A stretch of DNA of 64,000 bases from an uncultured delta proteobacterium (GTDB lineage Bacteria; Myxococcota_A; Polyangia; Polyangiales; B10-G4). Below, piece by piece: positions 1 to 64,000 of this stretch; the stretch's first letter is position 1, and each line of letters begins with the position of its first letter. A program made the position numbers and the translations under genes. The stretch spans positions 1 to 64,000 of the forward strand of contig CAVSGI010000021.1 of the NCBI GenBank assembly GCA_963727445.1. Reading direction: 5' to 3'. Below the pieces are notes generated by a model. The model was given only the letters and a program-made list of their open reading frames with translations. It was not told the DNA's origin and made no database searches.

Positions 1-89
1 ACCGAATTGCAGAATTTGAGATAGCTCGCCGCCCGCGCCGATGACGCACGACTTATCGGAACCGACGGCCAAATGCTCGGCAGGGGGAA

Positions 90-214
90 GCTGATAGCCA
101 TCACAAACGGCCTCCGCTCCCCTCCGGCCGGGCTGGGAGTCGACAGATCATGCCTTCTCGGAAATTCGGGCGTCCGGGGAGCCGGTCCGCTTACACGGTG
201 GCTGGAAACCGGAG
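90..214 (+). repeat. R1 dispersed structured repeat, full copy A (opposite orientation to B, C, F); no IS inserted
   Basis: GCTGATAGCCATCACAAACGGCCTC-[hairpin]-GAGTCGACAGATCATGCCTTCTCGGAAATTCGGGCGTCCGG-[hairpin]-GGCTGGAAACCGGAG; reverse complement aligns with 2353-2469, 6868-6985 and 15724-15848. Confidence 0.85.
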
Positions 215-345
215 CTTTGATGTCCAGTCGGATTTGCGATCTCCGCATAGTCGGCGCCGTTTCTTCGGGCCTGAGTTACGAACCCTGCTCGAGCTTGGCC
301 TTTGACAGTCTAGTGCTCCGTCCTGGTTCGGGAGAACTTGCCTAC

Positions 346-894
346 CTAGCAGGAGACGAATGTAAGACCCGTTAGCCCGCTTGCCTCATAGCGCGAAATG
401 AAGTCGTCGCCCAACTCTCTGTCGTCGCGTTGCACAGTGAGGACGTCTCCGCGCACCGTCTCTGCAACCTTGAATAACGTCGACTCCCCGAATCCGAAAT
501 CACGAAAGGCATACTTCTGAAGGGTGAGTCTCTTTCCGGTGCGAGCGTCAAACCTCCAAGTCGCTCGCGACGGTTCGAGGACAGGATAGATTTCGGTAAC
601 GTTCAGAATGAAGACAGGCTCCTTCTCCTCGCCGAGACTTGCCTCCAGCACTTGACCGGCCATCTCGAAAAGGTCCTCCAGCGCATCCAACGCGGCGGAG
701 TCGAAGCACAAGCACCCAGGCGCGAGATGGAAAAAGTTTCCTCGAACTTGTGTGGCATTGAAGACCAACAGCTCCAACCTCTGCCACTCCCCTTTTGCTC
801 TTCCATCGAACTGCAGTTCAGACCAGCTTGCCTCATCTGCGGGAATAACAGTCTGATACTTCACAACATCCTCACGGATCAGGAAGGTGTTCAT
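346..894 (-). CDS. Putative immunity protein (Imm11/DUF1629-like) for the adjacent AHH nuclease
   Basis: 182 aa directly downstream of an AHH toxin tip; 'FILNVTE', 'LFKV' and terminal 'GLTGLTF' resemble Imm11/DUF1629 proteins. Confidence 0.6.
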   Translation of the reverse strand: MNTFLIREDVVKYQTVIPADEASWSELQFDGRAKGEWQRLELLVFNATQVRGNFFHLAPGCLCFDSAALDALEDLFEMAGQVLEASLGEEKEPVFILNVTEIYPVLEPSRATWRFDARTGKRLTLQKYAFRDFGFGESTLFKVAETVRGDVLTVQRDDRELGDDFISRYEASGLTGLTFVSC

Positions 895-944
895 TCTCCA
901 AGTAGTCCTTGTGCAAGGAAAGGCAGGTCTGCGAAGTTGAAGTT

Positions 945-1220
945 CTAGTACGGGAACTCGCCGGCCGGTATCTCAGTGGCGATCGCCCGCAACTCCTCCC
1001 GGACCGTGCCTGGTGCCGCATCCTGAAGTCGTCTTCCAAGCTCAGTGTAGTACCGGTTGGTGTGAATTACTGAGTGAGTTGTAGTCGGCGGCTGAGCAAC
1101 CCGGCGCGAGCGGGGAAGAAAAATCCCGTTTGCGGCCTCGTTGATGTCGATACCCTCGCGCCGAAGAATCCGACGTGAGAGTGCAGCTCGCGCATCCTGA
1201 GAGACTATGTGATGGCTATC
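945..1220 (-). pseudogene. Orphan C-terminal AHH (HNH/EndoVII) nuclease toxin fragment
   Basis: SHHIV...GIDINEAANGIFLP...HSVIHTNRYY motif set; the ORF upstream of HHIV is the antisense of an RCC1 fragment. Confidence 0.75.
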
Positions 1221-1223
1221 CAC

Positions 1224-1379
1224 GACGATGGCGCCGAGATCGAGGCGGGCGGTGACACCACGTGCGCGCGCCGGTTGGATGGAACCGTGATGTGTTGGGG
1301 CGACAACGAGTTCGGCCAGCTCGGCAACGGGACGACCACGCCTTCGTCTACGCCGGTGTTCGTGATCGGTCCGGAATAG
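1224..1379 (+). pseudogene. 3' fragment of an RCC1-repeat protein
   Basis: EIEAGGDTTCARRLDGTVMCWGDNEFGQLGNGTTTPSSTPVFV then stop; no start. Confidence 0.8.
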
Positions 1380-1422
1380 GCGGCGGCTTGCTCGCCCGTC
1401 ACGTTCGGTGTCTGATCGCGGC

Positions 1423-2034
1423 ATGTTGCGGCGTGACGTGAAGCTGGACTGGAAGGACGCCGTCCTCTTCGCCCTCGGCTTCGCAGTCGCGGTCGGCGTT
1501 CTCGTGTTTCTCTCGACTCAGTACGGGATGACCCTCGAGAACCGTCTCCTGAGGATCGCGATGCTTCTGCTCTGCTTCGGCCCGCTGGCCGCGCGGCGCG
1601 CGTGGTTCGGCCAGCCCACTCGGGCGACGCCGAAGGAGGGGCTGCTCTGGTCGGTGGTCTCGATCCTCGCCCTGCTTCTGATCTTCGGGGGCGTGGGCTC
1701 GCTCGGGTTGTCGCTCGTCCCGCTCAGCCGCCTGCTCGAGTCTCCTCCCGATTTCGAGGCCGACGCTCCCCCAGCGATCGCTCCCACGTCGAACTTCGAT
1801 TACGAGATCCTCGACCCGAACGAGACGCCCGAAGCGCGTGACGCGCGGCTCGCGCGCGAAGCTCGGGAAGCGCAGGTAGTGACGCGAGACGACAAGCCGG
1901 ACGTGTCGGCGCGGTCGAATTGGGAAGCGCAGCGTGCGCGTGCACGCACGAACGCGCTGCTCATGCTCGCTCTGGGGCTCGGCCTCATCGCCGTGGGTAC
2001 GCTGCTGATGACGTTGCGCAATCGGCGAACCTGA
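1423..2034 (+). CDS. Hypothetical membrane protein (~4 TM)
   Basis: Hydrophobic segments in ORF 1408-2034; ATG at 1423. Confidence 0.6.
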   Translation: MLRRDVKLDWKDAVLFALGFAVAVGVLVFLSTQYGMTLENRLLRIAMLLLCFGPLAARRAWFGQPTRATPKEGLLWSVVSILALLLIFGGVGSLGLSLVPLSRLLESPPDFEADAPPAIAPTSNFDYEILDPNETPEARDARLAREAREAQVVTRDDKPDVSARSNWEAQRARARTNALLMLALGLGLIAVGTLLMTLRNRRT

Positions 2035-2078
2035 CGCCGCGCGCCGCTCTGCTGACTTTCGAGACCCAAACGGCGAAA

Positions 2079-2104
2079 CGCCCCGGTGGCAAACCACCGG
2101 GGCG
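2079..2104 (-). terminator. Probable intrinsic terminator retained behind the dnaK fragment
   Basis: Perfect 11-bp stem CGCCCCGGTGG-caaa-CCACCGGGGCG followed by TTT on the minus strand. Confidence 0.7.
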
Positions 2105-2127
2105 CTTCTCCATCGGTCGAGGCCGAC

Positions 2128-2352
2128 TCAGTTCGCGTCTTCGAACTCGGCGTCGATGACGCCGTCACCGCCTTCGTCGTCGCTCGGGGGAGGCGCGCCC
2201 GCACCCGCAGCGCCGGCGACGGCGTCACCGCCCGCGGCCTGGTAGGCCTCGGTGGCGATCTCCTGCATGGTCTTCTCGAGCGCTTCCATGCGCGTCTTGA
2301 TCTGGTCGTCGTTCTGCTCGTCGATGGCCTTGCGCAGATCTTCGATCTTCTT
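2128..2352 (-). pseudogene. dnaK: 3' fragment of Hsp70/DnaK
   Basis: KIEDLRKAIDEQNDDQIKTRMEALEK...EAYQAAGG...DGVIDAEFEDAN is a typical DnaK tail; cut at the R1 copy B edge. Confidence 0.85.
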
Positions 2353-2469
2353 CTCCGCTTTCCAGCTCTCCGGCAACCGTCACGGATCCAGGGAAAGCTG
2401 AGTTTCCGAGAAGGTATGATCTGTCGACTCCCTGCCCGGCCGGAGGGGAGCGGAGGCCGTTCATGGTTA
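2353..2469 (-). repeat. R1 copy B, interrupted at its end by IS copy 1 (remaining TCCGC at 3895-3899)
   Basis: CTCCGCTTTCCAGC...GAGTTTCCGAGAAGGTATGATCTGTCGACTCCC...GGAGGCCGTTCATGGTTA. Confidence 0.8.
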
Positions 2470-2559
2470 CTTCTGTGAAGCGGCCACCCCGGTCAACTGC
2501 GTTGTTTTTGATTTTGCGCTCTACGTCGTCGTGGCTCGTCTCCTTCGCTTCGGCTCGGG

Positions 2560-2760
2560 TTCGTCGTTTCGCTCGTACGTGACGGGTTGTTCAGCCTTCT
2601 GTTCGCGCTCGACTGGGGCGGCTTCGAGGCCGCGGCGCAGGGTGGGATTCGGTGGTGATCGGCGCCATCTATCCGTCGGCGTTCGATAGCAGCCAGTAAA
2701 CATGTCGCGCTCGACCACCATAATCGGTTCCCTTCACATTGAGCGGGTCATCGTCGTTGC
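2560..2760 (-). ncRNA. Predicted bridge/seekRNA of IS copy 1 (ends approximate)
   Basis: Stem GGTGGTCG/CGATCACC encloses CATGTTTA and CGGATA (target halves); ATCCCA and ACAGAAG (element-end halves) follow. Confidence 0.65.
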
Positions 2761-2769
2761 GTCTTCAGG

Positions 2770-3801
2770 TCAGGCCGCAGCAGCCTCCTCACGACTCGCT
2801 GTCGCCTCGAAGCGCGTCCCGTCTCGCCACATCGCGTACAGGATCCCCGCGAGCTTGCGCGCCAGCGCGACCGCCGCGATTCGTTTGCCGCGCCGCGCGG
2901 CGATGCGCAGTGTCCATTCGCGAAGCGGCGCCGTCTCCGGTCGTTTGTGCCGCAAGATCCCCCAGGCCGCTTCGACGAGCAGCGACCGAAGGCGACGACT
3001 ACCCGTCTTCGTGATGTGGCCTCTCATTCGTTTTTCGCCCGAGCTCAGCTCGCGCGGCACCAGGCCCAGATAGGCACGCACTTGCGAGGCGTTGTGGAAG
3101 CGGCCGATCTGGTCGACCACCGCGACGAAGGTCACCGCCGTGACGGGCCCGATGCTCGGCACCGTGCACAGACGCTCGACCACCTCGTCGCCCTTGGCGA
3201 GCTCGGCGAGGCGCTTGTCGGCGTCGCGGATCTGCGCGGTGAGTTGCTCGAGCATCACGAGCAGGGGGGCGACCTCGAGCGACAGGTGCGCTGGCAGCGA
3301 CAGCTCCTCGATGCGCGCGGCAAACGTTGCCGCTCCGCCGCTTCGCGGCGACAGCCCCTCGCGCCGTAGAAGTGCCCGGGTGAGCGAGATGTACTTCGTT
3401 CGCGTGCGCACCAGCGCATCACGCACCGCGACCTGCGCTCGCCGATGCCGAGCCGCGTCCGAGGCGCGGTGCGCCGGGCGGTACGCGCCGAGCCGGCAGG
3501 CGTCGCATAGCGCTCGCGCGTCGCGCCGGTCCGTCTTCACTTTGCGGCTCCGCGTGGCGTACATCGGCGCGAAGTTCGGGTCGGCCACGATCACCTCGTG
3601 ACCCAGCTCCTCGAGCCAGCGAGCCACCCACTCGCTGTCCGTCGACGCCTCCATCACGATCTTCGCCCGTGCGCGGTTGGCGAACAGCTTCGCCAGGGCT
3701 TCGCGCGTCGTCGCCACGCGCCGCTCCCACAGCTCTCCCTCTTTCGTCTGGATGCAGACCTGACTTGTCTTCTTGTGAACATCGATGCCAATGTGCTCCA
3801 C
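2770..3801 (-). CDS. IS110-family DEDD recombinase/transposase
   Basis: GIDVHK, MEAS, KTDRRDA (DEDD RuvC) and C-terminal LVPRELSSG; GGAGG RBS before GTG. Confidence 0.95.
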   Translation of the reverse strand: MEHIGIDVHKKTSQVCIQTKEGELWERRVATTREALAKLFANRARAKIVMEASTDSEWVARWLEELGHEVIVADPNFAPMYATRSRKVKTDRRDARALCDACRLGAYRPAHRASDAARHRRAQVAVRDALVRTRTKYISLTRALLRREGLSPRSGGAATFAARIEELSLPAHLSLEVAPLLVMLEQLTAQIRDADKRLAELAKGDEVVERLCTVPSIGPVTAVTFVAVVDQIGRFHNASQVRAYLGLVPRELSSGEKRMRGHITKTGSRRLRSLLVEAAWGILRHKRPETAPLREWTLRIAARRGKRIAAVALARKLAGILYAMWRDGTRFEATASREEAAAA

Positions 3802-3897
3802 GGCTGGCCTCCACTCTGCGGCTCTTGACCGCGATCAACGTTGTGGGGCTACGGCTACCACGTCAGTGGCGGCCAGCCGCTTACATCCCATCTATCC

Positions 3898-4629
3898 GCC
3901 ACCGTGCGCTGGGGCCTGACACTCTTCCCCGATCTGGGCGGAAGCCAGTGCGGACAGGATGCGATCCCGATCCCGGTGGGCGACGCCAACGAGACCGCGA
4001 TTCAGACGCTCCTCACCAACGCCCTCGATCCGAGCGATCCCTACCACTGCCGGGCGGGGCCCTGCGTCACCAACATAGACACGGCGATGGAGCAGGCGGC
4101 ATCGGATCCCGCATTCGTCGACACCACCCGCGCGAGCTACGCCTTGCTGGTGACCGACGGGAAACAGTCGGGGAGCTGCCGGGGCGGCAGCGACGATCGG
4201 ACCTTCGCGGCGATCGAGGGACTCCGCGGGCGTGGGATCGAGACCTTCGTGGTCGGCTTCGGAAGCGGAGTGGACGGAGAGGCGCTCAGCCGCTTCGCGA
4301 CCCTCGGCGGGACGGATCTGCCGGCGACGCCCAGCTACTACCAGGCCAACGCTCCGGCCGAGCTCCTGACCGCGTTCGACACGATCGTGAGTGGCGTCGT
4401 CAGTTGTGACTATGCGGTGGCAGACATGCCCACCGACCTCTCGATGGTCACCGTCTTCTTCGACGGCAGCCGCACGGTGGACCGCGACGAGAGCCATGCC
4501 GCGGGGTGGGACTTCGACCCGACGACTGGCCGCCTCACTTTCTACGGAGGCCCCTGCGATGACCTCCGAAGCGGCAGCGCGCGCGACGTGGACGTCGTCT
4601 TCGGGTGCGCGGGCCCGAGCCTCGAATGA
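3898..4629 (+). pseudogene. 3' fragment of a VWA-domain protein
   Basis: VRWGLTLFP, LLVTDG, TFVVGFG, C-terminal GPCDDLR..VVFGC; the N-terminal DxSxS is missing, cut at the R1/IS edge. Confidence 0.8.
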
Positions 4630-5858
4630 GCAGCTTTCCCCGGGGAAAGCGATTCGCCCAACTAGGGGTCATACTCTTGGATGCGCGCGGGGAGCTCGGA
4701 ACGGCGTTGCTGCTGACAGCCGTATCTTTCGCGGGCTGCTACGAGTCTCACGAAGCCGCAGCGCCCTGCACCGACGGCGCCCTCCCCTTCCCGGTGGGTC
4801 GTGCGTGCGATGTCGAGCTGCACGAGCTCGCCGTCTTCCCTCTCGGTGGAGGGTCCGGCGCGAGAATCGCCCCGGGTGAAGACAGCCTCCTTCTAATCTG
4901 GCGGGACGGATCCATTCTCGACTCTCCCCCCGGACCCACGCGCTTGGCGACCTCGGTCATGCCGGTGCACGGACGTCCCAGTGAGCCCCAATACTTTCTG
5001 GAGGATGTTGGCTACGTGCGCGAGCCGGACGCCGTGTGGACCGGAAGCGGATGGCTCGGAACGTGGACTGAGAGGGGGCCGCCGACCCTCGCACGGATCG
5101 ACCCGATGGGAACACCTCACGTCACGGGTCGGGTGGAGGGTGGGCCACCCGGCTCCGAGCTTCGTTCCCAGCTGCTCGTCGTGGATGAGCACTACGCGCT
5201 CCTCGTCTGGATCGTGGTCACCTCCGAGGGCACGGCGGTGTTCGCGAGCGAAGTCGACATCGACTCCGGCGAACCTCGCGGCGAGCCGATACGACTCCCC
5301 TTGGACTACGGATGGCCGCACCTCGGTCGTCAGTCGACCGCCGGGCCACCATGGATTCTCTTCGTGATGGACGGCGCGATCCTCGGACAGACACTGAGCC
5401 CGAGTGGCTCACCACTCGCCCCGCCCCGAGTTTTGGTCGCGAGAGCTGCAACCGAAACGCTTGGCCCGTTTGCTCACGCAGAGCGAGAGGACGGCGGAAT
5501 GCTCGCCTACACCCGTGAAGGTGACGACGGCGCGCAACGAGTGGCCCTTCGGCTCCTCGACACCAGCGGCAATCCCATCGGCGACGCCCCACCCCTGCAC
5601 TCGGATTGCGAGTCGAGCGCCGCCCCTTCCCTCGTCGCCTATCGAGATGGGTACGCAATGGCGTTTCGGCACACGGGGTCGGACGGAACCACCCAGCGTC
5701 TGGTCACGCTCGATGCCCGCGGTCGGTCGCTCACGCAGCAGCAGCTACCCCAAGCCGTGCAACTCACCACCGATGCTTCGGGCGAGCTCCACTTCAGCGC
5801 GGGGATGGCGACCGATACGGAGACCACGCTCTTCGCGGGCCACATCTCGTGTCCGTGA
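4626..5858 (+). CDS. Hypothetical lipoprotein (start uncertain)
   Basis: Lipobox-like LLLTAVSFAGC; ~400-aa ORF. Confidence 0.6.
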   Translation: MSSFPRGKRFAQLGVILLDARGELGTALLLTAVSFAGCYESHEAAAPCTDGALPFPVGRACDVELHELAVFPLGGGSGARIAPGEDSLLLIWRDGSILDSPPGPTRLATSVMPVHGRPSEPQYFLEDVGYVREPDAVWTGSGWLGTWTERGPPTLARIDPMGTPHVTGRVEGGPPGSELRSQLLVVDEHYALLVWIVVTSEGTAVFASEVDIDSGEPRGEPIRLPLDYGWPHLGRQSTAGPPWILFVMDGAILGQTLSPSGSPLAPPRVLVARAATETLGPFAHAEREDGGMLAYTREGDDGAQRVALRLLDTSGNPIGDAPPLHSDCESSAAPSLVAYRDGYAMAFRHTGSDGTTQRLVTLDARGRSLTQQQLPQAVQLTTDASGELHFSAGMATDTETTLFAGHISCP

Positions 5859-5905
5859 TGCCGACGTCGGTTGCCAAAGACGACTCAGGCTGAGCGCGCC
5901 GCCCG

Positions 5906-6415
5906 CTAAAGCGTGGGCAGGCTGCGCGCCGGGTTCTTCGGGTCGTAGACGACCCAGATGCGCTTCTCTTCCCACAGCCAGATCGTCTTCTGCTGGCGTT
6001 CGAAACGCTCGCCGTCGACCGCGTATGCGTACTTCACGAAGTGGCTGACGCTACGCCCGTTGGCCCCTGTCCCATCGGCGGGGATCATGTACGTCTTGAT
6101 CACTTCGCCCTCGCAGCATCCCCCGTTGCGCCACAGCTTCATCACGTGGTGGCGGAGCAGGAGACCCAATCCCGGCATGCACAGCGCGGGCCCTATCACG
6201 ACCAGGGTGTGCCAAAGAGGCTCCTCGGGATCGTAGGCGATGATGGCCATCACCAGCAGCGACAGCACGATGAAGCCACCCCAGAGGATCAGCCCGGTCC
6301 CGCGGGGATTCACGCCGGAGGCGAACCCGTCGCGAGGCGCCGGCCCTGGTGGCACACGCCGCGGAGGGGCGTCTTCGTCCGCGACTTCATCGGCTTCTTC
6401 GTCGTGATTGCTCAT
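5906..6415 (-). CDS. Small membrane protein, DUF3592-like
   Basis: Two TM helices, then GEVI...YAYAVDGERF...VVYDPKNPARS. Confidence 0.6.
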   Translation of the reverse strand: MSNHDEEADEVADEDAPPRRVPPGPAPRDGFASGVNPRGTGLILWGGFIVLSLLVMAIIAYDPEEPLWHTLVVIGPALCMPGLGLLLRHHVMKLWRNGGCCEGEVIKTYMIPADGTGANGRSVSHFVKYAYAVDGERFERQQKTIWLWEEKRIWVVYDPKNPARSLPTL

Positions 6416-6867
6416 CAGCGCATGGCCAGCTGCTCGAAGAAGCTAGCCAGCTGGGCGCGCTGCTCCGGGGGCATGTACTCGAAGTTGCGGCCGCGATCGA
6501 TGATCTCCCAGAAGTCCTTGGTGGTGACGCTCTCGAGGGACGATCGGATCTGTTCGAGGCGCGCGCGCGGTTCGTCCGCCATGTCCTCCGCGATGCGCTT
6601 CGCGTGATCGGTCTCGCCCTTCCACAGGTAATAGGCGGCGAGCTTCACCTGTGTCTTGCGCACGCCGAGGAGCGCAGACTCCTGAGACTTCGACCGCAGC
6701 GGGCGGTCGAGCTCGAGGAACTGGTCGAGCATCTCCTGGTGCGCGTCGGAGTCGAGCTCGTGCGCGATCTGACAGAGCGCCGAGATGTCGTAGGCGACGG
6801 TCTCGGTCACGAACGAGAGCTTCATGTCGAAGCTGACGTGGCCGTAGTAGCTCATGTGTCGCACGCC
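6415..6867 (-). pseudogene. 3' fragment of a hypothetical protein
   Basis: Protein-like helical sequence (YYGHVSF...FWEIIDRGRNFEY) begins at the R1 copy C edge; the ORF's first ~28 aa are repeat-derived. Confidence 0.65.
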
Positions 6868-6985
6868 CTCCGGTTTCCAGCCACCGTGTAAGCGGACCGG
6901 CTCCCCGGACGCCCGAAAATTCCGAGAAGGTACGATCTGTCGACTCGTCACACCGCCTGCGGCGGCGCGAGGCCGTTCGTGGTTA
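6868..6985 (-). repeat. R1 copy C, interrupted by IS copy 2
   Basis: CTCCGGTTTCCAGCCACCGTGTAAGCGGACCGGCTCCCCGGACGCCCGAA identical to the copy A arm; ends GAGGCCGTTCGTGGTTA. Confidence 0.85.
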
Positions 6986-7075
6986 CTTCTGTGAAGCGGC
7001 CACCCCGGTCAACTGCGTTGTTTTTGATTTTGCGCTCTACGTCGTCGTGGCTCGTCTCCTTCGCTTCGGCTCGGG

Positions 7076-7276
7076 TTCGTCGTTTCGCTCGTACGTGACG
7101 GGTTGTTCAGCCTTCTGTTCGCGCTCGACTGGGGCGGCTTCGAGGCCGCGGCGCAGGGTGGGATTCGGTGGTGATCGGCGCCATCTATCCGTCGGCGTTC
7201 GATAGCAGCCAGTAAACATGTCGCGCTCGACCACCATAATCGGTTCCCTTCACATTGAGCGGGTCATCGTCGTTGC
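7076..7276 (-). ncRNA. Predicted bridge/seekRNA of IS copy 2
   Basis: Same sequence as 2560-2760. Confidence 0.65.
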
Positions 7277-7285
7277 GTCTTCAGG

Positions 7286-8317
7286 TCAGGCCGCAGCAGC
7301 CTCCTCACGACTCGCTGTCGCCTCGAAGCGCGTCCCGTCTCGCCACATCGCGTACAGGATCCCCGCGAGCTTGCGCGCCAGCGCGACCGCCGCGATTCGT
7401 TTGCCGCGCCGCGCGGCGATGCGCAGTGTCCATTCGCGAAGCGGCGCCGTCTCCGGTCGTTTGTGCCGCAAGATCCCCCAGGCCGCTTCGACGAGCAGCG
7501 ACCGAAGGCGACGACTACCCGTCTTCGTGATGTGGCCTCTCATTCGTTTTTCGCCCGAGCTCAGCTCGCGCGGCACCAGGCCCAGATAGGCACGCACTTG
7601 CGAGGCGTTGTGGAAGCGGCCGATCTGGTCGACCACCGCGACGAAGGTCACCGCCGTGACGGGCCCGATGCTCGGCACCGTGCACAGACGCTCGACCACC
7701 TCGTCGCCCTTGGCGAGCTCGGCGAGGCGCTTGTCGGCGTCGCGGATCTGCGCGGTGAGTTGCTCGAGCATCACGAGCAGGGGGGCGACCTCGAGCGACA
7801 GGTGCGCTGGCAGCGACAGCTCCTCGATGCGCGCGGCAAACGTTGCCGCTCCGCCGCTTCGCGGCGACAGCCCCTCGCGCCGTAGAAGTGCCCGGGTGAG
7901 CGAGATGTACTTCGTTCGCGTGCGCACCAGCGCATCACGCACCGCGACCTGCGCTCGCCGATGCCGAGCCGCGTCCGAGGCGCGGTGCGCCGGGCGGTAC
8001 GCGCCGAGCCGGCAGGCGTCGCATAGCGCTCGCGCGTCGCGCCGGTCCGTCTTCACTTTGCGGCTCCGCGTGGCGTACATCGGCGCGAAGTTCGGGTCGG
8101 CCACGATCACCTCGTGACCCAGCTCCTCGAGCCAGCGAGCCACCCACTCGCTGTCCGTCGACGCCTCCATCACGATCTTCGCCCGTGCGCGGTTGGCGAA
8201 CAGCTTCGCCAGGGCTTCGCGCGTCGTCGCCACGCGCCGCTCCCACAGCTCTCCCTCTTTCGTCTGGATGCAGACCTGACTTGTCTTCTTGTGAACATCG
8301 ATGCCAATGTGCTCCAC
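7286..8317 (-). CDS. IS110-family DEDD recombinase/transposase
   Basis: Protein identical to 2770-3801. Confidence 0.95.
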   Translation of the reverse strand: MEHIGIDVHKKTSQVCIQTKEGELWERRVATTREALAKLFANRARAKIVMEASTDSEWVARWLEELGHEVIVADPNFAPMYATRSRKVKTDRRDARALCDACRLGAYRPAHRASDAARHRRAQVAVRDALVRTRTKYISLTRALLRREGLSPRSGGAATFAARIEELSLPAHLSLEVAPLLVMLEQLTAQIRDADKRLAELAKGDEVVERLCTVPSIGPVTAVTFVAVVDQIGRFHNASQVRAYLGLVPRELSSGEKRMRGHITKTGSRRLRSLLVEAAWGILRHKRPETAPLREWTLRIAARRGKRIAAVALARKLAGILYAMWRDGTRFEATASREEAAAA

Positions 8318-8489
8318 GGCTGGCCTCCACTCTGCGGCTCTTGACCGCGATCAACGTTGTGGGGCTACGGCTACCACGTCAGTGGCGGCCAGCCGCTTAC
8401 ATCCCATCTATCCGCCGCTACGACTCCATCGACCGGCTCTGCCACGTCTGTTCTCATCGAACGCGTCGGGCTCTCATCGAACGCGACGC

Positions 8490-10268
8490 TCATGGACCCA
8501 CGAGCGCGCTCCTGAGAAGCACGAAACGCTGTCCGGAAGAGATCATGTCGTTGGTGCCGTCGCCGACGATGCTCCAGTACATGAGGTTGGTGCTGTCTCC
8601 GAGCGAAGTGTCTTCGAGCGTGTCCCCGGCCCCAAAAGGTGAGCAGGCCACCATCGATGGGTCCTCCCCCGGCCCACACGGGCGGAGCTGCTCGGTACTG
8701 TGGAAGAGACCGAGGTAGTGCCCAATCTGGTGAGCGAGGATCTGCCCAACCACCTGGCTGCCGGTCACGCCGGCGCCGACCACGGTCGGGTCGAAGGACG
8801 AGGCGATTCCGCTGTGCTCCGTACCGTGGATGCCCACCGGCCCGGGGACGCCACCAGCGATGCCGAGCGCGCGGGCCCCGCTGGTGGTGCCGGCGTCGAG
8901 CGCGCGGACGAGGAAGATGTTCAGCGCGCGGCCGGTGCGACCCGCGCTCAGACGGAAGAGGCCCGCGAGCTCACTGTCTGGGCCCTCCGTCGAGTCGATG
9001 ATCTGGTAGCGCGTCGCATCCGCGCCGGTGATGTCGAAGTACGAGACCGTGCCGAGGCTGATGCCCGCGCTGGCGAGGATCGACGAGAGACGGGCGAGCG
9101 CGCCTTGAACGCGGCTGTCCGTGCCGGCTGCTGCTGCCGACACGCCAACGCCGACGAGGAAGATGTTGAGGTCGAGGGTGCCGGAAGTCACCGAGCGACC
9201 GGGGGCACGCTTGATGAGCGCACTGAGCTCTACGGTCGTCATCCCCGGGTCGGGGTCGAACCGGGGGATCGGGGTGACCGTCCACTGGTAAGTGCCCCCA
9301 GGGAACGCGATCCGATCGGGCGTGCTGTTGGGCACCAACATGGTAATGGTGCTGCCACGATCGACGGGCAGCCACCGCTCGGCCTGGTCGCGCAAAGCGA
9401 GGATCTCGGACGCCTCGTACAAGGTCGTGTCGCGTGGATCGATCACGTTGCTGAAGGTCAGCTCGAGCGGGTCTCCGCCCGTGCGATGGGCCATGAGCGT
9501 GATCGAGACGGTGTCGGGGGGGACTGCGCAGTCGACGCTGCCATCCACCCCTGCGGCGAGCGTCATCACGCCGAGGTCGACTCGTTCGATCCTCGTCGCG
9601 TCTCCGAGCTCGGAGTAACCGCACCCCATGAAGGTCGCGCCACTCGCGCCAGCCCGTGTGAGCGAGGTGCAGATCTGACCGACCCTGCAGTCCCCATCAG
9701 CGCCACAGACGTCGGTGCATTGCCCCTCTTGGCAGGTGCGAGAAGCACACTGGTCGTCGCCGTCGCACGCGTGCGCGCTCGGGAAGCTCCCTCCGGGCAC
9801 CGGCAGGCAGGTGGGCGAGACGGTGTCGGCAATCGTGTCGCCGTTCGAGTCCGTTGGCCACGCGCTGCACGCAGTGTCGACCTCGGTGAGCGCGATGCAA
9901 TCGCCCGTGCGAGTGCAGACGAGCGAACAGAACCCTCCGAGCTCGTCTGGGAGGCATACTCCCCCCGCACAATCGACGTCGTCGGTGCAGGGCGCTCCGA
10001 GGGGGAGGCTGTGACTCGCATCCGAGGAGTCCGAGGAGAGGCCCGCGTCCGAGGAGGCGCCCGTGTCCGAGAGGTCCGCGTCCGAGGAGGCGCCCGAGTC
10101 CGTCGGCGCCGTCACGCAGCGGCCTTCGCTACAGATCTGGCCGGCGCTGCAGTCGGTTGACGTTGTGCATTCCGGGCTGTCGGAGGTGCCACAGGCCCCG
10201 ACCAACAAGACGCAGACCACGACGTAGGACGAAGAAGGAAAGAAGTGCACGCGGCCGACAGCATACAC
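8490..10268 (-). CDS. Cys-rich lipoprotein with metzincin-like C-terminal domain (HQxxH variant)
   Basis: LLVGAC lipobox, CxxxxDC repeats, AHQIGHYLGLFH and NLMY Met-turn; start uncertain. Confidence 0.75.
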   Translation of the reverse strand: MYAVGRVHFFPSSSYVVVCVLLVGACGTSDSPECTTSTDCSAGQICSEGRCVTAPTDSGASSDADLSDTGASSDAGLSSDSSDASHSLPLGAPCTDDVDCAGGVCLPDELGGFCSLVCTRTGDCIALTEVDTACSAWPTDSNGDTIADTVSPTCLPVPGGSFPSAHACDGDDQCASRTCQEGQCTDVCGADGDCRVGQICTSLTRAGASGATFMGCGYSELGDATRIERVDLGVMTLAAGVDGSVDCAVPPDTVSITLMAHRTGGDPLELTFSNVIDPRDTTLYEASEILALRDQAERWLPVDRGSTITMLVPNSTPDRIAFPGGTYQWTVTPIPRFDPDPGMTTVELSALIKRAPGRSVTSGTLDLNIFLVGVGVSAAAAGTDSRVQGALARLSSILASAGISLGTVSYFDITGADATRYQIIDSTEGPDSELAGLFRLSAGRTGRALNIFLVRALDAGTTSGARALGIAGGVPGPVGIHGTEHSGIASSFDPTVVGAGVTGSQVVGQILAHQIGHYLGLFHSTEQLRPCGPGEDPSMVACSPFGAGDTLEDTSLGDSTNLMYWSIVGDGTNDMISSGQRFVLLRSALVGP

Positions 10269-10357
10269 TGCTGCGATACATCGACGGCTTCTACAACCCC
10301 ATTCGGCGCCACTCGGCGCTCGGATACCTCAGCCCCATCGACTTCGAGCGTCAGCAG
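10268..10357 (+). pseudogene. IS3-family transposase C-terminal remnant
   Basis: YIDGFYNPIRRHSALGYLSPIDFE. Confidence 0.85.
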
Positions 10358-10426
10358 CTCCGGTTTCCAGCCTCCACCGAAGCCAACCCCTTCACCGGAC
10401 GCCCGAGTTTCGCAGTAGGTATGATC
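10358..10426 (-). repeat. R1 half copy D
   Basis: CTCCGGTTTCCAGCCTCCACCGAAGCCAACCCCTTCACCGGACGCCCGAGTTTCGCAGTAGGTATGATC. Confidence 0.85.
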
Positions 10427-10694
10427 AATGCGCGGACTCCCAGAAGACCCAGCGCGAGATGTCCGCGCGCTCGCGCGGCTCCCGCGACCAAAGCCGATCT
10501 TCCCCGTGCGCCTCGCTCGCGTACAAGAGGATCGCGTTCGACTCCCAGAGGACGAAGTCGCCATCGACCAGCGTGGGCACTTTCCCCCAGGGGTTCTTGG
10601 CGAGGAACTCGGGGGCGCGCCCTTCGCCCCGATAGACGTTCACCTCCACGATCTCCGGGGTGAGCCCGAGCTCGTGGCAGGTGGCGACGACCTT
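10427..10694 (-). pseudogene. Internal fragment of a glutathione S-transferase
   Basis: KVVATCHELGL...PEFLAKNPWGKVPTLVDGDFVLWESNAILLY; truncated at both ends. Confidence 0.85.
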
Positions 10695-10990
10695 AACAGG
10701 CGGCGAGGGCTGTGAGATCGGCGCGAGCGAAATCCAAGTTCATGGGTGGACTCTACCCGACGCATCCACTAGCGACACGGCTGCACCGTGGGGTCGGGCG
10801 AGAAGACCTGAGGATCGATCTCTACGACCTCGCCGACGGACGTCGCCGCACGTTCCGCTCGCCGCCTGGAGCTTCGATGGTAATGGACCTGCTGTACGTA
10901 ACTTCGGAGGAAATGCTGCTCGATGGTCGCTTCAACACTCGGAAGGCGCTCTTCCGAATGCAGCTTTCCAGCGTCCCTTACGTCGAGTAG
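10695..10990 (+). pseudogene. 3' fragment of an unknown protein
   Basis: Protein-like stretch ending [17 protein letters not shown] without a convincing start. Confidence 0.35.
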
Positions 10991-11033
10991 TGGGCGGGCA
11001 TGCGAAGCCTTGCAGCCTGGCGCATGTCGAAGG

Positions 11034-11393
<360 letters not shown>

Positions 11394-11665
11394 GCCGCCC
11401 CTCTCCGACCCGGCGGGGACGTCGTTCACTTTTGACGCAACCCAGGCGAGCGCGATCGAACGCGGGTCGTTGCCAGATCGCGCGACCCGCGCAGGTCAAA
11501 AGTGCACTGCGTCCCCTTCCAACGTCCTTGGGGGAGACGCACGGATTCGGATTCGGAATGCGATGCGGGGCGGCAATCGCCGCAAGCACTTCGACATCGC
11601 GCGGGCTCGACCCAGGAAGTGAGGGTCGCGCTCGAGACGGCGGCGGCGCTCGGGCGGGGGCGATC

Positions 11666-11749
11666 GGGGACGGTTCGAACTTCCGTAACGGACCGTCCCC
11701 AGACGCCCTGTCCAGACGCCTCTCCGTTGCGGAAGTTCGGACCGTCCCC
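11666..11749. repeat. R2 REP/REPIN-like inverted repeat
   Basis: GGGGACGGTTCGAACTTCCGTAACGGA ... TCCGTTGCGGAAGTTCGGACCGTCCCC. Confidence 0.8.
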
Positions 11750-11818
11750 AGACGCCTCGGGCAAGTGCCACGTCCACTGGCGTCGACTCGATGCGTTTCG
11801 ACGATGTACGATGCGGCG

Positions 11819-12487
11819 ATGCCTGGTCGCAAGCGTGAGGCGAGCTCGCTCGCCGTCGACCGCATCGAGTCCAAGCTCGAGAAGCTGCGCGCCAAGGACA
11901 AGCGCCTCTCGGTGTTCGGCGCATCTGCGCATCGATACGTGCTCCACCCACCGCTCGCCGAGAAGACGGTCGCCGCGTTCGAGCGCAAGTGGCACATCAC
12001 GTTACCGGACGACTACCGGCGCTTCCTGGTCGAGGTCGGCAACGGTGGCGCGGGTCCTGCGTACGGCGTCTTCAAGCTCGGGGAGGAGGACGCGGGCTTC
12101 GGTCACCGCAAGTGGAAGCACCTCATCGACGATCCATCGAAGCCCTTCCGCCACGCGCGAGCGTGGAATCTGCCTGCCGCGGTGCGGAAGAAGCAGCCGG
12201 ACCCAAAGGGGATGACGCCCGAGGAGGAAGACGAGGCATGGAGCGCTTGGGGCGCGCTCGTACACGAGCAGTACAGAGGGCTCATGGACGGCGCGATCCC
12301 GATTTGTCATCTCGGGTGTGCCCTTCGCCAGTGGCTCGTGGTCACCGGTCCACGCGCCGGAGAGGTCTGGAACGACGACCGGGCCGACGAGCGGGGCATC
12401 GCGCCGCTCACGAAGAACCGCCATCGTGTCACCTTCGCGGAGTGGTACGAGGGATGGCTCGACGCGAGCCTCCGTCGCCGCCTCTGA
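11819..12487 (+). CDS. SMI1/KNR4 (SUKH) family immunity-type protein
   Basis: AFERKWHITLPDDYRRFLVEVGNGGAGP, ICHLGC, LVVTGPRAGEVW, TFAEWYEGWLD. Confidence 0.85.
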   Translation: MPGRKREASSLAVDRIESKLEKLRAKDKRLSVFGASAHRYVLHPPLAEKTVAAFERKWHITLPDDYRRFLVEVGNGGAGPAYGVFKLGEEDAGFGHRKWKHLIDDPSKPFRHARAWNLPAAVRKKQPDPKGMTPEEEDEAWSAWGALVHEQYRGLMDGAIPICHLGCALRQWLVVTGPRAGEVWNDDRADERGIAPLTKNRHRVTFAEWYEGWLDASLRRRL

Positions 12488-12621
12488 AGGAGCGGGCCAC
12501 GGGGCGAGCCCGCCGACGCGCGAGCGTGACCCGTCAGGCGCCGTGCTTGCGCAGCGCCGCCTTGATGGTGGGTGGTAGCGACTCGAGCGTGGCGTCATCG
12601 CGGAAGCGTTCGAGGGCAGGT

Positions 12622-12683
12622 CTCCGGTTTCCAGGCCTCCACGGAAGCCAACCCCTTCACCGGACGCCCGAGTTTCCGAGAAG
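12622..12683 (-). repeat. R1 half copy E
   Basis: CTCCGGTTTCCAGGCCTCCACGGAAGCCAACCCCTTCACCGGACGCCCGAGTTTCCGAGAAG. Confidence 0.85.
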
Positions 12684-12949
12684 TAGGAGTGTTCCGTCGC
12701 GCGCGCCCGATGGCGGAGCTGTGCAGGGAGCGGTGGCTGCGCGCTCGACGGAACACAGTTTGAGCCAAGCCCAGTCGACGGGGGGGCTATGGGGAAGTCA
12801 TGCGACGGAGAGACCGCTGGGCGTCCAAGCGGCGTGGAAAGTACGGCGGCCAATGACGCGGAAGAGCGCGCTGCGGGGGTATGAAGGTTGGCGGCGAATG
12901 CACGCACGGGTGGTTGAGGACGGACCGGTACGTCTCCGGGTCGTGCCGT

Positions 12950-13073
12950 CCGAGCGCCTGAAGTCCAGCTCGGCGGCCAGATCGTCGGGCAAGATGGTCT
13001 TCCATTCCTCGATCGCGGTCGGCATGAACGCCAACCAATCCTTGAACCGAGAGTACTTTTCGTCAGGTGTCAC
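12950..13073 (-). pseudogene. Possible 5' fragment of a gene following the immunity-like gene
   Basis: GTG-TPDEKYSRFKDWLAFMPTAIEEWKTILPDDLAAELDF, after which the sequence stops looking protein-like. Confidence 0.4.
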
Positions 13074-13084
13074 GGTGCCCTGTG

Positions 13085-13492
13085 TCAGGTGTCGTTGGTC
13101 TCGGGGAAGGCTTGGCCCAGCAGGATCTGCCGCGCATTCTCCGTGTTCGCGGGGGTGATGCGCCAGCGCTTCTCGTCCTGGAACTCGAAGTAGATTCGAA
13201 GCGCCTTGTCCGCGCGGCGCACCGCAGCGAGGCACTTGATCCACGGCTTTCCGTCGTCGCCCGCGGTGATTTCGCGCAGCCGGAAGAAGGCCTGACCCGT
13301 CGGGCGCTGCTCCAGACCCATGTCGAGGGTTATCCGGGTGTTTCCGTTGTAGCGGAAGACCTCGCCCCCGTAGCTGCTCCCGTCCCTCGTCTCGAACACC
13401 CAGCCCGCATAGTCCCACTCTTCGCCGTCGGAGTTGGCGCGCCGCAGGATCGCTCCTCCGATTTGGTGCACGAGATCGGTCTTGTTTGCCAT
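13085..13492 (-). CDS. Small hypothetical protein, immunity-protein-like
   Basis: 135 aa; PWxxC...FEFQDEKRWRITPAN pattern recalls toxin-associated immunity proteins; family not verified. Confidence 0.55.
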   Translation of the reverse strand: MANKTDLVHQIGGAILRRANSDGEEWDYAGWVFETRDGSSYGGEVFRYNGNTRITLDMGLEQRPTGQAFFRLREITAGDDGKPWIKCLAAVRRADKALRIYFEFQDEKRWRITPANTENARQILLGQAFPETNDT

Positions 13493-13795
13493 CTGATCAG
13501 CTCTTTCTTCGATGCGTCAGGCCGGAGGTCTCATCGCCGGGTGGCGAAACGCCGCCCACGGTGGCGAGACGCCGCGGGGTCGGAAGCTCCTCGGATCCGC
13601 CTCGGACGGCAGGGGTGCTGGTTGCGAAAGCGGTGATGGTGGCGAACGGGGGGCCTGGAGGTCAACGCGCAGTCCACGGATGGTGCGGGACCGGCGTCTC
13701 CACGCGCCGGGTGCCGTCATCCACGCGCCGAGCACCGTCGCCGTGCACGCGCCGGCGCCTTCCGCAGCGCCGGGTCGTTCGGCTAGACTTTCCGC

Positions 13796-14206
13796 ATGGG
13801 GCGATGGGGCCGATTCGCGCTCGCGGCGATGATGACGTTCGCCGTTTGCTCGGGTGCGGAGGCTCAGGACTCAGGCGGAACCGAGCCCGCCTGGGGACTC
13901 GTGATTACTGGCGGCTCGTTCTTCATCACGGCCTACGCTGGCGCCGTGGGGGTGGCCTTCGTCGACTCCGTGGATCCTGTCTCCGCCGTTCCGCTCGTGG
14001 GGCCCTGGATTGCTCCCGAAGAGCTCCCGAGCGAGGACGGACTCCTGAAGGGCGCGCTGGGCTTGTGGGGTGCGATGCAAGCCGCGGCGGCCTTCTTGAT
14101 CATCGCTGGTCTCCTCACGCGGCGTACACGGCGGCACCGTGAAATCTCGCTGAGTCCGTATGCCTCGGATGACGGAGCCGGGGTCGTCGTTCGTGGGTGC
14201 CTTTAG
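13796..14206 (+). CDS. Hypothetical secreted/membrane protein
   Basis: Signal peptide, VPLVGPWIA, two hydrophobic segments. Confidence 0.6.
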   Translation: MGRWGRFALAAMMTFAVCSGAEAQDSGGTEPAWGLVITGGSFFITAYAGAVGVAFVDSVDPVSAVPLVGPWIAPEELPSEDGLLKGALGLWGAMQAAAAFLIIAGLLTRRTRRHREISLSPYASDDGAGVVVRGCL

Positions 14207-14349
14207 TCCTGCGGTTGCGAGGCGCACGTGCACGACATCTAGAACGAGCTCGACGGCGGACCGAACCGTCGATGTCACGTCAGCCCGCGAAGCTCGGTCC
14301 GTCCGCCGCGTTCGGCGGGTCACGCGTCCGGGTCGAGCCAGCGCAATCT

Positions 14350-14396
14350 TGGAGCCACCTGCCAGATTTGAACTGGCGACCTACGGTTTACGAAAC
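14350..14396 (-). pseudogene. 3' half of tRNA-Thr(CGT), probable att scar
   Basis: Minus strand GTTTCGTAAACCGTAGGTCGCCAGTTCAAATCTGGCAGGTGGCTCCA: anticodon loop, T-arm, acceptor 3' strand and CCA; no D-arm. Confidence 0.85.
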
Positions 14397-14492
14397 GTGT
14401 CGCGGGGCGAATGATTTCGGGACGTTGAGTGGCGTGTTGCCCGATGTTGCCCACCACGAGCGCTGCGATGCGGCGCACGGTACTCTGAACGT

Positions 14493-14921
14493 ATGGCCGG
14501 CCCGTTCGCATCGGAGCGCGCTCGCGACCAACTCGCTCGCATCCTCGCGCACGTGAGCTTTCCGGGGCTCGGGTTGATTCTCGATCGGGAAGGGTGCGTC
14601 GTTGCGGCTCATGGCAGCGCGCCAGGGACCACCGTGCAGCAGGTGGCGGACGTCTTCGGAGCGAGGCGCAATGCGCCGATCCGGGCGGAGGGCGCCGTAG
14701 TCGGGGAGCGCTATCGCGTTCACCGTCGCGAGCTGCCAGCGGGATACTTCCTACTCATAGCCGTGCCCTGCGACGTCGCGATTCGCGACGATCGACTCGA
14801 CCGGGCGGTCGAGCTGCTCGAGCGCATGCTCGTTGTCGGTGCGCTGATGGATCCGGGTGCGGGAAACTCGGGGAGCGGGGCGCCTGCGTTGGTTGGCTTG
14901 GACATCGAGCGCGACCAGTAA
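14493..14921 (+). CDS. Hypothetical protein
   Basis: 142-aa ATG ORF with protein-like composition. Confidence 0.45.
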   Translation: MAGPFASERARDQLARILAHVSFPGLGLILDREGCVVAAHGSAPGTTVQQVADVFGARRNAPIRAEGAVVGERYRVHRRELPAGYFLLIAVPCDVAIRDDRLDRAVELLERMLVVGALMDPGAGNSGSGAPALVGLDIERDQ

Positions 14922-14990
14922 TGCCCTTCCCACTCGAACTCCAGTACGTACACGCGACAGAAGAGAAGCTTGGACAGGACCGGATAAGGT

Positions 14991-15084
14991 GGGGACGGTC
15001 CGAACTTCCGTGACGCCGGTACCAAGACGATTCGTCGCCGACGATTTCCCCGCGGCCGCGTGACGGAAGTTCGATCCGTCCCCC
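14991..15084. repeat. R2 REP/REPIN-like inverted repeat
   Basis: GGGGACGGTCCGAACTTCCGTGACG ... CGTGACGGAAGTTCGATCCGTCCCC. Confidence 0.8.
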
Positions 15085-15088
15085 GGCA

Positions 15089-15250
15089 CTCCGCGGCCTG
15101 CGCGACGTGGTGCTCGAGGGCAACGGGTCCTCGCTGCGGACGATGACGATGAACGAGGCGAATGGCGACACGACGGTGACGACGTTTCGCGATGTGAACG
15201 CGCGGCGGCGGTTTAGTGCGGCGGAGATGGCGCGGGTGTTTCGGTTGTGA
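15089..15250 (+). pseudogene. 3' fragment of a LolA-like protein
   Basis: LRDVVLEGNGSSLRTMTMNEANGDTTVTTFRDVNARRRFS...F-stop; abuts R2. Confidence 0.6.
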
Positions 15251-15307
15251 CCGTACTGTTTCGGCGGCCGCGCTCGGGCTGCGAGCAGCGTCGCGTTACG
15301 CCCGCAG

Positions 15308-15703
15308 TCAGCCGGGGACCTTCGGAACCTCGATCGCGAGGTCGGGCTCGTTGTGGAAGAAGGTGATCTGGACGGTGCCGGCCACGGACTCCCGTCGCTG
15401 CTCGTCGGTGAGCCCGACTAGGGCGGCGCGAGCCTCCTCGAGCACCTGATCGGCGTGCGTGTGGAGGGAGAGGCCTTCGACCGTCTTCAGGGCGAGGACG
15501 AGCTCGGGGACGCGCGCGCGGATCGTCTCCACGTTCAGGACGAGCGACTTGTTCGAGAATTGGTGGACGTCGATGATGAAGGCGTGCGCGGCGTGGATCG
15601 CTGCCTGGACGCGTGCCGTGAGCGCGTGCCGCTCCTCGCGCGTGTCGGCGTTCAGCCGGAAGTGCGGCTGTGGGATCGGCCAATATGGTCGCTCGGCGCT
15701 CAA
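15308..15703 (-). CDS. Hypothetical protein
   Basis: 131 aa; DVHQFSN and ITFFHNEPDLAIEVPKVPG look like a conserved family. Confidence 0.6.
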   Translation of the reverse strand: MSAERPYWPIPQPHFRLNADTREERHALTARVQAAIHAAHAFIIDVHQFSNKSLVLNVETIRARVPELVLALKTVEGLSLHTHADQVLEEARAALVGLTDEQRRESVAGTVQITFFHNEPDLAIEVPKVPG

Positions 15704-15723
15704 CGGACATCACGTTAGCACCA

Positions 15724-15848
15724 CTCCGGTTTCCAGCCTCCACGGAAGCCAACGCCTTCACCGGACGCCCGAGTTTCGCGGTAGGCATGATCTGTCGACT
15801 GGCGTCCCGGCTGAGACGAAGCGGAGACCGTTCATGATAGCAATTCGC
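15724..15848 (-). repeat. R1 full copy F (no IS)
   Basis: CTCCGGTTTCCAGCC...CCGGACGCCCGAGTTTCGCGGTAGGCATGATCTGTCGACT-[hairpin]-GAGACCGTTCATGATAGCAATTCGC. Confidence 0.85.
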
Positions 15849-15861
15849 GCGCGATCAGTTT

Positions 15862-16232
15862 CCCCGGGAAAAGGAAGCGCGCGTGAACTCACCCGCCGCC
15901 GTCTGGTCCTGCGTCGGCGGGCTCGGTGCGTTCGCATTCGCGGAAGAGGCCGTCCATCTCAGACGATTCGTCGCCGACGATTTCCCCGCGGCCGCGTGAC
16001 GGAAGTTCGATCCGTCCCCCGGCCCCCCGCGGCCGCGTGACGGAAGTTCGATCCGTCCCCCGGCCCCCCCCCGGGAAAAGGAAGCGCGCGTGAACTCACC
16101 CGCCGCCGTCTGGTCCTGCGTCGGCGGGCTCGGTGCATTCGCATTCGCGGAAGAGGCCGTCCATCTCAGACGATTCGTCGCCGACGATTTCCCCGCGGCC
16201 GCGTGACGGAAGTTCGATCCGTCCCCCGGCCC
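15862..16232. repeat. Tandem duplication (two ~165-bp units, period 207) containing three R2 right arms
   Basis: 15862-16026 versus 16069-16232 differ by one base seen; an extra ~42-bp R2 arm lies between. Confidence 0.85.
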
Positions 16233-16439
16233 TCGTCCCCCGGCCCTGAAGTACCGGTCGAACACCTCCCCGCGCGCCGCGTACTCGTCTGGACTTCCCG
16301 GATCCGGAGCGCAGTGGTCGGGCGCGCATCGGACCTCGCCGTCCACGCCCTTGCGATACCAGCGAGGCTTCGCGGCGCTGCGGTCTGCGAGATGTCGTCG
16401 CACTTTCATCTGGTGACCTACGACCGCTTGGGTAGTTGG

Positions 16440-17405
16440 TCAGGCGTCGGCCCAACTGGACGTGTCGCGCCCTTCGGGTATCACCCGGCCGCTCATCAAC
16501 GGGTCCCAGGTGGCGAAGATCTCGATGAGGAACTCCCACAGCGCCCGGACGCGCGCGACTCGGCGCAGGTCGCCCGGCATCAGCATCCAGATGTCCACCG
16601 ACTCGAGGATGTCCGGGGGTGAGATGCGGATCAGGTCCGGGTAGCGCAGCGCGACGAAAGTGGGGAGGGCGACGAGGCCGTAGCCCGCTTCACCCGCTCC
16701 GGCGATTGCGAGGATGCTTCCGCAGCGCATGGCCACCTGCACGCCGGATTCGGCCGCCGCGTGCGCCCAAGCGCTGCCGGGAAGGTGGCTCGCCTGCTCG
16801 AGCGGTGCGACGATGCGGTGGCCTTCGAGCTCGAGCGCGCTCGGGGGACAGCCGGCTTCCTCGAGGTAGCTGCGAGACGCCCAGACCGCCATCCCCGCGG
16901 CGCCGATGCGGCGGGTCACGATCTCGATCCGCTCTTCGACGACGCCCGGGCCGGCGCCCGGAAGGCGAGGTCGAACGGCGATGTCGGCTTCGCCGCGGCT
17001 CAGATCGACCAACGCGTCGGCCGTGTGGAGCTCGAGCGAGATGTCGGGATGCGACCGGCGGAACGAGGCGAGGTGCTCGATGACGAACGCGAAGGCGAAC
17101 GCCTGTGAGATCGCGAGCGACACACTCCCGGCGAGGCGCACGTCTTCGCCAGCGATGGAGCGCTCGATGAGCTGGGCCTGACGCTCGATGAGCTCGCTCG
17201 GCTCGAGCATGGCCTCGGCCGCCGCGGTCGGGACCAGCCCGTCCGGAGTTCGGGTGAACAGGCGCGCGCCCATCTCCTGCTCGAGCGACTCGAGTCTGCG
17301 CGCGGTGGTCGTGGCGTTGACGCCGAGGATGCGCCCCGCGCCCGCGAAGCTGCCCGCGCGCTGCAGCGCCAGAAACACCCTGAGATGGTCCCATTGAAGA
17401 GGCAT
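16440..17405 (-). CDS. LysR-family regulator
   Basis: WDHLRVFLAL...GSFAGAGRILGVNATTTARRLESLE..LFTR; VDLSRGEADIAVR. Confidence 0.92.
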   Translation of the reverse strand: MPLQWDHLRVFLALQRAGSFAGAGRILGVNATTTARRLESLEQEMGARLFTRTPDGLVPTAAAEAMLEPSELIERQAQLIERSIAGEDVRLAGSVSLAISQAFAFAFVIEHLASFRRSHPDISLELHTADALVDLSRGEADIAVRPRLPGAGPGVVEERIEIVTRRIGAAGMAVWASRSYLEEAGCPPSALELEGHRIVAPLEQASHLPGSAWAHAAAESGVQVAMRCGSILAIAGAGEAGYGLVALPTFVALRYPDLIRISPPDILESVDIWMLMPGDLRRVARVRALWEFLIEIFATWDPLMSGRVIPEGRDTSSWADA

Positions 17406-17478
17406 GCAAAAACGCAGGGTATGCTGCGGTATCTCGTATTTACCATGCGTATCCGCATGGGGCATCTTCGAAATCACG

Positions 17479-17751
17479 ATGGATGCCACGGTCATCGGCC
17501 GCTTCGAGGTTCGCAGTTTCGACACCTGGCGCACGGCCTTCGAGCGCCACGCCGAGGCCCGCCGCGGGGCCGGGCTGAAGGGCGCGACCATCTACCGCGA
17601 CCAGAGCTCCCCGAACCTGATCTTCCTGGTCCTCGAGTGGTCGACGGAAGAGGGCGCGAGGGCGTGGGTCGAGGACGTCCAGCACAAGGCCCGAATGATG
17701 ACCGCGGGCGTGGTCGGCATCCCCGAGTTTCGGTTCGTCCGCCAGGCGTGA
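17479..17751 (+). CDS. Small dimeric alpha/beta-barrel (ABM-like) protein
   Basis: VRSFDTWRTAFE...AGVVGIP. Confidence 0.65.
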   Translation: MDATVIGRFEVRSFDTWRTAFERHAEARRGAGLKGATIYRDQSSPNLIFLVLEWSTEEGARAWVEDVQHKARMMTAGVVGIPEFRFVRQA

Positions 17752-17792
17752 CGGACCACCAAGCGAACAGACAGAGAATGAGGAGAATAACG

Positions 17793-18389
17793 ATGAGTGA
17801 ACAAATTCCGCCGATCGCAGCCATCGTCACCCACCGCGTCGAGGACTTCGACAAGTGGAAGACGGCCTTCGACGCCAACCAGTCGGCGCGCAAGAGCGCC
17901 GGCATCCTGGGCCATCACCTGAACCGCGGCGCCGACGACCCCAACTTGGTCGCCGTCTACCTGCCCGCTTCCGACGAGGCGAAGCTCCGCGCGTTCTTCA
18001 CGGATGACGACCTTCGGAGCGTCATGAAGGAAGCCGGAGTCGCGGGCACGCCGTCGATCAAGGTGGTGAAGCCGCGTTCGGTCGACGTGGATTTCGACGC
18101 GGAACGCGCGAGCATGATCGTCGTGCACCCGGTGGAGAGCTACGGCGCCTGGCGGGAGGCCTACGACGGCTTCGACGCCCGGCGACAGGAGATGGGGATC
18201 ACGGGGCACGCCGTGAACGTGCTCTCCGATGACGAACAGACCGTCGTGGTCTACCACCAGGCGAAGGACGTGAAGGCGCTCGAGGCGTTCGCGTCGAGCG
18301 ACGAGCTGAAGAACCGCATGAAGGACGCTGGCGTGAGTGGTCCGCCCGACATCGCGTTCTGGAACTCCTCACCGGCGGTTCAGTACTGA
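17793..18389 (+). CDS. Tandem ABM-like domain protein
   Basis: Two repeats of HxVE-x(F/Y)xxW...MKxAGVxGxP; AGGAG RBS. Confidence 0.75.
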   Translation: MSEQIPPIAAIVTHRVEDFDKWKTAFDANQSARKSAGILGHHLNRGADDPNLVAVYLPASDEAKLRAFFTDDDLRSVMKEAGVAGTPSIKVVKPRSVDVDFDAERASMIVVHPVESYGAWREAYDGFDARRQEMGITGHAVNVLSDDEQTVVVYHQAKDVKALEAFASSDELKNRMKDAGVSGPPDIAFWNSSPAVQY

Positions 18390-18415
18390 GCGCACAGAGC
18401 GGGTGAGCGATGGCA

Positions 18416-18446
18416 TGGCCCCCCCTTGACGGAAGGGGAGGGCCAA
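18416..18446. terminator. Possible hairpin terminator between convergent genes
   Basis: TGGCCCCCCCTT-gacgg-AAGGGGAGGGCCA; no U-tract. Confidence 0.35.
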
Positions 18447-18583
18447 GGTCGATTCTCTCTCCCCGCCAGTTCGTCGTGCAGCGCGAGGTCTTAGTCGGTG
18501 ACCTGTGCGCTCGGCGTGGCTCGACGCCCGGCACCAGTTGCCTTGCGACGGCGTGACGTATCACCGGGTCGACGTCGGCGGCG

Positions 18584-19540
18584 TCAAGGGACGGTCACGA
18601 CGACCTTGCCGTAGGCGCGTCCTTCCGCCACGTGGCGGACCGCCTCCGCGGCCTCTTCGAGCGGATAGGTCTGGTCGATGACGGCGCGGAGGTCGCCGGC
18701 GACGACTCGGTCGACGACCCAGTCGAGACCGCGGTTGGGGGTGACGATGCATAGCTCGAGGGTGCGGTCGCCGCGCGAGAGCAGGCGGCCGACGGTGTTC
18801 ACGGCGAGGAGGTTGGGGACGTGGCCGCCGACCATGAGGTAGCGCCCGCCGGGGCGTAGGGCGCGGTGGTAATCGCGCATGGAGTGGGCGGCCACGAGGT
18901 CGAGGATGAGGTCGTAGGTGGTGCCGGTCGCGGTGAAGTCGGTCTTCGCGTAGTCGACGACGTGGTCGGCGCCGAGCTCGCGCAGGAGGTCGAGCTTCGC
19001 GGCCGAGTCGATGGCGGTGACCTCGGCGCCGAGGCGCTTCGCGATCTGCACGGCGAAGGTCCCGGCGCCGCCGCCCGCGCCGTTGATGGCGACGAGCATG
19101 CCCTCCGCGACGCCCCGGTCCCTGAGGCCCTGGACGCCGATCACCGCCGACTGCGGGAGCGCAGCCGCCACCTCGAACGAGAGCTCTGGCGGCTTGCGGG
19201 TGAGCTCCGTCGCGGGCGCGGCGCAGTACTCGGCGAAGCCGCCAAACGAGTACAAGAGGTCGCCGAAGACGTCGTCGCCCTCTTTCCACTCGGTCACCGC
19301 GGGCCCCACCTCGACGACCGTTCCTGCGACGTCCGACCCGAGCACCCTGAACTTCGGCGCGAACATCCCGAACCCACGGATGTAGGCCGGTCGGGCGGTG
19401 AGGAACTCGACGTCCGAAGCGTTCACCGAGGTCGCCCGAACCTCGATCAGCACCTGACCTTCGGCGGGCTTCGGCCTGTCGACCTCCTCGAGCCGCATCA
19501 CCTCGGGAGGGCCGTACCTTCGGTTCACGATCGCGCGCAT
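18584..19540 (-). CDS. NAD(P)-dependent MDR oxidoreductase (quinone reductase/ADH-like)
   Basis: YGPPEV, LGSDVAG, INGAGGGAGTFAVQIAK, GKVVV. Confidence 0.9.
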   Translation of the reverse strand: MRAIVNRRYGPPEVMRLEEVDRPKPAEGQVLIEVRATSVNASDVEFLTARPAYIRGFGMFAPKFRVLGSDVAGTVVEVGPAVTEWKEGDDVFGDLLYSFGGFAEYCAAPATELTRKPPELSFEVAAALPQSAVIGVQGLRDRGVAEGMLVAINGAGGGAGTFAVQIAKRLGAEVTAIDSAAKLDLLRELGADHVVDYAKTDFTATGTTYDLILDLVAAHSMRDYHRALRPGGRYLMVGGHVPNLLAVNTVGRLLSRGDRTLELCIVTPNRGLDWVVDRVVAGDLRAVIDQTYPLEEAAEAVRHVAEGRAYGKVVVTVP

Positions 19541-19766
19541 CGCAGGTCCTCATGTACGCGCCGCCGGCGGGAGATCACTCAGCCGGGACCAAATCCGGGG
19601 GCGACGGCTACGTGACCGCCGGCGGCCCTGTGCTCGCGGTCACTGCGATCGAATCGACAGGCCGCCGAGCGCGCCTACCGATCCGTCGAGGTCATCCAGC
19701 TCGAGGGTAAGCACTTTCACAGTGACATCGGATGGCAAGCGCGGTCCGGCCAGCTACTATGAACCC

Positions 19767-20591
19767 ATGCGGGCGGCTGTCCTCGTGCTCTCCCTGGGCT
19801 TCGTTGGCTGTGGCCGCGCTGGCTTCGAGGAGATGGACGGGGCCGCCGACTCGACCGTCGACACCAGCATGGTGGAGACGGGTGTCGACGCCGCGCCCGA
19901 CGCACTGCCCGATGCGACGCCCGACGCCGTGACCGATTCGGCGGTGGACGCCCCCATGGACGCGGTCGTCGACGGCACCCCCGATGCGAGCCTCGACGCT
20001 GCGATGGATTCGGGTAGCGACGGGGATGCGGGCTCTCCCTGCGCAGCCGAATGCTTCTACGACCTGTCGGTGTCTGGGGCCGCGCCTGCGTGCACGGGCT
20101 CGGCTTCCGTCACGGCGAGCGCGATCGCGATGAGCCAGATGACGGCCGTCATCGACATGACCGGGTTCACATCCGTCACGGTGGCGCTCGACGCGTGCGA
20201 CGTGACCGGGTTCTCTTTTCACTTCGGCGACTCGCCTACGAACGATGGCTACGGCGGGGACGCCGGAAGCACGTCGAACGACGCCGAGGTCCACGTCACC
20301 GCAGGTAGCCTCTCCGTGTACGGGAACGATTCGGTCAGTCCGGGGCTTCAGGGGACGATCGCCGATGTCCTCCCCACCGCCGGCTGCGGCTCCTACGAGA
20401 TCACCTTCGCGGACCAGCAGATTACCACGCCCACCATGGTGTTCACCGGGCCCCAGTTCCTGCGCATCGATCCCCCGACCGATACGGAAGGCACCCCCGA
20501 CGCGCTCTGGTACCTCGGCGTGAACCGAACCTACGGCAACGCCGGACGGACGGGTACGGGCACGACTACCGCCGCGCTCTGCTTTCGCTGA
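19767..20591 (+). CDS. Lipoprotein with acidic low-complexity linker
   Basis: LSLGFVGC lipobox; DA-rich linker; globular C-terminus. Confidence 0.7.
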   Translation: MRAAVLVLSLGFVGCGRAGFEEMDGAADSTVDTSMVETGVDAAPDALPDATPDAVTDSAVDAPMDAVVDGTPDASLDAAMDSGSDGDAGSPCAAECFYDLSVSGAAPACTGSASVTASAIAMSQMTAVIDMTGFTSVTVALDACDVTGFSFHFGDSPTNDGYGGDAGSTSNDAEVHVTAGSLSVYGNDSVSPGLQGTIADVLPTAGCGSYEITFADQQITTPTMVFTGPQFLRIDPPTDTEGTPDALWYLGVNRTYGNAGRTGTGTTTAALCFR

Positions 20592-20662
20592 TTCAGGGAG
20601 CCTGCTGCGAGCGCGGTCGTCCGTGCTCGGCGTGTCGGAGTCCACCTCGTTGATCACGGCGG

Positions 20663-20687
20663 CCGAGAAGAGGGTGATCTGTCGAGT
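20663..20687 (-). repeat. R1 core remnant
   Basis: CCGAGAAGAGGGTGATCTGTCGAGT versus R1 CCGAGAAGGTATGATCTGTCGACT. Confidence 0.5.
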
Positions 20688-21133
20688 TCCACTGAGGGGC
20701 TGACTCCGCGTATCGTCGCCGCCGAGAGCTGGAATGGGCGCGAACGAACGGCCGGTGAAGCGGTCCCCGTGGCGGTGGTCCCTCGGTGCGATCGTCGTCG
20801 TCGCGGGGCTGGTGGGTCGCCGGTCTCCGACTCGCTCCGCGACCGCGAGCTCCTCCTCCGTGGCTCGCTTCGCCTGGAGGTCGCCGCGCGCCTCGACCGC
20901 CTCGACGACCCGATCGGCATCAACCCCACGGACGGCTCACCGATCGAGTATGAGCCGAGCGCGTCCCGCTGGCGCGCCACGCTGACCTCCGGGAGCGATC
21001 CCGACTACCGGCAAGGGATCGCGATCACCGAGCCCCGGCAGCCGGAGTGATGTGTGGAACCAGATCCACTCCATCGAGGTACTCACCCACGCGGCCGAGA
21101 CGAGGTCGTCGCCGCGTTCGGATGCGACCCCGC

Positions 21134-21568
21134 TCAGGCCATCAGGGCCACGTAGACCGTGGCGGTGCCCAGGTAGAGGACGATGAGGTAGGCGGGGATG
21201 GTCGCGACTGCGACCCGCCTCGGATTGATCTTCGAGACGTCTCGGCCGAGCAGAACCGGGTATGCACAGCGGAGAACGACGTAGACGGCGCCTAGGGCGG
21301 TGGCATTTGCAACTGAGACGAACACGCTGTGCAGCCACAGCGTCACGAGGAACGGGACCATCTGCTCCTGCGTGTTGGCCACCGCGCGATCGGCCGCGAG
21401 CATCCGCCCGTCTTGGCCGAAGTACCGGTCGAACACCTCCCCCCGCGCCGCGTACTCGTCGCGCAGCCGGTACTTCGTACCGCGTTGTCGGCCGAGCAGG
21501 AGGTAGTACCAGAGCCCGAAGTACGCGGCGGTGACGAGGATGGGACCGAGGTAGTCACTAGCGGTCAT
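21134..21568 (-). CDS. MAPEG-family membrane protein
   Basis: DRAVANTQEQMVPFL, YVVLRCAY; four hydrophobic segments. Confidence 0.8.
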   Translation of the reverse strand: MTASDYLGPILVTAAYFGLWYYLLLGRQRGTKYRLRDEYAARGEVFDRYFGQDGRMLAADRAVANTQEQMVPFLVTLWLHSVFVSVANATALGAVYVVLRCAYPVLLGRDVSKINPRRVAVATIPAYLIVLYLGTATVYVALMA

Positions 21569-21689
21569 GAATCGCTCCGGTTCGAGAAGATGCAGCGGGG
21601 GTCATCGCATCTTATCGAACACGGGTGATCCATGGCGCTCGACGGAGAGGCCGAGAGGCGTCGCCGGCGGCGATGTTCCGGATCTCGCA

Positions 21690-22155
21690 CTGCAGGTGTA
21701 TCGAGCGTCCCGGGATCGGAGCCCACGAGAACCAGATGATGCGGAGGCTCCACCTCGGCGACGCGCCAGGACGGGTAGTCGCTGGGGTTGGAGCGGATGA
21801 TGTCTCCGACGTGCAGCTTCGCGTGTTCGGGGATCAACCGGTCGGCGCTGTGAATGTCGCAACCCACCAGGTTTTCGAGTGCATCGAAGCTGTAGAATCC
21901 GCCGCGCCCCTGCCCGATCTGCGCGAGCCACGGCCACACGACCCTGGGCGGCGCGTCGATGGTGATCGCCCGCGTGTACCCCAGCTTCGCGTGAGGGACG
22001 AGCTCGTCACCGGGCATCGTGCGCTGCCGCTCTTCGGGCGTCGCACCACGCCGGTTGTAGAAGCCCCGCAGGAGCGGCGCCGCCAACAGCGTCCCGACAA
22101 CCTGCCCACCACCCACGACCAAGTCGCGAAGCCACGAAGCTCGGCTCAGGGCCAT
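21690..22155 (-). pseudogene. SRPBCC-like protein, 3'-truncated
   Basis: [35 protein letters not shown]; sequence degenerates after ~155 aa. Confidence 0.7.
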
Positions 22156-22266
22156 CTCAGCCTCGCACGTCGGCGCTCATCGCCCTGATGTACGCACTCT
22201 GGTCCAACCGTCAAACATGATTGCGGTCCCTGAAACAGCAGACGGATGGTGAAGAACTTCGTGATG

Positions 22267-22325
22267 AGAGATAGGTAGCCTCACCTCGAGCGGCCCAGGT
22301 CGCGAGAGTCCGTTTGTGATGGCGA
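22267..22325 (-). repeat. Diverged R1 half copy (TA-proximal arm)
   Basis: Hairpin followed by GAGTCCGTTTGTGATGGC, matching the copy A end. Confidence 0.5.
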
Positions 22326-22422
22326 CCTTGGCCGCGCCGATCGTCGGCGGATCTCCCCCCAAAATCGTGCCTGTCGAGGTCGTCTTCGCGACGTTCGGGG
22401 TTACATCCGGGCTGAGGTCGCA

Positions 22423-24048
22423 ATGCTCTTTCGAAATACTGTGGGTCTGGCTGCTCTCGCGGCCGCTTTGATGGGCTGGGGCTGCAATACGGAGCCGGCG
22501 GCGCCCGACACTGGCGTCCGGGATACCGGCGTCGCGGACGCAGACGCGGGTATCGCGGACTCCGGCGTCGATGCGGGTCCTTCCGGCCCGCAGCAGGAGA
22601 CCATCGGCGACGACACGCTGGTCACCCTCACGGAGGGGAGCCTGATCCCCGAACGCCCCACCGACGACGCTACGCGCTTCGATGCGTTGGTGAGCTACCT
22701 CCGAAGCGATCCCGGTCGCTTTGGCGCAGCAGGCGTGGAGCCGAGCTCGCTCACGTTCGTCGAGGCGGTGGCACAGAACCAGATCAAGGACGAGGCCGGG
22801 GCGACGTTCACGCTGGTGGCGCTTCATCAGACCTTCATGAACGCGCCCGTGATCGACGAGATGCAAATGGCCATCTTCGCTTCGACGACGGACGGCGACG
22901 AGCTGCGGCGGGTGCGCGCGCACCTGCGCGACCCGGCGACGCTGCCGACGCCGCCGGACCCGACGGTGGTGTCTCCGGGTCGAATCGCCCCGACGGTCGC
23001 GGACCTCATCGCCACGTACGCGCTGTCTGCCGACGCCACCACCACCGGCGACGCTCCGGTCATCGTCGCTGGTGACGCGATCGCGGGCTATCCCGTATCG
23101 CAGTTCGTGCCCAGTGAGACGGGGGCCCTCGGCCGATTCCGGGCCGTGGTGGATCCGAGCGACATGCGCGTGTCGGTCATCGTCAACCAGCCACCTTGTG
23201 ACGCGTCTCGACCCCCGCCCGCCGGGGAGACGCTCGTGGACGTGCCACACACGGCCGTGCCGATTCCCGGGCTGACGGACCTGCGATTCATTCGGGTCCA
23301 AGCGGTCGTCGTGTCGAACGATGACGGGTCCAGCCGATCTTCGATCACCAACGACCAGATCAAGATCTGGGTCGACGAGGCCAACGCGCTGTGGACGCCG
23401 GAAGCCAGGATCGTGCTTCTGTTCGATGCCACGCCGGGCTCGGAAGACGTCTCCGCGTGGAGCTCCAGCATCTTGAACGTGGAGACGACCAACGATGCGG
23501 AGGACTCCGTCTACTCGGCGACCGGAAACCTCATCGGCAAGGTGCTCTACCCACATCGACTGGTCATATTCTTCCGAAAGTTCGGGACGCCGGGCTGGAG
23601 CTGGGGCCCGCAGACCGACTTCTTCATCTCGATGCCCGAGTACACGAACGGCGGAATCTGGAAGCCGCTCAGCGGCGGCCTCCTTCCAAACGACCGGCTC
23701 CTGGCGCACGAGCTCGGCCACTACATGGGATTGGCCCACACGTTCCCGGGCGGCGCCTGTGCGGAGCTCACGCCGCTCTACAGCGACGGGGACGCGACCG
23801 GGCAGCTGCCCAACGACCCGAGCGACGACGTTCTCGATACCAACTCCGACCTGAGCGACGTGTGCTACCCGACCGAATCGTTGATGTGTATCGGCGGCGG
23901 CATCATCTACAACGACCTGACGTGGCTGCCGCCCTGGAACAACATCATGTCCTATCACGACTGTCTTCCGCAGGACATCTCCGATGACCAGGTCGCGGTC
24001 ATCGACCACACGATGATGAACCCGAATCGCAGCGTGCTTCTCGAGTAG
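22423..24048 (+). CDS. Metzincin (M43-like) metalloprotease lipoprotein
   Basis: Lipobox GWGC; AHELGHYMGLAHTF; NIMSY Met-turn. Confidence 0.85.
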   Translation: MLFRNTVGLAALAAALMGWGCNTEPAAPDTGVRDTGVADADAGIADSGVDAGPSGPQQETIGDDTLVTLTEGSLIPERPTDDATRFDALVSYLRSDPGRFGAAGVEPSSLTFVEAVAQNQIKDEAGATFTLVALHQTFMNAPVIDEMQMAIFASTTDGDELRRVRAHLRDPATLPTPPDPTVVSPGRIAPTVADLIATYALSADATTTGDAPVIVAGDAIAGYPVSQFVPSETGALGRFRAVVDPSDMRVSVIVNQPPCDASRPPPAGETLVDVPHTAVPIPGLTDLRFIRVQAVVVSNDDGSSRSSITNDQIKIWVDEANALWTPEARIVLLFDATPGSEDVSAWSSSILNVETTNDAEDSVYSATGNLIGKVLYPHRLVIFFRKFGTPGWSWGPQTDFFISMPEYTNGGIWKPLSGGLLPNDRLLAHELGHYMGLAHTFPGGACAELTPLYSDGDATGQLPNDPSDDVLDTNSDLSDVCYPTESLMCIGGGIIYNDLTWLPPWNNIMSYHDCLPQDISDDQVAVIDHTMMNPNRSVLLE

Positions 24049-24413
24049 CGAAGGCGGAGCGAAGCGTTCCTCAGAGGCTGGTCTCGGGCTTGCAGCGCTG
24101 CGGCTCGATGCTTCGATTCTTCCTCCCCCTCTTCCGTCTCATTCTCCTGCCCACCTTCGGGGCCGTCGTCGAGCCCGACTTGTCGATGTCGGAGAAGTCG
24201 TTGTTCAGGAGCACCAGGGTGAGCCCCGCGATGGTGAACCCGCCGAGCACCGAGAGGCCGGTGCCCAACATGACGAGGATCGCCGGCGACAACGTGTAGC
24301 TCGATCCCGCACTCGGCAGGACCTCTCTTCGGCGGCCGTGGACTCGGGCGGGGGTGGGGGCGGGCCGGTCGGCGGTTGCGACATCGTCCACGAGCGTGCA
24401 TGTAAGCGCGGCG

Positions 24414-25844
24414 ATGCGAGGGAAGCGCGTGCTGAAAGCGGCCGGAGCCGCGATGGAGGAGGCGACTACGTTCGAAGAGTGGTGCGAGGCGGCAGCCGAG
24501 CACGATGCGCTCTCCGGCGCCGAGGCCTGGCGGGCCGAGGACGAGTCGAGCCACTACGACGCGGCGAGCCTGCGAGAGAGCATCGCGGCGCTTCGCACCG
24601 CGCGAGAGTCTGGCGACGGGCTCCATCTCGCGGCGCTCTTGACCGAAGACCTCTACCGTCATCTGAACGACCTCGCCACGCCGGATCTCTACGAGCGCGC
24701 TTACTGCGGCACGAAGCATTTGGCAGAGAGATATCTGGCCGAGTCGGAGAGGTCGCTCCGCTGGCTCGCAGCGTGGGACGCCCCCCAGCTCACCCCCTCG
24801 GACAAGCGGAAGCGCTTCGAGCGCGCCCACCAGGTGTTCGGTCGCACCGCCCTCTTGCTCTCGGGGGGAGCAACCTGGGGATTCCATCACCTCGGCGTGG
24901 TCAAGGCGTTGCTCGCACGCAATCTGTTGCCACACATCATCTCCGGGTCGAGCACCGGCGCAATGGTCGCGGCCGGCGTCTGCGCGCGGAACGACGAAGA
25001 GCTGCGCGGGCTCTTCGACGATCCCTCGCAGATGCGCCTCGACGGGCTGGTTCCGCTGGGCGCGGCCCGCTCGCTCCAGACAGGCGCTTGGCTCGATCCC
25101 GAGAAGCTGTACGAGGTACTTCTGCACAACTGCGGTGAGTGGACTTTCGCCGAGGCCTTCGCGCGCAGCGGGCGCGCCCTCAACATCTCGGTATCCCCGA
25201 CCCGACACCGTCAGAAGCCGCGCCTGTTGACCCATTTGACGGCGCCGGACGTGCTGATCGCGCGGGCGGCCGTCGCGTCGAGCGCCATGCCCGGGCTCTT
25301 TCCGCCCGTCGTATTGCACAAGCGCGATCACGACGGTCAGATCGTCGACTACATTCCCTCGGAGCGCTGGGTCGACGGCTCCCTCTACGGAGACTTGCCG
25401 AAGCAGCGGCTCTCCCGTCTCCACAACGTGAACCATTTCATCGTCAGCCAGACCAACCCGTTCGTGCTGCCCCTGATGCAGCATGGGCAGAAGCGAGGCC
25501 TCCGCGCGGCGGCCGCGGGGGTCGTCAGCGCCACCGTGCGTGGGCAGGGTGGATATGCCGCCGACCTCGCCCGGCGCGCGGGTCCGCGTGGCCCGGTCGG
25601 CAAGCTCGCCGAGCAGGCCTACGCGTTCGTGAACCAGGAGTTCCAGGGCGACATCGACATCCACCCTCGGCTGACCTGGGACAGCTACAAGAAGGTCGTC
25701 AGCAACCCGACCTACGAAGAGCTCGACCGCTTCATCCTCCAAGGCGAGCGCGCTGTGTGGCCGCAGATCGCGAAGATCCGGAATCAAACGCGGATCGGAA
25801 GAGCGTTCCACGAGTGCATCACGGAGCTCGGCGATGGCGATTGA
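24414..25844 (+). CDS. Patatin-like lipase with DUF3336-type N-terminus
   Basis: LSGGATWG, GSSTG, WVDGS, NVNHFIVSQTNP. Confidence 0.9.
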   Translation: MRGKRVLKAAGAAMEEATTFEEWCEAAAEHDALSGAEAWRAEDESSHYDAASLRESIAALRTARESGDGLHLAALLTEDLYRHLNDLATPDLYERAYCGTKHLAERYLAESERSLRWLAAWDAPQLTPSDKRKRFERAHQVFGRTALLLSGGATWGFHHLGVVKALLARNLLPHIISGSSTGAMVAAGVCARNDEELRGLFDDPSQMRLDGLVPLGAARSLQTGAWLDPEKLYEVLLHNCGEWTFAEAFARSGRALNISVSPTRHRQKPRLLTHLTAPDVLIARAAVASSAMPGLFPPVVLHKRDHDGQIVDYIPSERWVDGSLYGDLPKQRLSRLHNVNHFIVSQTNPFVLPLMQHGQKRGLRAAAAGVVSATVRGQGGYAADLARRAGPRGPVGKLAEQAYAFVNQEFQGDIDIHPRLTWDSYKKVVSNPTYEELDRFILQGERAVWPQIAKIRNQTRIGRAFHECITELGDGD

Positions 25845-25983
25845 CGGTGACCTCGAGTTCTCCGAAGGCCGCGCTGTAGGCTGACGCGTCGCTGGTGGTG
25901 GAGTCGTCGCCGCACGCGAAGAGAAGCGAGCTCGCGAAGAGGATGGTGGCGAAAGAGCGATGGGTGTCATGGCGCGAGGGCAT
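25845..25983 (-). pseudogene. 5' remnant of a lipoprotein gene
   Basis: Signal plus LLFACGDDSTTSDAS, then runs into the convergent gene. Confidence 0.5.
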
Positions 25984-26073
25984 GTCAGGAGTTTTCCCCT
26001 CGACCGAGGTTCTTCCCTGGGTCACATTGCGCTGCCCTAACCACAGCGGCCAAGGGCAGTAATTTCGAGTCCC

Positions 26074-27282
26074 ATGCGTCTGCCCGCCGTCCTTTCGTCG
26101 CTCCGAGATCAGGGAGTCATCGACGAAGTCATCAGGCCGCTCAAGAGCGGCAAAGAAGCCCAGGTGTATCTCGTGGAGGCTGGCGGCGAAGCCCGCGTGG
26201 CCAAGGTCTACAAGGACGCCGACCACCGCTCTTTCAGACAGCGGGCGACCTACACGGAGGGACGGCGCGTTCGGAACACCCGCGACCAGCGGGCGATGGA
26301 CCGGCGCACGCGCCACGGCAAGTCGCAGGAAGAGGCGGCGTGGAAGTCGGCCGAGGTCGACATCATCCATCGGCTTCACGCTCAGGGAGTCCGGGTCCCG
26401 ACGCCTTACAACTTCATCGACGGCGTGCTGATCATGGAGCTGGTCCGTGGTGACGACGGCCTCCCGGCGCCTCGGCTCGCCGAGCTCGCGTTCGACCCCG
26501 CGACGGCACGTCTGTTCTTCGACCGCCTCTTGAGCGAGGTCGTGAAGATGCTCTGTGCGGGGATCGTCCACGGAGACCTCTCCGACTACAACGTCCTGGT
26601 GGATGTCGACGGTCCCGTGATCATCGACTTTCCGCAATCGGTGGACGCCGCACAGAACCGTAACGCCAAGAAGCTGCTGATCCGTGATGTCGACAACCTC
26701 GGCGCGTTCCTTCAGCGATTTGTCCCGAGCGCGCGCCGAAGGCCGTATGGGCAGGAGATCTGGACGGCGTACGAGAAGAACCGACTGACGCCGGACATGG
26801 AGCTGACCGGGCAGGTGGCCCGCGATCGGCGCGTGACGGACATGAGCGCGCTCCTCGACGAGATCGAGGACGCGAACCGCGACGAGCAGCGGCGGCGCGA
26901 CGTGTCGGGTGTTGGTGCGCCGCGACCTCGTCGGCGCGAAGTGATCATGACCCCGTCGCGCGACCGCGACGACCGTGGTCCTGGGCGGTCGCGTCGTCGT
27001 CGCGGTGGCCGACCGAATGGGTCTGGGCAACAGGGCGGCCGGCCGAACGGCTCGGGTCGAGATGGCGGCCGGCCGAACGGTTCTGGGCGAGATGGTGGTC
27101 GTTCGCCGGTGTCGACCCAGGGTGCTCGGCCGGGCGAGTCGCCCGGCGGGTCGTCGGGCCGGCCTTCTGGGCCAGGTGCCGACGCTGGCGACAAAGCGCC
27201 GAAGCGACGACGACGACGACGACGCCGTCGTCGCGGTGGCGGTGACGGTGGCTCCGGCGGCGAGCCGACGCGGTCGACGTGA
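26074..27282 (+). CDS. RIO1-family kinase with Arg/Gly-rich tail
   Basis: LKSGKEA, AKVYK, IVHGDLSDYNVL, IIDFPQ. Confidence 0.92.
   Translation: MRLPAVLSSLRDQGVIDEVIRPLKSGKEAQVYLVEAGGEARVAKVYKDADHRSFRQRATYTEGRRVRNTRDQRAMDRRTRHGKSQEEAAWKSAEVDIIHRLHAQGVRVPTPYNFIDGVLIMELVRGDDGLPAPRLAELAFDPATARLFFDRLLSEVVKMLCAGIVHGDLSDYNVLVDVDGPVIIDFPQSVDAAQNRNAKKLLIRDVDNLGAFLQRFVPSARRRPYGQEIWTAYEKNRLTPDMELTGQVARDRRVTDMSALLDEIEDANRDEQRRRDVSGVGAPRPRRREVIMTPSRDRDDRGPGRSRRRRGGRPNGSGQQGGRPNGSGRDGGRPNGSGRDGGRSPVSTQGARPGESPGGSSGRPSGPGADAGDKAPKRRRRRRRRRRGGGDGGSGGEPTRST
27005..27100 (+). repeat. 30-bp coding tandem repeat (GGRPNGSG x3)
   Basis: GGYGGCCGRCCGAAYGGNTCNGG units in the RIO1 tail. Confidence 0.75.
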
Positions 27283-27294
27283 GCCCGCGTCGCC

Positions 27295-27688
27295 TCACCT
27301 GAGGCGAAGTCTCATCGCACGCAGGACGGCACCGCTGGAGCCGCCACCGCCTCCCGCGCCCCCCAATTGCCGTCGCTGCCGCCGACGAGGGGCGAGAGCT
27401 CGCCGGGCGCGATCGCTGCGGCCCCCGGCCCGCCGGAGGCGCCCGCGCCTCCACCGCCTCCCGCGCCTCCTGCTCCACACAGAGTCCGCCACCCTGCATC
27501 GACTGGCGGCACCTCTCCGCGGGCGTCGGGTCCGCGTAGTCCTCCGGCTCCGTCTCGCTCGCGGACGACCCACCCATCAACTGCTGAATCGCGTCGCAGC
27601 CGCTCGAGGCCATCAGCAGCGCCACGACCTGAACGATGAACATCGCGCGGACGCGCGGTATCGACAACGTCATCTCACGGAAAAACAC
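27295..27688 (-). pseudogene. Small lipoprotein, probably frameshifted
   Basis: LLMASSGC lipobox; the C-terminus appears to switch frame in a G-rich tract. Confidence 0.4.
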
Positions 27689-27745
27689 GAGGGGCGCCGA
27701 CCGAGTAGGCTTGCGCTACTCTCCGGCGTGCGCTTTGTCGGCCGT

Positions 27746-29584
27746 TCAAGGGTCTGCGGCGAAGTTCACGACGTAGGGGGGATCGAAGACCTCGTCGACT
27801 GGGGGAACGCTGAAGCGCGTGCCTCCCGTCGCGTATACCGAGCCAGCCACGCCGTCGACCGAGGACTCGGAGACGAGGATGTAGCCGACATCCAATGAGA
27901 AGTTGGGCGCGCCGTCGGCTTCGATGGTCACCGCGTAGTTGTCGAGATCGAGGACGTAGACGCCACGGGGGAGTGAAACGAGGCGCTCGGGGACCGAGGT
28001 TGGGTCTACCGTGACGGAGAGGCGCGCCGTGGCCGGGTAGGTCATGTCGCCAAACGTCAGCATCCCCGAGGCGGTGATCTGGAAGACCCAGTAGTCGCCG
28101 CGTATCCCCAACGCGACGTCGACGCCCGAGGTGTATTCGTTCGGCGGGCTGCCTTCGCGCCGGAACGTGAATCCCGGCGGTGTCCCTTCCAGCTGGACCA
28201 TGCCGGTGCACCGATCGACCTGTTCTTCGGTCAGGAGGCCGAGGTCCTTCAGGAAGTGGAGCTTCGTGTAGAGGGCCGAGTACCGCGCCGGTACGCCCGT
28301 CCCGGTGTGGCCGCGCATGATGCGGCAGGCGACGTCGTCCGCCCCGCTCGAGCCCGCGGCCTCGTAGGCCTCGCTCATGATCGCTTCGGACACCATCTCG
28401 GCGATGTCCTCGGTCAAGCGCGTCGCCCCGTAGCGCGACATGACGCCCCACTCCGCGACCTCCTGGTCAGTGCCTCGTTCCAGCGCCTCCTGCTGCTCGT
28501 CCAGGAGCCGCGTAGCGAGGCGCTCGAGGCGCGAGGGATAGTCGGCCGCCCAGCCCTGGTCGACGAAGGACTGGTGCATCCGGCCCCACTCCGGGATGAG
28601 CCCCTTCTCGAGGCGGACATCGCGGATCGTCGTGAGCGCGCTCTCCCGCTGCCCGCTGCTACTCCAGAGCGGCGAATCCGCAGAGCTATCGCGAGCGATG
28701 CTCCCCTCGGCGCTCAACAGGAAGCTCGTCGCGTGCGTCGCCTCGTGGATCACGGTCGACTGGAAGTTCAGCTTTCCGGTGACGGTGCCGAGCAGGAACT
28801 CCGTGACGTTGATGCGCATCAGGTCTCCTTCGCTCGCCGTGACCAACCCCGGCGAGCCCTCTTGAACGAGGGCGATGCGCGACACCCCCTTGCACAACAG
28901 AGGTGGCATGCGCCCGATCGCTGCCTCGACCAGAGCGCGGTAGGTGGTGTTCGAGCGCGCGAGCTGGATCCCCTCGAGCGCCTCACCGATGAGCGCGGGG
29001 TCGTCACCCTCGGTGATGAGCTGGATGTGGCTGCAGTACGCAGGCGCTGTAAGGCCTGAGCTCGAGCCTCCGCCCATGTCCGGCGGTGGGAGCGGAGCGG
29101 ACGCGAGCTCGGTGCCGTCCGCGTCGACCACGGCGATGTCCGCCACGGCCTCGTCGGCGCGGACGTAACCGACCATGCTGGTCGCGCCTTCGATGACGAC
29201 CTCTTCGTGATAGGGGATCGCGGCGTCATAGCCGAACGACCGCACCGTCGGGAACGCGAGGAGCTGGCCATCCATCGGCTCGCCCGCTGCATCGCGGCCA
29301 ACGAGCCCCACTTCGCCCCGCGCCGGACCCGGGTTGATCCCCACCGCTGTGAGAACGTCGATCCGCTCGACGTTCGTGATCGAATAGCTCCCGTCGGCCC
29401 CCTTCGTCACGAGGACGCGGTAGAGCGCTTCCCTCGGACCTGCGAGGTCGACCGGCGCGTCGCCGCACCCTGGAATCGCCGCGCATGCCTCGCCGAAGGT
29501 CGCGTACTCCTCCGGTCCTGGATCCGGGTCGCCGCCACAGGCAAGAAGCATGGAAATGAGAAGACATCGAAGGTAGCGCATCAC
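27746..29584 (-). CDS. Lipoprotein with HExxH zinc-peptidase motif
   Basis: LLACGG; VIHEATH; SRYGAT..TEDIAE. Confidence 0.75.
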   Translation of the reverse strand: MMRYLRCLLISMLLACGGDPDPGPEEYATFGEACAAIPGCGDAPVDLAGPREALYRVLVTKGADGSYSITNVERIDVLTAVGINPGPARGEVGLVGRDAAGEPMDGQLLAFPTVRSFGYDAAIPYHEEVVIEGATSMVGYVRADEAVADIAVVDADGTELASAPLPPPDMGGGSSSGLTAPAYCSHIQLITEGDDPALIGEALEGIQLARSNTTYRALVEAAIGRMPPLLCKGVSRIALVQEGSPGLVTASEGDLMRINVTEFLLGTVTGKLNFQSTVIHEATHATSFLLSAEGSIARDSSADSPLWSSSGQRESALTTIRDVRLEKGLIPEWGRMHQSFVDQGWAADYPSRLERLATRLLDEQQEALERGTDQEVAEWGVMSRYGATRLTEDIAEMVSEAIMSEAYEAAGSSGADDVACRIMRGHTGTGVPARYSALYTKLHFLKDLGLLTEEQVDRCTGMVQLEGTPPGFTFRREGSPPNEYTSGVDVALGIRGDYWVFQITASGMLTFGDMTYPATARLSVTVDPTSVPERLVSLPRGVYVLDLDNYAVTIEADGAPNFSLDVGYILVSESSVDGVAGSVYATGGTRFSVPPVDEVFDPPYVVNFAADP

Positions 29585-29630
29585 GTCAGGGTAGTGATTG
29601 CAGCTCTAAGAGCTAGCCGCGAGGGGGAAG

Positions 29631-29708
29631 GGAGATCGCAACCAGGTCGGGGCGATCGCGACACCGGAGGGAGATCGCAACCAGGTCGGCGTCGACCAAG
29701 CGACACCG
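29631..29708 (+). repeat. R3 REP-like doublet upstream of RAYT
   Basis: GGAGATCGCAACCAGGTCGG at 29631 and 29670, each followed by CGACACCGG. Confidence 0.8.
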
Positions 29709-29850
29709 GTGGTGTTGAGTGGACAAAGTCGCGAAGAAGCCGCAAGTGGCGGCCGCCGGCGGAGTGGCGGACTTTCGCCACGAAATCGCCGCAAGTGGTT
29801 GAAATCACGTCGCCGATTTGTGGCGCCGTTCTGGCACTGGGCGCGGAGCC

Positions 29851-30852
29851 ATGCGCGCACTCCGCAAGCCAACAACCACCTACGACCGCCGCCTGCGCAG
29901 CCGACGAGGTCGCCGAAGTCGCCGAAAGCGCGTCATCAAGGGCAAGGTCTGGACGACGGTGCGTCGTACGACACGACGCTACTTTCTCTTCCGCCCGGAC
30001 GAAGAAGGAAAGGTGGAGCAGATCTTCTGGTATTGCCTGGCGGTCGCCGCGAACAAGCACGGCATCGTCGTTCACGCCGCGTTGCTGATGTCGACGCACA
30101 TCCACCTCGTCTACACCGACGTGCGCGGCGTGCAGCCCGATTTCAAGCGCGACTTCCACCGCACGTTCGCCCAAGGTATGAAGGCGCTGCTCGGGTGGCC
30201 GGAGGAGGTCTTCAACAAGTACCTCGGCGGTGAGCACGAGCCGCTGACGGCAGACGCCGTTGCGGACGACATCGCCTACCTCATCGCCAATCCGCCCTCG
30301 GCCTTTGCCGTCCGCTACGCGAAGGACTGGCCAGGGGCCAAGACGCTGCCCCGTGACATCGGCAGGCGCGTCATCAAGGCGGCGCGGCCCGATGGCTATT
30401 TCGACGCCGACAACCCCGACTGGCCCGCGAAAGCGACGGTCCGCCTCGAGATGCCCGAGTGCCTGACCACAAAATATGGAGAAGATGGAGCGCGGGCGGA
30501 CCTCGCCAAGCGCGTGCGCGATTACGAGCGCGCGGCGTTCGACGAGGCGAAGCAGGAGGGCATCGTCTTCAAGGGCGTGCGCCGGTGCATGCGCGTCTCG
30601 CGCACCGCGCGGGCGCGGAGCTGGGAGCTCTTCGGCAAGCTCAACCCGCGCTTCAAGGCCAGCGGCGACCTGAGCGCGGCGCGCGCCGCCATCGAAGACA
30701 ATCGCCACTTCGACGAAGACTACGACGTGGCGCTCGCACGTTGGACCGCGGGTGACCGCCGCGTCGTCTTCCCGCACGGCACGTGGTGGATGCGCGTCCA
30801 CCACGGTGTACGCGTCGCAGCTGCCCCGCGGCGTCGACCCCCCTCTTCGTAG
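29851..30852 (+). CDS. REP-associated tyrosine (HUH/Y1) transposase, RAYT-like
   Basis: RRTTRRYFLFRP, LMSTHIHL (HUH), YLIANP, terminal FPHGTWWM. Confidence 0.85.
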   Translation: MRALRKPTTTYDRRLRSRRGRRSRRKRVIKGKVWTTVRRTTRRYFLFRPDEEGKVEQIFWYCLAVAANKHGIVVHAALLMSTHIHLVYTDVRGVQPDFKRDFHRTFAQGMKALLGWPEEVFNKYLGGEHEPLTADAVADDIAYLIANPPSAFAVRYAKDWPGAKTLPRDIGRRVIKAARPDGYFDADNPDWPAKATVRLEMPECLTTKYGEDGARADLAKRVRDYERAAFDEAKQEGIVFKGVRRCMRVSRTARARSWELFGKLNPRFKASGDLSAARAAIEDNRHFDEDYDVALARWTAGDRRVVFPHGTWWMRVHHGVRVAAAPRRRPPSS

Positions 30853-31074
30853 CGACCATCACGGCGCCCGCTGGGGCTCCCCGCGTGTCTGCGTCAGGCG
30901 CGGACACGCGTTGGTGCGTCCGTCCTCATCGCTCTGCGGCGACAGTGACACTGACAGCGGTCGATTCCGTCCATGGCGTGTTGTGAGATGCGCTGCGGCG
31001 CGCTCCTTGGTGGATCCAGACGCGATTCGCCGCAGCGACTGACGCCTGATCGATGAGCGCGAGCTCATCACGCT

Positions 31075-31126
31075 CCGCCAACCTGGTCACGATCTCCCCC
31101 CCGCCAACCTGGTCACGATCTCCCCC
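31075..31126 (-). repeat. R3 doublet downstream of RAYT, inverted
   Basis: CCGCCAACCTGGTCACGATCTCCCCC x2; reverse complement contains GGAGATCGTGACCAGGTTGG. Confidence 0.8.
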
Positions 31127-31143
31127 GCCGCTCGCGCAGCCCT

Positions 31144-33435
31144 TCACATCCCCGCAACGACATCGACCCCCAGTCGATTCTTCGACAGCACGCTGCCGTC
31201 TGCGCCCGAGAGCGTCGCGACGAGGAAGGCGCTCCCAGCGGTCGTGGGTGCGTCGATGGCGAGGGTCAGGGGGACGCGCTCGAAGCTCCGCGCCGTGACC
31301 GTCGCCGTCGACGGCGGCCCGTCCTCGCCGAAGGCGAGCGAGACCTCGACGGCCTCTTCGGTAGCGCTCGACCAGCGCAAGACCGCGAGCGGCACGTCGA
31401 TCGACGCACCGGTCGCGACCGCCTGCCCCGGCAGCCACTCGAAGGCGACGAAGTCCTCGGTGTTCACGTCGGCGATCCCGACGCCGGCGCGGGCGCAGAG
31501 GTCGGGCTTTTCACCCCGGTCGTAGGCGACGAGGCCATTGAGCTCGTACTCGACGTCGGTGAGCTCGGTGATGACGAAGCCTACGAGCTTAGGCTCCCTG
31601 CGCATCTCGTTCATTAGCCCGAAGAGATCGCAATACGCCTGCGTGCCCTCGGTCTCTCCCACCACGCTGAAGCTCGCGATCTCGCTGTTGAGCCACGGAG
31701 CACCGTCTTGAGCCGCCCCGCCCACGTAGGATGCGGTGCTGCCGGGGAATACCTGTGCCGCCTGAGCTGCGAGCGACTCGCGGAAGGAGGTGATGTCGTC
31801 GCTGTACTGGTGGAAGGAATGGAGGTCCGTGTCGAAGTGCTCGTACACCCCGACGATGCCGCCGGCGCTGTTGTCCTCGACCGGTCGCGTCGGATCGATC
31901 GCGCGCGCCATCGCCACCAACTCGCCGAGCCATGCCTGAAGCGACGGGCTCTCGGCCAGCGTCGACGGCTCGATGAGCGAGCCGCGTTCCATGAGCCCCC
32001 AGTTCTCGTTGAAGAGAACCCACGCGACGATGCTCGGGTGGCTCGCGTCGCGCTCCATCGCGCGTCGGATCATCGTCTCGACGTTGGCCCGCCCCGCGAA
32101 CCCCTCTTCGTTGTTCGTCTGGATGTCGAGGCTTGGCATGTCGTACACGACGAGCATCCCGAGCTCGTCGGCGAGGCGATACTTGATCGGCTCGTCGATC
32201 TTCACGTGCAGGCGAATGCAGTCGAACCCGAAGGATCGCGCGAGCTCGAGGTCGGCGCGGATACGCTCTTCGCTCGGCGCGGTGTACACGCCGTCCGGAT
32301 GGTATGACTGGTCGAGCACGCAGCGGAGGTACCGGGGCCGATCGTTCACCCACACCGCCGAGTACTGCGAGAGCGGGTCGGTCGTGTCGGCCGGCGAATG
32401 GCCCGGCATCCAGTCGGTGCGCACCGTGACCATCCCGAAGTACGTGTGGACGACATCCGCGACACCGTCCGACCCCGTGGTGACGATGTCGAGATCGTAG
32501 AGCCTCGGGTCGTCCGTATCCCAGAGCACCACGCTATCGAGCGGCACGGCGATCTCGTCGTTTCCGTCGCCCGTGACCATCCCGCTCGCACGGCCGACGA
32601 CCTCCCCGTCGAGACGTGCCTCCATCTCCACTTGCGCAGGCTCCCCGTTGGTCGTGGGACGTACGATCACCTGTCCGTCCGCGGGCTGCGGCACGACGCG
32701 CAGGGAGGCGAGGTACGCTGCTGGCCTTTCCTCGAGGTAGACCGTCTGCCAGATCCCGCTCGTTCGAGTGTACCAGGGGCCACCCTGCTTTCCGACGGGC
32801 TGCTCGCGGTCGGCGAGCTCGGTGCGGTCCTCGACGCGGAGGACGATTTCGACGCGCTCGCCAGCCGGCACGAATGGCGAAAGAGCGACCGCGAAGGGAT
32901 CGTATCCGCCCTCGTGGTCGAGCGCGTGGGCGCCGTTCACCCACACGCTGGTCCGAAAGTCGACCGCGCCGAAGACGACCCACCAGTCGAGCCCTTCATC
33001 CACGGGGAGGGGATCCGGGATCCGCAGTCGGTACCACGCGACACCCCGATAGGTGCTCGCGATCAGTGCCTCGCCCACGTAGTACGGCTGCGTGTGCGGC
33101 GGAACCAGGCCGGAGAGCGGTGACTCCCACGCGTACGGCACCTGGATTCGATCGGTGAACACTTCGTCGTGTCCCGCATCGAACCATCGCTCCTCCATTC
33201 CCACGTCGCTTCGGTCATAGGCGAACTCCCAGACCGTGTTCAGGTTGACGAAGGTGTCGCGCTGCAAGTCGGGGCGTGGATGCTCGGGTCGCACGATGGG
33301 CGCGAGCGGCGGCCATTCGGTGGGACCGGCGTCGGGCGCGCCGTCGGGCACACCGGCATCGTCCCCGCACGCGGCGACGAAGAGGAGAGCCCAGAGGATC
33401 TGGCACGGGCTTCGACGCCGGTAGCGGGAGAGCAC
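31144..33435 (-). CDS. GH2-family glycoside hydrolase lipoprotein
   Basis: PEHPRP, FGAVD, HEGGY, GKQ, SGIWQTV, LDQSY, HPSIVAWVLFNENWG; start uncertain. Confidence 0.88.
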   Translation of the reverse strand: MLSRYRRRSPCQILWALLFVAACGDDAGVPDGAPDAGPTEWPPLAPIVRPEHPRPDLQRDTFVNLNTVWEFAYDRSDVGMEERWFDAGHDEVFTDRIQVPYAWESPLSGLVPPHTQPYYVGEALIASTYRGVAWYRLRIPDPLPVDEGLDWWVVFGAVDFRTSVWVNGAHALDHEGGYDPFAVALSPFVPAGERVEIVLRVEDRTELADREQPVGKQGGPWYTRTSGIWQTVYLEERPAAYLASLRVVPQPADGQVIVRPTTNGEPAQVEMEARLDGEVVGRASGMVTGDGNDEIAVPLDSVVLWDTDDPRLYDLDIVTTGSDGVADVVHTYFGMVTVRTDWMPGHSPADTTDPLSQYSAVWVNDRPRYLRCVLDQSYHPDGVYTAPSEERIRADLELARSFGFDCIRLHVKIDEPIKYRLADELGMLVVYDMPSLDIQTNNEEGFAGRANVETMIRRAMERDASHPSIVAWVLFNENWGLMERGSLIEPSTLAESPSLQAWLGELVAMARAIDPTRPVEDNSAGGIVGVYEHFDTDLHSFHQYSDDITSFRESLAAQAAQVFPGSTASYVGGAAQDGAPWLNSEIASFSVVGETEGTQAYCDLFGLMNEMRREPKLVGFVITELTDVEYELNGLVAYDRGEKPDLCARAGVGIADVNTEDFVAFEWLPGQAVATGASIDVPLAVLRWSSATEEAVEVSLAFGEDGPPSTATVTARSFERVPLTLAIDAPTTAGSAFLVATLSGADGSVLSKNRLGVDVVAGM

Positions 33436-33470
33436 AGCGACCGAGGGTAGCGTATGCTCGGCGCGCGGGC

Positions 33471-33494
33471 TCACCGGACGCCCGAGTTTCCGAG
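33471..33494 (-). repeat. R1 remnant
   Basis: TCACCGGACGCCCGAGTTTCCGAG identical to copy E. Confidence 0.75.
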
Positions 33495-33695
33495 GCGGCG
33501 TCTGAAGTGCGACCGCGGACACGGGAATGGAGCTCATCGGCATCGAGGCGGCGCTCTCAACGGCCCGGTGAACGTCCGGATCGTGAGACCTCAGGGGAAG
33601 TCCGACGACTCGGACTCTGAGTTCGTCTCACACTCCGGAGCGAGCGGCTCTTCGGGCACCACGCCGTGTCGCGCGTCGAGGAGCCGGGGCCCGTC

Positions 33696-34040
33696 TCAGA
33701 GAATCTCCAGCACCGCCTCCGTCGGCCGTCCGATGCGCGCGCCCTTCTTCGTGATCACGACCGGTCGCTCGAGGAGCCGCGGATTGTTGGCCAGCACCTT
33801 CACCAACTTCGCGCCTTTCAGCTTCGCGACCCCGAGCTCCTCGTAGAGCGCTTCCTTCTTGCGCACCAATCCCATCGCATCGGAGAGGCCGAGCTTCTTC
33901 ACCACCGCCTCGATCTCGGCGGCGGACGGGGGATCGTCCAGGTACTTACGCACGTTCGGTGATAGCCCACGCTCCTGGAGGAGCGCGAGCGCCTGTCGCG
34001 ACTTCGAACACTGGGGGTTGTGCCAGATGACGATGGTCAT
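33696..34040 (-). CDS. arsC: ArsC/Spx-family protein (glutaredoxin-type arsenate reductase-like)
   Basis: HNPQCSKSR, LLERPVV, IGRP. Confidence 0.85.
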   Translation of the reverse strand: MTIVIWHNPQCSKSRQALALLQERGLSPNVRKYLDDPPSAAEIEAVVKKLGLSDAMGLVRKKEALYEELGVAKLKGAKLVKVLANNPRLLERPVVITKKGARIGRPTEAVLEIL

Positions 34041-34625
34041 GGCGGCCTTCTAGCACGTACTCCTCCGAGATAGGATGCGCCATGGCCTCGAAGGACCCTC
34101 TGGAAGCGCTGCGCGCGGGAGCCCGCGCATAGCTCGCCGGCGCGCGTGGAATCACCGTGGACCTCGAACGGGCGCGAGCACACTTCGAATCGTTCATTCG
34201 CGTCGCGCGCGGGGGCCTCATGGACGGCGGCGACGGCGTCGTCGTCGAGCTGACGAGCGGTCTCGAAGGCGATGCGCTCCGTGCCGTCCAGTCCTGGCTC
34301 CAGGACGAGCCCTTCCGCCGCGTCGCGCGACGCGCCGACGACGCGCTGGGGAGTAGGCGTGTTCGACGGGCAGCTTCGAGATCCTCGATCTCGCGCAGGC
34401 AGCGTGAAGGCGACGGGTTCGGCGGGGGGCGGTTGGCCATCGCCGGCTTCTTCGGTCGGAGAGGCTACCGAGCGCGAAACCAACCAGGGGAAGCACCGAC
34501 GAGGCTGATCGGTCGACGATACGCGCACCCGGTTGCGCCCTCACTTGGGCCGGTCACGCTCCCCCTCTTCCTTGGTCCCGAAGTCGCCGCGCGTGTCATG
34601 AACGACCTCGACGACCGAAGCGAGA

Positions 34626-35936
34626 TCACGGCGAGGAGCAGCGACTGTTCGGGCAGTCGTTGCGCGTCGTCAGGCAGGTCGTGCCGGTGTTCTCGCCCCC
34701 GACGCACGTGCCGTTCAGATCGTCGCGCCAGTCGACCGAGAACGGGATGCGCATCCATGCGCTCCCATCGTAGAGGTAGTAATAGCCCTCGTCGGTCGTG
34801 TAGATGACCTCGTCGCCCGTGCGGTAGGCCGCGAGAACCGATGTGGGTCGGGTCGGGTCGGGCGTGTTCCCGCTGGTGTCCCAGCGCGCGAAGCGGAGGG
34901 TCGTCTCGGTCACGTGCTGCGGAGTCGCCCAACCACTACGTGGAAGGTAGTCGTAGACGATGCCCTCTCTGTCGATCAACGTGACCTCTTCTCCATCGCG
35001 GAAGCCGACTCGTATCGCTGCCGGGTCGGGCGGTGCGTCGACGTCGACCCAAGTGGCGGTCGCGTCACCGCTCTCCCAAAGGCTGGTCGCGATGACGTAG
35101 CGATAGAAGCGCCCGCTCCGATCGAGGAAGGTGATGTCATCGGGGCCGCGGTAAGCGGCCGTGAGCTGATCGATGGCGCTCGGGTCGGGGCTCCCCGTGT
35201 CCCCACCAACCCACGCCTGCGCGCCCAGCGAAGTGTCGGTGAGGAAGCCTGGCGGTAGCCAGCCGTCTGGGTAACGGTAGAAGTAGAAGGACGCGTCCGA
35301 GAACACGAAGAGGACGTCGTCGCCCTGCCGGTAGGCCAGGGAGAGCGCAGCCTGCTTGGATAGCGGTGGCGCGTTGTCGTCACCAGGCGGAACCTCGCAA
35401 CGGCCGAGGGGACACGCCTGCTGGCAACCATCGGCCGGTCGCCGCGGTGGGGAGCCATCCTCGCACATCGCCAAAACGCCCGCGTCGACCCCGCCGTCGA
35501 CCGTGGACCCGGCGTCGACTCCTGCATCGACTTCTGGCATCGGGTCGCGGCCGATGACGACCGTCACGGTCACGGGTCCGTCGACCTCGACGCGAACGAT
35601 CCGGCTCGCGATGATCGAGCCGTCGTCCTTCGCGAGCTGCGTCCGAATCGAATACGTCTCCGCGCTCGAAACGGTGTAACTGGCGACGCGGCGCCCCGTG
35701 AGGAATTCGACGTCCTCCGACGCGGCGAAGGTCCTCTGATCGCCGAACTCGACCGCATCTGGTACGGCGATGCCGATCCGCACCTCCGTGAAGTCCTCTC
35801 CAGGTGTGTAGTCGGTAACGAGCTCGACGGCGATCACCCGATCGCCGTCACAGCCAAGCGCGAAGAGAATACACGCGGTGAGCGCAGAGGCAGCAGCTCC
35901 CCCGAGCCCACCGTGCTCGATCCTTCCGTTCGGCAT
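34626..35936 (-). CDS. Hypothetical lipoprotein
   Basis: FALGCDG lipobox, DAG linker, repeated AYR-GD motifs. Confidence 0.7.
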   Translation of the reverse strand: MPNGRIEHGGLGGAAASALTACILFALGCDGDRVIAVELVTDYTPGEDFTEVRIGIAVPDAVEFGDQRTFAASEDVEFLTGRRVASYTVSSAETYSIRTQLAKDDGSIIASRIVRVEVDGPVTVTVVIGRDPMPEVDAGVDAGSTVDGGVDAGVLAMCEDGSPPRRPADGCQQACPLGRCEVPPGDDNAPPLSKQAALSLAYRQGDDVLFVFSDASFYFYRYPDGWLPPGFLTDTSLGAQAWVGGDTGSPDPSAIDQLTAAYRGPDDITFLDRSGRFYRYVIATSLWESGDATATWVDVDAPPDPAAIRVGFRDGEEVTLIDREGIVYDYLPRSGWATPQHVTETTLRFARWDTSGNTPDPTRPTSVLAAYRTGDEVIYTTDEGYYYLYDGSAWMRIPFSVDWRDDLNGTCVGGENTGTTCLTTRNDCPNSRCSSP

Positions 35937-35977
35937 CTCACCACTCAGGATACCCCGACCAGAGGCGGCGCGCCGAG

Positions 35978-36018
35978 GGGATATCGCAACCAGGTCGGCG
36001 TCGACCAAGAGACACCGG
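35978..36018 (+). repeat. Solo R3 copy
   Basis: GGGATATCGCAACCAGGTCGGCGTCGACCAAGAGACACCGG; two mismatches to 29669-29709. Confidence 0.85.
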
Positions 36019-36029
36019 CGCTTCGAGGT

Positions 36030-36610
36030 AGCACGTGCCCGCGCTGCCAGAGCCCGCTCGAGCCTGGCGACCTTCGGTGCGCGATCTGTAGCCTCCCGAT
36101 CGCCGCTCCCGCGTCCGTCGCCGCGCGCGAGACCGTCGAGGTGCTTCGTTGCGACGGCTGCGGTGCCGCCGTCGAGTGTCGCTCGGCTTCTTCCGGCCGT
36201 CCGACCTCGCACGGCGGCGGCCGCGCACGCGGCCCCGCCGGGGGTCACGGCCGAGCGCTTCGACGTCCAGCGGTCCGCCGCGCGCGCGAAGATCGCCGCC
36301 GCCATTCGTGGCGTCGCAGGCGCGCGAGGCGAAGCGCTACATCCCGGGCTCCCAGTACCGGAACCTCGAGGTCGACGTCTTGCTCCGGCGCCTCGTCACC
36401 CGCCGCTGCGCATTCCCCGTATACGTCCTCGCCTATCGTTACCGCGGCGACCTCTACCGGGCCGTCATCAACGGCCAAGACGCGCGCGTCGTGCACGGCC
36501 GCGCGCCCTGGTCCATCGCGAAGATCGCGCTCGTCGCTGGCGCCGCGCTCCTCGCCGTGGGCTTCATCCTGGCGCTCGTCGTCCTCTTCGTCGCGCTCGG
36601 CGCGCGCTGA
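36030..36610 (+). pseudogene. Zinc-ribbon membrane protein, internally deleted/frameshifted
   Basis: CPRC, CAIC, CDGCGA in one frame; PVYVLAYRY..YRAVINGQ..GRAPWS plus TM in another. Confidence 0.7.
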
Positions 36611-36707
36611 GTGAAGCGGCTCCAAGAGAGCGGAGCCCGTTTGTGTTGGCTCATCGATGGCGCAAAGGCGGCTCCCCATGAAGCCCCCAGCAGCGTAGAC
36701 TCGGCCG

Positions 36708-37675
36708 ATGGCTCCGTACCTCATGGTCTTCTGGATGATGCTCGCTGCGTGCGGCGGAGCACCCGAGACGCCTCCGACGTCGAGCCAACAGGTAGCCGAA
36801 GAAGACCAAGCCACGCTCCCACCGCCCGCCCAGCCAGCTTGGAGCCTCGACTCCGAACGAGTCCGCGCACTCCCCTCCGATGTGGAGCTCGTCGTCCGCT
36901 TGCACCCGAGGGTGTTGCGAGGGACCAGCTTCGAGAACCCGGCGTTCGATCAACTGCCCCTTCCGCGAGATGGCGAGCAGGGCGCCGTCGTCAATGAGCT
37001 GCTCGCGAACACCGACACGCTGGTGATCGGCTTTGCGGCCGAGCTCTTCGCCGCTTCGTTCGAGGGTACGCTCAGCGGCATCTTCGACCGAATCCTCTCG
37101 CTCGATCCCGAGCGCGGAGGCATGGAACTCTCGGGCGAGCCGGGGCAGCGCCGGTTGACCTCGGCTTCGGCGCTGCTCGCCGAGGACGGACCGCAAACGC
37201 TCCGGGTCTATATGCCTTCGCAGGTGGCGACGACCGGCGGGGCCGTTCCGCCGGCGATAGACACCCCGGAGCTGCGGGCGCTGCACGCATCCCTCCCCCC
37301 CTCGAGGGGGAGCGCGCAGCAGCCGTCGAGCTCGTCGCCGCGCCGACGTTCGGACCGTTGCAAGGCGCCGCCGCATCCGTGCGACTGGCGATCCACCCGG
37401 TGGACCGCGACGCCCACCTGGACGCGATCTTCGCCTATGCGGACGAGACGCGCGCGATCGAGATCGGCGACCAGCTGCGGGAAGTCTGGGGAATGATCGC
37501 GGAGGAGATGCCGGAGAACTTCGACGGCGACAGTCTTGCCGTTCGCACGGAGGGCCGCCGCGTGATCATGCACGGACGCATCGTCGCGATGGTCGACGAT
37601 CCCGGCGTGAACCAACGCGTCCTCATGGCCCTCATGATGAGCGTCGCGACCCGACTCGGCGGCCAAGGATTCTGA
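36708..37675 (+). pseudogene. Lipoprotein split by a frameshift at a C7 run
   Basis: LAACGG lipobox; adding one C at 37295-37301 joins ORFs 36708 and 37358. Confidence 0.6.
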
Positions 37676-37729
37676 TTGCGGCGCCGTCGAACGGGAGCGA
37701 TGAGCTCGGCGCGTGAGACGTGACTGGTC

Positions 37730-37823
37730 AGCGCTTCCATCCGCTGACGCTGGTGCCGCGCGAGTTTCGACTGCGCAAGTGAGTCCTGCTTTGATGGGCC
37801 GGACGTAGAGCGGAGGCCGTTTG
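37730..37823 (-). repeat. Highly diverged R1-like copy
   Basis: CGAGTTTCG and GAGCGGAGGCCGTTTG at R1-like spacing. Confidence 0.4.
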
Positions 37824-37858
37824 AGCCCGGCCGGAGGGTGGTGCGGTAGCATGCGGCG

Positions 37859-39007
37859 ATGCCTCGTGTTCTCATCCTCGTCGTCTCGTCGGTGGCCTTG
37901 TCGTCGGCCTGCGACTCTTCAAAAGACCCCCGCCCCCCCGCCCGTCCGCCCGCGGAAGGCTCCACCCTCGATGACCTCGGCGACGACCTCGACCTCGACG
38001 AGCTGGACGAACCCGATGAGACGCCCACTGTCGCGGATCCCGCCGCCAGCGTGGTCGCGAGCTGCATGCTGACGACCGCGGGGATCTGCTACGACGGTGT
38101 CGACGCCCCAGGCTTCCTCTTTCGGTCCGCCACGGCATGCCCTGGCACGCCCTCGGAGGATCCCTGCCCCGACGAAGGCCGCGGGCATGGCTGCATCCTC
38201 TCCGACGGGGTTCAGGCGATGCATCAGTACGGCATCAGTGACGATGACTTCCAGCAGAGATGCGAGACGAGCGGGGGTCACCTCGTGGACGCGAGCCCGC
38301 GCTTCTATCCCACCACCGACCGCGAGGCGGTCCAGAACGCGATGCGCGGCGAAGCGGCGAACGCCGAGGTCGACGAGGTGCGGCATCCGAGCGCGAGCGA
38401 ACGACCTCTCGTCGAGTGGCTCCTCGCTCAGGGGCGCGCTATTCCCGGGCGTGTGATATCGGAGGAGCTCGATGTGGTGCGGCCGTCCCTTCGGGCGGGT
38501 GCCCGGAACTTCGGCGACATGAAAGCGGCCGAGCTCCGCGCGCGTTTCACCTCCGAGCCTCGTGACACCACCGAACCGGTGTTGCTCCTGGCGATGGTCG
38601 CCTTCTCGGCCGACGAGATCCTCTATCGGGCGCCCGCCGTGCTCGCCAGGGACGCGGAGCTCACCTCTTCCCCTCTGCCGCGCCGAGCACCGGCTCCCTT
38701 TCGGGCGTGGGTCGACCACTTGCGCGCGCAGATCCTCGGGCATGCGTGCGAGCTACCGCTCCCGAAGGACACCGACGCCGCGCGGCTCGGGGCCGAATGG
38801 GACGTACCGAGCGTCGGCTGGCTCGAGTCCGGCCAGAGGCTCGACCGCGAGTGCGCGCACACGGCGCGGCGCCTGCGCGACAGTCGTGTCGAGGCGCGCT
38901 TCGCCATCACCCTCTGGGGCGACGGGGAGCCGGGACGCTACCTGCGCGCCCCCTTCGACGTCGACGAAGAGGGCGAGATCTCCTGGCAGCCCGTCGATGG
39001 GATCTGA
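37859..39007 (+). CDS. Hypothetical lipoprotein
   Basis: ALSSAC lipobox, Cys-rich domain. Confidence 0.6.
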   Translation: MPRVLILVVSSVALSSACDSSKDPRPPARPPAEGSTLDDLGDDLDLDELDEPDETPTVADPAASVVASCMLTTAGICYDGVDAPGFLFRSATACPGTPSEDPCPDEGRGHGCILSDGVQAMHQYGISDDDFQQRCETSGGHLVDASPRFYPTTDREAVQNAMRGEAANAEVDEVRHPSASERPLVEWLLAQGRAIPGRVISEELDVVRPSLRAGARNFGDMKAAELRARFTSEPRDTTEPVLLLAMVAFSADEILYRAPAVLARDAELTSSPLPRRAPAPFRAWVDHLRAQILGHACELPLPKDTDAARLGAEWDVPSVGWLESGQRLDRECAHTARRLRDSRVEARFAITLWGDGEPGRYLRAPFDVDEEGEISWQPVDGI

Positions 39008-39079
39008 CCCGACGAGATGGGCCGACGCCCGGGGGAAGGTGACGGCTCCGGCAAGGCGGGGCGGGAAAGGTGGCGAGTA

Positions 39080-39730
39080 TTGGGAAACGTAGCGGACATC
39101 GAGGCGCGCAACTGGGACTCGGTCCTCGAAGGGTTGGAGTCGCTGTCGAAGGATGATGTGCCGTTCATCGAGGCGGTGATCGCGGCCCGAGACGAATTCG
39201 AGAGCGCAGACAACGCGGGACGGTTGGCGGTGACCGCCCTCGAGGGTGCGGCCCGGTACGGGGTGAGCGTCAGTGAAGCGGTCGCCCTCAGCCTGGCGGG
39301 CTTGGTTCACGAGAGATCGGAAGACGCCGATGGATTCACCCGGGGATTTGCGGCTGCTCTGAGGCTCTTTCCCGAATCGGACTCCGCCCTCGACGCGATC
39401 ATTGGGGAGGCCTGGAACAGCAACTACGTCTGCGAAGACGCCATCGAGGGCGGAGCGCAGCGGGCCGAGGACCCCGAGCGCAAACGCCTCCTCGAGTCTT
39501 GCGCGCTCCTCGTCGGCTTCCACACGATGCAGTCGATGCCCCGGAAGTCCGCTCTCAACATGCTCCTACGGAACATCGAGCTCGTGACGAAGCGCGTTCC
39601 CGACTTCGGTGTCACTGACCTCGAGCAGGGCCAGGCGCGAATCGCCACGGTGAACGAGCTGACGACGCTCACGGAATCGGAGTGGGCGGACATTCGGGCG
39701 CTCTTCGAGCTCCTCGGGGAGGCCTCCTAG
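39080..39730 (+). CDS. Hypothetical helical protein (start uncertain)
   Basis: Acidic, protein-like ORF. Confidence 0.5.
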   Translation: MGNVADIEARNWDSVLEGLESLSKDDVPFIEAVIAARDEFESADNAGRLAVTALEGAARYGVSVSEAVALSLAGLVHERSEDADGFTRGFAAALRLFPESDSALDAIIGEAWNSNYVCEDAIEGGAQRAEDPERKRLLESCALLVGFHTMQSMPRKSALNMLLRNIELVTKRVPDFGVTDLEQGQARIATVNELTTLTESEWADIRALFELLGEAS

Positions 39731-39741
39731 GCACTAACACC

Positions 39742-39900
39742 ATGCTCGAGGCATCGACGAGATCGATTGGGCGAACCTCGAGGACGCCTACGGACCCACG
39801 GTCGAGATGCCAGCGCGGCTTCGCGCGCTCGCCTCCGGGAGCGACGGATGGGAAGAGGCGCTCGACCAGCTCTACGCAGGGATCTTCCATCAGGATCGTA
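39742..39900 (+). pseudogene. 5' remnant of a HEAT-repeat-type protein
   Basis: After a 1-nt shift reads IDEIDWANLEDAYG..MPARLRAL...LYAGIFHQ. Confidence 0.55.
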
Positions 39901-39961
39901 CTACCCGTCCCGCGGGTAGCGAACCGCCGGCCGCCGGCGGCGCGCTTCCTTCCTGCCCCGC

Positions 39962-41347
39962 TTAGAGAAGGCAAGACCCATCGACGCACCGACTCTCCCC
40001 GGGACATGCGAAGTGAATTGGGGAGCCGGGCGTGCAAGGCAGGTCCACTCCAGACGAGTCGGAGTAGACCCCTTCCGCGGGGCAGCAGAGCTCGATCGTA
40101 TTGCCGTTGCACGTCGGTGTGGACGGGCACGCGCCTTCGCTCGCGCACACGGCTCGGCCAGCGACGACTTCGCACGAGTTGCCGTATAGGCTGCAATAGG
40201 CGGCGGAAGGTATGGGGTGGCTGCAGTCGATGGCGCGCCCGGAATCGCAGAAACCGTCGGTGCTCACACACTCGACATCCGGCGCGCAGAGTGTGTCTCC
40301 GACGTCGACCTGTGCGCAGCGAAGTCCGTCGCCGCAAGGCAGGAGAGTCAAATTGCACTCACAGCGGTCGGCGCCGTAGCAGACGTATCTGCATTCTCGT
40401 TCGGCCCCCGAGGGGTCGCACGCGGGGACGAAAGTGTCGCGTTGGCACCGGGCGGACGACATTTCGTCTGGTCCGACGTATCCCGCGGTACGACGCCCCT
40501 CTAGTGTGCACGCGGTCGTCTCGACGCACGTCGAGCCACTCTCCAAGGGGGCGACGCGCACGGCACCCAGCGGTGTGCAGTTGAACACCACATCGCCGCT
40601 GCAAAATTCGTCACCGACATCGCATGGGATGTCCGCGACGCATTGCCCCTCCATGCATCGGTCGTCCCCTTCGCACTCCGTCGCTACGAGGTACCCGTCG
40701 GCGGACCCCGCGTTATACGGGAGAGCCGAATCCCCGAGCCGTGAATGCCCGAGCGGTTCGCATTGCGCCGCTCGCGTTGGGGACTGACAGCTGAGCGCCA
40801 GCTCGCCATCCGGTTCCCAATAAGAACCAGCGCTCACGTACGTGCACGCTGGCGTCGCATCCACCACGCACTGCGCCCACACGTACTCCACCTCGGGAAT
40901 CGAAACGCCCGGCCGCGGAGAATGCCCGAGCTGGGTGACGATGCCTTCCACACACACGTCATCAAAAAGGCACGGCTCGAGCGTCATGCGCGCGGTAGCT
41001 GGGTCGCACACCAACGCCCCCTCCTCCACGCAACGACCGGGCGTCGGCGGCTCATCGGGGGATAGCGTAGCGGGCGTACAGGGGTCGCCGGCCGACGGGC
41101 CCGCGTCCGCGTCTGCGCCCGCGTCTGCGCCTGCGTCTGCGTCTGCGCCCACGTCTGCGCCCGCGTCCCCCCCACCATCCGCACCAATTCCGCACACGCA
41201 AGCCTCGAACACACGGGCTCGACAGACTTGAGTTCCCGGCGTGTCAGACCCCGGGCAGGGGCAGGACACGACCCGCCCTTCGACACATTCCTCCGACGAG
41301 CAGGAGACGACGAGAGCCAGTAGCGAAGAAACGAGCACCCAGCGCAT
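39962..41347 (-). CDS. Cys-rich lipoprotein
   Basis: LVVSC lipobox, (AD/AG)n linker, many Cys. Confidence 0.75.
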   Translation of the reverse strand: MRWVLVSSLLALVVSCSSEECVEGRVVSCPCPGSDTPGTQVCRARVFEACVCGIGADGGGDAGADVGADADAGADAGADADAGPSAGDPCTPATLSPDEPPTPGRCVEEGALVCDPATARMTLEPCLFDDVCVEGIVTQLGHSPRPGVSIPEVEYVWAQCVVDATPACTYVSAGSYWEPDGELALSCQSPTRAAQCEPLGHSRLGDSALPYNAGSADGYLVATECEGDDRCMEGQCVADIPCDVGDEFCSGDVVFNCTPLGAVRVAPLESGSTCVETTACTLEGRRTAGYVGPDEMSSARCQRDTFVPACDPSGAERECRYVCYGADRCECNLTLLPCGDGLRCAQVDVGDTLCAPDVECVSTDGFCDSGRAIDCSHPIPSAAYCSLYGNSCEVVAGRAVCASEGACPSTPTCNGNTIELCCPAEGVYSDSSGVDLPCTPGSPIHFACPGESRCVDGSCLL

Positions 41348-41464
41348 GCGAACATGGTGCGCCGCCTGTTCCGATCATTCAAAGAGGCGAGCGCTCGCCT
41401 CGCGGTCCCGGTGGTAGATTCGTCCCTACGTGCGATGACCCCGGAGGCTCAGGCGGCGCGACAG

Positions 41465-42514
41465 TCAATCCACCGTCGCACCGAGCTCGGCAGTCGTGCC
41501 ATCCAGCTCCACCGTCGCGGTGATGCATGCGCACACACCCATCACGCTGATCAGGTCGGCTTGCTCGTAGGCGATCGACGCGAGGGTGGTCGTCCAGATC
41601 TCGGCGACGTATCCGTCGAGGTCGGCGACGAGCTGGGCGATCTCGAGCGCGCCGCCCAGGGCTCCATTGGAGACGCCGTCGACCCCGACTTCGACGCGGA
41701 GCCTGGCGCCGTAGATCGTCAGGGGCGCGATGACGTCCTCCGGTGGGACGGATATGGCGACCGCTGCGTCCAGGGCGCTCGCCGTCAGCGTTCCGCCGTT
41801 CAACGTGCCATCCAGGAAGCGCACCCGTGGGGTCATGCGGTCCGCGAGGAGCCAGTCCGACAGAACGTCGAAGGTCTGCCCGGGCTCATAACGTCCGTCG
41901 GCGCTGAGCGCGGGCGCAGCCACACCCGTGGGCAGGGCACCGAAGACCAGGCTCACCTGAACGCAGTCGTCGTCCACGAGATCGTCGACGTCCTCAAGTA
42001 CGAGGAGCGGAATGAGCTGGCCAGCGGTGATGTTGCTCGTGAAGCTGTCCGCAAAGTTGTCGTCGAGGCCCGCTTCGACGATGGCCACGTTGATCTGGGA
42101 GTCGATGCCCGGCACGGACTCGGGCGGCGGTGAGGTCAGGTCCTGCCTGAAGCAGGTGTCTGCGTCCGAGACGTCGCTGACCCGATCGTCGAGGTCGAAG
42201 CCGAACAAGGTGCCCTCCGCTGTTGGGCGCGCGAGCCTCATCCCGTCGAGCACGAAGACGTAGGTCGCACCTGCGCCGCTCGGCTCACAGCTGGGAACGG
42301 AGTCGGGATCGAGCGCGGGATCCGGGAACATGCACCGTGGCGAGATGGGCTGAGCCGGCGGAGCGTCGACTCTTCCGTCACTCGCCCCATCGATGGCGGC
42401 GTCCATCGCCGCATCGGGCCCGACGTCCGCCGCAACACCATCGTCGCCACAGCCGACGATCAACGTGACTGCGAGCACCGACGATGACGCCGCGATTTGG
42501 CGAAGAAAGCTCAT
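41465..42514 (-). CDS. Lipoprotein
   Basis: LIVGCGDD; GFDLD..GIDSQ motif. Confidence 0.75.
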   Translation of the reverse strand: MSFLRQIAASSSVLAVTLIVGCGDDGVAADVGPDAAMDAAIDGASDGRVDAPPAQPISPRCMFPDPALDPDSVPSCEPSGAGATYVFVLDGMRLARPTAEGTLFGFDLDDRVSDVSDADTCFRQDLTSPPPESVPGIDSQINVAIVEAGLDDNFADSFTSNITAGQLIPLLVLEDVDDLVDDDCVQVSLVFGALPTGVAAPALSADGRYEPGQTFDVLSDWLLADRMTPRVRFLDGTLNGGTLTASALDAAVAISVPPEDVIAPLTIYGARLRVEVGVDGVSNGALGGALEIAQLVADLDGYVAEIWTTTLASIAYEQADLISVMGVCACITATVELDGTTAELGATVD

Positions 42515-42518
42515 GCAA

Positions 42519-44642
42519 TCAATCCATGATACGAGGCGCGGCCTCTGGAACGGGCAGCGAGGTCGAGTCGAGGTTCTGTCCGTTGCCCTGGTAGTCGACG
42601 TCGCGGTTGATCTGGGAGACGTCGAAGGGGCTGGCCTGAACGCACGCCCCGATCAACGAGCCACTCACGTTTCCGTGACGTAGCGATAGGTCCGAGTCGG
42701 GTCCGACCATCACGCCGCAGAGGAATGCGTCGTGTGCGAAGAAACCGTCCACTTCCAGCACCCCCCGGTTGAACGCCCCCAGCCCGATCCCGAACGGCGT
42801 CTCGGCACAGTCCGTCTCGGCGCAGCGTTGAGGTGAAACGCCGGAAAGGGCCAGGCCGCGGACGGTGGCGTGCGCGTCCTCGCCAACGTAGAGCCCGACG
42901 TACTTGTTGCGCTCGACGGTGAGGCGCGTGGCGTCGAGGGAGCCGCCACTGATGCTCAGCCCACCGCCAAAGGCGCCGCCGAGATCGTTACTCGCGGTGT
43001 CGCGCACGACCACGTCTTCGAGGAAGAGTCTGGAGTCGAAGCCGTCGACGCTCAACCCGGCCTCGACGTTGCGCTCGATGAGTCCGCGGGTGATCCGAGC
43101 GGTAGAGGCGAACGTCAGGTGAAGTCCATGCCCGCCCACGGACGTGCCCTCGCGACTGACCGTGTCGCGGATGACGACGTCCTCGAGGGTCAGGTCGCTG
43201 AGGGAGTCTGCCACTACCCCCGCATAGTGATTGTCTTCGAGCAGGACGCGCCGGATGGTCGTGACGGTCTGGACGTCGACCCGAACGCCGAACCCGCCCT
43301 CCAACGACCCAGCCTCGCCGTGGGTGCCACGGATCACGAGGTCCTCGACGTCGGCCGTGGCGGTCAACGACACACGCAACCCAGCGCAACGGTTGCCGAC
43401 GAGCTCGGCGCGACGAAGCGTCAGGTGCGCACCCTCCGTGACGCGGACACCCATTCCCTGCCGCTGATCGTTCCGCCGCGCATGGGTCCCGCGAACCAGC
43501 AGGTCTTCGGCCTCGACGCTGCCGGCGTCCTCAGCCTCGATGCCGAACTGCGGCGCACCGAGGATCGCTACCCGGCGCGCGATGACGGTGCCGTCGGATT
43601 GTGCGTGAAGCCCGCCAGTGTCGCTTCCGTCGGCAGGGACGCCCAAGACCGTCAGGTCCTCGACATCGAGCGTCGAATCCGCACCTTCGACCGTTGCCCC
43701 GCGCCCGGCGAGGTCGATGACCATCGCGCCCTGGATGCTCACGTGGGCCGTCGATTCGCAGGGGAGCTCGCAGACGGAGACCCCCGCGTTCGTGAGCTCG
43801 GCGAAGGTCAGATCCTCTCCCGAGACACGTCCGCCGCGAACCTCGAGGGCGGCCGGAGGCGCGGTTTCGTCTCCCGTGGGCGCGCCTCCCGAGAAGCGCA
43901 CACGCGAGAAGGACGCGTTTCCGGCATGAATGACCGACCCGCCTTCCAGCCGGGAGTCGGAGACGGCGAGAGTCCCGGCGCTGGAGATCGCGTGAGGGTC
44001 GTTTCCCGGTACGGCAGCTACTGCGTGAGTGAAGATCAGATCGCCACCGCTCCCGAGATCGATGGCAGCGTCACCACCCGACGAAGTCACGGTGAGCGCC
44101 TCGAGGCGCACCGGACCCCCTTCGACCACCACCGATCCTTCGATGGACGTCTCGCTGACGCATCCACCCACCAAGGCCACCTCGGTGGTGATGGGCGCGG
44201 AGGGGGCGGCGTGGGCACCGCGGCCCAGCACCACGTGGGACGCACCGCTCGCGAGCGCCTCGTCGATGCTGCCGAAGGGTGTGCTCTCGGCGCCGTCGCC
44301 GGTGCCGCCGACGGACACGTAGACCGCGCCTTCGGGTTGATCCGGTGGGAACGCCTCGCTCGGACACGTCGCGATGGTCAGGCAGCCCACACCCGGGACG
44401 AGAGCTTCGTCCGGAGCGCAGGTTGGCGCCGCGCCCGCCCACCCTGCGCAGTACTCGTATCCATCCTCCGTCGTCTCGACGACCCAGCCCTCGCGACAGG
44501 TGACCATTCGCGGCGCCGGTGGCATCGGCTCGGCCACCGCACCCAGCGTCGTCATCGTGCCGCCGTCGGACGGTGGTGGCGGCTCTTCCTCTCCGCCGCA
44601 AGCCGTGATGACACAGGTGGCAGCGACCAGGAAGCGAAGCAC
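42519..44642 (-). CDS. Lipoprotein with parallel beta-helix repeats
   Basis: ITACGG; repeated (L/V)EDxVIRxT...GxGx units. Confidence 0.8.
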   Translation of the reverse strand: MLRFLVAATCVITACGGEEEPPPPSDGGTMTTLGAVAEPMPPAPRMVTCREGWVVETTEDGYEYCAGWAGAAPTCAPDEALVPGVGCLTIATCPSEAFPPDQPEGAVYVSVGGTGDGAESTPFGSIDEALASGASHVVLGRGAHAAPSAPITTEVALVGGCVSETSIEGSVVVEGGPVRLEALTVTSSGGDAAIDLGSGGDLIFTHAVAAVPGNDPHAISSAGTLAVSDSRLEGGSVIHAGNASFSRVRFSGGAPTGDETAPPAALEVRGGRVSGEDLTFAELTNAGVSVCELPCESTAHVSIQGAMVIDLAGRGATVEGADSTLDVEDLTVLGVPADGSDTGGLHAQSDGTVIARRVAILGAPQFGIEAEDAGSVEAEDLLVRGTHARRNDQRQGMGVRVTEGAHLTLRRAELVGNRCAGLRVSLTATADVEDLVIRGTHGEAGSLEGGFGVRVDVQTVTTIRRVLLEDNHYAGVVADSLSDLTLEDVVIRDTVSREGTSVGGHGLHLTFASTARITRGLIERNVEAGLSVDGFDSRLFLEDVVVRDTASNDLGGAFGGGLSISGGSLDATRLTVERNKYVGLYVGEDAHATVRGLALSGVSPQRCAETDCAETPFGIGLGAFNRGVLEVDGFFAHDAFLCGVMVGPDSDLSLRHGNVSGSLIGACVQASPFDVSQINRDVDYQGNGQNLDSTSLPVPEAAPRIMD

Positions 44643-44744
44643 GGTTCCATCCTACCACGTCATCCGAGCCGCCTGCGCGCGCCTGGCCGCCACTGATCGT
44701 GTCTCGAACTCCGGCCCGTCAGGTGCGTGCTAGCATTCTCCCAG

Positions 44745-45719
44745 ATGCGTCTCTGGCTCGCATGCGCCATCCTCGTACCGGCCTTCGTCGCGTGCGGTGA
44801 CGACGGCGGTGGTGCCTTCGATTCGTCGCTCGGTGACGCGACGCCGGTCGACGGTGCCATGGGCGATGCCTCCGATGCTTCCTCGACCGACGCCGGGGAT
44901 TCGTCGCCGATGGCCGACGCCTCGGCCGATGCGGCACCCACCGACGCGTCCACGCTCTCCAGCGGCGCGTTCCGGTTCCTCACCTACAACGTCGCGGGCC
45001 TTCCCGACGCCATCTCCGGGAGCGACCCGGCGGTGAACACACCGATGATGAGTCCGTTGCTCAACGCCTACGACATCGTCGTGGTCCAGGAGGACTTCAG
45101 CTACCACGCCGAGCTCATCAGCGCCGCGACCCACCCATACATCTCGGGTCCTTCGACCGCACCGACCGGGCTCACCTTCGGCGACGGGCTGGGGCGACTC
45201 TCGATGGTGCCCTTCACAGGCGAGATGCGTGAGCGGTGGGACGAATGCAACGGCATCTTCGGGAGTGGCACCGATTGCCTCGCGGCCAAGGGATTCTCCG
45301 TGGCCCGCCACCAGATTGCGTCGGGTGTCGAGGTCCACGTCTACGATCTCCACATGGACGCGGGTCGCGGGAGCGACGACTACGCGGCTCGTGAAGCCCA
45401 GAGCGCCCAGCTTCGCGCTTTCATGGCAGCCAACTCGCCGACTGCGGCGGTGATCGTCGCCGGCGACACGAACATGAAGGCGGAGGACGAGCCGCTCGTG
45501 CTCGAGCTCCTCGCGATGGGCCCACTCGAGGATGCGTGCCGCACGCTCGCCTGCCCCCAGCCGGAGCTCCACGACCGCGTGATGTATCGAAGTGGCGGGG
45601 GGATCGAGCTCACCCCGACCCTGTGGCAGCTCGATGCCCGTTTCGTCGACGCGTCGGGCGAGCCTCTCTCCGATCACTTCGCCGTCGGCGTCGACTTCGA
45701 GTGGCGCCGCACCGACTGA
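44745..45719 (+). CDS. EEP-superfamily phosphodiesterase lipoprotein
   Basis: TYNVAGLP, VQEDF, LHMDAG, GDTN, DRVMY, SDH. Confidence 0.88.
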   Translation: MRLWLACAILVPAFVACGDDGGGAFDSSLGDATPVDGAMGDASDASSTDAGDSSPMADASADAAPTDASTLSSGAFRFLTYNVAGLPDAISGSDPAVNTPMMSPLLNAYDIVVVQEDFSYHAELISAATHPYISGPSTAPTGLTFGDGLGRLSMVPFTGEMRERWDECNGIFGSGTDCLAAKGFSVARHQIASGVEVHVYDLHMDAGRGSDDYAAREAQSAQLRAFMAANSPTAAVIVAGDTNMKAEDEPLVLELLAMGPLEDACRTLACPQPELHDRVMYRSGGGIELTPTLWQLDARFVDASGEPLSDHFAVGVDFEWRRTD

Positions 45720-45786
45720 GCTCGACGGGCTAATAGAACGTGATCGTCGACGAGACGCTCTCTCGACCCCGGGGGCAGCGGTCCGC

Positions 45787-46836
45787 CTACGGCGTGTGGA
45801 CGTGGCCCCAACGCTTCATGTCTTCGACGGCATCACGAAGTGTTTCGTCGAGCGGGCGGAAATCCAAGCCAAGCTCGCGCTTCGCCTTGCTCGCGTCGGT
45901 CTCGAGGCGGCGCCCTACGTGGGTGCGGACGAAGTCGCCAGCGCCCTTCTTCTCGGTGTAGGAGGCGAGCTTGGTGATCGCCCGTCCGAGCTTCCCGGTG
46001 AGGGCCAGCTTGGGATAGCGATGCTTCCGGTACCCGAGCGAGCGCAGACGATCGATCAGCTCGCGCATCGAGAGCGTGCCAGCGGCGAGGAGGTAGCGCC
46101 CCGATGCCTCGGGCTTCTCCATGGCGAGGACGTGTGCTTCGGCGACGTCGCGGACGTCGACGAACGCCCAGCCCAGCTCCACGACGGCAGGGAACTTTCC
46201 CTCCATCAGTTGGCAGATCACCTCGTTCGAGGTGTTGAGCACGTCGTTGTAAGCGGGACCGCAGACGAGGAAAGGGTTGATGGCGACCAGATCGAAACCC
46301 GGTGCCTCCGACTCGACGAAGTCCCAGGCGGCCCGCTCGGCGCACACTTTCGAGAAGTAGTAGGCATTGCGGTCGAGGGAGGACTTGTCGTTCCAGTCCT
46401 CTTCGGTGAAACGGTGGCCCTCGATGGGCTCGTCGGTTATCGCCGCGCCCGAAGACGTGAGGACGACGCGCTTCACGGTGCCCGCCGACTGGCAGGAGCG
46501 GAGCACGTTGAGCGTCCCCTTCACAGCGGGGTCGACGAGGTCGCGCTGGGGGTCCTTCACGTCGATGACGTATGGGCTCGCGGTGTGCATCACCGCGTCG
46601 CAGCCAGCCACGGCCTCGTCGTAGGAGCCATCCACCAGGAGGTCGCCTCCCACCAGCGTGAGGCGGCCTTCCTCGTCGAGGTCAGTCAGGTAGCCGTATC
46701 GCTCGGCGTCGTCCGGCTTGCGCACGGTCCCCCGCACCTCGTAGCCGCGCTCGAGGAGCGTCCGTACGATGTGCGAGGCGACGAAGCCGGAGGCCCCTGT
46801 GACACAGACGCGTTTGAACTTCTCGTCCCCGCTCAT
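45787..46836 (-). CDS. NAD-dependent epimerase/aldehyde reductase (extended SDR)
   Basis: VTGASGFVASH, HTASP, YYFSK. Confidence 0.9.
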   Translation of the reverse strand: MSGDEKFKRVCVTGASGFVASHIVRTLLERGYEVRGTVRKPDDAERYGYLTDLDEEGRLTLVGGDLLVDGSYDEAVAGCDAVMHTASPYVIDVKDPQRDLVDPAVKGTLNVLRSCQSAGTVKRVVLTSSGAAITDEPIEGHRFTEEDWNDKSSLDRNAYYFSKVCAERAAWDFVESEAPGFDLVAINPFLVCGPAYNDVLNTSNEVICQLMEGKFPAVVELGWAFVDVRDVAEAHVLAMEKPEASGRYLLAAGTLSMRELIDRLRSLGYRKHRYPKLALTGKLGRAITKLASYTEKKGAGDFVRTHVGRRLETDASKAKRELGLDFRPLDETLRDAVEDMKRWGHVHTP

Positions 46837-46970
46837 GGGGCCCATGATGGGGCAGGGAAGCCGAGGCTTTCAACCAACCAAGCGGGGCCCATGCCCGAGC
46901 CTCCGACCTGATTCCAACCGTCGCAGAGCGACTTGGTCACATGCAGGGCATCCTGCTACGACGCCTCCAT

Positions 46971-47945
46971 ATGCTGAAGACCCTCCTCGAGAGATTCCGA
47001 GCGCTGCGCGCCCCGGGCCCCTACGAAGGTCAGTGGATCCACCATCATCCCGCGACTACGCATGCCTTCCACATCGTGATTGGCGTCATGACCCACGGCG
47101 ACGAGGTGGGGCCGCTTCCAGCCGCACTGCGGCTCATGGAGGAGCTGGCCGACGGAACCACGCGATACGGTGGCGCGGTCACGCTGACCATCGGCAATCC
47201 CGAGGCCGGGCTGCAGGGCCAGCGCTTTCTGGAGGACGACCTCAACCGCGTCTTCCTCGATGGGCCACCCAGCCACGAAAGACGGCGTGCGCGAGAGATG
47301 ATGGCCGCCCTCGACGATGGCCATCTCTTCATCGACCTTCACCAGACCGCGCTGCCGAGCCTCGCCGCGTTCTGGACGCTCCCGTGGTCGGAGACGGCGT
47401 GGCATTGGATTCGTATCGCCGGCGAAGGCGATCTCTGGACCACTCGTGCGCCCGGCGCGGCGTTCGCGGAGGGCCGGCGCTGCGGCGACGAGTACATGCG
47501 CAACCGTGGGCTGCCGGGGCTGACGCTCGAGCTCGGCCAGAAGGGGTTCACAGAGGAGAGCGAGGCCCGCGCGTACTCGGTCATGACGCGCATCCTCGCC
47601 GCGGCCGACAACATCGCCCGTGGCGCCGACCTCGCCGCCCTCGCAGCGGAGCGGCCTGACGCCCGCTTCTTGTTGAGCGCCCACAAAGAGCCCTTTGGCG
47701 ACCCCGCCCGCGCGCTGCGCCCGGGGCTCCGAAACTTCCAACCGGTCGAAGCCGGCCAGGAGCTTCAGGATCCCGCTGGCGACGGACCTAAGGTCATCGC
47801 GCCCAAAGAAGGCCTGCTGCTCTTCCCGCAGTACCCGCCACGCGACCCCGACGGCGTCGCCCTCGCGCCGGTGCCGACGGACCTCTTTCACATCGTGCAA
47901 GATGCGCCCGAGCATCCGAGGACGCTCTTCGCGGATCAGGGATGA
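46971..47945 (+). CDS. Succinylglutamate desuccinylase/aspartoacylase family
   Basis: HGDE, GNP, DLNR, IDLH, TLELG. Confidence 0.85.
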   Translation: MLKTLLERFRALRAPGPYEGQWIHHHPATTHAFHIVIGVMTHGDEVGPLPAALRLMEELADGTTRYGGAVTLTIGNPEAGLQGQRFLEDDLNRVFLDGPPSHERRRAREMMAALDDGHLFIDLHQTALPSLAAFWTLPWSETAWHWIRIAGEGDLWTTRAPGAAFAEGRRCGDEYMRNRGLPGLTLELGQKGFTEESEARAYSVMTRILAAADNIARGADLAALAAERPDARFLLSAHKEPFGDPARALRPGLRNFQPVEAGQELQDPAGDGPKVIAPKEGLLLFPQYPPRDPDGVALAPVPTDLFHIVQDAPEHPRTLFADQG

Positions 47946-48174
47946 TGAGCACCCCCTGGTCGAGCAGCTCGGAGACGACCTCCCAGCCTGCCTCGTCTTC
48001 GAATCGCGCCGCCACCTCGGCATCCACCACCTCCTCGAGGGTGGCCGCGCAGCTCAGGTAGAAGTGGAATGCGCCGATCTCCAGCGCGCAGCCGGGAACG
48101 ATCGACACCGACGCGTCGCCCATCGATGGCGCTGAGGCTGTCGACACCCGGCGAGGGTATTCTTGTTCGGAACC

Positions 48175-49203
48175 ATGGGTGAGCCACCGTCAGCGGAGTC
48201 TCGGGATGCGTCCGACCCGCCCGAGCAGAAGCCGCTCCGCCGCGCGGTCCTCGACGCGCTCCTCGGGCTCGTGAAGCTCTTGGGGCTCTTCGTTCCGGAG
48301 ATCGTGGTCGCGGTCCTCGGCCTGATCGTCGGTCTGGTGATCGGCATCGTCGTCGGCGTCGGCGCGACGAGCGAGCTCTTCTCCGGACCTGGGGTGTGGG
48401 CACGCGCCGGGCCGATCGCGCTCATCTTTCCGCTGTTGACCTCGCTCGGCCCACCGCTCCTCGGCGCGCTCCTCGGCCTGGTCATCCCGCCGGCGTTGAT
48501 CCTGCCGCCTCACGCGCTCGTCGTTGGCGTCATCGCGCGCCATGCATACCGCGACCGCTACGTCGTCCTCTGGTCGGTCGCCGCGACGGTGTGGATGCCG
48601 GCGCTCTTCTTCGTCGCCTACGGCGTGCGCGGGGCGCTCGGCACCGCGCTGGTGCTCTCGCCGCTCACAGCGGGCTTCGGCTTCGTCGCGGGGGCGCTGT
48701 TCGTCGCCGTCCGCGGCGTCCTCGACGGACGATCCCTCGGGCAGTTCTGGCGGAACGCGGACGGCTCCATGGTGCTGGCGATGGTGGTGCTGACCGCCTA
48801 CGGCGTGCTCGTCACGTGGCTCGTCTGCGTCCTCTTCTGTCTCCTGCCCACCGTGCCGATCGCGCTCTCGCTGGCGATCGCACTCGCCGCGCGGCTGATC
48901 GCGAAGAAGAACCACGAGGGCCTCGCGATTACGACGCTGATCATCAACACCCTGCACCTCGCGCTGCTCGTCTTCGCGATCGTGGCGATGACTCGGGAGC
49001 GGCCCCCGGCGCGTGACCGTGCTCGGCTAGGGCTGCGGCTCGTCGGGGAAGCGGATTCCGTCGTAATCGGCTGCGCGGAACGGCAGATCCAGGCGCGGCC
49101 TCCGCGCGTGTGTCTTCGCGTAGAGCGGCGGCGGGTCGCGAAAGCGGGTGGGGAAATACGCGACGTGCATGTGGACGGCCATCGCGCGCTCTTCGAAGTG
49201 TGA
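48175..49203 (+). CDS. Polytopic membrane protein (3' end doubtful, overlaps next gene)
   Basis: Many TM segments up to ~48990; 177-nt overlap with the convergent M23 gene. Confidence 0.55.
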   Translation: MGEPPSAESRDASDPPEQKPLRRAVLDALLGLVKLLGLFVPEIVVAVLGLIVGLVIGIVVGVGATSELFSGPGVWARAGPIALIFPLLTSLGPPLLGALLGLVIPPALILPPHALVVGVIARHAYRDRYVVLWSVAATVWMPALFFVAYGVRGALGTALVLSPLTAGFGFVAGALFVAVRGVLDGRSLGQFWRNADGSMVLAMVVLTAYGVLVTWLVCVLFCLLPTVPIALSLAIALAARLIAKKNHEGLAITTLIINTLHLALLVFAIVAMTRERPPARDRARLGLRLVGEADSVVIGCAERQIQARPPRVCLRVERRRVAKAGGEIRDVHVDGHRALFEV

Positions 49204-49995
49204 AAGCGACGACAGGTGCGCGCGGGTGTCAGGGTGAATGCACGCGTCGATCGCCGCGCCCACGGCGCGCTCGTCCCAGTCTGCCGGTGGCACTTCCTCG
49301 GCGCGCGCATCGCGGTCGCTTCCGCCATGAGGCCTCGGATCGTTGTCCGTCATCCACAGCGAGACCACGCCGTCGTGAGCGAAGGGATCGACGTAGGCGC
49401 CGTCGAGCCAAACGTTGAAATGCACGTGGGGGATTCCGAAGGGGAAGGTCACGAAGCCGTCGATGCCGCTGTAGCCGGACAGAGCGATGGGCTGACCGCG
49501 GTGCACCACGTCCCCGACCCGGACCAGTGCCCGGGCGAGGTGGTTGTAGCTAGTGGCGAGCCCCTCGCCGTGGTCGACGAAAACCTTGAGCCCGCCTCGG
49601 TTGAACTCGCTCGAGACGCGCAAGACGCGCCCCGGGGCCGCCGCGACCACCTCGGTCCCTACCGGCGTCACCAGATCGGTGCCGTTGTGGCTGTCGTAGG
49701 TGAGGCGCTTGCCGCGAAAGTCGCGCACCCGTGTGACGCGCACGCTCCACCCCTCTTCGGGAGGAGGCTGCTCGTGGTTGAAGAGGTTCGAGATCGGGAC
49801 GCGGCGGCCGTAGAGCCGCTGTCCGGCCCAGACCCGGTAGCCCGGCAGGCGGGTGAGCTGCTCGATGGCGGTGAGGTCGAACTTCGAGGGTGGCGTCGCC
49901 GGGTCTCCCCGCAGAACGACCCGCGCTTCGGCGAGGCGCTGCCAGAGCGGGCTGAGCCCGAAGATCTCGGTGACGCGGAGACGAGGGTGGGACAC
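49027..49995 (-). CDS. M23-family peptidase
   Basis: YDSHNGTD, AAAPGRV, YNHL, PHVHF. Confidence 0.88.
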   Translation of the reverse strand: MSHPRLRVTEIFGLSPLWQRLAEARVVLRGDPATPPSKFDLTAIEQLTRLPGYRVWAGQRLYGRRVPISNLFNHEQPPPEEGWSVRVTRVRDFRGKRLTYDSHNGTDLVTPVGTEVVAAAPGRVLRVSSEFNRGGLKVFVDHGEGLATSYNHLARALVRVGDVVHRGQPIALSGYSGIDGFVTFPFGIPHVHFNVWLDGAYVDPFAHDGVVSLWMTDNDPRPHGGSDRDARAEEVPPADWDERAVGAAIDACIHPDTRAHLSSLSHFEERAMAVHMHVAYFPTRFRDPPPLYAKTHARRPRLDLPFRAADYDGIRFPDEPQP

Positions 49996-50039
49996 GGGAT
50001 GACCCTAGCGCCGGTGTCGCAGGAGCGCGAGAGCGAGGA

Positions 50040-51742
50040 CGCCGAGCGCGGCAGCGCCCGGGCCGGTCACCGCTGCAGCGACGAGAACGACGAAGTCGCC
50101 CTGCGTTCGGCTCACCGGCCCAGGGAGAACCGACCCGCTGCCCACGAGGTGGCCCGCGCGCTCGGCAGCCTCGAATCCGCGCGCGGCTCCGAAACGAGGT
50201 CGCGTCGGCCATCTCTCGCGCAGGAGCAGCGCGTGGTGTGCATCGTCCTGGCTGGCGGGGCGGAGGCGAACGCCGCCGGGCTCGAGTCGACGCTCTCGGG
50301 CGACAGCGTGCACCGCCTCGCCGATGGCTCGCACCTGATGAGCCGCTTTCATCGCGCCCGCCGCCGAAGAAGGGCCGGGGGCGTACTTCTTTCGCCACGC
50401 ACTCGTGCGCGACGCGGCCTACCTCCTGATCCCGGACGAGGAACGCCTCCTCGCCCACGCTGCTGCCGGCTCCCACCTCGAAGGGCGGGGCTGTGACGCC
50501 GCGATCGTCGCCGACCACTTCGAACGAGGCGGATCCCTCGATGCGGCGGCGCGCGCCTATCGAACGGCAGCGGAGCAGGCATTTCTGGCCAACGACCTCG
50601 AGGGCGCCAGCGAGCACGCGAAGCGCGCACTCGACTACGAGAAGGACGACGAGACCCGCGGGGCGATCGAATTGGTGGTCGCGGAGGTCGAGAGTTGGCG
50701 TGCAGGGCCTGCCGAGGCTCGCCGGGCGGCCGAACGAGCGGTAGTGCTTCTGCGACCCGGCACTGGAAGGTGGCTCACGGCGGTGGGCCTCGTCGTCACC
50801 GCCGCGGGCCAGCAGGGCGACAACGACGAAGTCGAGCGCTGGCTCGAGCGCGTGCTCGAGATCACGCCCGACCGAGGGGCCGGCGCGGAGCTCGTGATGT
50901 GTCTCTCCCGCGCCTACTCGCAGATCATCTGGGACGAGCGTCGCGCCATCGCCGAGCGTGCGCTCGCGAGGATCGAGGACGTGGCCGCGGCTGAGCCTCT
51001 GAGCGGGCACGTCCGAGCGAGAGTCCACTTCGCGCGGGCTTACGATCATCTGAGCCGCGCCGAAATGGACAGTTGCGTCGCGGAGCTGCGAAAGCGCGCG
51101 GAGCTCCACGAAGCGACCGGGTCCGAGACCGAACGGATTCACGCGGAGCTGCTCGAGTGCCTCTTCAAAGGGTTCAGCGGTCTCGCCGAGGAAGGACTCG
51201 AGGCCATGACCGGCTGCCTCGAAGACGCGGAGCGGCTTCGATCCGATTATCTCGTGGGATGGGTGCGCTTCGAGCAAGCAGGGCTCAACGCGATCATCGG
51301 CAACGTCTCCGAGAGCCGGAGGATTCTCGTAGAGGTGCCAGAAGACATGAAAGCGTCACCGCTCTTCGCCGCCGCGGTCGTCACCTGGCTCAGCTTCTAC
51401 GCGGTCATGAGCGGGGACGTCGCGGAGGTGGAGCGTCTGCTGGCGGGCATCCGCGGCCGGCGACTCAGCCCTCGCTACCAGGTGGCGGTAGGGTCGCTCG
51501 AGGCGTGGATTGCGCTGAAGCTAGGCGAGAGAGCCGAGGCGGTGAAGCACCTCGACCGCGCGGTCGCCATCATCGAGGGGACGGATCCCGTCTTCGGAGA
51601 CACCCACCTCGCGATGTGGCCAATCGTGGCCCCCCATGCGCTCTTGGTTCGCACGCCAGGTCCCGGCCATGACCAGCATTGGGAGCCGGGCCTGGGTTCC
51701 ATCAGAAGTTGGCCAACCCCCCCGCCCGGGTTTTTTAGTTGA
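50040..51742 (+). pseudogene. Remnant of a large NTPase-TPR signalling protein
   Basis: YFFRHALVRDAAY..., HFERGG and helical repeats from 50384; only scraps of upstream domains. Confidence 0.65.
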
Positions 51743-51764
51743 TGCTAACGTAAGGAAAGGCTAA
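51735..51764. promoter_or_regulatory. Candidate operator for the ArsR-SRPBCC regulator
   Basis: TTAG-N6-CTAA followed by TAAG-N6-CTAA just upstream of the start. Confidence 0.45.
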
Positions 51765-51773
51765 AACACCTGG

Positions 51774-52565
51774 GTGGAACTCGTCTTGAAGGCCCTATGT
51801 GAGGCAAAGCGCCGAGAAATACTGATGATGGTCCACAAACGGGAGCTCTCGGCGGGAGCTATCTCTGAACGCTTTCACGTCACTCGTTCGGCCATATCCC
51901 AACACCTGACGATCCTGAAGCAGGCGGGTCTCGTCGCCGAGCGGCGGCAGGGGACGCGCCGCATCTACAGCTCGATTCCCCAGGCTCTAACCGGAGTTCG
52001 TTGCTACCTCGATGCCTTCCGAGCGACCGAGCGCCTCATATCAGATGAACGAATCTCCGTGGAACGCGCGGTTCAACTCGATGCGCGACGCGAAACGATC
52101 TGGGACTTCCTGGTCGATCCAAGCCTAGCGACGCAATGGATGGGACAGAGCGCCTCTTTCGACCTCCGTGTCGGGGGGCGTTACCAGGTCGAGGTACTTC
52201 CCGGGCTTGTTGCCGCGGGAGAGTTTCTCGAGATCGATCGACCGAACCAGCTAGTTCACTCCTGGGGTTGGCGGCTGGACGGCGGTCCTGTGCCCCCAGG
52301 CTCGACCACGGTCGTCTACGAACTGCAAGACGAAGGCGAAGCGACGCACCTACGCCTCTGCCACCGCGACTTGCCCAGTCTAGCCACTGCTGGCTCGCAC
52401 TCGCGCGGCTGGGCGCACTATCTGCCGCGGCTCGCCGCCGCGGCCAGCGGCGAGCCGAGCCCAGATCCGTGGGTCTCAGACCCGGCGCAAATGCAACTGG
52501 AGCTGCAGCCGACATCGGGAACTTCGACGGCATTCGCTGTCCAGCAGAATGGAGAAAGAGAATGA
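51774..52565 (+). CDS. ArsR HTH + SRPBCC/AHSA1 fusion regulator
   Basis: RREIL...SAISQHLTILKQAGLV..RRQG; WDFLVDP..QWMG, GWAHYL. Confidence 0.88.
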   Translation: MELVLKALCEAKRREILMMVHKRELSAGAISERFHVTRSAISQHLTILKQAGLVAERRQGTRRIYSSIPQALTGVRCYLDAFRATERLISDERISVERAVQLDARRETIWDFLVDPSLATQWMGQSASFDLRVGGRYQVEVLPGLVAAGEFLEIDRPNQLVHSWGWRLDGGPVPPGSTTVVYELQDEGEATHLRLCHRDLPSLATAGSHSRGWAHYLPRLAAAASGEPSPDPWVSDPAQMQLELQPTSGTSTAFAVQQNGERE

Positions 52566-52927
52566 CGCCCAAAGAGGTCCTCCAAGCGTACTTCGACACC
52601 CTCTCGAAGCGCGGCGAGTGGCAACGCTTCTTCGCCGACGATATCGTCTTCACCAGCCACGCCAGTCAGGGCAAACGAGTTCGGGGAAAGGACGCATGCT
52701 TGGAAGCCACGCGGGGCTTCTATTCGATGATCGAAAGCGTCGACCTCCAGGAGCTCTTCGTCGATGGTGAACGTGCGTGTGCGCTAACGCGATACCACCT
52801 GCGGCCACCGCACGGCGAGTCATTCAGCTCCGACGTCGCCGAGGTTTTCACGGTCTCAGCCGACAAAATCGGCTCGTTCCAAATCTACTTCGACAGCGCG
52901 CCATATCCCTCGCCGGTGGGGAAATGA
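52562..52927 (+). CDS. SnoaL/NTF2-like protein
   Basis: FADDIVF..., QIYFDS; ATGA overlap. Confidence 0.8.
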   Translation: MTPKEVLQAYFDTLSKRGEWQRFFADDIVFTSHASQGKRVRGKDACLEATRGFYSMIESVDLQELFVDGERACALTRYHLRPPHGESFSSDVAEVFTVSADKIGSFQIYFDSAPYPSPVGK

Positions 52928-53256
52928 GCTTCGATGCCAGGCTCGCAACGAGAGTCCGTGAGATGCTGGCAGATGTCGACGACAGCGTCGTGGAGAAGAA
53001 GATGTTTGGCGGCCTCTGCTTCATGGTAGGTGGAAAAATGTGCTGCGGCGTCCTCGGGGATGATCTGATCGTCCGCGTGGGGCCTCAGCAGTACGAAGAA
53101 GCGCTGGCAAAGCCGCACGCGCGGGCCTTCGACTTCACGGGTCGGGTATCAAGAGGAATGGTCTACGTCGGCCCCACGGGAACCCGAAATGGCGCCGCCC
53201 TGCGTCACTGGATCGGCAGGGGCTTGGCGCTCGTCCAATCGGTCTCAGACAAGTGA
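52924..53256 (+). CDS. TfoX N-terminal domain protein
   Basis: EKKMFGGLCFMVGGKMCCGV; ATGA overlap. Confidence 0.85.
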   Translation: MSFDARLATRVREMLADVDDSVVEKKMFGGLCFMVGGKMCCGVLGDDLIVRVGPQQYEEALAKPHARAFDFTGRVSRGMVYVGPTGTRNGAALRHWIGRGLALVQSVSDK

Positions 53257-53393
53257 GCACTCCGTTCCGACGAGCCGTTGTGTAGACCGTTGGCTGGCAA
53301 GTTTCGAGCTGACCGGGCGACTCGGCGGCGCACACATCCTGCGGGCGTTGCGTGTGGGTCGACACCGGTACGTCCCGACGGTACACGTCGGCG

Positions 53394-54053
53394 ATGGAGA
53401 TCTATCTCGTGCGTCACGGGCAGAGCATCGCGAACGTGGACCCTTCGGTCTACGCGACCACCGCCGACCATGCAGTGCCATTGTCGGAGCTCGGCAGAGA
53501 GCAGGCGCGGGAGGCCGGTGAGTTCCTGCGCGAGCGCTTCGCCTCGCGTGGCTACCAGGACCGACGGGTGCGCCTGTGGACGAGCCCCTACCTCCGAACG
53601 CGCGAGACCGCGGACGGAATCGCCACAGCCTGTGGCTCCCTCATCACGGATCGGCGTGAGGACATCCTGCTCTGCGAGCAGCAGTTCGGGCTCTTCGACG
53701 GGGTACCGGACGCGGATCTCCCCCGACTCTTTCCGCAAGAGCACGCGCACTACCAGAAGCACGAGCGCCACGAGGGGCGATTCTGGGCGCGCATGCCCCT
53801 CGGGGAGTCGCGCTTCGACGTCGCACTTCGGATTCGACTCTTCTTCGGGACGATTCAACGCGACGCCGAAAAGAACGATCTGCACACGGTGGTGGTGGTC
53901 TGCCATGGAGTGACCCTCCGCGCGTTCGTGATGAGCTGGCTCCATCTCACGCCGGAGTGGTTCGAGGACGAGCCCAACCCGGCGAACTGCGCCATCCGAT
54001 TGATCGAGGACAACGTAGATGGGGGATACGTGCACCGATCCGGGCTCGCGTGA
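53394..54053 (+). CDS. Histidine phosphatase (phosphoglycerate mutase-like)
   Basis: LVRHGQS, SPYLRTRET, GES, VCHG. Confidence 0.9.
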   Translation: MEIYLVRHGQSIANVDPSVYATTADHAVPLSELGREQAREAGEFLRERFASRGYQDRRVRLWTSPYLRTRETADGIATACGSLITDRREDILLCEQQFGLFDGVPDADLPRLFPQEHAHYQKHERHEGRFWARMPLGESRFDVALRIRLFFGTIQRDAEKNDLHTVVVVCHGVTLRAFVMSWLHLTPEWFEDEPNPANCAIRLIEDNVDGGYVHRSGLA

Positions 54054-54100
54054 CGCGCTCCGAAGGTGGGCGGTGAACGACGGGCCTGAGCGAGCGCCTT

Positions 54101-54136
54101 CTCAGGTTTCCAGCCTCCACGGAAGCCAACGCTTTC
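54101..54136 (-). repeat. R1 terminal remnant
   Basis: CTCAGGTTTCCAGCCTCCACGGAAGCCAACGCTTTC versus copy F. Confidence 0.75.
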
Positions 54137-54248
54137 AGGAGCTCGTCGCTCGACAGGAAGAAGCCGCTGCAACGAGCGTGCCCCATTCGCCACCGGACCC
54201 GTTGGCCCAGTCCGTGCTCCTCGGGTTCAGTGCAGAAGGCTCACCATC

Positions 54249-54668
54249 ATGAACGAAACCATCTATTCCCCACGCCGCACCGTGCTCCGTCGCGCTGTTC
54301 GCTTCGCATGCCTGCTCGACGTCGAAGGCGTCGGCCTCGTCGAGGGCGTCGCAACCGACCTGTCGCTTCATGGGCTGTGGATCGCCGTCCAGGAGCCGCT
54401 CGAAGTCGGGGTGCTGGTGACGGCCCGCGTCGTTCTTCCCCGGACCGGACACGTGATCCACATCGCGGGGGAGATTGCACGCGTCGACGCGACTCCCTTC
54501 GGGTTCGGTATGGGCGTGCGTTTTCGGCACATCCCCTCTTCGGACATGGTGGCGCTCGACGCTGTGCTGCGTGGCCTTCCGCCGAGGCTGCCCGGCGACC
54601 GCCGCGCAACGCTGGTGGAGCGGGTCGTCGACGTCGGCGATGGCGACGAAGACGTGGTCTTCGGCTGA
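54249..54668 (+). CDS. PilZ-domain protein
   Basis: RRTVLR, DLSLHG, GMGVRF. Confidence 0.8.
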   Translation: MNETIYSPRRTVLRRAVRFACLLDVEGVGLVEGVATDLSLHGLWIAVQEPLEVGVLVTARVVLPRTGHVIHIAGEIARVDATPFGFGMGVRFRHIPSSDMVALDAVLRGLPPRLPGDRRATLVERVVDVGDGDEDVVFG

Positions 54669-54848
54669 GCGACGAGCTCAGCTCAGCGGGGAACTTCCCA
54701 CGGCTGCTGTGGAATCTTTCGCGTTCGCTCGCGAAGTCGACAGCGACCGTTCACGGCGACGAGGGCTCACGACGAGCAGTTGCGACCCGCAACGCCGGTG
54801 GTCTGCTTCATGCAACCCCACGTCACCGAGACCTGAAAGGGGTGTGAG

Positions 54849-55109
54849 ATGTCGATTGTCGCGTGGATAGTCTTGGGTATCGGCTCGGGGTTCATCGCCA
54901 GCATGCTGGTGGGAGGTGGCGGAAAGGGACTCGCCATCGACTTGGTGCTGGGCGTGGTCGGTGCGTTCGTGGGAGGCCTGGCCTTTCATCTCATCGGTCA
55001 GGTTGGAGTGACGGGCTTCAACCTCTGGAGCGTCTTCGTGGCGGTCATGGGTTCGGTCCTCGTATTGCTCGCCTATCACGCGCTTGCGGGGCGACCCGCG
55101 CGCACCTGA
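54849..55109 (+). CDS. GlsB/YeaQ/YmgE membrane protein
   Basis: WIVLG..GFIAS...LGVVGAFVGG..GFNLWS. Confidence 0.88.
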   Translation: MSIVAWIVLGIGSGFIASMLVGGGGKGLAIDLVLGVVGAFVGGLAFHLIGQVGVTGFNLWSVFVAVMGSVLVLLAYHALAGRPART

Positions 55110-55295
55110 GCGATCTCCCCATCGACGGCCGCGAGCGCACGTCGAAATTTCCCCTGCCGTGGGGGAATTTCTTCCGCCGTCGGCACGCAGACGGGTCGGC
55201 AGCGACGTGGGTGATCTGGAATCGCTTCGTCTTGCCGTCCGAACCCGCCGCGTCGGTCCCGGGCACGGTGCGTGCAGCGGTCGGGTGGTGACGCC

Positions 55296-55751
55296 ATGCA
55301 CATCCCCTCCCTCCCCCAGCCAGCATCCAAACCCGCCCCGCTCACGAAGTATCGGCCGCACATCGTCGTAGCGGAGGACGATCGGGAGCTGCGGAGCCTC
55401 CTCTCGGACGTCCTCACCGCCGACGGTTACGCGGTCGTGGCGGTGGGCAGCGGCCTCGCGCTCCTCGAGGAGCTCCGCGTCGCTCGCATGAACGAAGCGC
55501 CGCCGGCGCTCTTGATCTCGGACATACGAATACCCGCTCCCAGTGGGCTCGCCGTCCTGCGCACGCTGCGGGCCTGGGGTTGGATGATTCCCGCGATCGT
55601 CTTGAGTGGATTCGCCGACGAAGCCACCCGATTGGAGGCCATGAGAGCGGGCGCTACCTGCTTGCTCCGCAAGCCTTTCGACCTCGACGACCTGCGTGCC
55701 GCAGTCCTGCTCCTGCTACCACCGGCCGCTCCCTTCTTGTCTGCTCGCTGA
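55296..55751 (+). CDS. Single-domain response regulator
   Basis: VAEDD, ISDIRIP, LSGF, KPF. Confidence 0.88.
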   Translation: MHIPSLPQPASKPAPLTKYRPHIVVAEDDRELRSLLSDVLTADGYAVVAVGSGLALLEELRVARMNEAPPALLISDIRIPAPSGLAVLRTLRAWGWMIPAIVLSGFADEATRLEAMRAGATCLLRKPFDLDDLRAAVLLLLPPAAPFLSAR

Positions 55752-55793
55752 CGCGGGCGGAGATCGAAGGCGTGGAGCGCGTGCCTGAGAGGC

Positions 55794-56768
55794 TCAACCT
55801 CTCGCCGGCTCGAAGAAGCGCAGCGATGCTGGGTCCATGAAGGCGACGATCTCCGCGATCCGATCGCCGGCGAGCGTCAGGACGTGAACGCCCAGGAGGG
55901 CGCCGTCGGGGCCGCGGATCGCGACGGAGGGCGCGGCGTTGGCGCGCGTGGGCTCGGCGGTGAAGCGACCCGCCGCGTCCGGCGTGAGGACGTAGCGTCC
56001 GAGCCACTCGCCGATGTCGTCTCGGCCCTCGTACCAGGAGGGGACGGGCGGCATGGAGAGCTGGGCGTCGTCGCGCAAGAGCTGGACGAGCGTGCCCACG
56101 TCGGCGCTCACGAAGGCGCTCACGTAGGCGCGCACCACATCCATCTCGGCGGATCCCGCTGGCTCCGGGGGTGGCGCGCTGCCCAGCGTCGCGCGCGCGC
56201 GTTGCAGGAGGCTGTTCACCGCGGGGACCGACGTCTCGAGGAGCGCCGCGATCTCCGTGGCGCTCGATCCGACGACGTCTTTCAACAGCAGCGCGGCGCG
56301 CTGCTTCGGGGGCAGGCGCTGGAGCGCCTGCAAAAAAGCGAAGCCCACGGTCTGCCGCTGCGACAGCGCCGCGTCGGGCAATGCCGTCTCCGTGGGAAGG
56401 AGCGCGTCAGGGTATGGCTCGAGCCAGAGCACTTCGGTCGAAGGCGGCGCCGCGGGCGCGTCTGGCCGAGCGGAGGGACCGAGCGCGACGGGCAGCGTCC
56501 GCGACTTCTCGCGCCGCAGGGTGTCGAGGGCCGCGTTGGTCGCGATGCGGTAGATCCAGCCGCGAAACGACGAGCGCTCTTCGAAGCGGCCGAGGCCCTT
56601 CCACGCGCGCAGCATCGCTTCTTGGACGATGTCTTCCGCCTCCGACACCGATCCGCACATCCTGTAGCAGTGGGCGAGGAGGCCGCGGCGGTGGGGATCG
56701 ACGAGGTGCCGAAATGCCGCCTCGTCCCCCGCACGCGCCGCCTCCAAGCTCGTCTGCTCCGCGCTCAC
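55794..56768 (-). CDS. ECF sigma factor with C-terminal SnoaL domain (SigG-like)
   Basis: HCYRMCGS..EAEDIVQE..LRAW, WLEPYPD, VNSLLQRAR, SMPP. Confidence 0.9.
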   Translation of the reverse strand: MSAEQTSLEAARAGDEAAFRHLVDPHRRGLLAHCYRMCGSVSEAEDIVQEAMLRAWKGLGRFEERSSFRGWIYRIATNAALDTLRREKSRTLPVALGPSARPDAPAAPPSTEVLWLEPYPDALLPTETALPDAALSQRQTVGFAFLQALQRLPPKQRAALLLKDVVGSSATEIAALLETSVPAVNSLLQRARATLGSAPPPEPAGSAEMDVVRAYVSAFVSADVGTLVQLLRDDAQLSMPPVPSWYEGRDDIGEWLGRYVLTPDAAGRFTAEPTRANAAPSVAIRGPDGALLGVHVLTLAGDRIAEIVAFMDPASLRFFEPARG

Positions 56769-56857
56769 GACCCGACCCTGGGCCCCGCCGAGCGGAGTGT
56801 CAACATGCCGAATTTGGGGACCTTTTCGCAATCTCCACGACAAAGTACACCATGGAC

Positions 56858-56884
56858 CGATGAGTTTCGCCGGCCACGCTCGTC
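56858..56884 (+). promoter_or_regulatory. Candidate SigG-type promoter for the divergent operon
   Basis: CGATGA-N18-GTC. Confidence 0.55.
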
Positions 56885-56920
56885 TTCGATGATGAGCACC
56901 CCACGAAAAGGAGCCCACGG

Positions 56921-57373
56921 ATGAACCCGCTCACCGACAACCCCGCCATGCAGCTCTACTTCGCGTCCACGGTCGTGTTGGGCCTGAACCTGCTGGTCCT
57001 CGCCAACAACACCGCGCTCTCGCGCGCGAAGGCAACCGAGGTCGTCAACCCGGAGGACAAGAAGCTCAACCCCAAGGCCGACGTGGTCTTCGAGGGCGGT
57101 AACGATCTCACGTTCCGCTACCGCCGAGCCCATCGAAACGCCCTCGAGAACATCCCGCTCTTCCTGATCACGGGCTACCTGCTCGCCCTGACGCCCATCC
57201 CCTTCGCCGCTCTGGCAACCCTGTTCGGGATCTTCGTCGCCGCCCGAATCAGTCACAGCATCTGCTATCTGAAAGGCCTGCAGCCATTCCGCACGGCGAG
57301 CTTCGCCATCGGCGCCCTCGTGCAGCTCGGCATGCTGGGCTACCTCGGCTATCAGGTCGCGATCAGCGTTTGA
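56921..57373 (+). CDS. MAPEG-family protein
   Basis: NPED, RRAHRNALENIP, ARISHS. Confidence 0.88.
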   Translation: MNPLTDNPAMQLYFASTVVLGLNLLVLANNTALSRAKATEVVNPEDKKLNPKADVVFEGGNDLTFRYRRAHRNALENIPLFLITGYLLALTPIPFAALATLFGIFVAARISHSICYLKGLQPFRTASFAIGALVQLGMLGYLGYQVAISV

Positions 57374-57385
57374 GAGGAGGCGGAT

Positions 57386-57796
57386 ATGAGTGAAGAAGAC
57401 ACCATCGAGATGAGCTGGATCGTCGCGGCCCCGGCCGACGAGGTCTACGACTGCTGGCTGAGCAGCGACGGACATGCGGCCATGACCGGCGGCGCCGCCG
57501 AGGTCGACGGAAGCGAGGGCGGTAGGTTCACCGCGTGGGACGGCTACATCGAGGGCGCGACGGAGAAGCTCGAGCCGAAGCGTAGGATCGTTCAGACGTG
57601 GCGCACGGCGGAGTTCGCCGACGACGCGCCCGACTCCCGCATCGACGTGCGGCTGCGCGAGCACGAGGGCCAGACTCAGGTCATGTTGCGCCAGACGGGC
57701 CTCCGCCCCGGCGACGGCGCCAAGTACACGACCGGTTGGTACGAACACTACCTACAGCCGATGGTCGCGTACTTCGCCGAGGAGAAAGACGGCTGA
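57386..57796 (+). CDS. SRPBCC/AHSA1-like protein
   Basis: GGRFTAWDGYIEG, RIVQTWR, GWYEHY. Confidence 0.88.
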   Translation: MSEEDTIEMSWIVAAPADEVYDCWLSSDGHAAMTGGAAEVDGSEGGRFTAWDGYIEGATEKLEPKRRIVQTWRTAEFADDAPDSRIDVRLREHEGQTQVMLRQTGLRPGDGAKYTTGWYEHYLQPMVAYFAEEKDG

Positions 57797-57928
57797 GTCG
57801 CGCGTTGGCTCCGAGCGAGAGGAAGAGCTGGCTTTGATCCGGGAGGAGCCCGTGCTGCCACGACCGACTCAGACCTTCCTTTCCTATGGGCCAAGACCCC
57901 TTCAGTGGTATCCCGGTACCCAGGAACC

Positions 57929-59062
57929 ATGCCTGAGTACGCCCTGTTCGAGGGTCTGACCGAGGAGCAGCGCCAGGTCGTCCAGTCACTCTTGTCGCGT
58001 CGCAGCGTCGAGGCGGGGGACGTGGTGATTCAGGAAGGGGATCCGGGTGATGCGCTCTACCTCGTCGAGGAGGGGGAGCTCGAGGTCTTCAAAGAAAACG
58101 AAGGCAGCGAGGAGCTTCGGCTCACGACGCTCGAGCCCGGAGACGAGTTCGGGAGCGTGGCCCTGTTGAGCGACGAGCCGCGATCTGCGTCCGTCCGGGC
58201 GCTCACCCCGACGACGCTGCTCGCGCTGACCATCGGCGATCTGCGGGAGCTGTCACGCGAGGCGATCGACAGCCCCTACGTGGTTCTGTTGAAGAACCTG
58301 CTCACGAATCAGAACGCCAACCTCCGGCGCAGCTCGGAGACGGTGGTGGCGCACTTCGAGGCGAAGCTGAAGGAGGCTCAGCGCGGACTGGCGATGGGCT
58401 CCTTCCTCGGGTTCCTCATCCTGACGATGTGCGTCTACGGATTCGCGCTGCGCGTCAGCGTGGAGGCGGTCTCCGCCGCCGGGGACAGCACGCCGATCAC
58501 GGTGGTGATCCTGCTCTTCTACGTCGCCTCGCTCCTGGTGTTCATGCGGCGGAGCGGATATTCCATGACCACCTTCGGGCTCACACTGAAGGGCTGGAAA
58601 CGCGCCACGCGCGAATCGCTGCTCTGGTCGTGTGCGTTCATCGCCGTGACCATCGCCGCCAAAGCCCTCGCGATCTCGGTGATCCCCGCATACCAGGGCG
58701 AGCCGCTCTTCTCTCTCGATGGCTTCTACAAGTTCTCGGCGACGGAGAACCTCGCCCTCGCCGCCACCTACGCCGCCTTCGCGCCCGCCCAGGAGCTCAT
58801 CGCCCGCGGCGCGCTGCAGAGCTCCTTTCAGGAATTTCTGCAGGGGAAATGGGTGACGGGCCGCGCTATCGTCTACTCGACGATGCTCTTCGCCACCACG
58901 CATCTTCACCTGTCCACGGCCTTTGCGATCGCTACCCTCGTCCCCAGCGTCTTCTGGGGGGTCCTCTACGCGCGACAGCGCACGCTCGTGGGCGTGTCGA
59001 TCTCGCACGTCCTCATCGGCCTCTTCGTCCTGTTCGTGCTCGGGGCGCCAGGCGGCGGATGA
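57929..59062 (+). CDS. cNMP-binding domain + CPBP (CAAX/Abi) membrane domain fusion
   Basis: EGDPGDALY, FGSVALL..PRSASV; QELIARG, FATTH, SHVLIG. Confidence 0.85.
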   Translation: MPEYALFEGLTEEQRQVVQSLLSRRSVEAGDVVIQEGDPGDALYLVEEGELEVFKENEGSEELRLTTLEPGDEFGSVALLSDEPRSASVRALTPTTLLALTIGDLRELSREAIDSPYVVLLKNLLTNQNANLRRSSETVVAHFEAKLKEAQRGLAMGSFLGFLILTMCVYGFALRVSVEAVSAAGDSTPITVVILLFYVASLLVFMRRSGYSMTTFGLTLKGWKRATRESLLWSCAFIAVTIAAKALAISVIPAYQGEPLFSLDGFYKFSATENLALAATYAAFAPAQELIARGALQSSFQEFLQGKWVTGRAIVYSTMLFATTHLHLSTAFAIATLVPSVFWGVLYARQRTLVGVSISHVLIGLFVLFVLGAPGGG

Positions 59063-62000
59063 AGATGATGGACATCGAAAGCTGGTTGGTAAGCCAGGGT
59101 CTCGCGCAGTATGCCGAGGCGTTCGTCGAAAACGACATCACCGTCGATCTCCTCCCAGAGCTGACCGACGCCGACCTGCGCGAGCTCGGCGTCGCCTCGC
59201 TGGGGCATCGCAAGCGGCTGCTCAAGGCGATCGCTGCCCTGAATGCCGCCGCCGCGTCCGCGGCGCCTGCCGCGCCTGCACCGACACCGACCGAAGCACG
59301 GCCCACGACTTCCCTCGATGAAGGGGAGCGACGCCATGCGACCGTCATGTTCTCCGATCTCACGGGCTACACGGCGCTCAACGAGGCCTTCGACCCCGAG
59401 GAGGTCGAGCAGATCATGGCGCGCATCAAGCGCGAGGCGAACGAGACCATCGAAAAGCACGGCGGTCGCGTCAATCAGTTCGTGGGGGACGAGGTGATGG
59501 CGCTCTTCGGCGTGCCCGTCTCGCGACGCGACGAAGCGGAGCGCGCCGTGCGGGCTGCGCTCGAGCTCCACGAGCGCGTGAACGTCATCGCCGCGGGGCT
59601 CGCAGACCGCCTCGGGCGGCGCCTCTCGATGCACACCGGCATCCAGAGCGGGCTCGTCGTCGCGCGTCGCAGCGACTCGCGCGCAGGCGACTACACGCTG
59701 ACTGGGGACGCGGTGAACACGGCCGCGCGCCTCCGTGGGCTCGCCGAGCCGGGCGAGGTCGTGGTCAGCTCGCAGGTCTGGCAGCAGGTCTCGGAGGCCT
59801 TCGACGCCGAGGCGGGCGAATCGGTCGAGGTGAAGGGCAAGGAGCACGCCCTCGTGCCGTGGCGGATCACCAGCGAGCGGACGATGCCGCGAGGCGGCAG
59901 GCGCGAGCTGGTCGGCCGGGTCGACGAGGTGCGGCAGTTCGAGGCGCTCGCGCAGACGTGCGCCGTGGAGGGCCGCGGCCGCGTCCTCTTCGTTCGGGGC
60001 GACCCGGGCATCGGCAAGTCCCGCCTCGTCGCCGAGCTGGTGCAGATCGCCCGCGAGCACGGGCTCTTGTGCCACCTCACCTCCGTGCTCGATTTCGGCG
60101 CACGCACGGGGCCAGCCGCGATCCAGGCGCTCGTCCAGAGCATCCTCGGCCTCGACGCCGATGCCGACGAAGGAAGCCGCGCCGAAGCGATCGCCGAGGT
60201 CGCGACGGAAGGAGAGGCGGGCGCCGAGATCGCGCCCTTTCTCTACAATCTGCTCTCCGTCACGCCGCCCCCCGAGGTCCAAGCGCTCCTGTCGGCGATG
60301 GACGGTCAGACGCGGGCGAAAGGGAGATGCGACGCGCTGCGCCACGTCGCCCGGCCGCGGCCGAAGAGCCCGACCCTGCTGCTCGTCGAGGACGTCAACT
60401 GGGCCGAGCCCGCCACCCTGAGGCAGCTCGCGACGCTCGCGGCGCTCGCGGCCGCCCACCCCATGCTCGTGATGATGACGACGCGCTTCGCCGGTGACCC
60501 GAGCGTGGGCGAGTGGCGGAGCAACCTGCACGGGCTGCCGGTGAGCAGCTTGAACCTCGGCCCTCTCCCACCGGACGACGCGCTGCGCCTCGCGGGAGCG
60601 AGCGCGTCGATGTCGGAGGCGATGCTGCGCACTTGCGTCGAGCGGGCCGAAGGCAACCCGCTCTTCCTCGAGCAGCTCGTCCTGAGCGCCAGCGAGGACC
60701 ACGCCTCGCACCTGCCGGGGTCGGTCCAGGCCCTCATTCAGGCCCGGATGGACCGCCTCGACGTCTCCGAGCGGGCCGCGCTCCAGGCGGCGGCGGTGTG
60801 GGGGCCCCGCGTGCCTCGTGAGGCCATCCGCTACCTCGTCGGCGATCCCTCCTGGGACGAGCGCGTGCTCGTCGAGCATTTCTTGATGCGGCTCGAGGGC
60901 GACGAGCTGGTGTTCAGCCACGCACTCATCCGTGACGGTGCGTACGGTGCGCTGCTCCTCGCGAAGAGGCGTGCGCTCCACCAGCGCGTGGCGGAGTGGG
61001 TCCAGGGGCAGAACGTAGCGCTCGCGGCGCAACACTACGAACGCGCGGGCGATTCGCGCGCGCCGGGCGCGTACCTGCGAGCAGCCGAAGCCCTGGCAGA
61101 GATGCTTCGACACGAAGAGGGCCTCGCCCAGGTCGAGCGTGGCCTCGCGCTCGCGGCTCCCGGCGCGGAGACCTTCGCGCTCCAGCGGCTGCGAGCCCGC
61201 CTGCTGCTCGAGACCGGTCGCGCTGCGGACTCGGTCGATGCCGCGCGGCGCGCCGTCGATGCCGCGACCACGAACGCGGAGCGGGCGTCCGGGCTCGTCG
61301 CCATCGCGGCAGCCCTGCGCATCCTGGATCGCCCCGAGGAGGGCCTCGACCGTCTCGCGGAGGCCCAGCCGCTCCTCGACGGTGCCAGCCCGGAGCTCTC
61401 GCGACTCTTCGGTCTGCGCGGAAACCTCAATTTCGTGCTCGGGCGCTGGGAGCAATGCGAAGACGCGCACGAGAACGCGCTCCGGACGGCGCGCGAGGCG
61501 GGCTCAATCGAGGCGGAGATCTTGGCTCTCAGCGGAGTCGGCGACGCGGCCTTCGGTCGGGGACGAATACGCACGGCACACGAGCACTTCATACAATGCA
61601 AGGAGCGCGCGGGCGAGCACGCGCTCTACCGAATCGAGACGACCTCCGAGGTGATGTCCGGCTGGACCTGGTTCTTCCAGATGAACATTCATCAGAGCCT
61701 GGAGTCCACGGCCGCCGGAATCGAACGCGCCCGGAAGCTGAGGCTCGCTCGGACGGAGCTGCTTGCGCACATGCAGCGCGCGCTCCTCCACGGTTGGGTT
61801 CGCGGCGATGTCGCTGCGGGGCGCGAGGAGCTCGCCCTAGCGCTCGAGAATCGCGAGCGCACTCGGGTCCCGCCGATTCCACGCCATGAACCACGTCTAC
61901 AGCGGGTTGCTGTGTATCAGGGAGGGCGACGCCGAAGAGGCGCGAGCCCTCGCCCAACAGGCCCTCGCGATGAGCGATGACGTGCTGTCGTTCATCGGGA

Positions 62001-62410
62001 TGCAGATCTACGGTCTCCTCGCGTGCGCCGGCGAGACCGTCGAGAGCCGGCGCGAGGCGCTCTCCAGCGGTGAGACGCTCTCCGCGAGGGGCGTCACCGG
62101 CATAGGCCAGCTGTTGTTTTACGACACGGCGATCGAGTCGTGCCTGATCGACGAGCGCTGGGAAGACGCGGACCACCAGGTCGCGAGCCTCGAGGCCTTC
62201 ATGGCATCCGAGCCCTTCGCGTGGGGCGAGTTCATCGCGGAGCGGGGGCGAGCGATATCGCGGGTAGGTCGCGGCGAAAACGATGGGGAGTTGGCAGCGA
62301 CGCTCCGAGCGCTCGAGGACCGAGCGAGGGAGGCGGACGACCTCATGCACGTGCCGGCGATCGAGGACGCGCTCGCGCAGATCGGCGGGGGTGAGTTCGC
62401 GCCACCATGA
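59059..62410 (+). CDS. SAM + class III nucleotide cyclase + P-loop NTPase + TPR protein, frameshifted near 61849
   Basis: WLVSQGLAQY..LGHRKRLL; FSDLTG, FVGD, GDAVNTAARL; GDPGIGKS; GNPLFLE; removing one A at 61849 joins ORF 61886-62410. Confidence 0.85.
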
Positions 62411-62618
62411 CGATCACGGGCGGCTGTGGACGACGAGCCGAGGATCCGCCTCAAAGGGACCTTCGATCAGAAGGAGCGGAGCCAGCTCTCGGGCGGAAGT
62501 CGCCAACCGTTGCTGGGCCGCCTCCTCTTCAGCGCTCGCGGCGCACTTGGGGGAGGACATAAGCACAGTTAAGGCGCGACCCGTAGCGTTCGCCCGATGC
62601 CACACGCAGGGTTTGTTC

Positions 62619-64000
62619 ATGATTTCCATGCGTCTCGTCGCGAACGGTTCCGCCGCGCTCCTCTTGCTTTCATCGGGCCTCGCCGTCACTGGATGCGGCG
62701 ACCCGGCGGTAGCCGACAACGACGGAGGCGCATCCACTTCAGATGACGCGAGCGGGTGGGACGGCGCGAGCGAGGACGGTGCGCTCCCTTCGGACGGCGC
62801 CGTCGCCTCGGACGGTGGGCCGCCCGGGGATTCGTCCGTCGACGGAGGCATCGCGATGCCTGGCTACGAATCCGGTGGGCACGCCCACGACCCGCTCGGG
62901 CGGTCGAGGCGGGCCACCAATCGTGTTCTGGCCCAAGCCCGTATACGCGCATCCCGAGGTCCCATTCGAGTTCACGATGGTCGCGTACGACGAGGAGCAC
63001 GATCGACTGCGCTACTCCCTCCGTGAAGCGCCCGACGGGATGACGATCGACGCAAACGGTACCCTCCGCTGGACCCCGGACACCTCGGCCGGCGCCCACG
63101 AGTTCACCGTGGAGGTGGACGACGGTCGCGGCAATCCGGTAGCGGTGCCCGTCACGCTCACGGTGGACGCTTCGCGCTTCCTGTTCGTCGCGCCCGACGG
63201 GAGCGACGACGCAGACGGCACCATTGGGTCTCCTTTGCGTGACGTCGAGGCCGCAATGCGGGGTGTCGTCGCCCGCGGCCCGGGCAGCACGCTCTACGTT
63301 CGCGGCGGCACCTACGACATCCACTGGCAGTGGGAGCAGTCCGGTGTGGCGTCTCCATTTCGCGGGGCCACGGGAAGCCCCGACGCGCCCTTCGTCGTGC
63401 GCGGCTACCCAGGCGAAACGCCGGTTCTCGATTGCGGAGGCGATGGACATGGTCTCTGGAGCTACGGCGGAAGCTACATCTTGATGGCAGATATGGAGGT
63501 GCAGAGCGCGAGCGGACGCGGGGGTGCCCTCATCGATGGCGATCACAACGTCATGCAGAACATCACGGTGCGCGACTCCAACTGGCCGGCCGCGGCCAAC
63601 TGCACGGGCTTCTTGGTGAGGGGGGCCGAAGCGGTCTGCCACCGCTGCCGCGGATACGACAACTACGATCGCACGAGCACGCACTGGAACAGCTCGAACT
63701 TCCTGGTGTACGCCGACGGGAGCACGGAGCGGGACATGTACATTCTCGACAGCTACTCGGAGAACAGCATCGTCGGGTTCAAGATCAAGCACGCCGGCGT
63801 GGGGCGCCTCGTGCTGCATGGCTCACGCGAAGCGGACAGTAGCGACGGTTGGGGGGGCATAGACGATGGATCGACGATCCGTTTCAACACGTTCGAGCGA
63901 AACAGCACCGGCATCGCAGTCGGTATCAGCGATCCCAACGAGTCCACCGCGGGCGACATCCTCGTCGAATACAACACGGTGGTGGATGCGAACTACGCCT
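62619..64000 (+). CDS. Lipoprotein with Ig-like and beta-helix domains, frameshift near 62860, runs off the window
   Basis: AVTGC lipobox; second frame APDGMTID..GTLRWTP, FVAPDGSDDADGTIGSP, YVRGGTY, YPGETPVLD open to the end. Confidence 0.7.

Follow-up and report, generated by a model that had tools for sequence, protein, structure and literature searches.

A ~126-bp repeat in an uncultured delta proteobacterium as a probable origin unit of an ISCR/IS91-type transposon with a putative dif-type core

Introduction

The closest known system to the repeat analysed here is the set of miniature right-end derivatives of IS801, which come in three lengths (229, 360 and 679 nt). According to the report that describes them (Bardaji et al. 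2011; PMC3189936), they are non-autonomous oriIS fragments with a preferred internal end, which rely on an HUH transposase acting in trans, use a tetranucleotide target, make simple insertions and are rare in genomes. They have no inverted repeats and anchor deletions and rearrangements, IS801 origin-anchored deletions having been shown experimentally (PMC6354349). ISCR1, ISCR2 and ISCR28 form a second point of reference. The DNA next to their oriIS varies, a fixed terIS upstream is lacking and, for ISCR28, a two-oriIS 'sandwich' bounds captured genes (PMC12772301, PMC13393415). ISCR transposition is still described as presumed in 2026 (PMC13393415, PMC13181058). Gene capture by ISCR elements, like the point at which they terminate, has long lacked an explanation.

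Other systems build rows of DNA between repeats. An integron is a same-strand row of single-gene cassettes with attC boxes, headed by a recombinase gene, while in IS26 translocatable-unit arrays direct repeats bound random, gene-truncating passengers. The pdif modules of Acinetobacter plasmids have their boundaries at dif-type sites, in alternating orientation.

R1 is a repeat found at junctions between gene fragments in 64,000 nucleotides of DNA (the window; GCA_963727445.1, CAVSGI010000021.1:1-64000) from an uncultured delta proteobacterium. The best explanation as a whole, to which we give a probability of roughly two in three, is that R1 is an HUH-derived origin unit whose arrays would be built with the assistance of XerCD.

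Results

A profile search of the 9.47-Mb genome (E<=0.05) gave 52 R1 matches, against none in the reversed genome. Forty of 50 matches have a neighbour within 5 kb (simulated mean 2.6, maximum 16, in 2000 simulations). Four copies elsewhere in the genome run on into an HUH transposase gene that points at R1; R1 starts ~90 bp behind its stop codon, which places oriIS downstream of the gene, and there are no terminal inverted repeats. The gene is open on contigs C10 and C24, frameshifted on C9 and truncated on C5. Its product (P0001) contains Y2_Tnp (E 4e-24) and Zn_Tnp_IS91 (E 9e-18) domains, i.e. the zinc-binding domain and catalytic tyrosine of IS91/ISCR-type HUH transposases, and its best NCBIfam model is ISCR clade Ia (NF052416), although 332.5 bits against a curated cut-off of 925 mean that it is not a member of this clade. 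The 5' end of R1 is the reverse complement of the CTA-N4-C tail found behind related transposases. Where the original prediction recognised no known family, R1 is the oriIS end of a rolling-circle transposon of the ISCR/IS91 type, which this genome itself contains.

A fixed terIS upstream of the transposase gene was not found, the three long copies diverging at different points; the fixed second end sits within the oriIS region. There is no tetranucleotide target beside oriIS either, the base preceding the origin G being T (10), G (10), A (9) or C (2) in the 31 cases, and in another genome, G097, the target next to oriIS obeys a pyrimidine/purine rule only (26/26).

The window holds R1 in various states of preservation. 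The predicted full copies at 90..214 (plus strand) and at 2353..2469, 6868..6985 and 15724..15848 (minus strand) were recovered by the profile search, and the three conserved boxes are real. The unit at 90..214 is complete, with its oriIS end at 90 and its fixed inner end at 213/214, and shares its 3' flank with a copy on C11 (99.5% identity over 1065 bp) but not its 5' flank. Of a further copy, 16 bp of the oriIS end survive at 1208..1223 (minus), where unrelated sequence interrupts it. The R1 body at 2353..2469, the inner arm of which is divergent, is joined at its inner end to a 75-codon dnaK 3' fragment (2125..2352, minus), which shares about 81% identity with the dnaK that this genome carries on C11. 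This copy and the one at 6868 do not end at 2469 and 6985, as had been thought, since their first 8 bases lie at 3892..3899 (adjoining a truncated VWA-domain gene) and 8408..8415, both minus, beyond an inserted IS110-family element. A 2968-bp passenger without assigned strand (3900..6867) separates the two units; its edges are the VWA fragment and a truncated gene (6415..6867), which corresponds to the last 150 codons of a gene with a 94.6%-identical homolog that is whole on C10. Further along, an R1 inner half (10358..10427, minus) with an intact inner end, broken just beyond the dif spacer, lies between an IS3 remnant and a truncated GST gene. The proposed coincidence of R1 edges with cut genes holds for dnaK (2352), the 6415 gene, IS3 (10357) and VWA (3899), whereas the GST joint at 10427 is a break inside R1. 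The remaining copies, all on the minus strand, are one without an oriIS end (12622..12719), the full-length copy at 15724..15848, whose oriIS box has decayed, a 25-bp remnant (33470..33494) and a remnant keeping its inner end (54101..54137). The partial copies predicted at 10358, 12622, 33471 and 54101 were accordingly found, those at 20663 and 37730 gave no profile match, and the one at 22267 is a borderline match (E 0.03 when the window alone was searched).

The definition of R1 by two hairpin arms did not hold. Against shuffles, 24 distinct copies had mean folding z scores of +0.1 and -0.1 for the two strands (+0.2 and -0.3 at arm level), RNAalifold, with a covariation term of +0.28, gave no consensus stem for arm 1, and the suggested Rfam search returned no match at gathering thresholds. 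An outer stem of 4-6 bp at the inner end closes in most copies, with one two-sided change, and some copies fold locally (e.g. arm 1 of the 6868 copy). The original prediction had named two results as counting against it, and both were obtained: R1 matches a known IS end, and covariation is not significant. Its description of a non-autonomous mobile DNA element that joins or truncates DNA, without terminal inverted repeats or attC boxes, stands. Identity with REP/REPIN or a structured ncRNA was rejected for want of a conserved hairpin, covariation or an Rfam match, and a MITE because the ends of R1 are unlike each other, its flanks are unrelated, and terminal inverted repeats and a target duplication are absent.

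Solo R1 copies stop at one fixed inner point, so R1 is probably a non-autonomous ~126-bp unit consisting of the oriIS origin and a fixed second cut site, with a dif-type site between them. Among 40 inner-end motif matches, 31 end in GGAG or TGAG and give way to unrelated DNA, four lead into the transposase gene and five are variants or chance. The base following the joint G is C in 20 of the 31 (p 6e-4). This G is present in homologous uncut DNA in 4/4 cases aligned from the first base, in 7/9 with looser starts, and in 3/4 in G097, where a shift by one base accommodates the fourth; the autonomous copies have another base at this position. Sharp inner ends also occur in G097 (where the unit is 100 bp), G063, G009/G159/G278, G161 and G212.

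None of the testable units has contiguous flanks (0/7 in this genome and 0/9 in G097, hence 0/16), which holds even for near-identical young units in G097. One donor site is split between two arrays, the left half lying at an inner end in the first and the right half at an origin end in the second, this being a multi-copy sequence for which two independent hits are possible. Since the two ends of G097 units obey different base rules, with the origin's last base absent from the donor in 6/7, no single-nick model accounts for them. The IS110-R1 joint near 2470 is spanned by contigs of two other public runs, in data consisting of four contig sets with short pieces, where most joints have no cover.

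We searched the genome with a matrix built from 20 dif sites of other genomes. The single chromosomal dif (C3:34506) lies at the switch of GC skew and KOPS-like motifs, and the next six best sites are R1 centres. The core at 138..165 (minus), which comprises an XerC-like arm, a 6-bp spacer and an XerD-like arm, has the second-best score genome-wide; other cores in the window are at 2402-2429, 6918-6945 and 15773-15800. XerD and XerC-like genes are present. Of 20 aligned copies, 11 have the core 48 bp from the origin end, and another six have it at 45-47 or 38 bp. Most R1 scores are 12-21, compared to 43.5 for the true dif, and overlap the reversed-genome control (best 19.8), and about a third of the copies need a 7-bp spacer or have no dif-type fit. 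The R1 centre looks like a degenerate XerC/XerD (dif-type) site with an 11-6-11 layout, its arms resembling those of the host dif. Strong sites of this type (scores 19-36) lie near oriIS in 10/27 related elements of the order and are absent from 17/27, while near-perfect sites reach up to 55 copies per genome in relatives. The spacer is uniform within a genome and unlike that of the chromosomal dif. R1 arms are mosaic across copies, with proportions of incompatible site pairs of 0.80-0.82 across the centre and 0.38-0.60 within or beside arms, and a sharp breakpoint at the spacer is absent. In 24 distant solo-origin loci, no dif-type site is claimed, the E-values being inflated by low GC and all scores being <9.

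Neither the dif-type core nor the IS110 element inside R1 featured in the original prediction. This element (2470..3891, minus; transposase 2770-3801) occupies the oriIS box of the 2353 copy, and a second one (6986..8407, minus) that of the 6868 copy. The transposase scores 277 bits with NF033542 (cut-off 140), which places it in the IS110 family, and two guide-like segments are found at about 2669-2702, in the non-coding region downstream of its gene. Such predicted guides occur in 8/8 full copies and co-vary with two origin-box variants. The inserted element is of the IS1111 type, with its IS110-family transposase and a downstream non-coding region matching both target strands. IS1111-group members aimed at attC, REP or Tn21 inverted repeats are similar: a long non-coding region follows their IS110-family transposase gene, each target strand has one of the two short guide matches, and guides are naturally reprogrammed from one variant to another (PMC11187229). 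The difference is the target, here the oriIS box of an ISCR-type element, which was not found as an IS1111-group target in the literature searched. That R1 could be a bridge RNA was rejected, because it is the target of the IS110 element and not one of its components.

Behind a transposase gene, units line up on one strand. Such rows are present in this genome and clearest in G097, where 30/31 non-autonomous matches are on the transposase strand and all 18 extra dif-pattern matches genome-wide lie to the origin side of a transposase gene, of which there are three. In G097, the median distance is larger for broken units (34 vs 18 kb, p 0.016 on data that are not independent). On C9, C24 and C5 of this genome, 7/7 extra matches are on the origin side and the same strand; clusters on C11, C12 and C20 are of mixed strands, with no such transposase on the contig stretch. 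Contig-end overlaps gave no link between the window and a transposase-bearing contig. Genomes from at least three other families share the architecture. Array cargo includes restriction systems, a kdp operon and kinases, as well as fragments of housekeeping genes, and passengers in this genome are random 0.7-4 kb pieces that cut genes. The units also bear a load of IS110, IS4-like and integrase-IS91 elements. A DNA search found no R1 array in the only same-genus genome, so the exact R1 sequence is lineage-specific, and the 14-base inner-end pattern had one match each in 3/40 related genomes, the same as the control level. Pattern matches in metagenome (34) and viral (3) collections were all discarded, since none is a genuine R1; the best profile E was 0.011 and no transposase was present.

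Discussion

How such arrays might be built can be sketched. The HUH transposase from intact copies would act in trans and nick at oriIS and at the inner site, after which each nicked end would join new DNA, the inner end choosing DNA that starts with G, mostly GC. Different partners at the two joints could arise from a replicative reaction, comparable to a cointegrate or an adjacent deletion, in which the unit is duplicated with foreign DNA between the copies, or alternatively from later recombination between units. Host XerCD might then resolve fused products at the dif-type site, and circles of unit plus passenger could re-enter at an existing unit via this site, so that rows of [passenger + unit] would accumulate behind the transposase gene. 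The site of this genome is degenerate and may be only partly active, and other IS elements would use the unit as a landing site. A more ambitious version, an integron-like capture platform widespread in the order, in which an HUH transposase would join foreign DNA to either end of a ~100-bp origin unit beside its own gene, with excision and re-insertion by XerCD, transposase-proximal addition and a reprogrammed RNA-guided IS1111 plugging the origin, is tentative and, on present evidence, rather doubtful.

That R1 copies are ordinary IS801-like minis, born of premature termination and simple insertion and surviving in IS-rich safe regions, their flanks later scrambled by homologous recombination and internal IS, with a dif-type site that aids the parent or is a relic, is unlikely but deserves serious attention. 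Right-end minis of 229, 360 and 679 nt do transpose at high frequency (PMC3189936), R1 units are laden with IS110, IS4-like and integrase-IS91 elements, the arms are mosaic without a sharp breakpoint, and simple insertion followed by flank exchange fits the split donor site. It accords poorly, however, with the lack of contiguous flanks in all 16 testable units, young G097 units included, with one-sided same-strand rows behind transposase genes, and with a spacer that is uniform per genome and differs from the chromosomal dif.

The other readings are far less probable. A pdif-module-like system, in which XerCD makes the joints at the central site and the transposase is incidental, could draw on the XerC/XerD genes and on sites in relatives that are near-perfect and number up to 55 per genome, but is largely refuted by joints that lie at the unit ends, ~48 bp either side of the site, and not at the spacer, by sites that are mostly direct rather than alternating, and by the fact that the unit belongs to a transposon end. 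A single-strand-folded recombination site or mobile RNA with two hairpins is very improbable, because local folding in some copies and a short outer stem in most have to be set against z scores of ~0 on both strands, a covariation of +0.28, no Rfam match and identity with the transposon end. Contigs mis-joined across the repeat are just as improbable: clusters do lie near contig ends and the window begins at one, but a 126-bp repeat with copies 70-95% identical is shorter than reads, at least three other families share the architecture, and two runs' contigs cross the joint near 2470.

Among known systems, R1 is closest to the IS801 minis, with which it shares a non-autonomous oriIS fragment, a preferred internal end, a transposase in trans, no inverted repeats and the anchoring of rearrangements. 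It differs in that each genome has a single length of unit in dozens of copies, any base rule covers no more than one or two positions, the flanks are never contiguous, the units stand in polar tandem rows and a dif-type site lies inside. With ISCR elements it has in common a related transposase, the same oriIS tail, DNA that varies next to oriIS, the lack of a fixed terIS upstream and extra oriIS copies on either side of captured genes. Its inner end is fixed, whereas that of solo origins close to distant relatives (Pseudomonadales and others) is ragged; no report of a dif-type site in ISCR was found in the literature searched. Like pdif modules and dif, cer and psi, R1 offers multiple XerC/XerD 11-6-11 sites flanking accessory DNA and, as in pdif, a spacer unlike the chromosomal dif, yet its site is inside a transposon end, with joints elsewhere, mostly direct and in chromosomal clusters. 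The recombinase-headed same-strand row of repeat-bounded DNA, apparently older at its far end, recalls an integron, except that an HUH transposase is at the head, the units lack attC boxes (RYYYAAC..GTTRRRY) and an integron integrase, and the passengers are not single-gene cassettes. The scores of tyrosine recombinases in the vicinity are far under the integron integrase cut-off, and an attC/cassette array was rejected as there is no conserved fold and passengers cut genes. Direct repeats around random gene-truncating passengers resemble IS26 arrays, although R1 has no transposase of its own. A fixed inner end, a dif-type site, polar arrays and an IS1111 aimed at oriIS were not found in the literature searched.

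Natural genomes provide dozens of precise minimal-unit joints, which locate the two cut sites and suggest host XerCD as a partner, and the small scale of the system, a 100-126-bp unit plus one transposase, makes the mechanism directly testable. The IS1111 element offers a natural case of predicted guide-target co-variation, for a target class not found in the literature searched, and the arrays, given their cargo, are a route for gene acquisition. If true, the capture platform would provide the resolution step so far missing from the replicative transposition of IS91/ISCR elements.

R1 as the origin end of an ISCR-type element

R1, the repeat of ~125-126 bp in the window, is the oriIS end of an ISCR-type element, since its 5' end is the reverse complement of a tail that recurs on the transposase side of such elements. 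Behind related transposases, in other phyla (69 loci) and in the same order (matches in 140 of 301 Polyangiales genomes, a count that includes G122), this tail consists of a TT-containing box, then CTA-N4-C, then unrelated DNA. In the IS91 family, oriIS is the end downstream of the transposase gene and the start point of transposition, according to passages in PMC13181058 and PMC3189936. Four R1 copies of the present genome (GCA_963727445.1, or G000), on contigs C5, C9, C10 and C24, pass on their 3' side into the tail of an opposite-strand gene pointing at the repeat. The element's HUH transposase, P0001, has Y2_Tnp and Zn_Tnp_IS91 domains, and its best model, ISCR clade Ia, scores 332 bits, below the cut-off of 925. 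Upstream of the transposase copies in G000, a fixed terIS was looked for and not found. Frameshifts in one transposase copy (C9:925438-925463) and in the dnaK reading frame of C11 may be sequencing errors in the assembly.

A profile seeded with the window copies and iterated once gave 52 matches at E<=0.05 in the 9.47-Mb genome (69% GC) vs 0 in the reversed genome. The copies are clustered: of the 50 matches with E<0.01, 40 lie no more than 5 kb from another, a number that averaged 2.6 over 2000 random placements and never exceeded 16. All four full copies of the original prediction (90-214, 2353-2469, 6868-6985 and 15724-15848) were recovered, together with four of its seven partial ones (10358, 12622, 33471 and 54101); that at 22267 is marginal, and those at 20663 and 37730 are unsupported. 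Its proposal that R1 edges coincide with truncated genes was borne out, with a dnaK 3' end of 75 codons beginning at 2352, at an R1 edge, a gene ending at 6415 that is a tail only (complete counterpart on C10, 94.6% identity), and IS3, GST and VWA pieces adjoining further copies. The two-hairpin description failed: dinucleotide shuffles fold as well as whole copies do (mean z +0.1 and -0.1 on the two strands, 24 distinct copies) and as well as the arms alone, and a consensus fold of 20 copies leaves arm 1 empty (covariation term +0.28), the sole remaining fold, at the inner end, being a short outer stem. Rfam returned no match to R1.

The fixed inner end

The inner-end motif has 40 matches, of which 31 read GGAG or TGAG and then pass into unrelated DNA, four read GGAC and run on into the transposase gene, and five are variants or chance. 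The base after the inner end is C in 20 of the 31 (p 6e-4). The joint G is present in uncut homologous DNA in 4/4 cases aligned from the first base, and in 7/9 with looser starts; a head-to-tail unit dimer without an extra base, in the related genome G097, favours a joint base derived from partner DNA rather than from the unit. The same design, in different sequence, recurs in other families of the order, as solo units of 100 bp (G097), ~135 bp (G063) and ~88 bp (G009, G159 and G278), with sharp inner ends in G161 and G212 too. In several of these genomes the autonomous copy carries an origin-like TTCATG or TTTG box, and the cut falls just within it. Inner ends are ragged in the solo origins near distant relatives.

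A dif-type core

With the dif consensus as a lead, a single strong site was located in G000 at C3:34506 (C3:34479-34506), where GC skew and GGGNAGGG polarity switch; it is the single-copy chromosomal dif and marks the replication terminus. Its contig holds no R1 copy. The genome encodes XerD and a XerC-like gene just below the cut-off. Across the order, the dif pattern occurs in 226/301 genomes, mostly once (control matches almost none), and the extra copies of the high-copy genomes (G161 with 55, G097 with 19, G063 with 17, G278 with 10) lie inside oriIS units; their spacer is near-uniform per genome and unlike that of chromosomal dif.

The middle conserved box of the original prediction is real, and has turned out to be a XerD-like arm plus spacer. 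A matrix built on 20 chromosomal dif sites, all in other genomes, places six R1 centres directly below the true dif of G000 (19.7-21.1 vs 43.5); R1 accounts for 15 of the 41 sites scoring >=11, and a further seven R1 sites fit with a 7-bp spacer. Because the reversed genome reaches 19.8, the putative dif-type site of R1 is degenerate, the case for it being one of position and homology. Related elements of the order carry a strong site in 10/27 cases, and 17/27 have none. Perfect palindromes of two XerC-like arms with a 6-bp spacer lie at C22:5142, C10:1575247 and C10:1573038, with tyrosine recombinase genes nearby.

R1 as an insertion target

An IS110 element has its left end after the origin box G[CT][GT]GATAG in 9/9 cases with a readable flank (a contig start truncates the tenth), and the rest of R1 follows beyond it in 8/8 full copies. 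Contigs from two other public runs span the IS-R1 joint. Downstream of its transposase, the non-coding region has two short segments, one per target strand with one mismatch each, and both differ between two subtypes exactly in step with the target variants. This is the seekRNA arrangement that PMC11187229 describes for the IS1111 group.

Other IS types also lie inside R1, several at the dif spacer. An element with a tyrosine recombinase gene and a canonical IS91 transposase gene (L004:7948-10250 on C11; C22; L277:8567-10574 in G097) occupies the dif-type core of origin units in G000 and G097 alike, interrupting the units at the spacer or XerC arm, and may be a mobile element targeting dif-type sites. 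An IS4-like element (L004:19267 to L005:766; C11 19267-20766) has R1 origin stubs in inverted orientation on both sides.

Polar rows and their passengers

G097 (3 contigs) has three transposase genes, each at the head of a row of units, and 30/31 non-autonomous matches around them are on the transposase strand. As the stretches compared reach only 2-5 kb upstream of each gene, row polarity rests on a whole-genome pattern scan, in which the 18 extra dif-pattern matches all fall within 40 kb on the origin side. Intact units sit closer in than broken ones (median 18 vs 34 kb, p 0.016, a test that overstates, some segments being duplicated between rows). Polarity is the same on C9, C24 and C5 of G000 (7/7 extra matches). 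The window row consists of seven minus-strand matches, mostly more decayed with distance from the contig start; a transposase beyond the contig end would fit, and no contig-end overlap shows such a link. The clusters on C11, C12 and C20 have mixed strands.

Neighbouring units in G000 enclose passengers of 0.7-4.0 kb; the ORFs scanned (91 of 122 picked) include restriction-modification genes, a kdp operon, kinases, many IS and metG pieces. A fragment of an AHH-type nuclease domain and a gene of the SMI1/KNR4 immunity type are also among the passengers (945-1424, 11432-12487). The 3' part of an ABC-F gene, together with the short fragment after it (11034-11557), matches two places on C9 at 98% identity, one of them immediately upstream of the ISCR-type transposase gene. 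A second repeat, with a ~22-bp core beginning GGGGACGG (11666-11749, 14991-15083, 16019-16226; also C11, C12 and C20), is REP-like by appearance, its 25 copies being confined to R1 clusters, often as inverted pairs or tandem runs. A 164-bp direct duplication (15862-16232, 99%) centred on it adjoins the R1 copy at 15724. Low-complexity coding tandem repeats occur at 41086-41173 and 10028-10102.

Unit flanks are never two halves of one site (0/7 in G000, 0/9 in G097). The window copy at 90 and one C11 copy have 1065 bp of passenger in common, and different outer flanks. One G097 donor site, within multi-copy sequence, is split between two rows 800 kb apart: its left half adjoins an inner end in the first row, its right half an origin end in the second, and the halves have one base in common.

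How the units may have spread

Observation gives the identity of R1, its two sharp ends, its resemblance to dif, the rows, the unrelated flanks and the targeting by IS. We infer that (i) a transposase supplied in trans would make both joints, (ii) replicative events, or later exchange between units, would leave each end with a different partner and (iii) XerCD would resolve the products and let unit-bounded circles re-enter at existing units. Against this mechanism, the R1 arms show mosaicism with no breakpoint at the spacer, the two unit ends obey different base rules and R1's own dif-type site is weak. The leading alternative, in which plain IS801-like minis were scrambled afterwards, is less likely.

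Relation to known systems

Attribution of R1 to an attC array, a pdif module, a REP or a MITE was ruled out. R1 was compared with integrons, IS26 and cer/psi by their general properties, and with ISCR28 capture as described in PMC12772301. The papers searched, with few subscription titles among them, yielded no description of a dif-type site within oriIS, of origin units of fixed length in polar rows or of an IS1111 aimed at oriIS. The R1 element differs from IS91 proper in its target, which is not the tetranucleotide, from IS91/ISCR in that no fixed upstream terIS was found and from ISCR clade Ia in its transposase, which falls outside that clade. R1 works like the right-end minis of IS801 and like ISCR origin-bounded capture, and by transposase and origin its element belongs to the IS91/ISCR superfamily.

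Follow-up and report, generated by a model that had tools for sequence, protein, structure and literature searches.

The IS110-family element on the minus strand at 2470-3893 of the window (the whole 64-kb stretch of DNA that was analysed) is of the IS1111 type, and its 343-amino-acid recombinase very probably works with a two-loop guide RNA of ~150 nt that derives from the 3' non-coding end of the element. The predicted guides have been retargeted naturally between two subfamilies of the element in one genome, in step with the sequences that flank the insertions. Natural covariation and published work on relatives together suggest that the system is potentially reprogrammable.

In the mechanism that we propose, a structured RNA of ~150 nt made from the 3' non-coding end would partner the DEDD/Ser recombinase. 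In its target loop, located between stems P1/P2 and P3, the segment CAUGUUUA followed by CU would pair with the top strand of the core and the right flank, and the 3' strand of the loop, CGGAU followed by AG, would pair with the bottom strand of the left flank and the core. Together, the two target guides would specify the 15-bp site CGGAT-AG-TAAnCATG. The donor loop around P5/P6 would use AUCCCA and ACAGA+AG to read the left and right element ends as they are joined in the excised circle, and recombination at the AG core would then produce insertion in one orientation. Binding of the RNA by the recombinase, the circular intermediate and expression from a junction promoter are proposed by analogy with relatives, and the role assigned to the RNA leans on published work on ISEc11, ISKpn4 and IS621. 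For IS1111-type elements, the RNA is described as located downstream of tnp, as having its top-strand match on the 5' side of the bottom-strand one, as co-purifying with the transposase, and as amenable to reprogramming (PMC11187229). A bridge RNA has been predicted in 93% of IS1111 elements (PMC11208160), and for IS621, two loops are reported that recognise both strands of target and donor around a core of 2 nt (PMC11208160, PMC11208158).

The host genome (9.47 Mb in 27 contigs) contains eight near-full copies of the element, which were aligned with their flanks and compared with uninterrupted target sites. The alignment separates two subfamilies with ~90% mutual identity, subfamily 1 comprising copies A, B and C and subfamily 2 comprising copies D-H. 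A second copy in the window, with identical guides, occupies 6986-8409 on the minus strand. The interval 2470-3893 includes both AG cores, and the element length of 1422 bp counts one of them. Because uninterrupted sites exist, it is clear that the element adds 1422 bp and that the AG is ambiguous at both ends.

At the left end (all features on the minus strand), the left target half CGGAT in the flank (3894-3898), which equals the left target guide in all three subfamily-1 copies, is followed by the core AG (3892-3893). A terminal extension of seven bases, AG+ATGGG, stands to the left of the subterminal inverted repeat ATGTAAGCGGC (3876-3886), which was placed by copy alignment. At the right end, the subterminal inverted repeat GCCGCTTCAC (2475-2484), placed from the sequence, the copy alignment and the right ends of relatives, precedes a three-base extension, AGA (2472-2474), the second core AG (2470-2471) and the right target half TAACCATG (2462-2469), which is the tip of a ~70-nt repeat. 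ATGTAAGCGGC and GCCGCTTCAC pair with one indel, and in relatives a 13-bp repeat, ATGAAGCGGCTGG, is found at both ends.

The core dinucleotide is AG at both junctions, as judged from the copy alignment and the uninterrupted sites. In subfamily 1, the sequence is ..CGGAT-AG-ATGGGATG.. across the left junction and ..CACAGA-AG-TAACCA[T/C]G.. across the right one; in subfamily 2, it is ..TGGAT-AG-ATGGGATG.. and ..CACAGA-AG-CCATCACA.., in the same order. Uninterrupted sites in the genome comprise TGGATAGCCATCACA (three times), TGATAGCCATCACA (five times) and GGGTAGTAACCATG (four times). The empty site of subfamily 2, TGGATAG joined to CCATCACA (..GGATAG joined to CCATCAC..), is present exactly at three places, and a subfamily-1-type site, GGGTAG joined to TAACCATG, at four. 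The TA core proposed in the sequence-only reading is wrong, since the uninterrupted sites show AG and both target guides carry it (as ..AG on the left and as CU on the right). The sequence GGATAACCATG, expected under a TA core, is absent among the 27 listed repeat sites, and TA is also missing on the right side of subfamily 2. In two relatives (L093 and L046), AT replaces the AG of the present element at the right junction as well as in the left donor guide and the right target guide, so the core dinucleotide apparently varies within the clade.

The recombinase gene (2770-3801, minus strand) has a GTG start and encodes 343 amino acids. The protein matches the Pfam models PF01548 (DEDD_Tnp_IS110; 71.8, cut-off 29) and PF02371 (Transposase_20; 83.9, cut-off 21.3) as well as the NCBIfam model NF033542, 'IS110 family RNA-guided transposase' (277 bits, cut-off 140), and it aligns end to end with the structurally solved recombinases of ISCro4 and IS621 (E 1.9e-15 and 2.3e-14), IGIDV, MEA, KTDxxDA and SG being conserved. 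Alignment to ISCro4 locates the motifs IGIDV (D7), MEA (E51), KTDRRDA (D91, D94) and LSSG (S253/S254-G255), all present in copies A-C; the roles of the D-E-D-D and Ser residues are assigned from the account of IS621 (PMC11208158). The group characters of IS1111 are present as well: 298 nt of non-coding sequence downstream of tnp (2472-2769) compared with 90 nt upstream (3802-3891), a length of 343 amino acids within the 330-350 of the group, the motif GL-P----S(t)G in the form GLVPRELSSG, and subterminal repeats, for which ~11-13 bp is usual, with extensions of 7 bp on the left and 3 bp on the right. Subterminal inverted repeats with 7-bp and 3-bp terminal extensions are described as a hallmark of IS1111 elements (PMC11187229). 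With an open frame, matches to the family models and boundaries drawn from eight copies, the element is an intact IS1111-type element, as had been suggested.

The frame is open at 343 amino acids, with all catalytic motifs, in six of the eight copies; copy A is 99% identical to copy B in its DNA and fully identical in its protein. In addition, contigs from other samples continue from the element into six different flanks at 3894-3900, an indication of other insertion sites that fits recent mobility. These observations speak against the window copy being a decayed, immobile relic whose guide matches are merely historical, a reading that we consider very unlikely. What it can draw on are the broken frames of two of the eight copies (an altered C-terminus in copy G and a stop after 48 amino acids in copy H) and the single mismatch of the right guide to every occupied site.

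Four short segments in the 3' non-coding end had been singled out as guides, and all of them are found there on the minus strand: CATGTTTA at 2697-2704, CGGATA at 2670-2675 (extending to CGGATAGATGG over 2665-2675), ATCCCA at 2643-2648 and ACAGAAG at 2596-2602. The right target guide, CAUGUUUA+CU (2695-2704), is complementary to the top strand AG+TAACCATG; the match to the right target half, first counted as 7 of 8 bases, grows to 9 of 10 at the right junction when the core-complementary CU is included. The left target guide, CGGAU+AG (2669-2675, from the copy alignment), has the sense of the top strand and would pair with the bottom strand. Its match to the left target half and core, described as running for 11 nt across the left junction, holds in full, with CGGATAGATGG matching at 11/11 positions. 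The internal loop thus has, as in a bridge RNA or seekRNA, one strand matching each target half, on opposite DNA strands, with the core common to both.

Within the 64-kb window, the 11-mer CGGATAGATGG occurs four times, corresponding to the left junction and the internal site of both copies, where shuffled sequences lead to an expectation of 0.03 (0/100 shuffles reached four). AGTAACCATG, allowing at most one mismatch, has five matches compared with 0.55 expected from shuffles of the 64-kb window; of these, four fall at the right junction and the internal guide site of each copy.

The guides and flanks of the two subfamilies differ in concert. Subfamily 1 has the guides CGGAU and CAUG[U/C]UUA beside the flanks CGGAT and TAACCA[T/C]G, and subfamily 2 has UGGAU beside TGGAT and UGUGCUGG+CU matching AG+CCATCACA at 9 of 10 positions. 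When each copy is compared with its own guides, the left junctions match at 5/5 bases in all seven readable cases and the right junctions at 8-9 of 10, while the cross-match of the subfamily-1 guide to the subfamily-2 flank is 5/10. In 8/8 copies, the right target guide is mismatched at one and the same position, base four of the right flank, and a genome-wide search found no site that perfectly matches the guides of either subfamily. A natural mismatch between guide and target is likewise reported to be tolerated in IS621 (PMC11208160). A contig from another sample (run X2, covering 2446-3624) carries a ~97% identical variant (38 differences in 1179 nt), in which one base of the right target guide is changed (2698) and the adjoining right flank is unaltered; either genuine drift of the guide or a chimeric contig could explain this.

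Covariation of target and guide among homologs, which had been put forward as a check, was analysed in relatives found by a protein-guided scan of one genome per species. The scan yielded 79 loci with 55-68% protein identity, from Acidobacteriota, Gemmatimonadota, Rokubacteria, Myxococcota and other phyla. A DNA profile of the non-coding end is conserved over positions 49-184 and gave 66 hits in 65 loci, one locus having two. Junctions were anchored on the subterminal repeats, and one second hit, cut flanks and loci in which the repeat was not found were dropped, leaving 62 left and 58 right junctions, three of the copies from this genome being among them.

The guides track the flanks and the element ends in these relatives, and no permutation reached the observed scores. 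For the left guide 5-mer and the left flank, 34 distinct guides match at 143 of 170 positions, compared with 55 (sd 6.7) after permutation (0/10000 as high). For the right guide 10-mer and the core plus right flank, 43 guides match at 354 of 430 positions, compared with 241 (sd 7.4; 0/2000). Counted over all loci, the left guide matches at 5/5 bases in 28, at 4/5 in 19 and less well in 15 of 62, and the right guide at 10/10 in 15, at 9 in 19, at 8 in 9 and less well in 15 of 58; some of the poor rows (at most 3/5 on the left or 7/10 on the right) are anchoring errors (for example L080 and L101), and others may be decayed copies. In most relatives, the 5' strand of the target loop complements the final element base, the core and the right flank. 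Guides therefore change with their targets both here, between the two subfamilies, and among relatives, by permutation, as is characteristic of bridge RNAs and seekRNAs. Two of the four matches are only 6-7 nt long, which could make one think of coincidence; the shuffle tests, the permutation tests and the compensatory differences between the subfamilies refute this, and we regard the chance of it as negligible.

All guide segments sit in unpaired strands of the two internal loops of a scaffold of ~149 nt (2577-2725, minus strand), to which a covariance model aligns over 2577-2724 with 113 bits (E 3e-25). To obtain this model, 66 RNAs were aligned, a structure with stems P1-P6 was written, and 85 sources were searched, giving 79 matches that include both window copies at 113 bits. 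Stem P1 is formed by the 5' strand GGTGGTCG (2712-2719) and the 3' strand CGATCACC (2654-2661), both placed from relatives and from the copies in this genome. This is the stem that had been read as closing the internal loop of the first guide pair; it is present, and it covaries. The hairpin P3 (GGC...GCC, 2678-2694) closes the target loop on the inner side, and P5 (UGCGC/GCGCG) and the hairpin P6 (GCGGC/GCCGC) lie between the donor guides (2604-2639).

Changes on both sides of a pair were observed for 9 of 12 pairs in P1 and P2, 3 of 4 in P3 and 6 of 7 in P6, giving a total of 19 of 32 pairs. Even across the copies in this genome, the P1 pair beside the loop is G-U, A-U or G-C. P5 and the outer stem of the donor loop are invariant in relatives, so covariation is silent on both. 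In the model-fitted alignment, 90.7% of cells are paired, and the covariation score is 0.283 compared with 0.103 for shuffled alignments (0/500 as high) and at most 0.079 with slid partners; the alignment was fitted to the structure and is hence biased towards it, and the slid controls argue against an artefact. The guides in the 3' non-coding end of ~300 nt are thus held, as had been proposed, by a two-loop scaffold of ~150 nt with covarying stems. Folding of the single sequence gives unremarkable energies, with z = -0.65 over 301 nt and z = -0.14 over 149 nt, and a search of 2300-4000 against Rfam 15 with E up to 10 gave only two chance-level matches (E 2.8 and 5.4), both on the other strand and inside tnp.

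Co-variation of guides and flanks by itself cannot tell RNA from DNA. The guide-like segments might act as DNA, either as internal copies of the junctions that are bound by the transposase or as single-stranded DNA guides like those of IS200/IS605, with no RNA involved. We consider this highly improbable. G-U pairing is tolerated in the stems only on the sense strand, with 8, 7 and 67 such cells at individual pairs, for example; the counterparts on the other strand would be C-A, so it is one strand that folds. Moreover, the RNAs of relatives are reported to co-purify with the transposase and to be needed in trans (PMC11187229), and structures of IS621 show RNA-DNA pairing (PMC11208158). No transcript of the region was seen, in contig data that are blind to small RNAs: in two RNA runs, contigs of the element cover 3753-3895 only, and such contigs cannot reveal a small RNA.

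Returning to the guide RNA, the strands of its second loop match both element ends. The right donor guide, AUCCCA (2643-2648), is complementary to bases 2-7 of the left element end (TGGGAT), and the left donor guide, ACAGA+AG (2596-2602), equals the right element end plus the core. These matches of 6 and 7 nt are not significant by themselves, and their assignment to the two element ends, made earlier from the sequence alone, is supported because segments and ends covary among relatives. Against the right element end, the left donor guide scores 286, compared with 242 (sd 4.7) after permutation, and the right donor guide scores 240 against the left element end, compared with 213 (sd 3.9); in each case 0/5000 permutations scored as high. 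Examples of such covariation are AAUAGAAG with CATAGAAG, AAUACAAG with CATACAAG, and GGGAT with AUCCC as opposed to GGTAT with ACC.

The donor covariation also bears on a reading in which only the target loop guides, as a short seekRNA of ~70-100 nt, the second loop is scaffold, and the ends are read by the protein through the subterminal repeats. Such an arrangement has a precedent in ISEc11, for which an 82-nt seekRNA is reported to be enough for transposition (PMC11187229). It also agrees with the weak outer closing stem of the donor loop, UCG/UGA, which does not vary among relatives and here contains a C-A mismatch, and with a right donor guide that pairs over 6 contiguous bases only. We nevertheless judge it unlikely, given that both donor segments covary with the ends in relatives.

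Directly after the core of the left target guide stands AUGG (2665-2668), identical to the first four bases of the element and part of the 11/11 match across the left junction, which may be a handshake or junction-reading segment. The four bases after the core of the left guide and the element start are ATGG/ATGG in 20 loci, TTGG/TTGG in 10 and TTAG/TTGG in 5. As a covarying handshake, AUGG was rejected in the permutation test (not significant, 398/5000 as good), in which ATGG dominates; the TTGG and TTAG groups point in the direction of co-variation with the element end, and are suggestive only. IS621 is described as having 2-nt handshake guides beside the top-strand guides.

We tentatively raise the possibility, which we find doubtful, that in this clade the target loop alone reads the inserted state, its 3' strand corresponding to the left flank, the core and the element start (11/11 here). 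IS621 differs in this respect, each of its junctions spanning both loops. If the possibility were true, IS1111-type RNAs would guide excision, with both junctions recognised by one loop, and this would account for a short seekRNA and matching donor flanks sufficing in ISEc11.

For the expression of the two-loop guide RNA, a junction promoter may be completed when the ends join in the circle. TTGACC (2491-2496, minus strand) is a likely -35 box, with TTGAC at a fixed offset in 49 of 56 right ends of relatives, and after a 17-nt spacer it is followed by GAAGAT, which spans the junction and would arise only on joining of the ends. ISEc11 is known to have such a junction promoter (cited in PMC11187229).

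The insertion point lies ~8 nt inside the sharp edge of the ~70-nt repeat, between ..TAG and TAACCATGAACGGCCTCCGCTCCCCTCCGGCCGG... The core of the repeat is present at 27 sites, and a second module, with 28 copies genome-wide, often follows. The composite repeat consists of module A (~70 nt, with a GC-rich hairpin) and module B (~50 nt). In the window it lies at 88-250 (plus strand), 2390-2469 (minus) and 6900-6985 (minus), and elsewhere in the genome (G000) at C12:22-33 kb, C24:1-9.5 kb and C9:926-935 kb. The copies form arrays of the same orientation with a spacing of 0.8-2 kb near contig ends, and neighbouring genes include fragments (PPK2, DnaK C-terminus, VWA, FKBP) and Xer-like tyrosine recombinases. 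Rfam searches of three target-repeat loci gave no matches, and the repeat did not fold as DNA into a single long hairpin. An integron at the target repeat was considered and rejected: the tyrosine recombinases in its vicinity stay below the cut-off of 265 for the integron-integrase model TIGR02249 (128 and 82 bits in one gene, 150 bits in another), and for the 150-bit tyrosine recombinase the XerD model outscores TIGR02249. Adjoining the truncated repeat to the right of copy A is an ORF of 82 amino acids (2128-2376, minus strand) for which Pfam gave only a sub-threshold coiled-coil match, and which looked by eye like the C-terminal tail of DnaK.

At one locus (G000 C12:31061-32215, equivalent to L113:11061-12215), two inverted copies of module A bound 1.15 kb with broken DDE_Tnp_1 frames. 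The bounding copies are alike over ~60-70 nt and differ at their tips, one being of the TAACCATG (TAAC) type and the other, which is occupied by element copy E, of the CCATCACA (CCAT) type. Inverted repeats around a DDE remnant indicate that the repeat is perhaps the end of another transposon, comparable to the insertion of IS4321/IS5075 in Tn21 ends. Each IS subfamily may be specialised on one end of a DDE transposon, as this single case would suggest.

An unoccupied subfamily-2 target, TGGATAG joined to CCATCACA, is found at 1208-1222 (minus strand) inside an ORF for an AHH nuclease, and a paralogous site harbours copy G (C11). Both lie outside the repeat, in AHH-nuclease genes, which fits recognition of the short 15-bp site and not of the repeat. 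The ORF in the window (945-1424, minus strand) has an AHH (HNH/EndoVII) nuclease domain and is followed by an ORF without a family match (346-894, minus strand); the pair looks like the C-terminal module of a polymorphic toxin with its immunity gene.

Among the relatives, elements from Gemmatimonadota lie between attC-like boxes, the insertion having GCCTAAC on its left at ~12-20 nt and GTTAGGC on its right at ~100 nt. The box pairs are exactly complementary in 3 of 53 loci (L082, L074 and L092), and an attC-like setting was also seen at L104, L069, L070, L090 and L093-L097. The clade thus has attC-targeting members, as does the known IS1111-attC group. In eight other relatives from other phyla (L063, L058, L085, L057, L105, L098, L099 and L081), the right flanks are alike beyond the guided 8-10 nt (..ACAT[A/G]A..GCCC.TTCTCGG..), and the shared sequence resembles part of the repeat in this genome. 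From these flank sequences, the target element itself seems related across phyla.

IS4321/IS5075 and the IS1111-attC group are IS1111-type elements that insert at a fixed position and in a fixed orientation inside the repeat of another mobile element. The present element resembles IS4321/IS5075 in its fixed position and orientation within a mobile-element repeat, but its target is the tip of a ~70-nt repeat and not a Tn21-type end. It differs from the IS1111-attC group in that canonical attC boxes were not noticed in its repeat on informal inspection. With ISEc11, ISKpn4/ISPst6 and ISPa11, as described in PMC11187229, it shares a DEDD transposase of ~340 amino acids with GL-P----SG, a long non-coding region downstream of tnp, extensions of 7 and 3 bp, and an RNA in which the top-strand match comes first, on the 5' side of the bottom-strand one. 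Redirection in nature is described there too, between close relatives such as ISEc11 and ISXne4 (PMC11187229). Compared with the ISEc11 group, the present element has another host lineage and another target: it comes from a high-GC genome from a wetland metagenome, its best relatives (55-68% protein identity) are from metagenome bins, and two retargeted subfamilies coexist in one genome, each with occupied and empty sites. The two internal loops, with a guide per strand and a 2-nt core read by both guides, are as described for IS621 (PMC11208160, PMC11208158). In contrast to the published description of IS621, the RNA lies at the 3' end and not the 5' end, the loops carry their guides in the opposite order, the core is AG and not CT, and the bottom-strand target guide extends 4 nt into the left end of the element.

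The mechanism itself is known, having been described in 2024, and the present element is a new example that leaves it unchanged. It is valuable for its clean natural retargeting and for the many related RNAs. A single genome reveals the boundaries, the core, four guides, empty sites and two retargeted subfamilies, and ~70 distinct related RNAs, a clade without an Rfam model, show which positions are scaffold and which are programmable. The compact 343-amino-acid recombinase, from a high-GC lineage, is an addition to the candidate bridge recombinases, and the two subfamilies illustrate how elements of this family track variants of the repeat of another mobile element.
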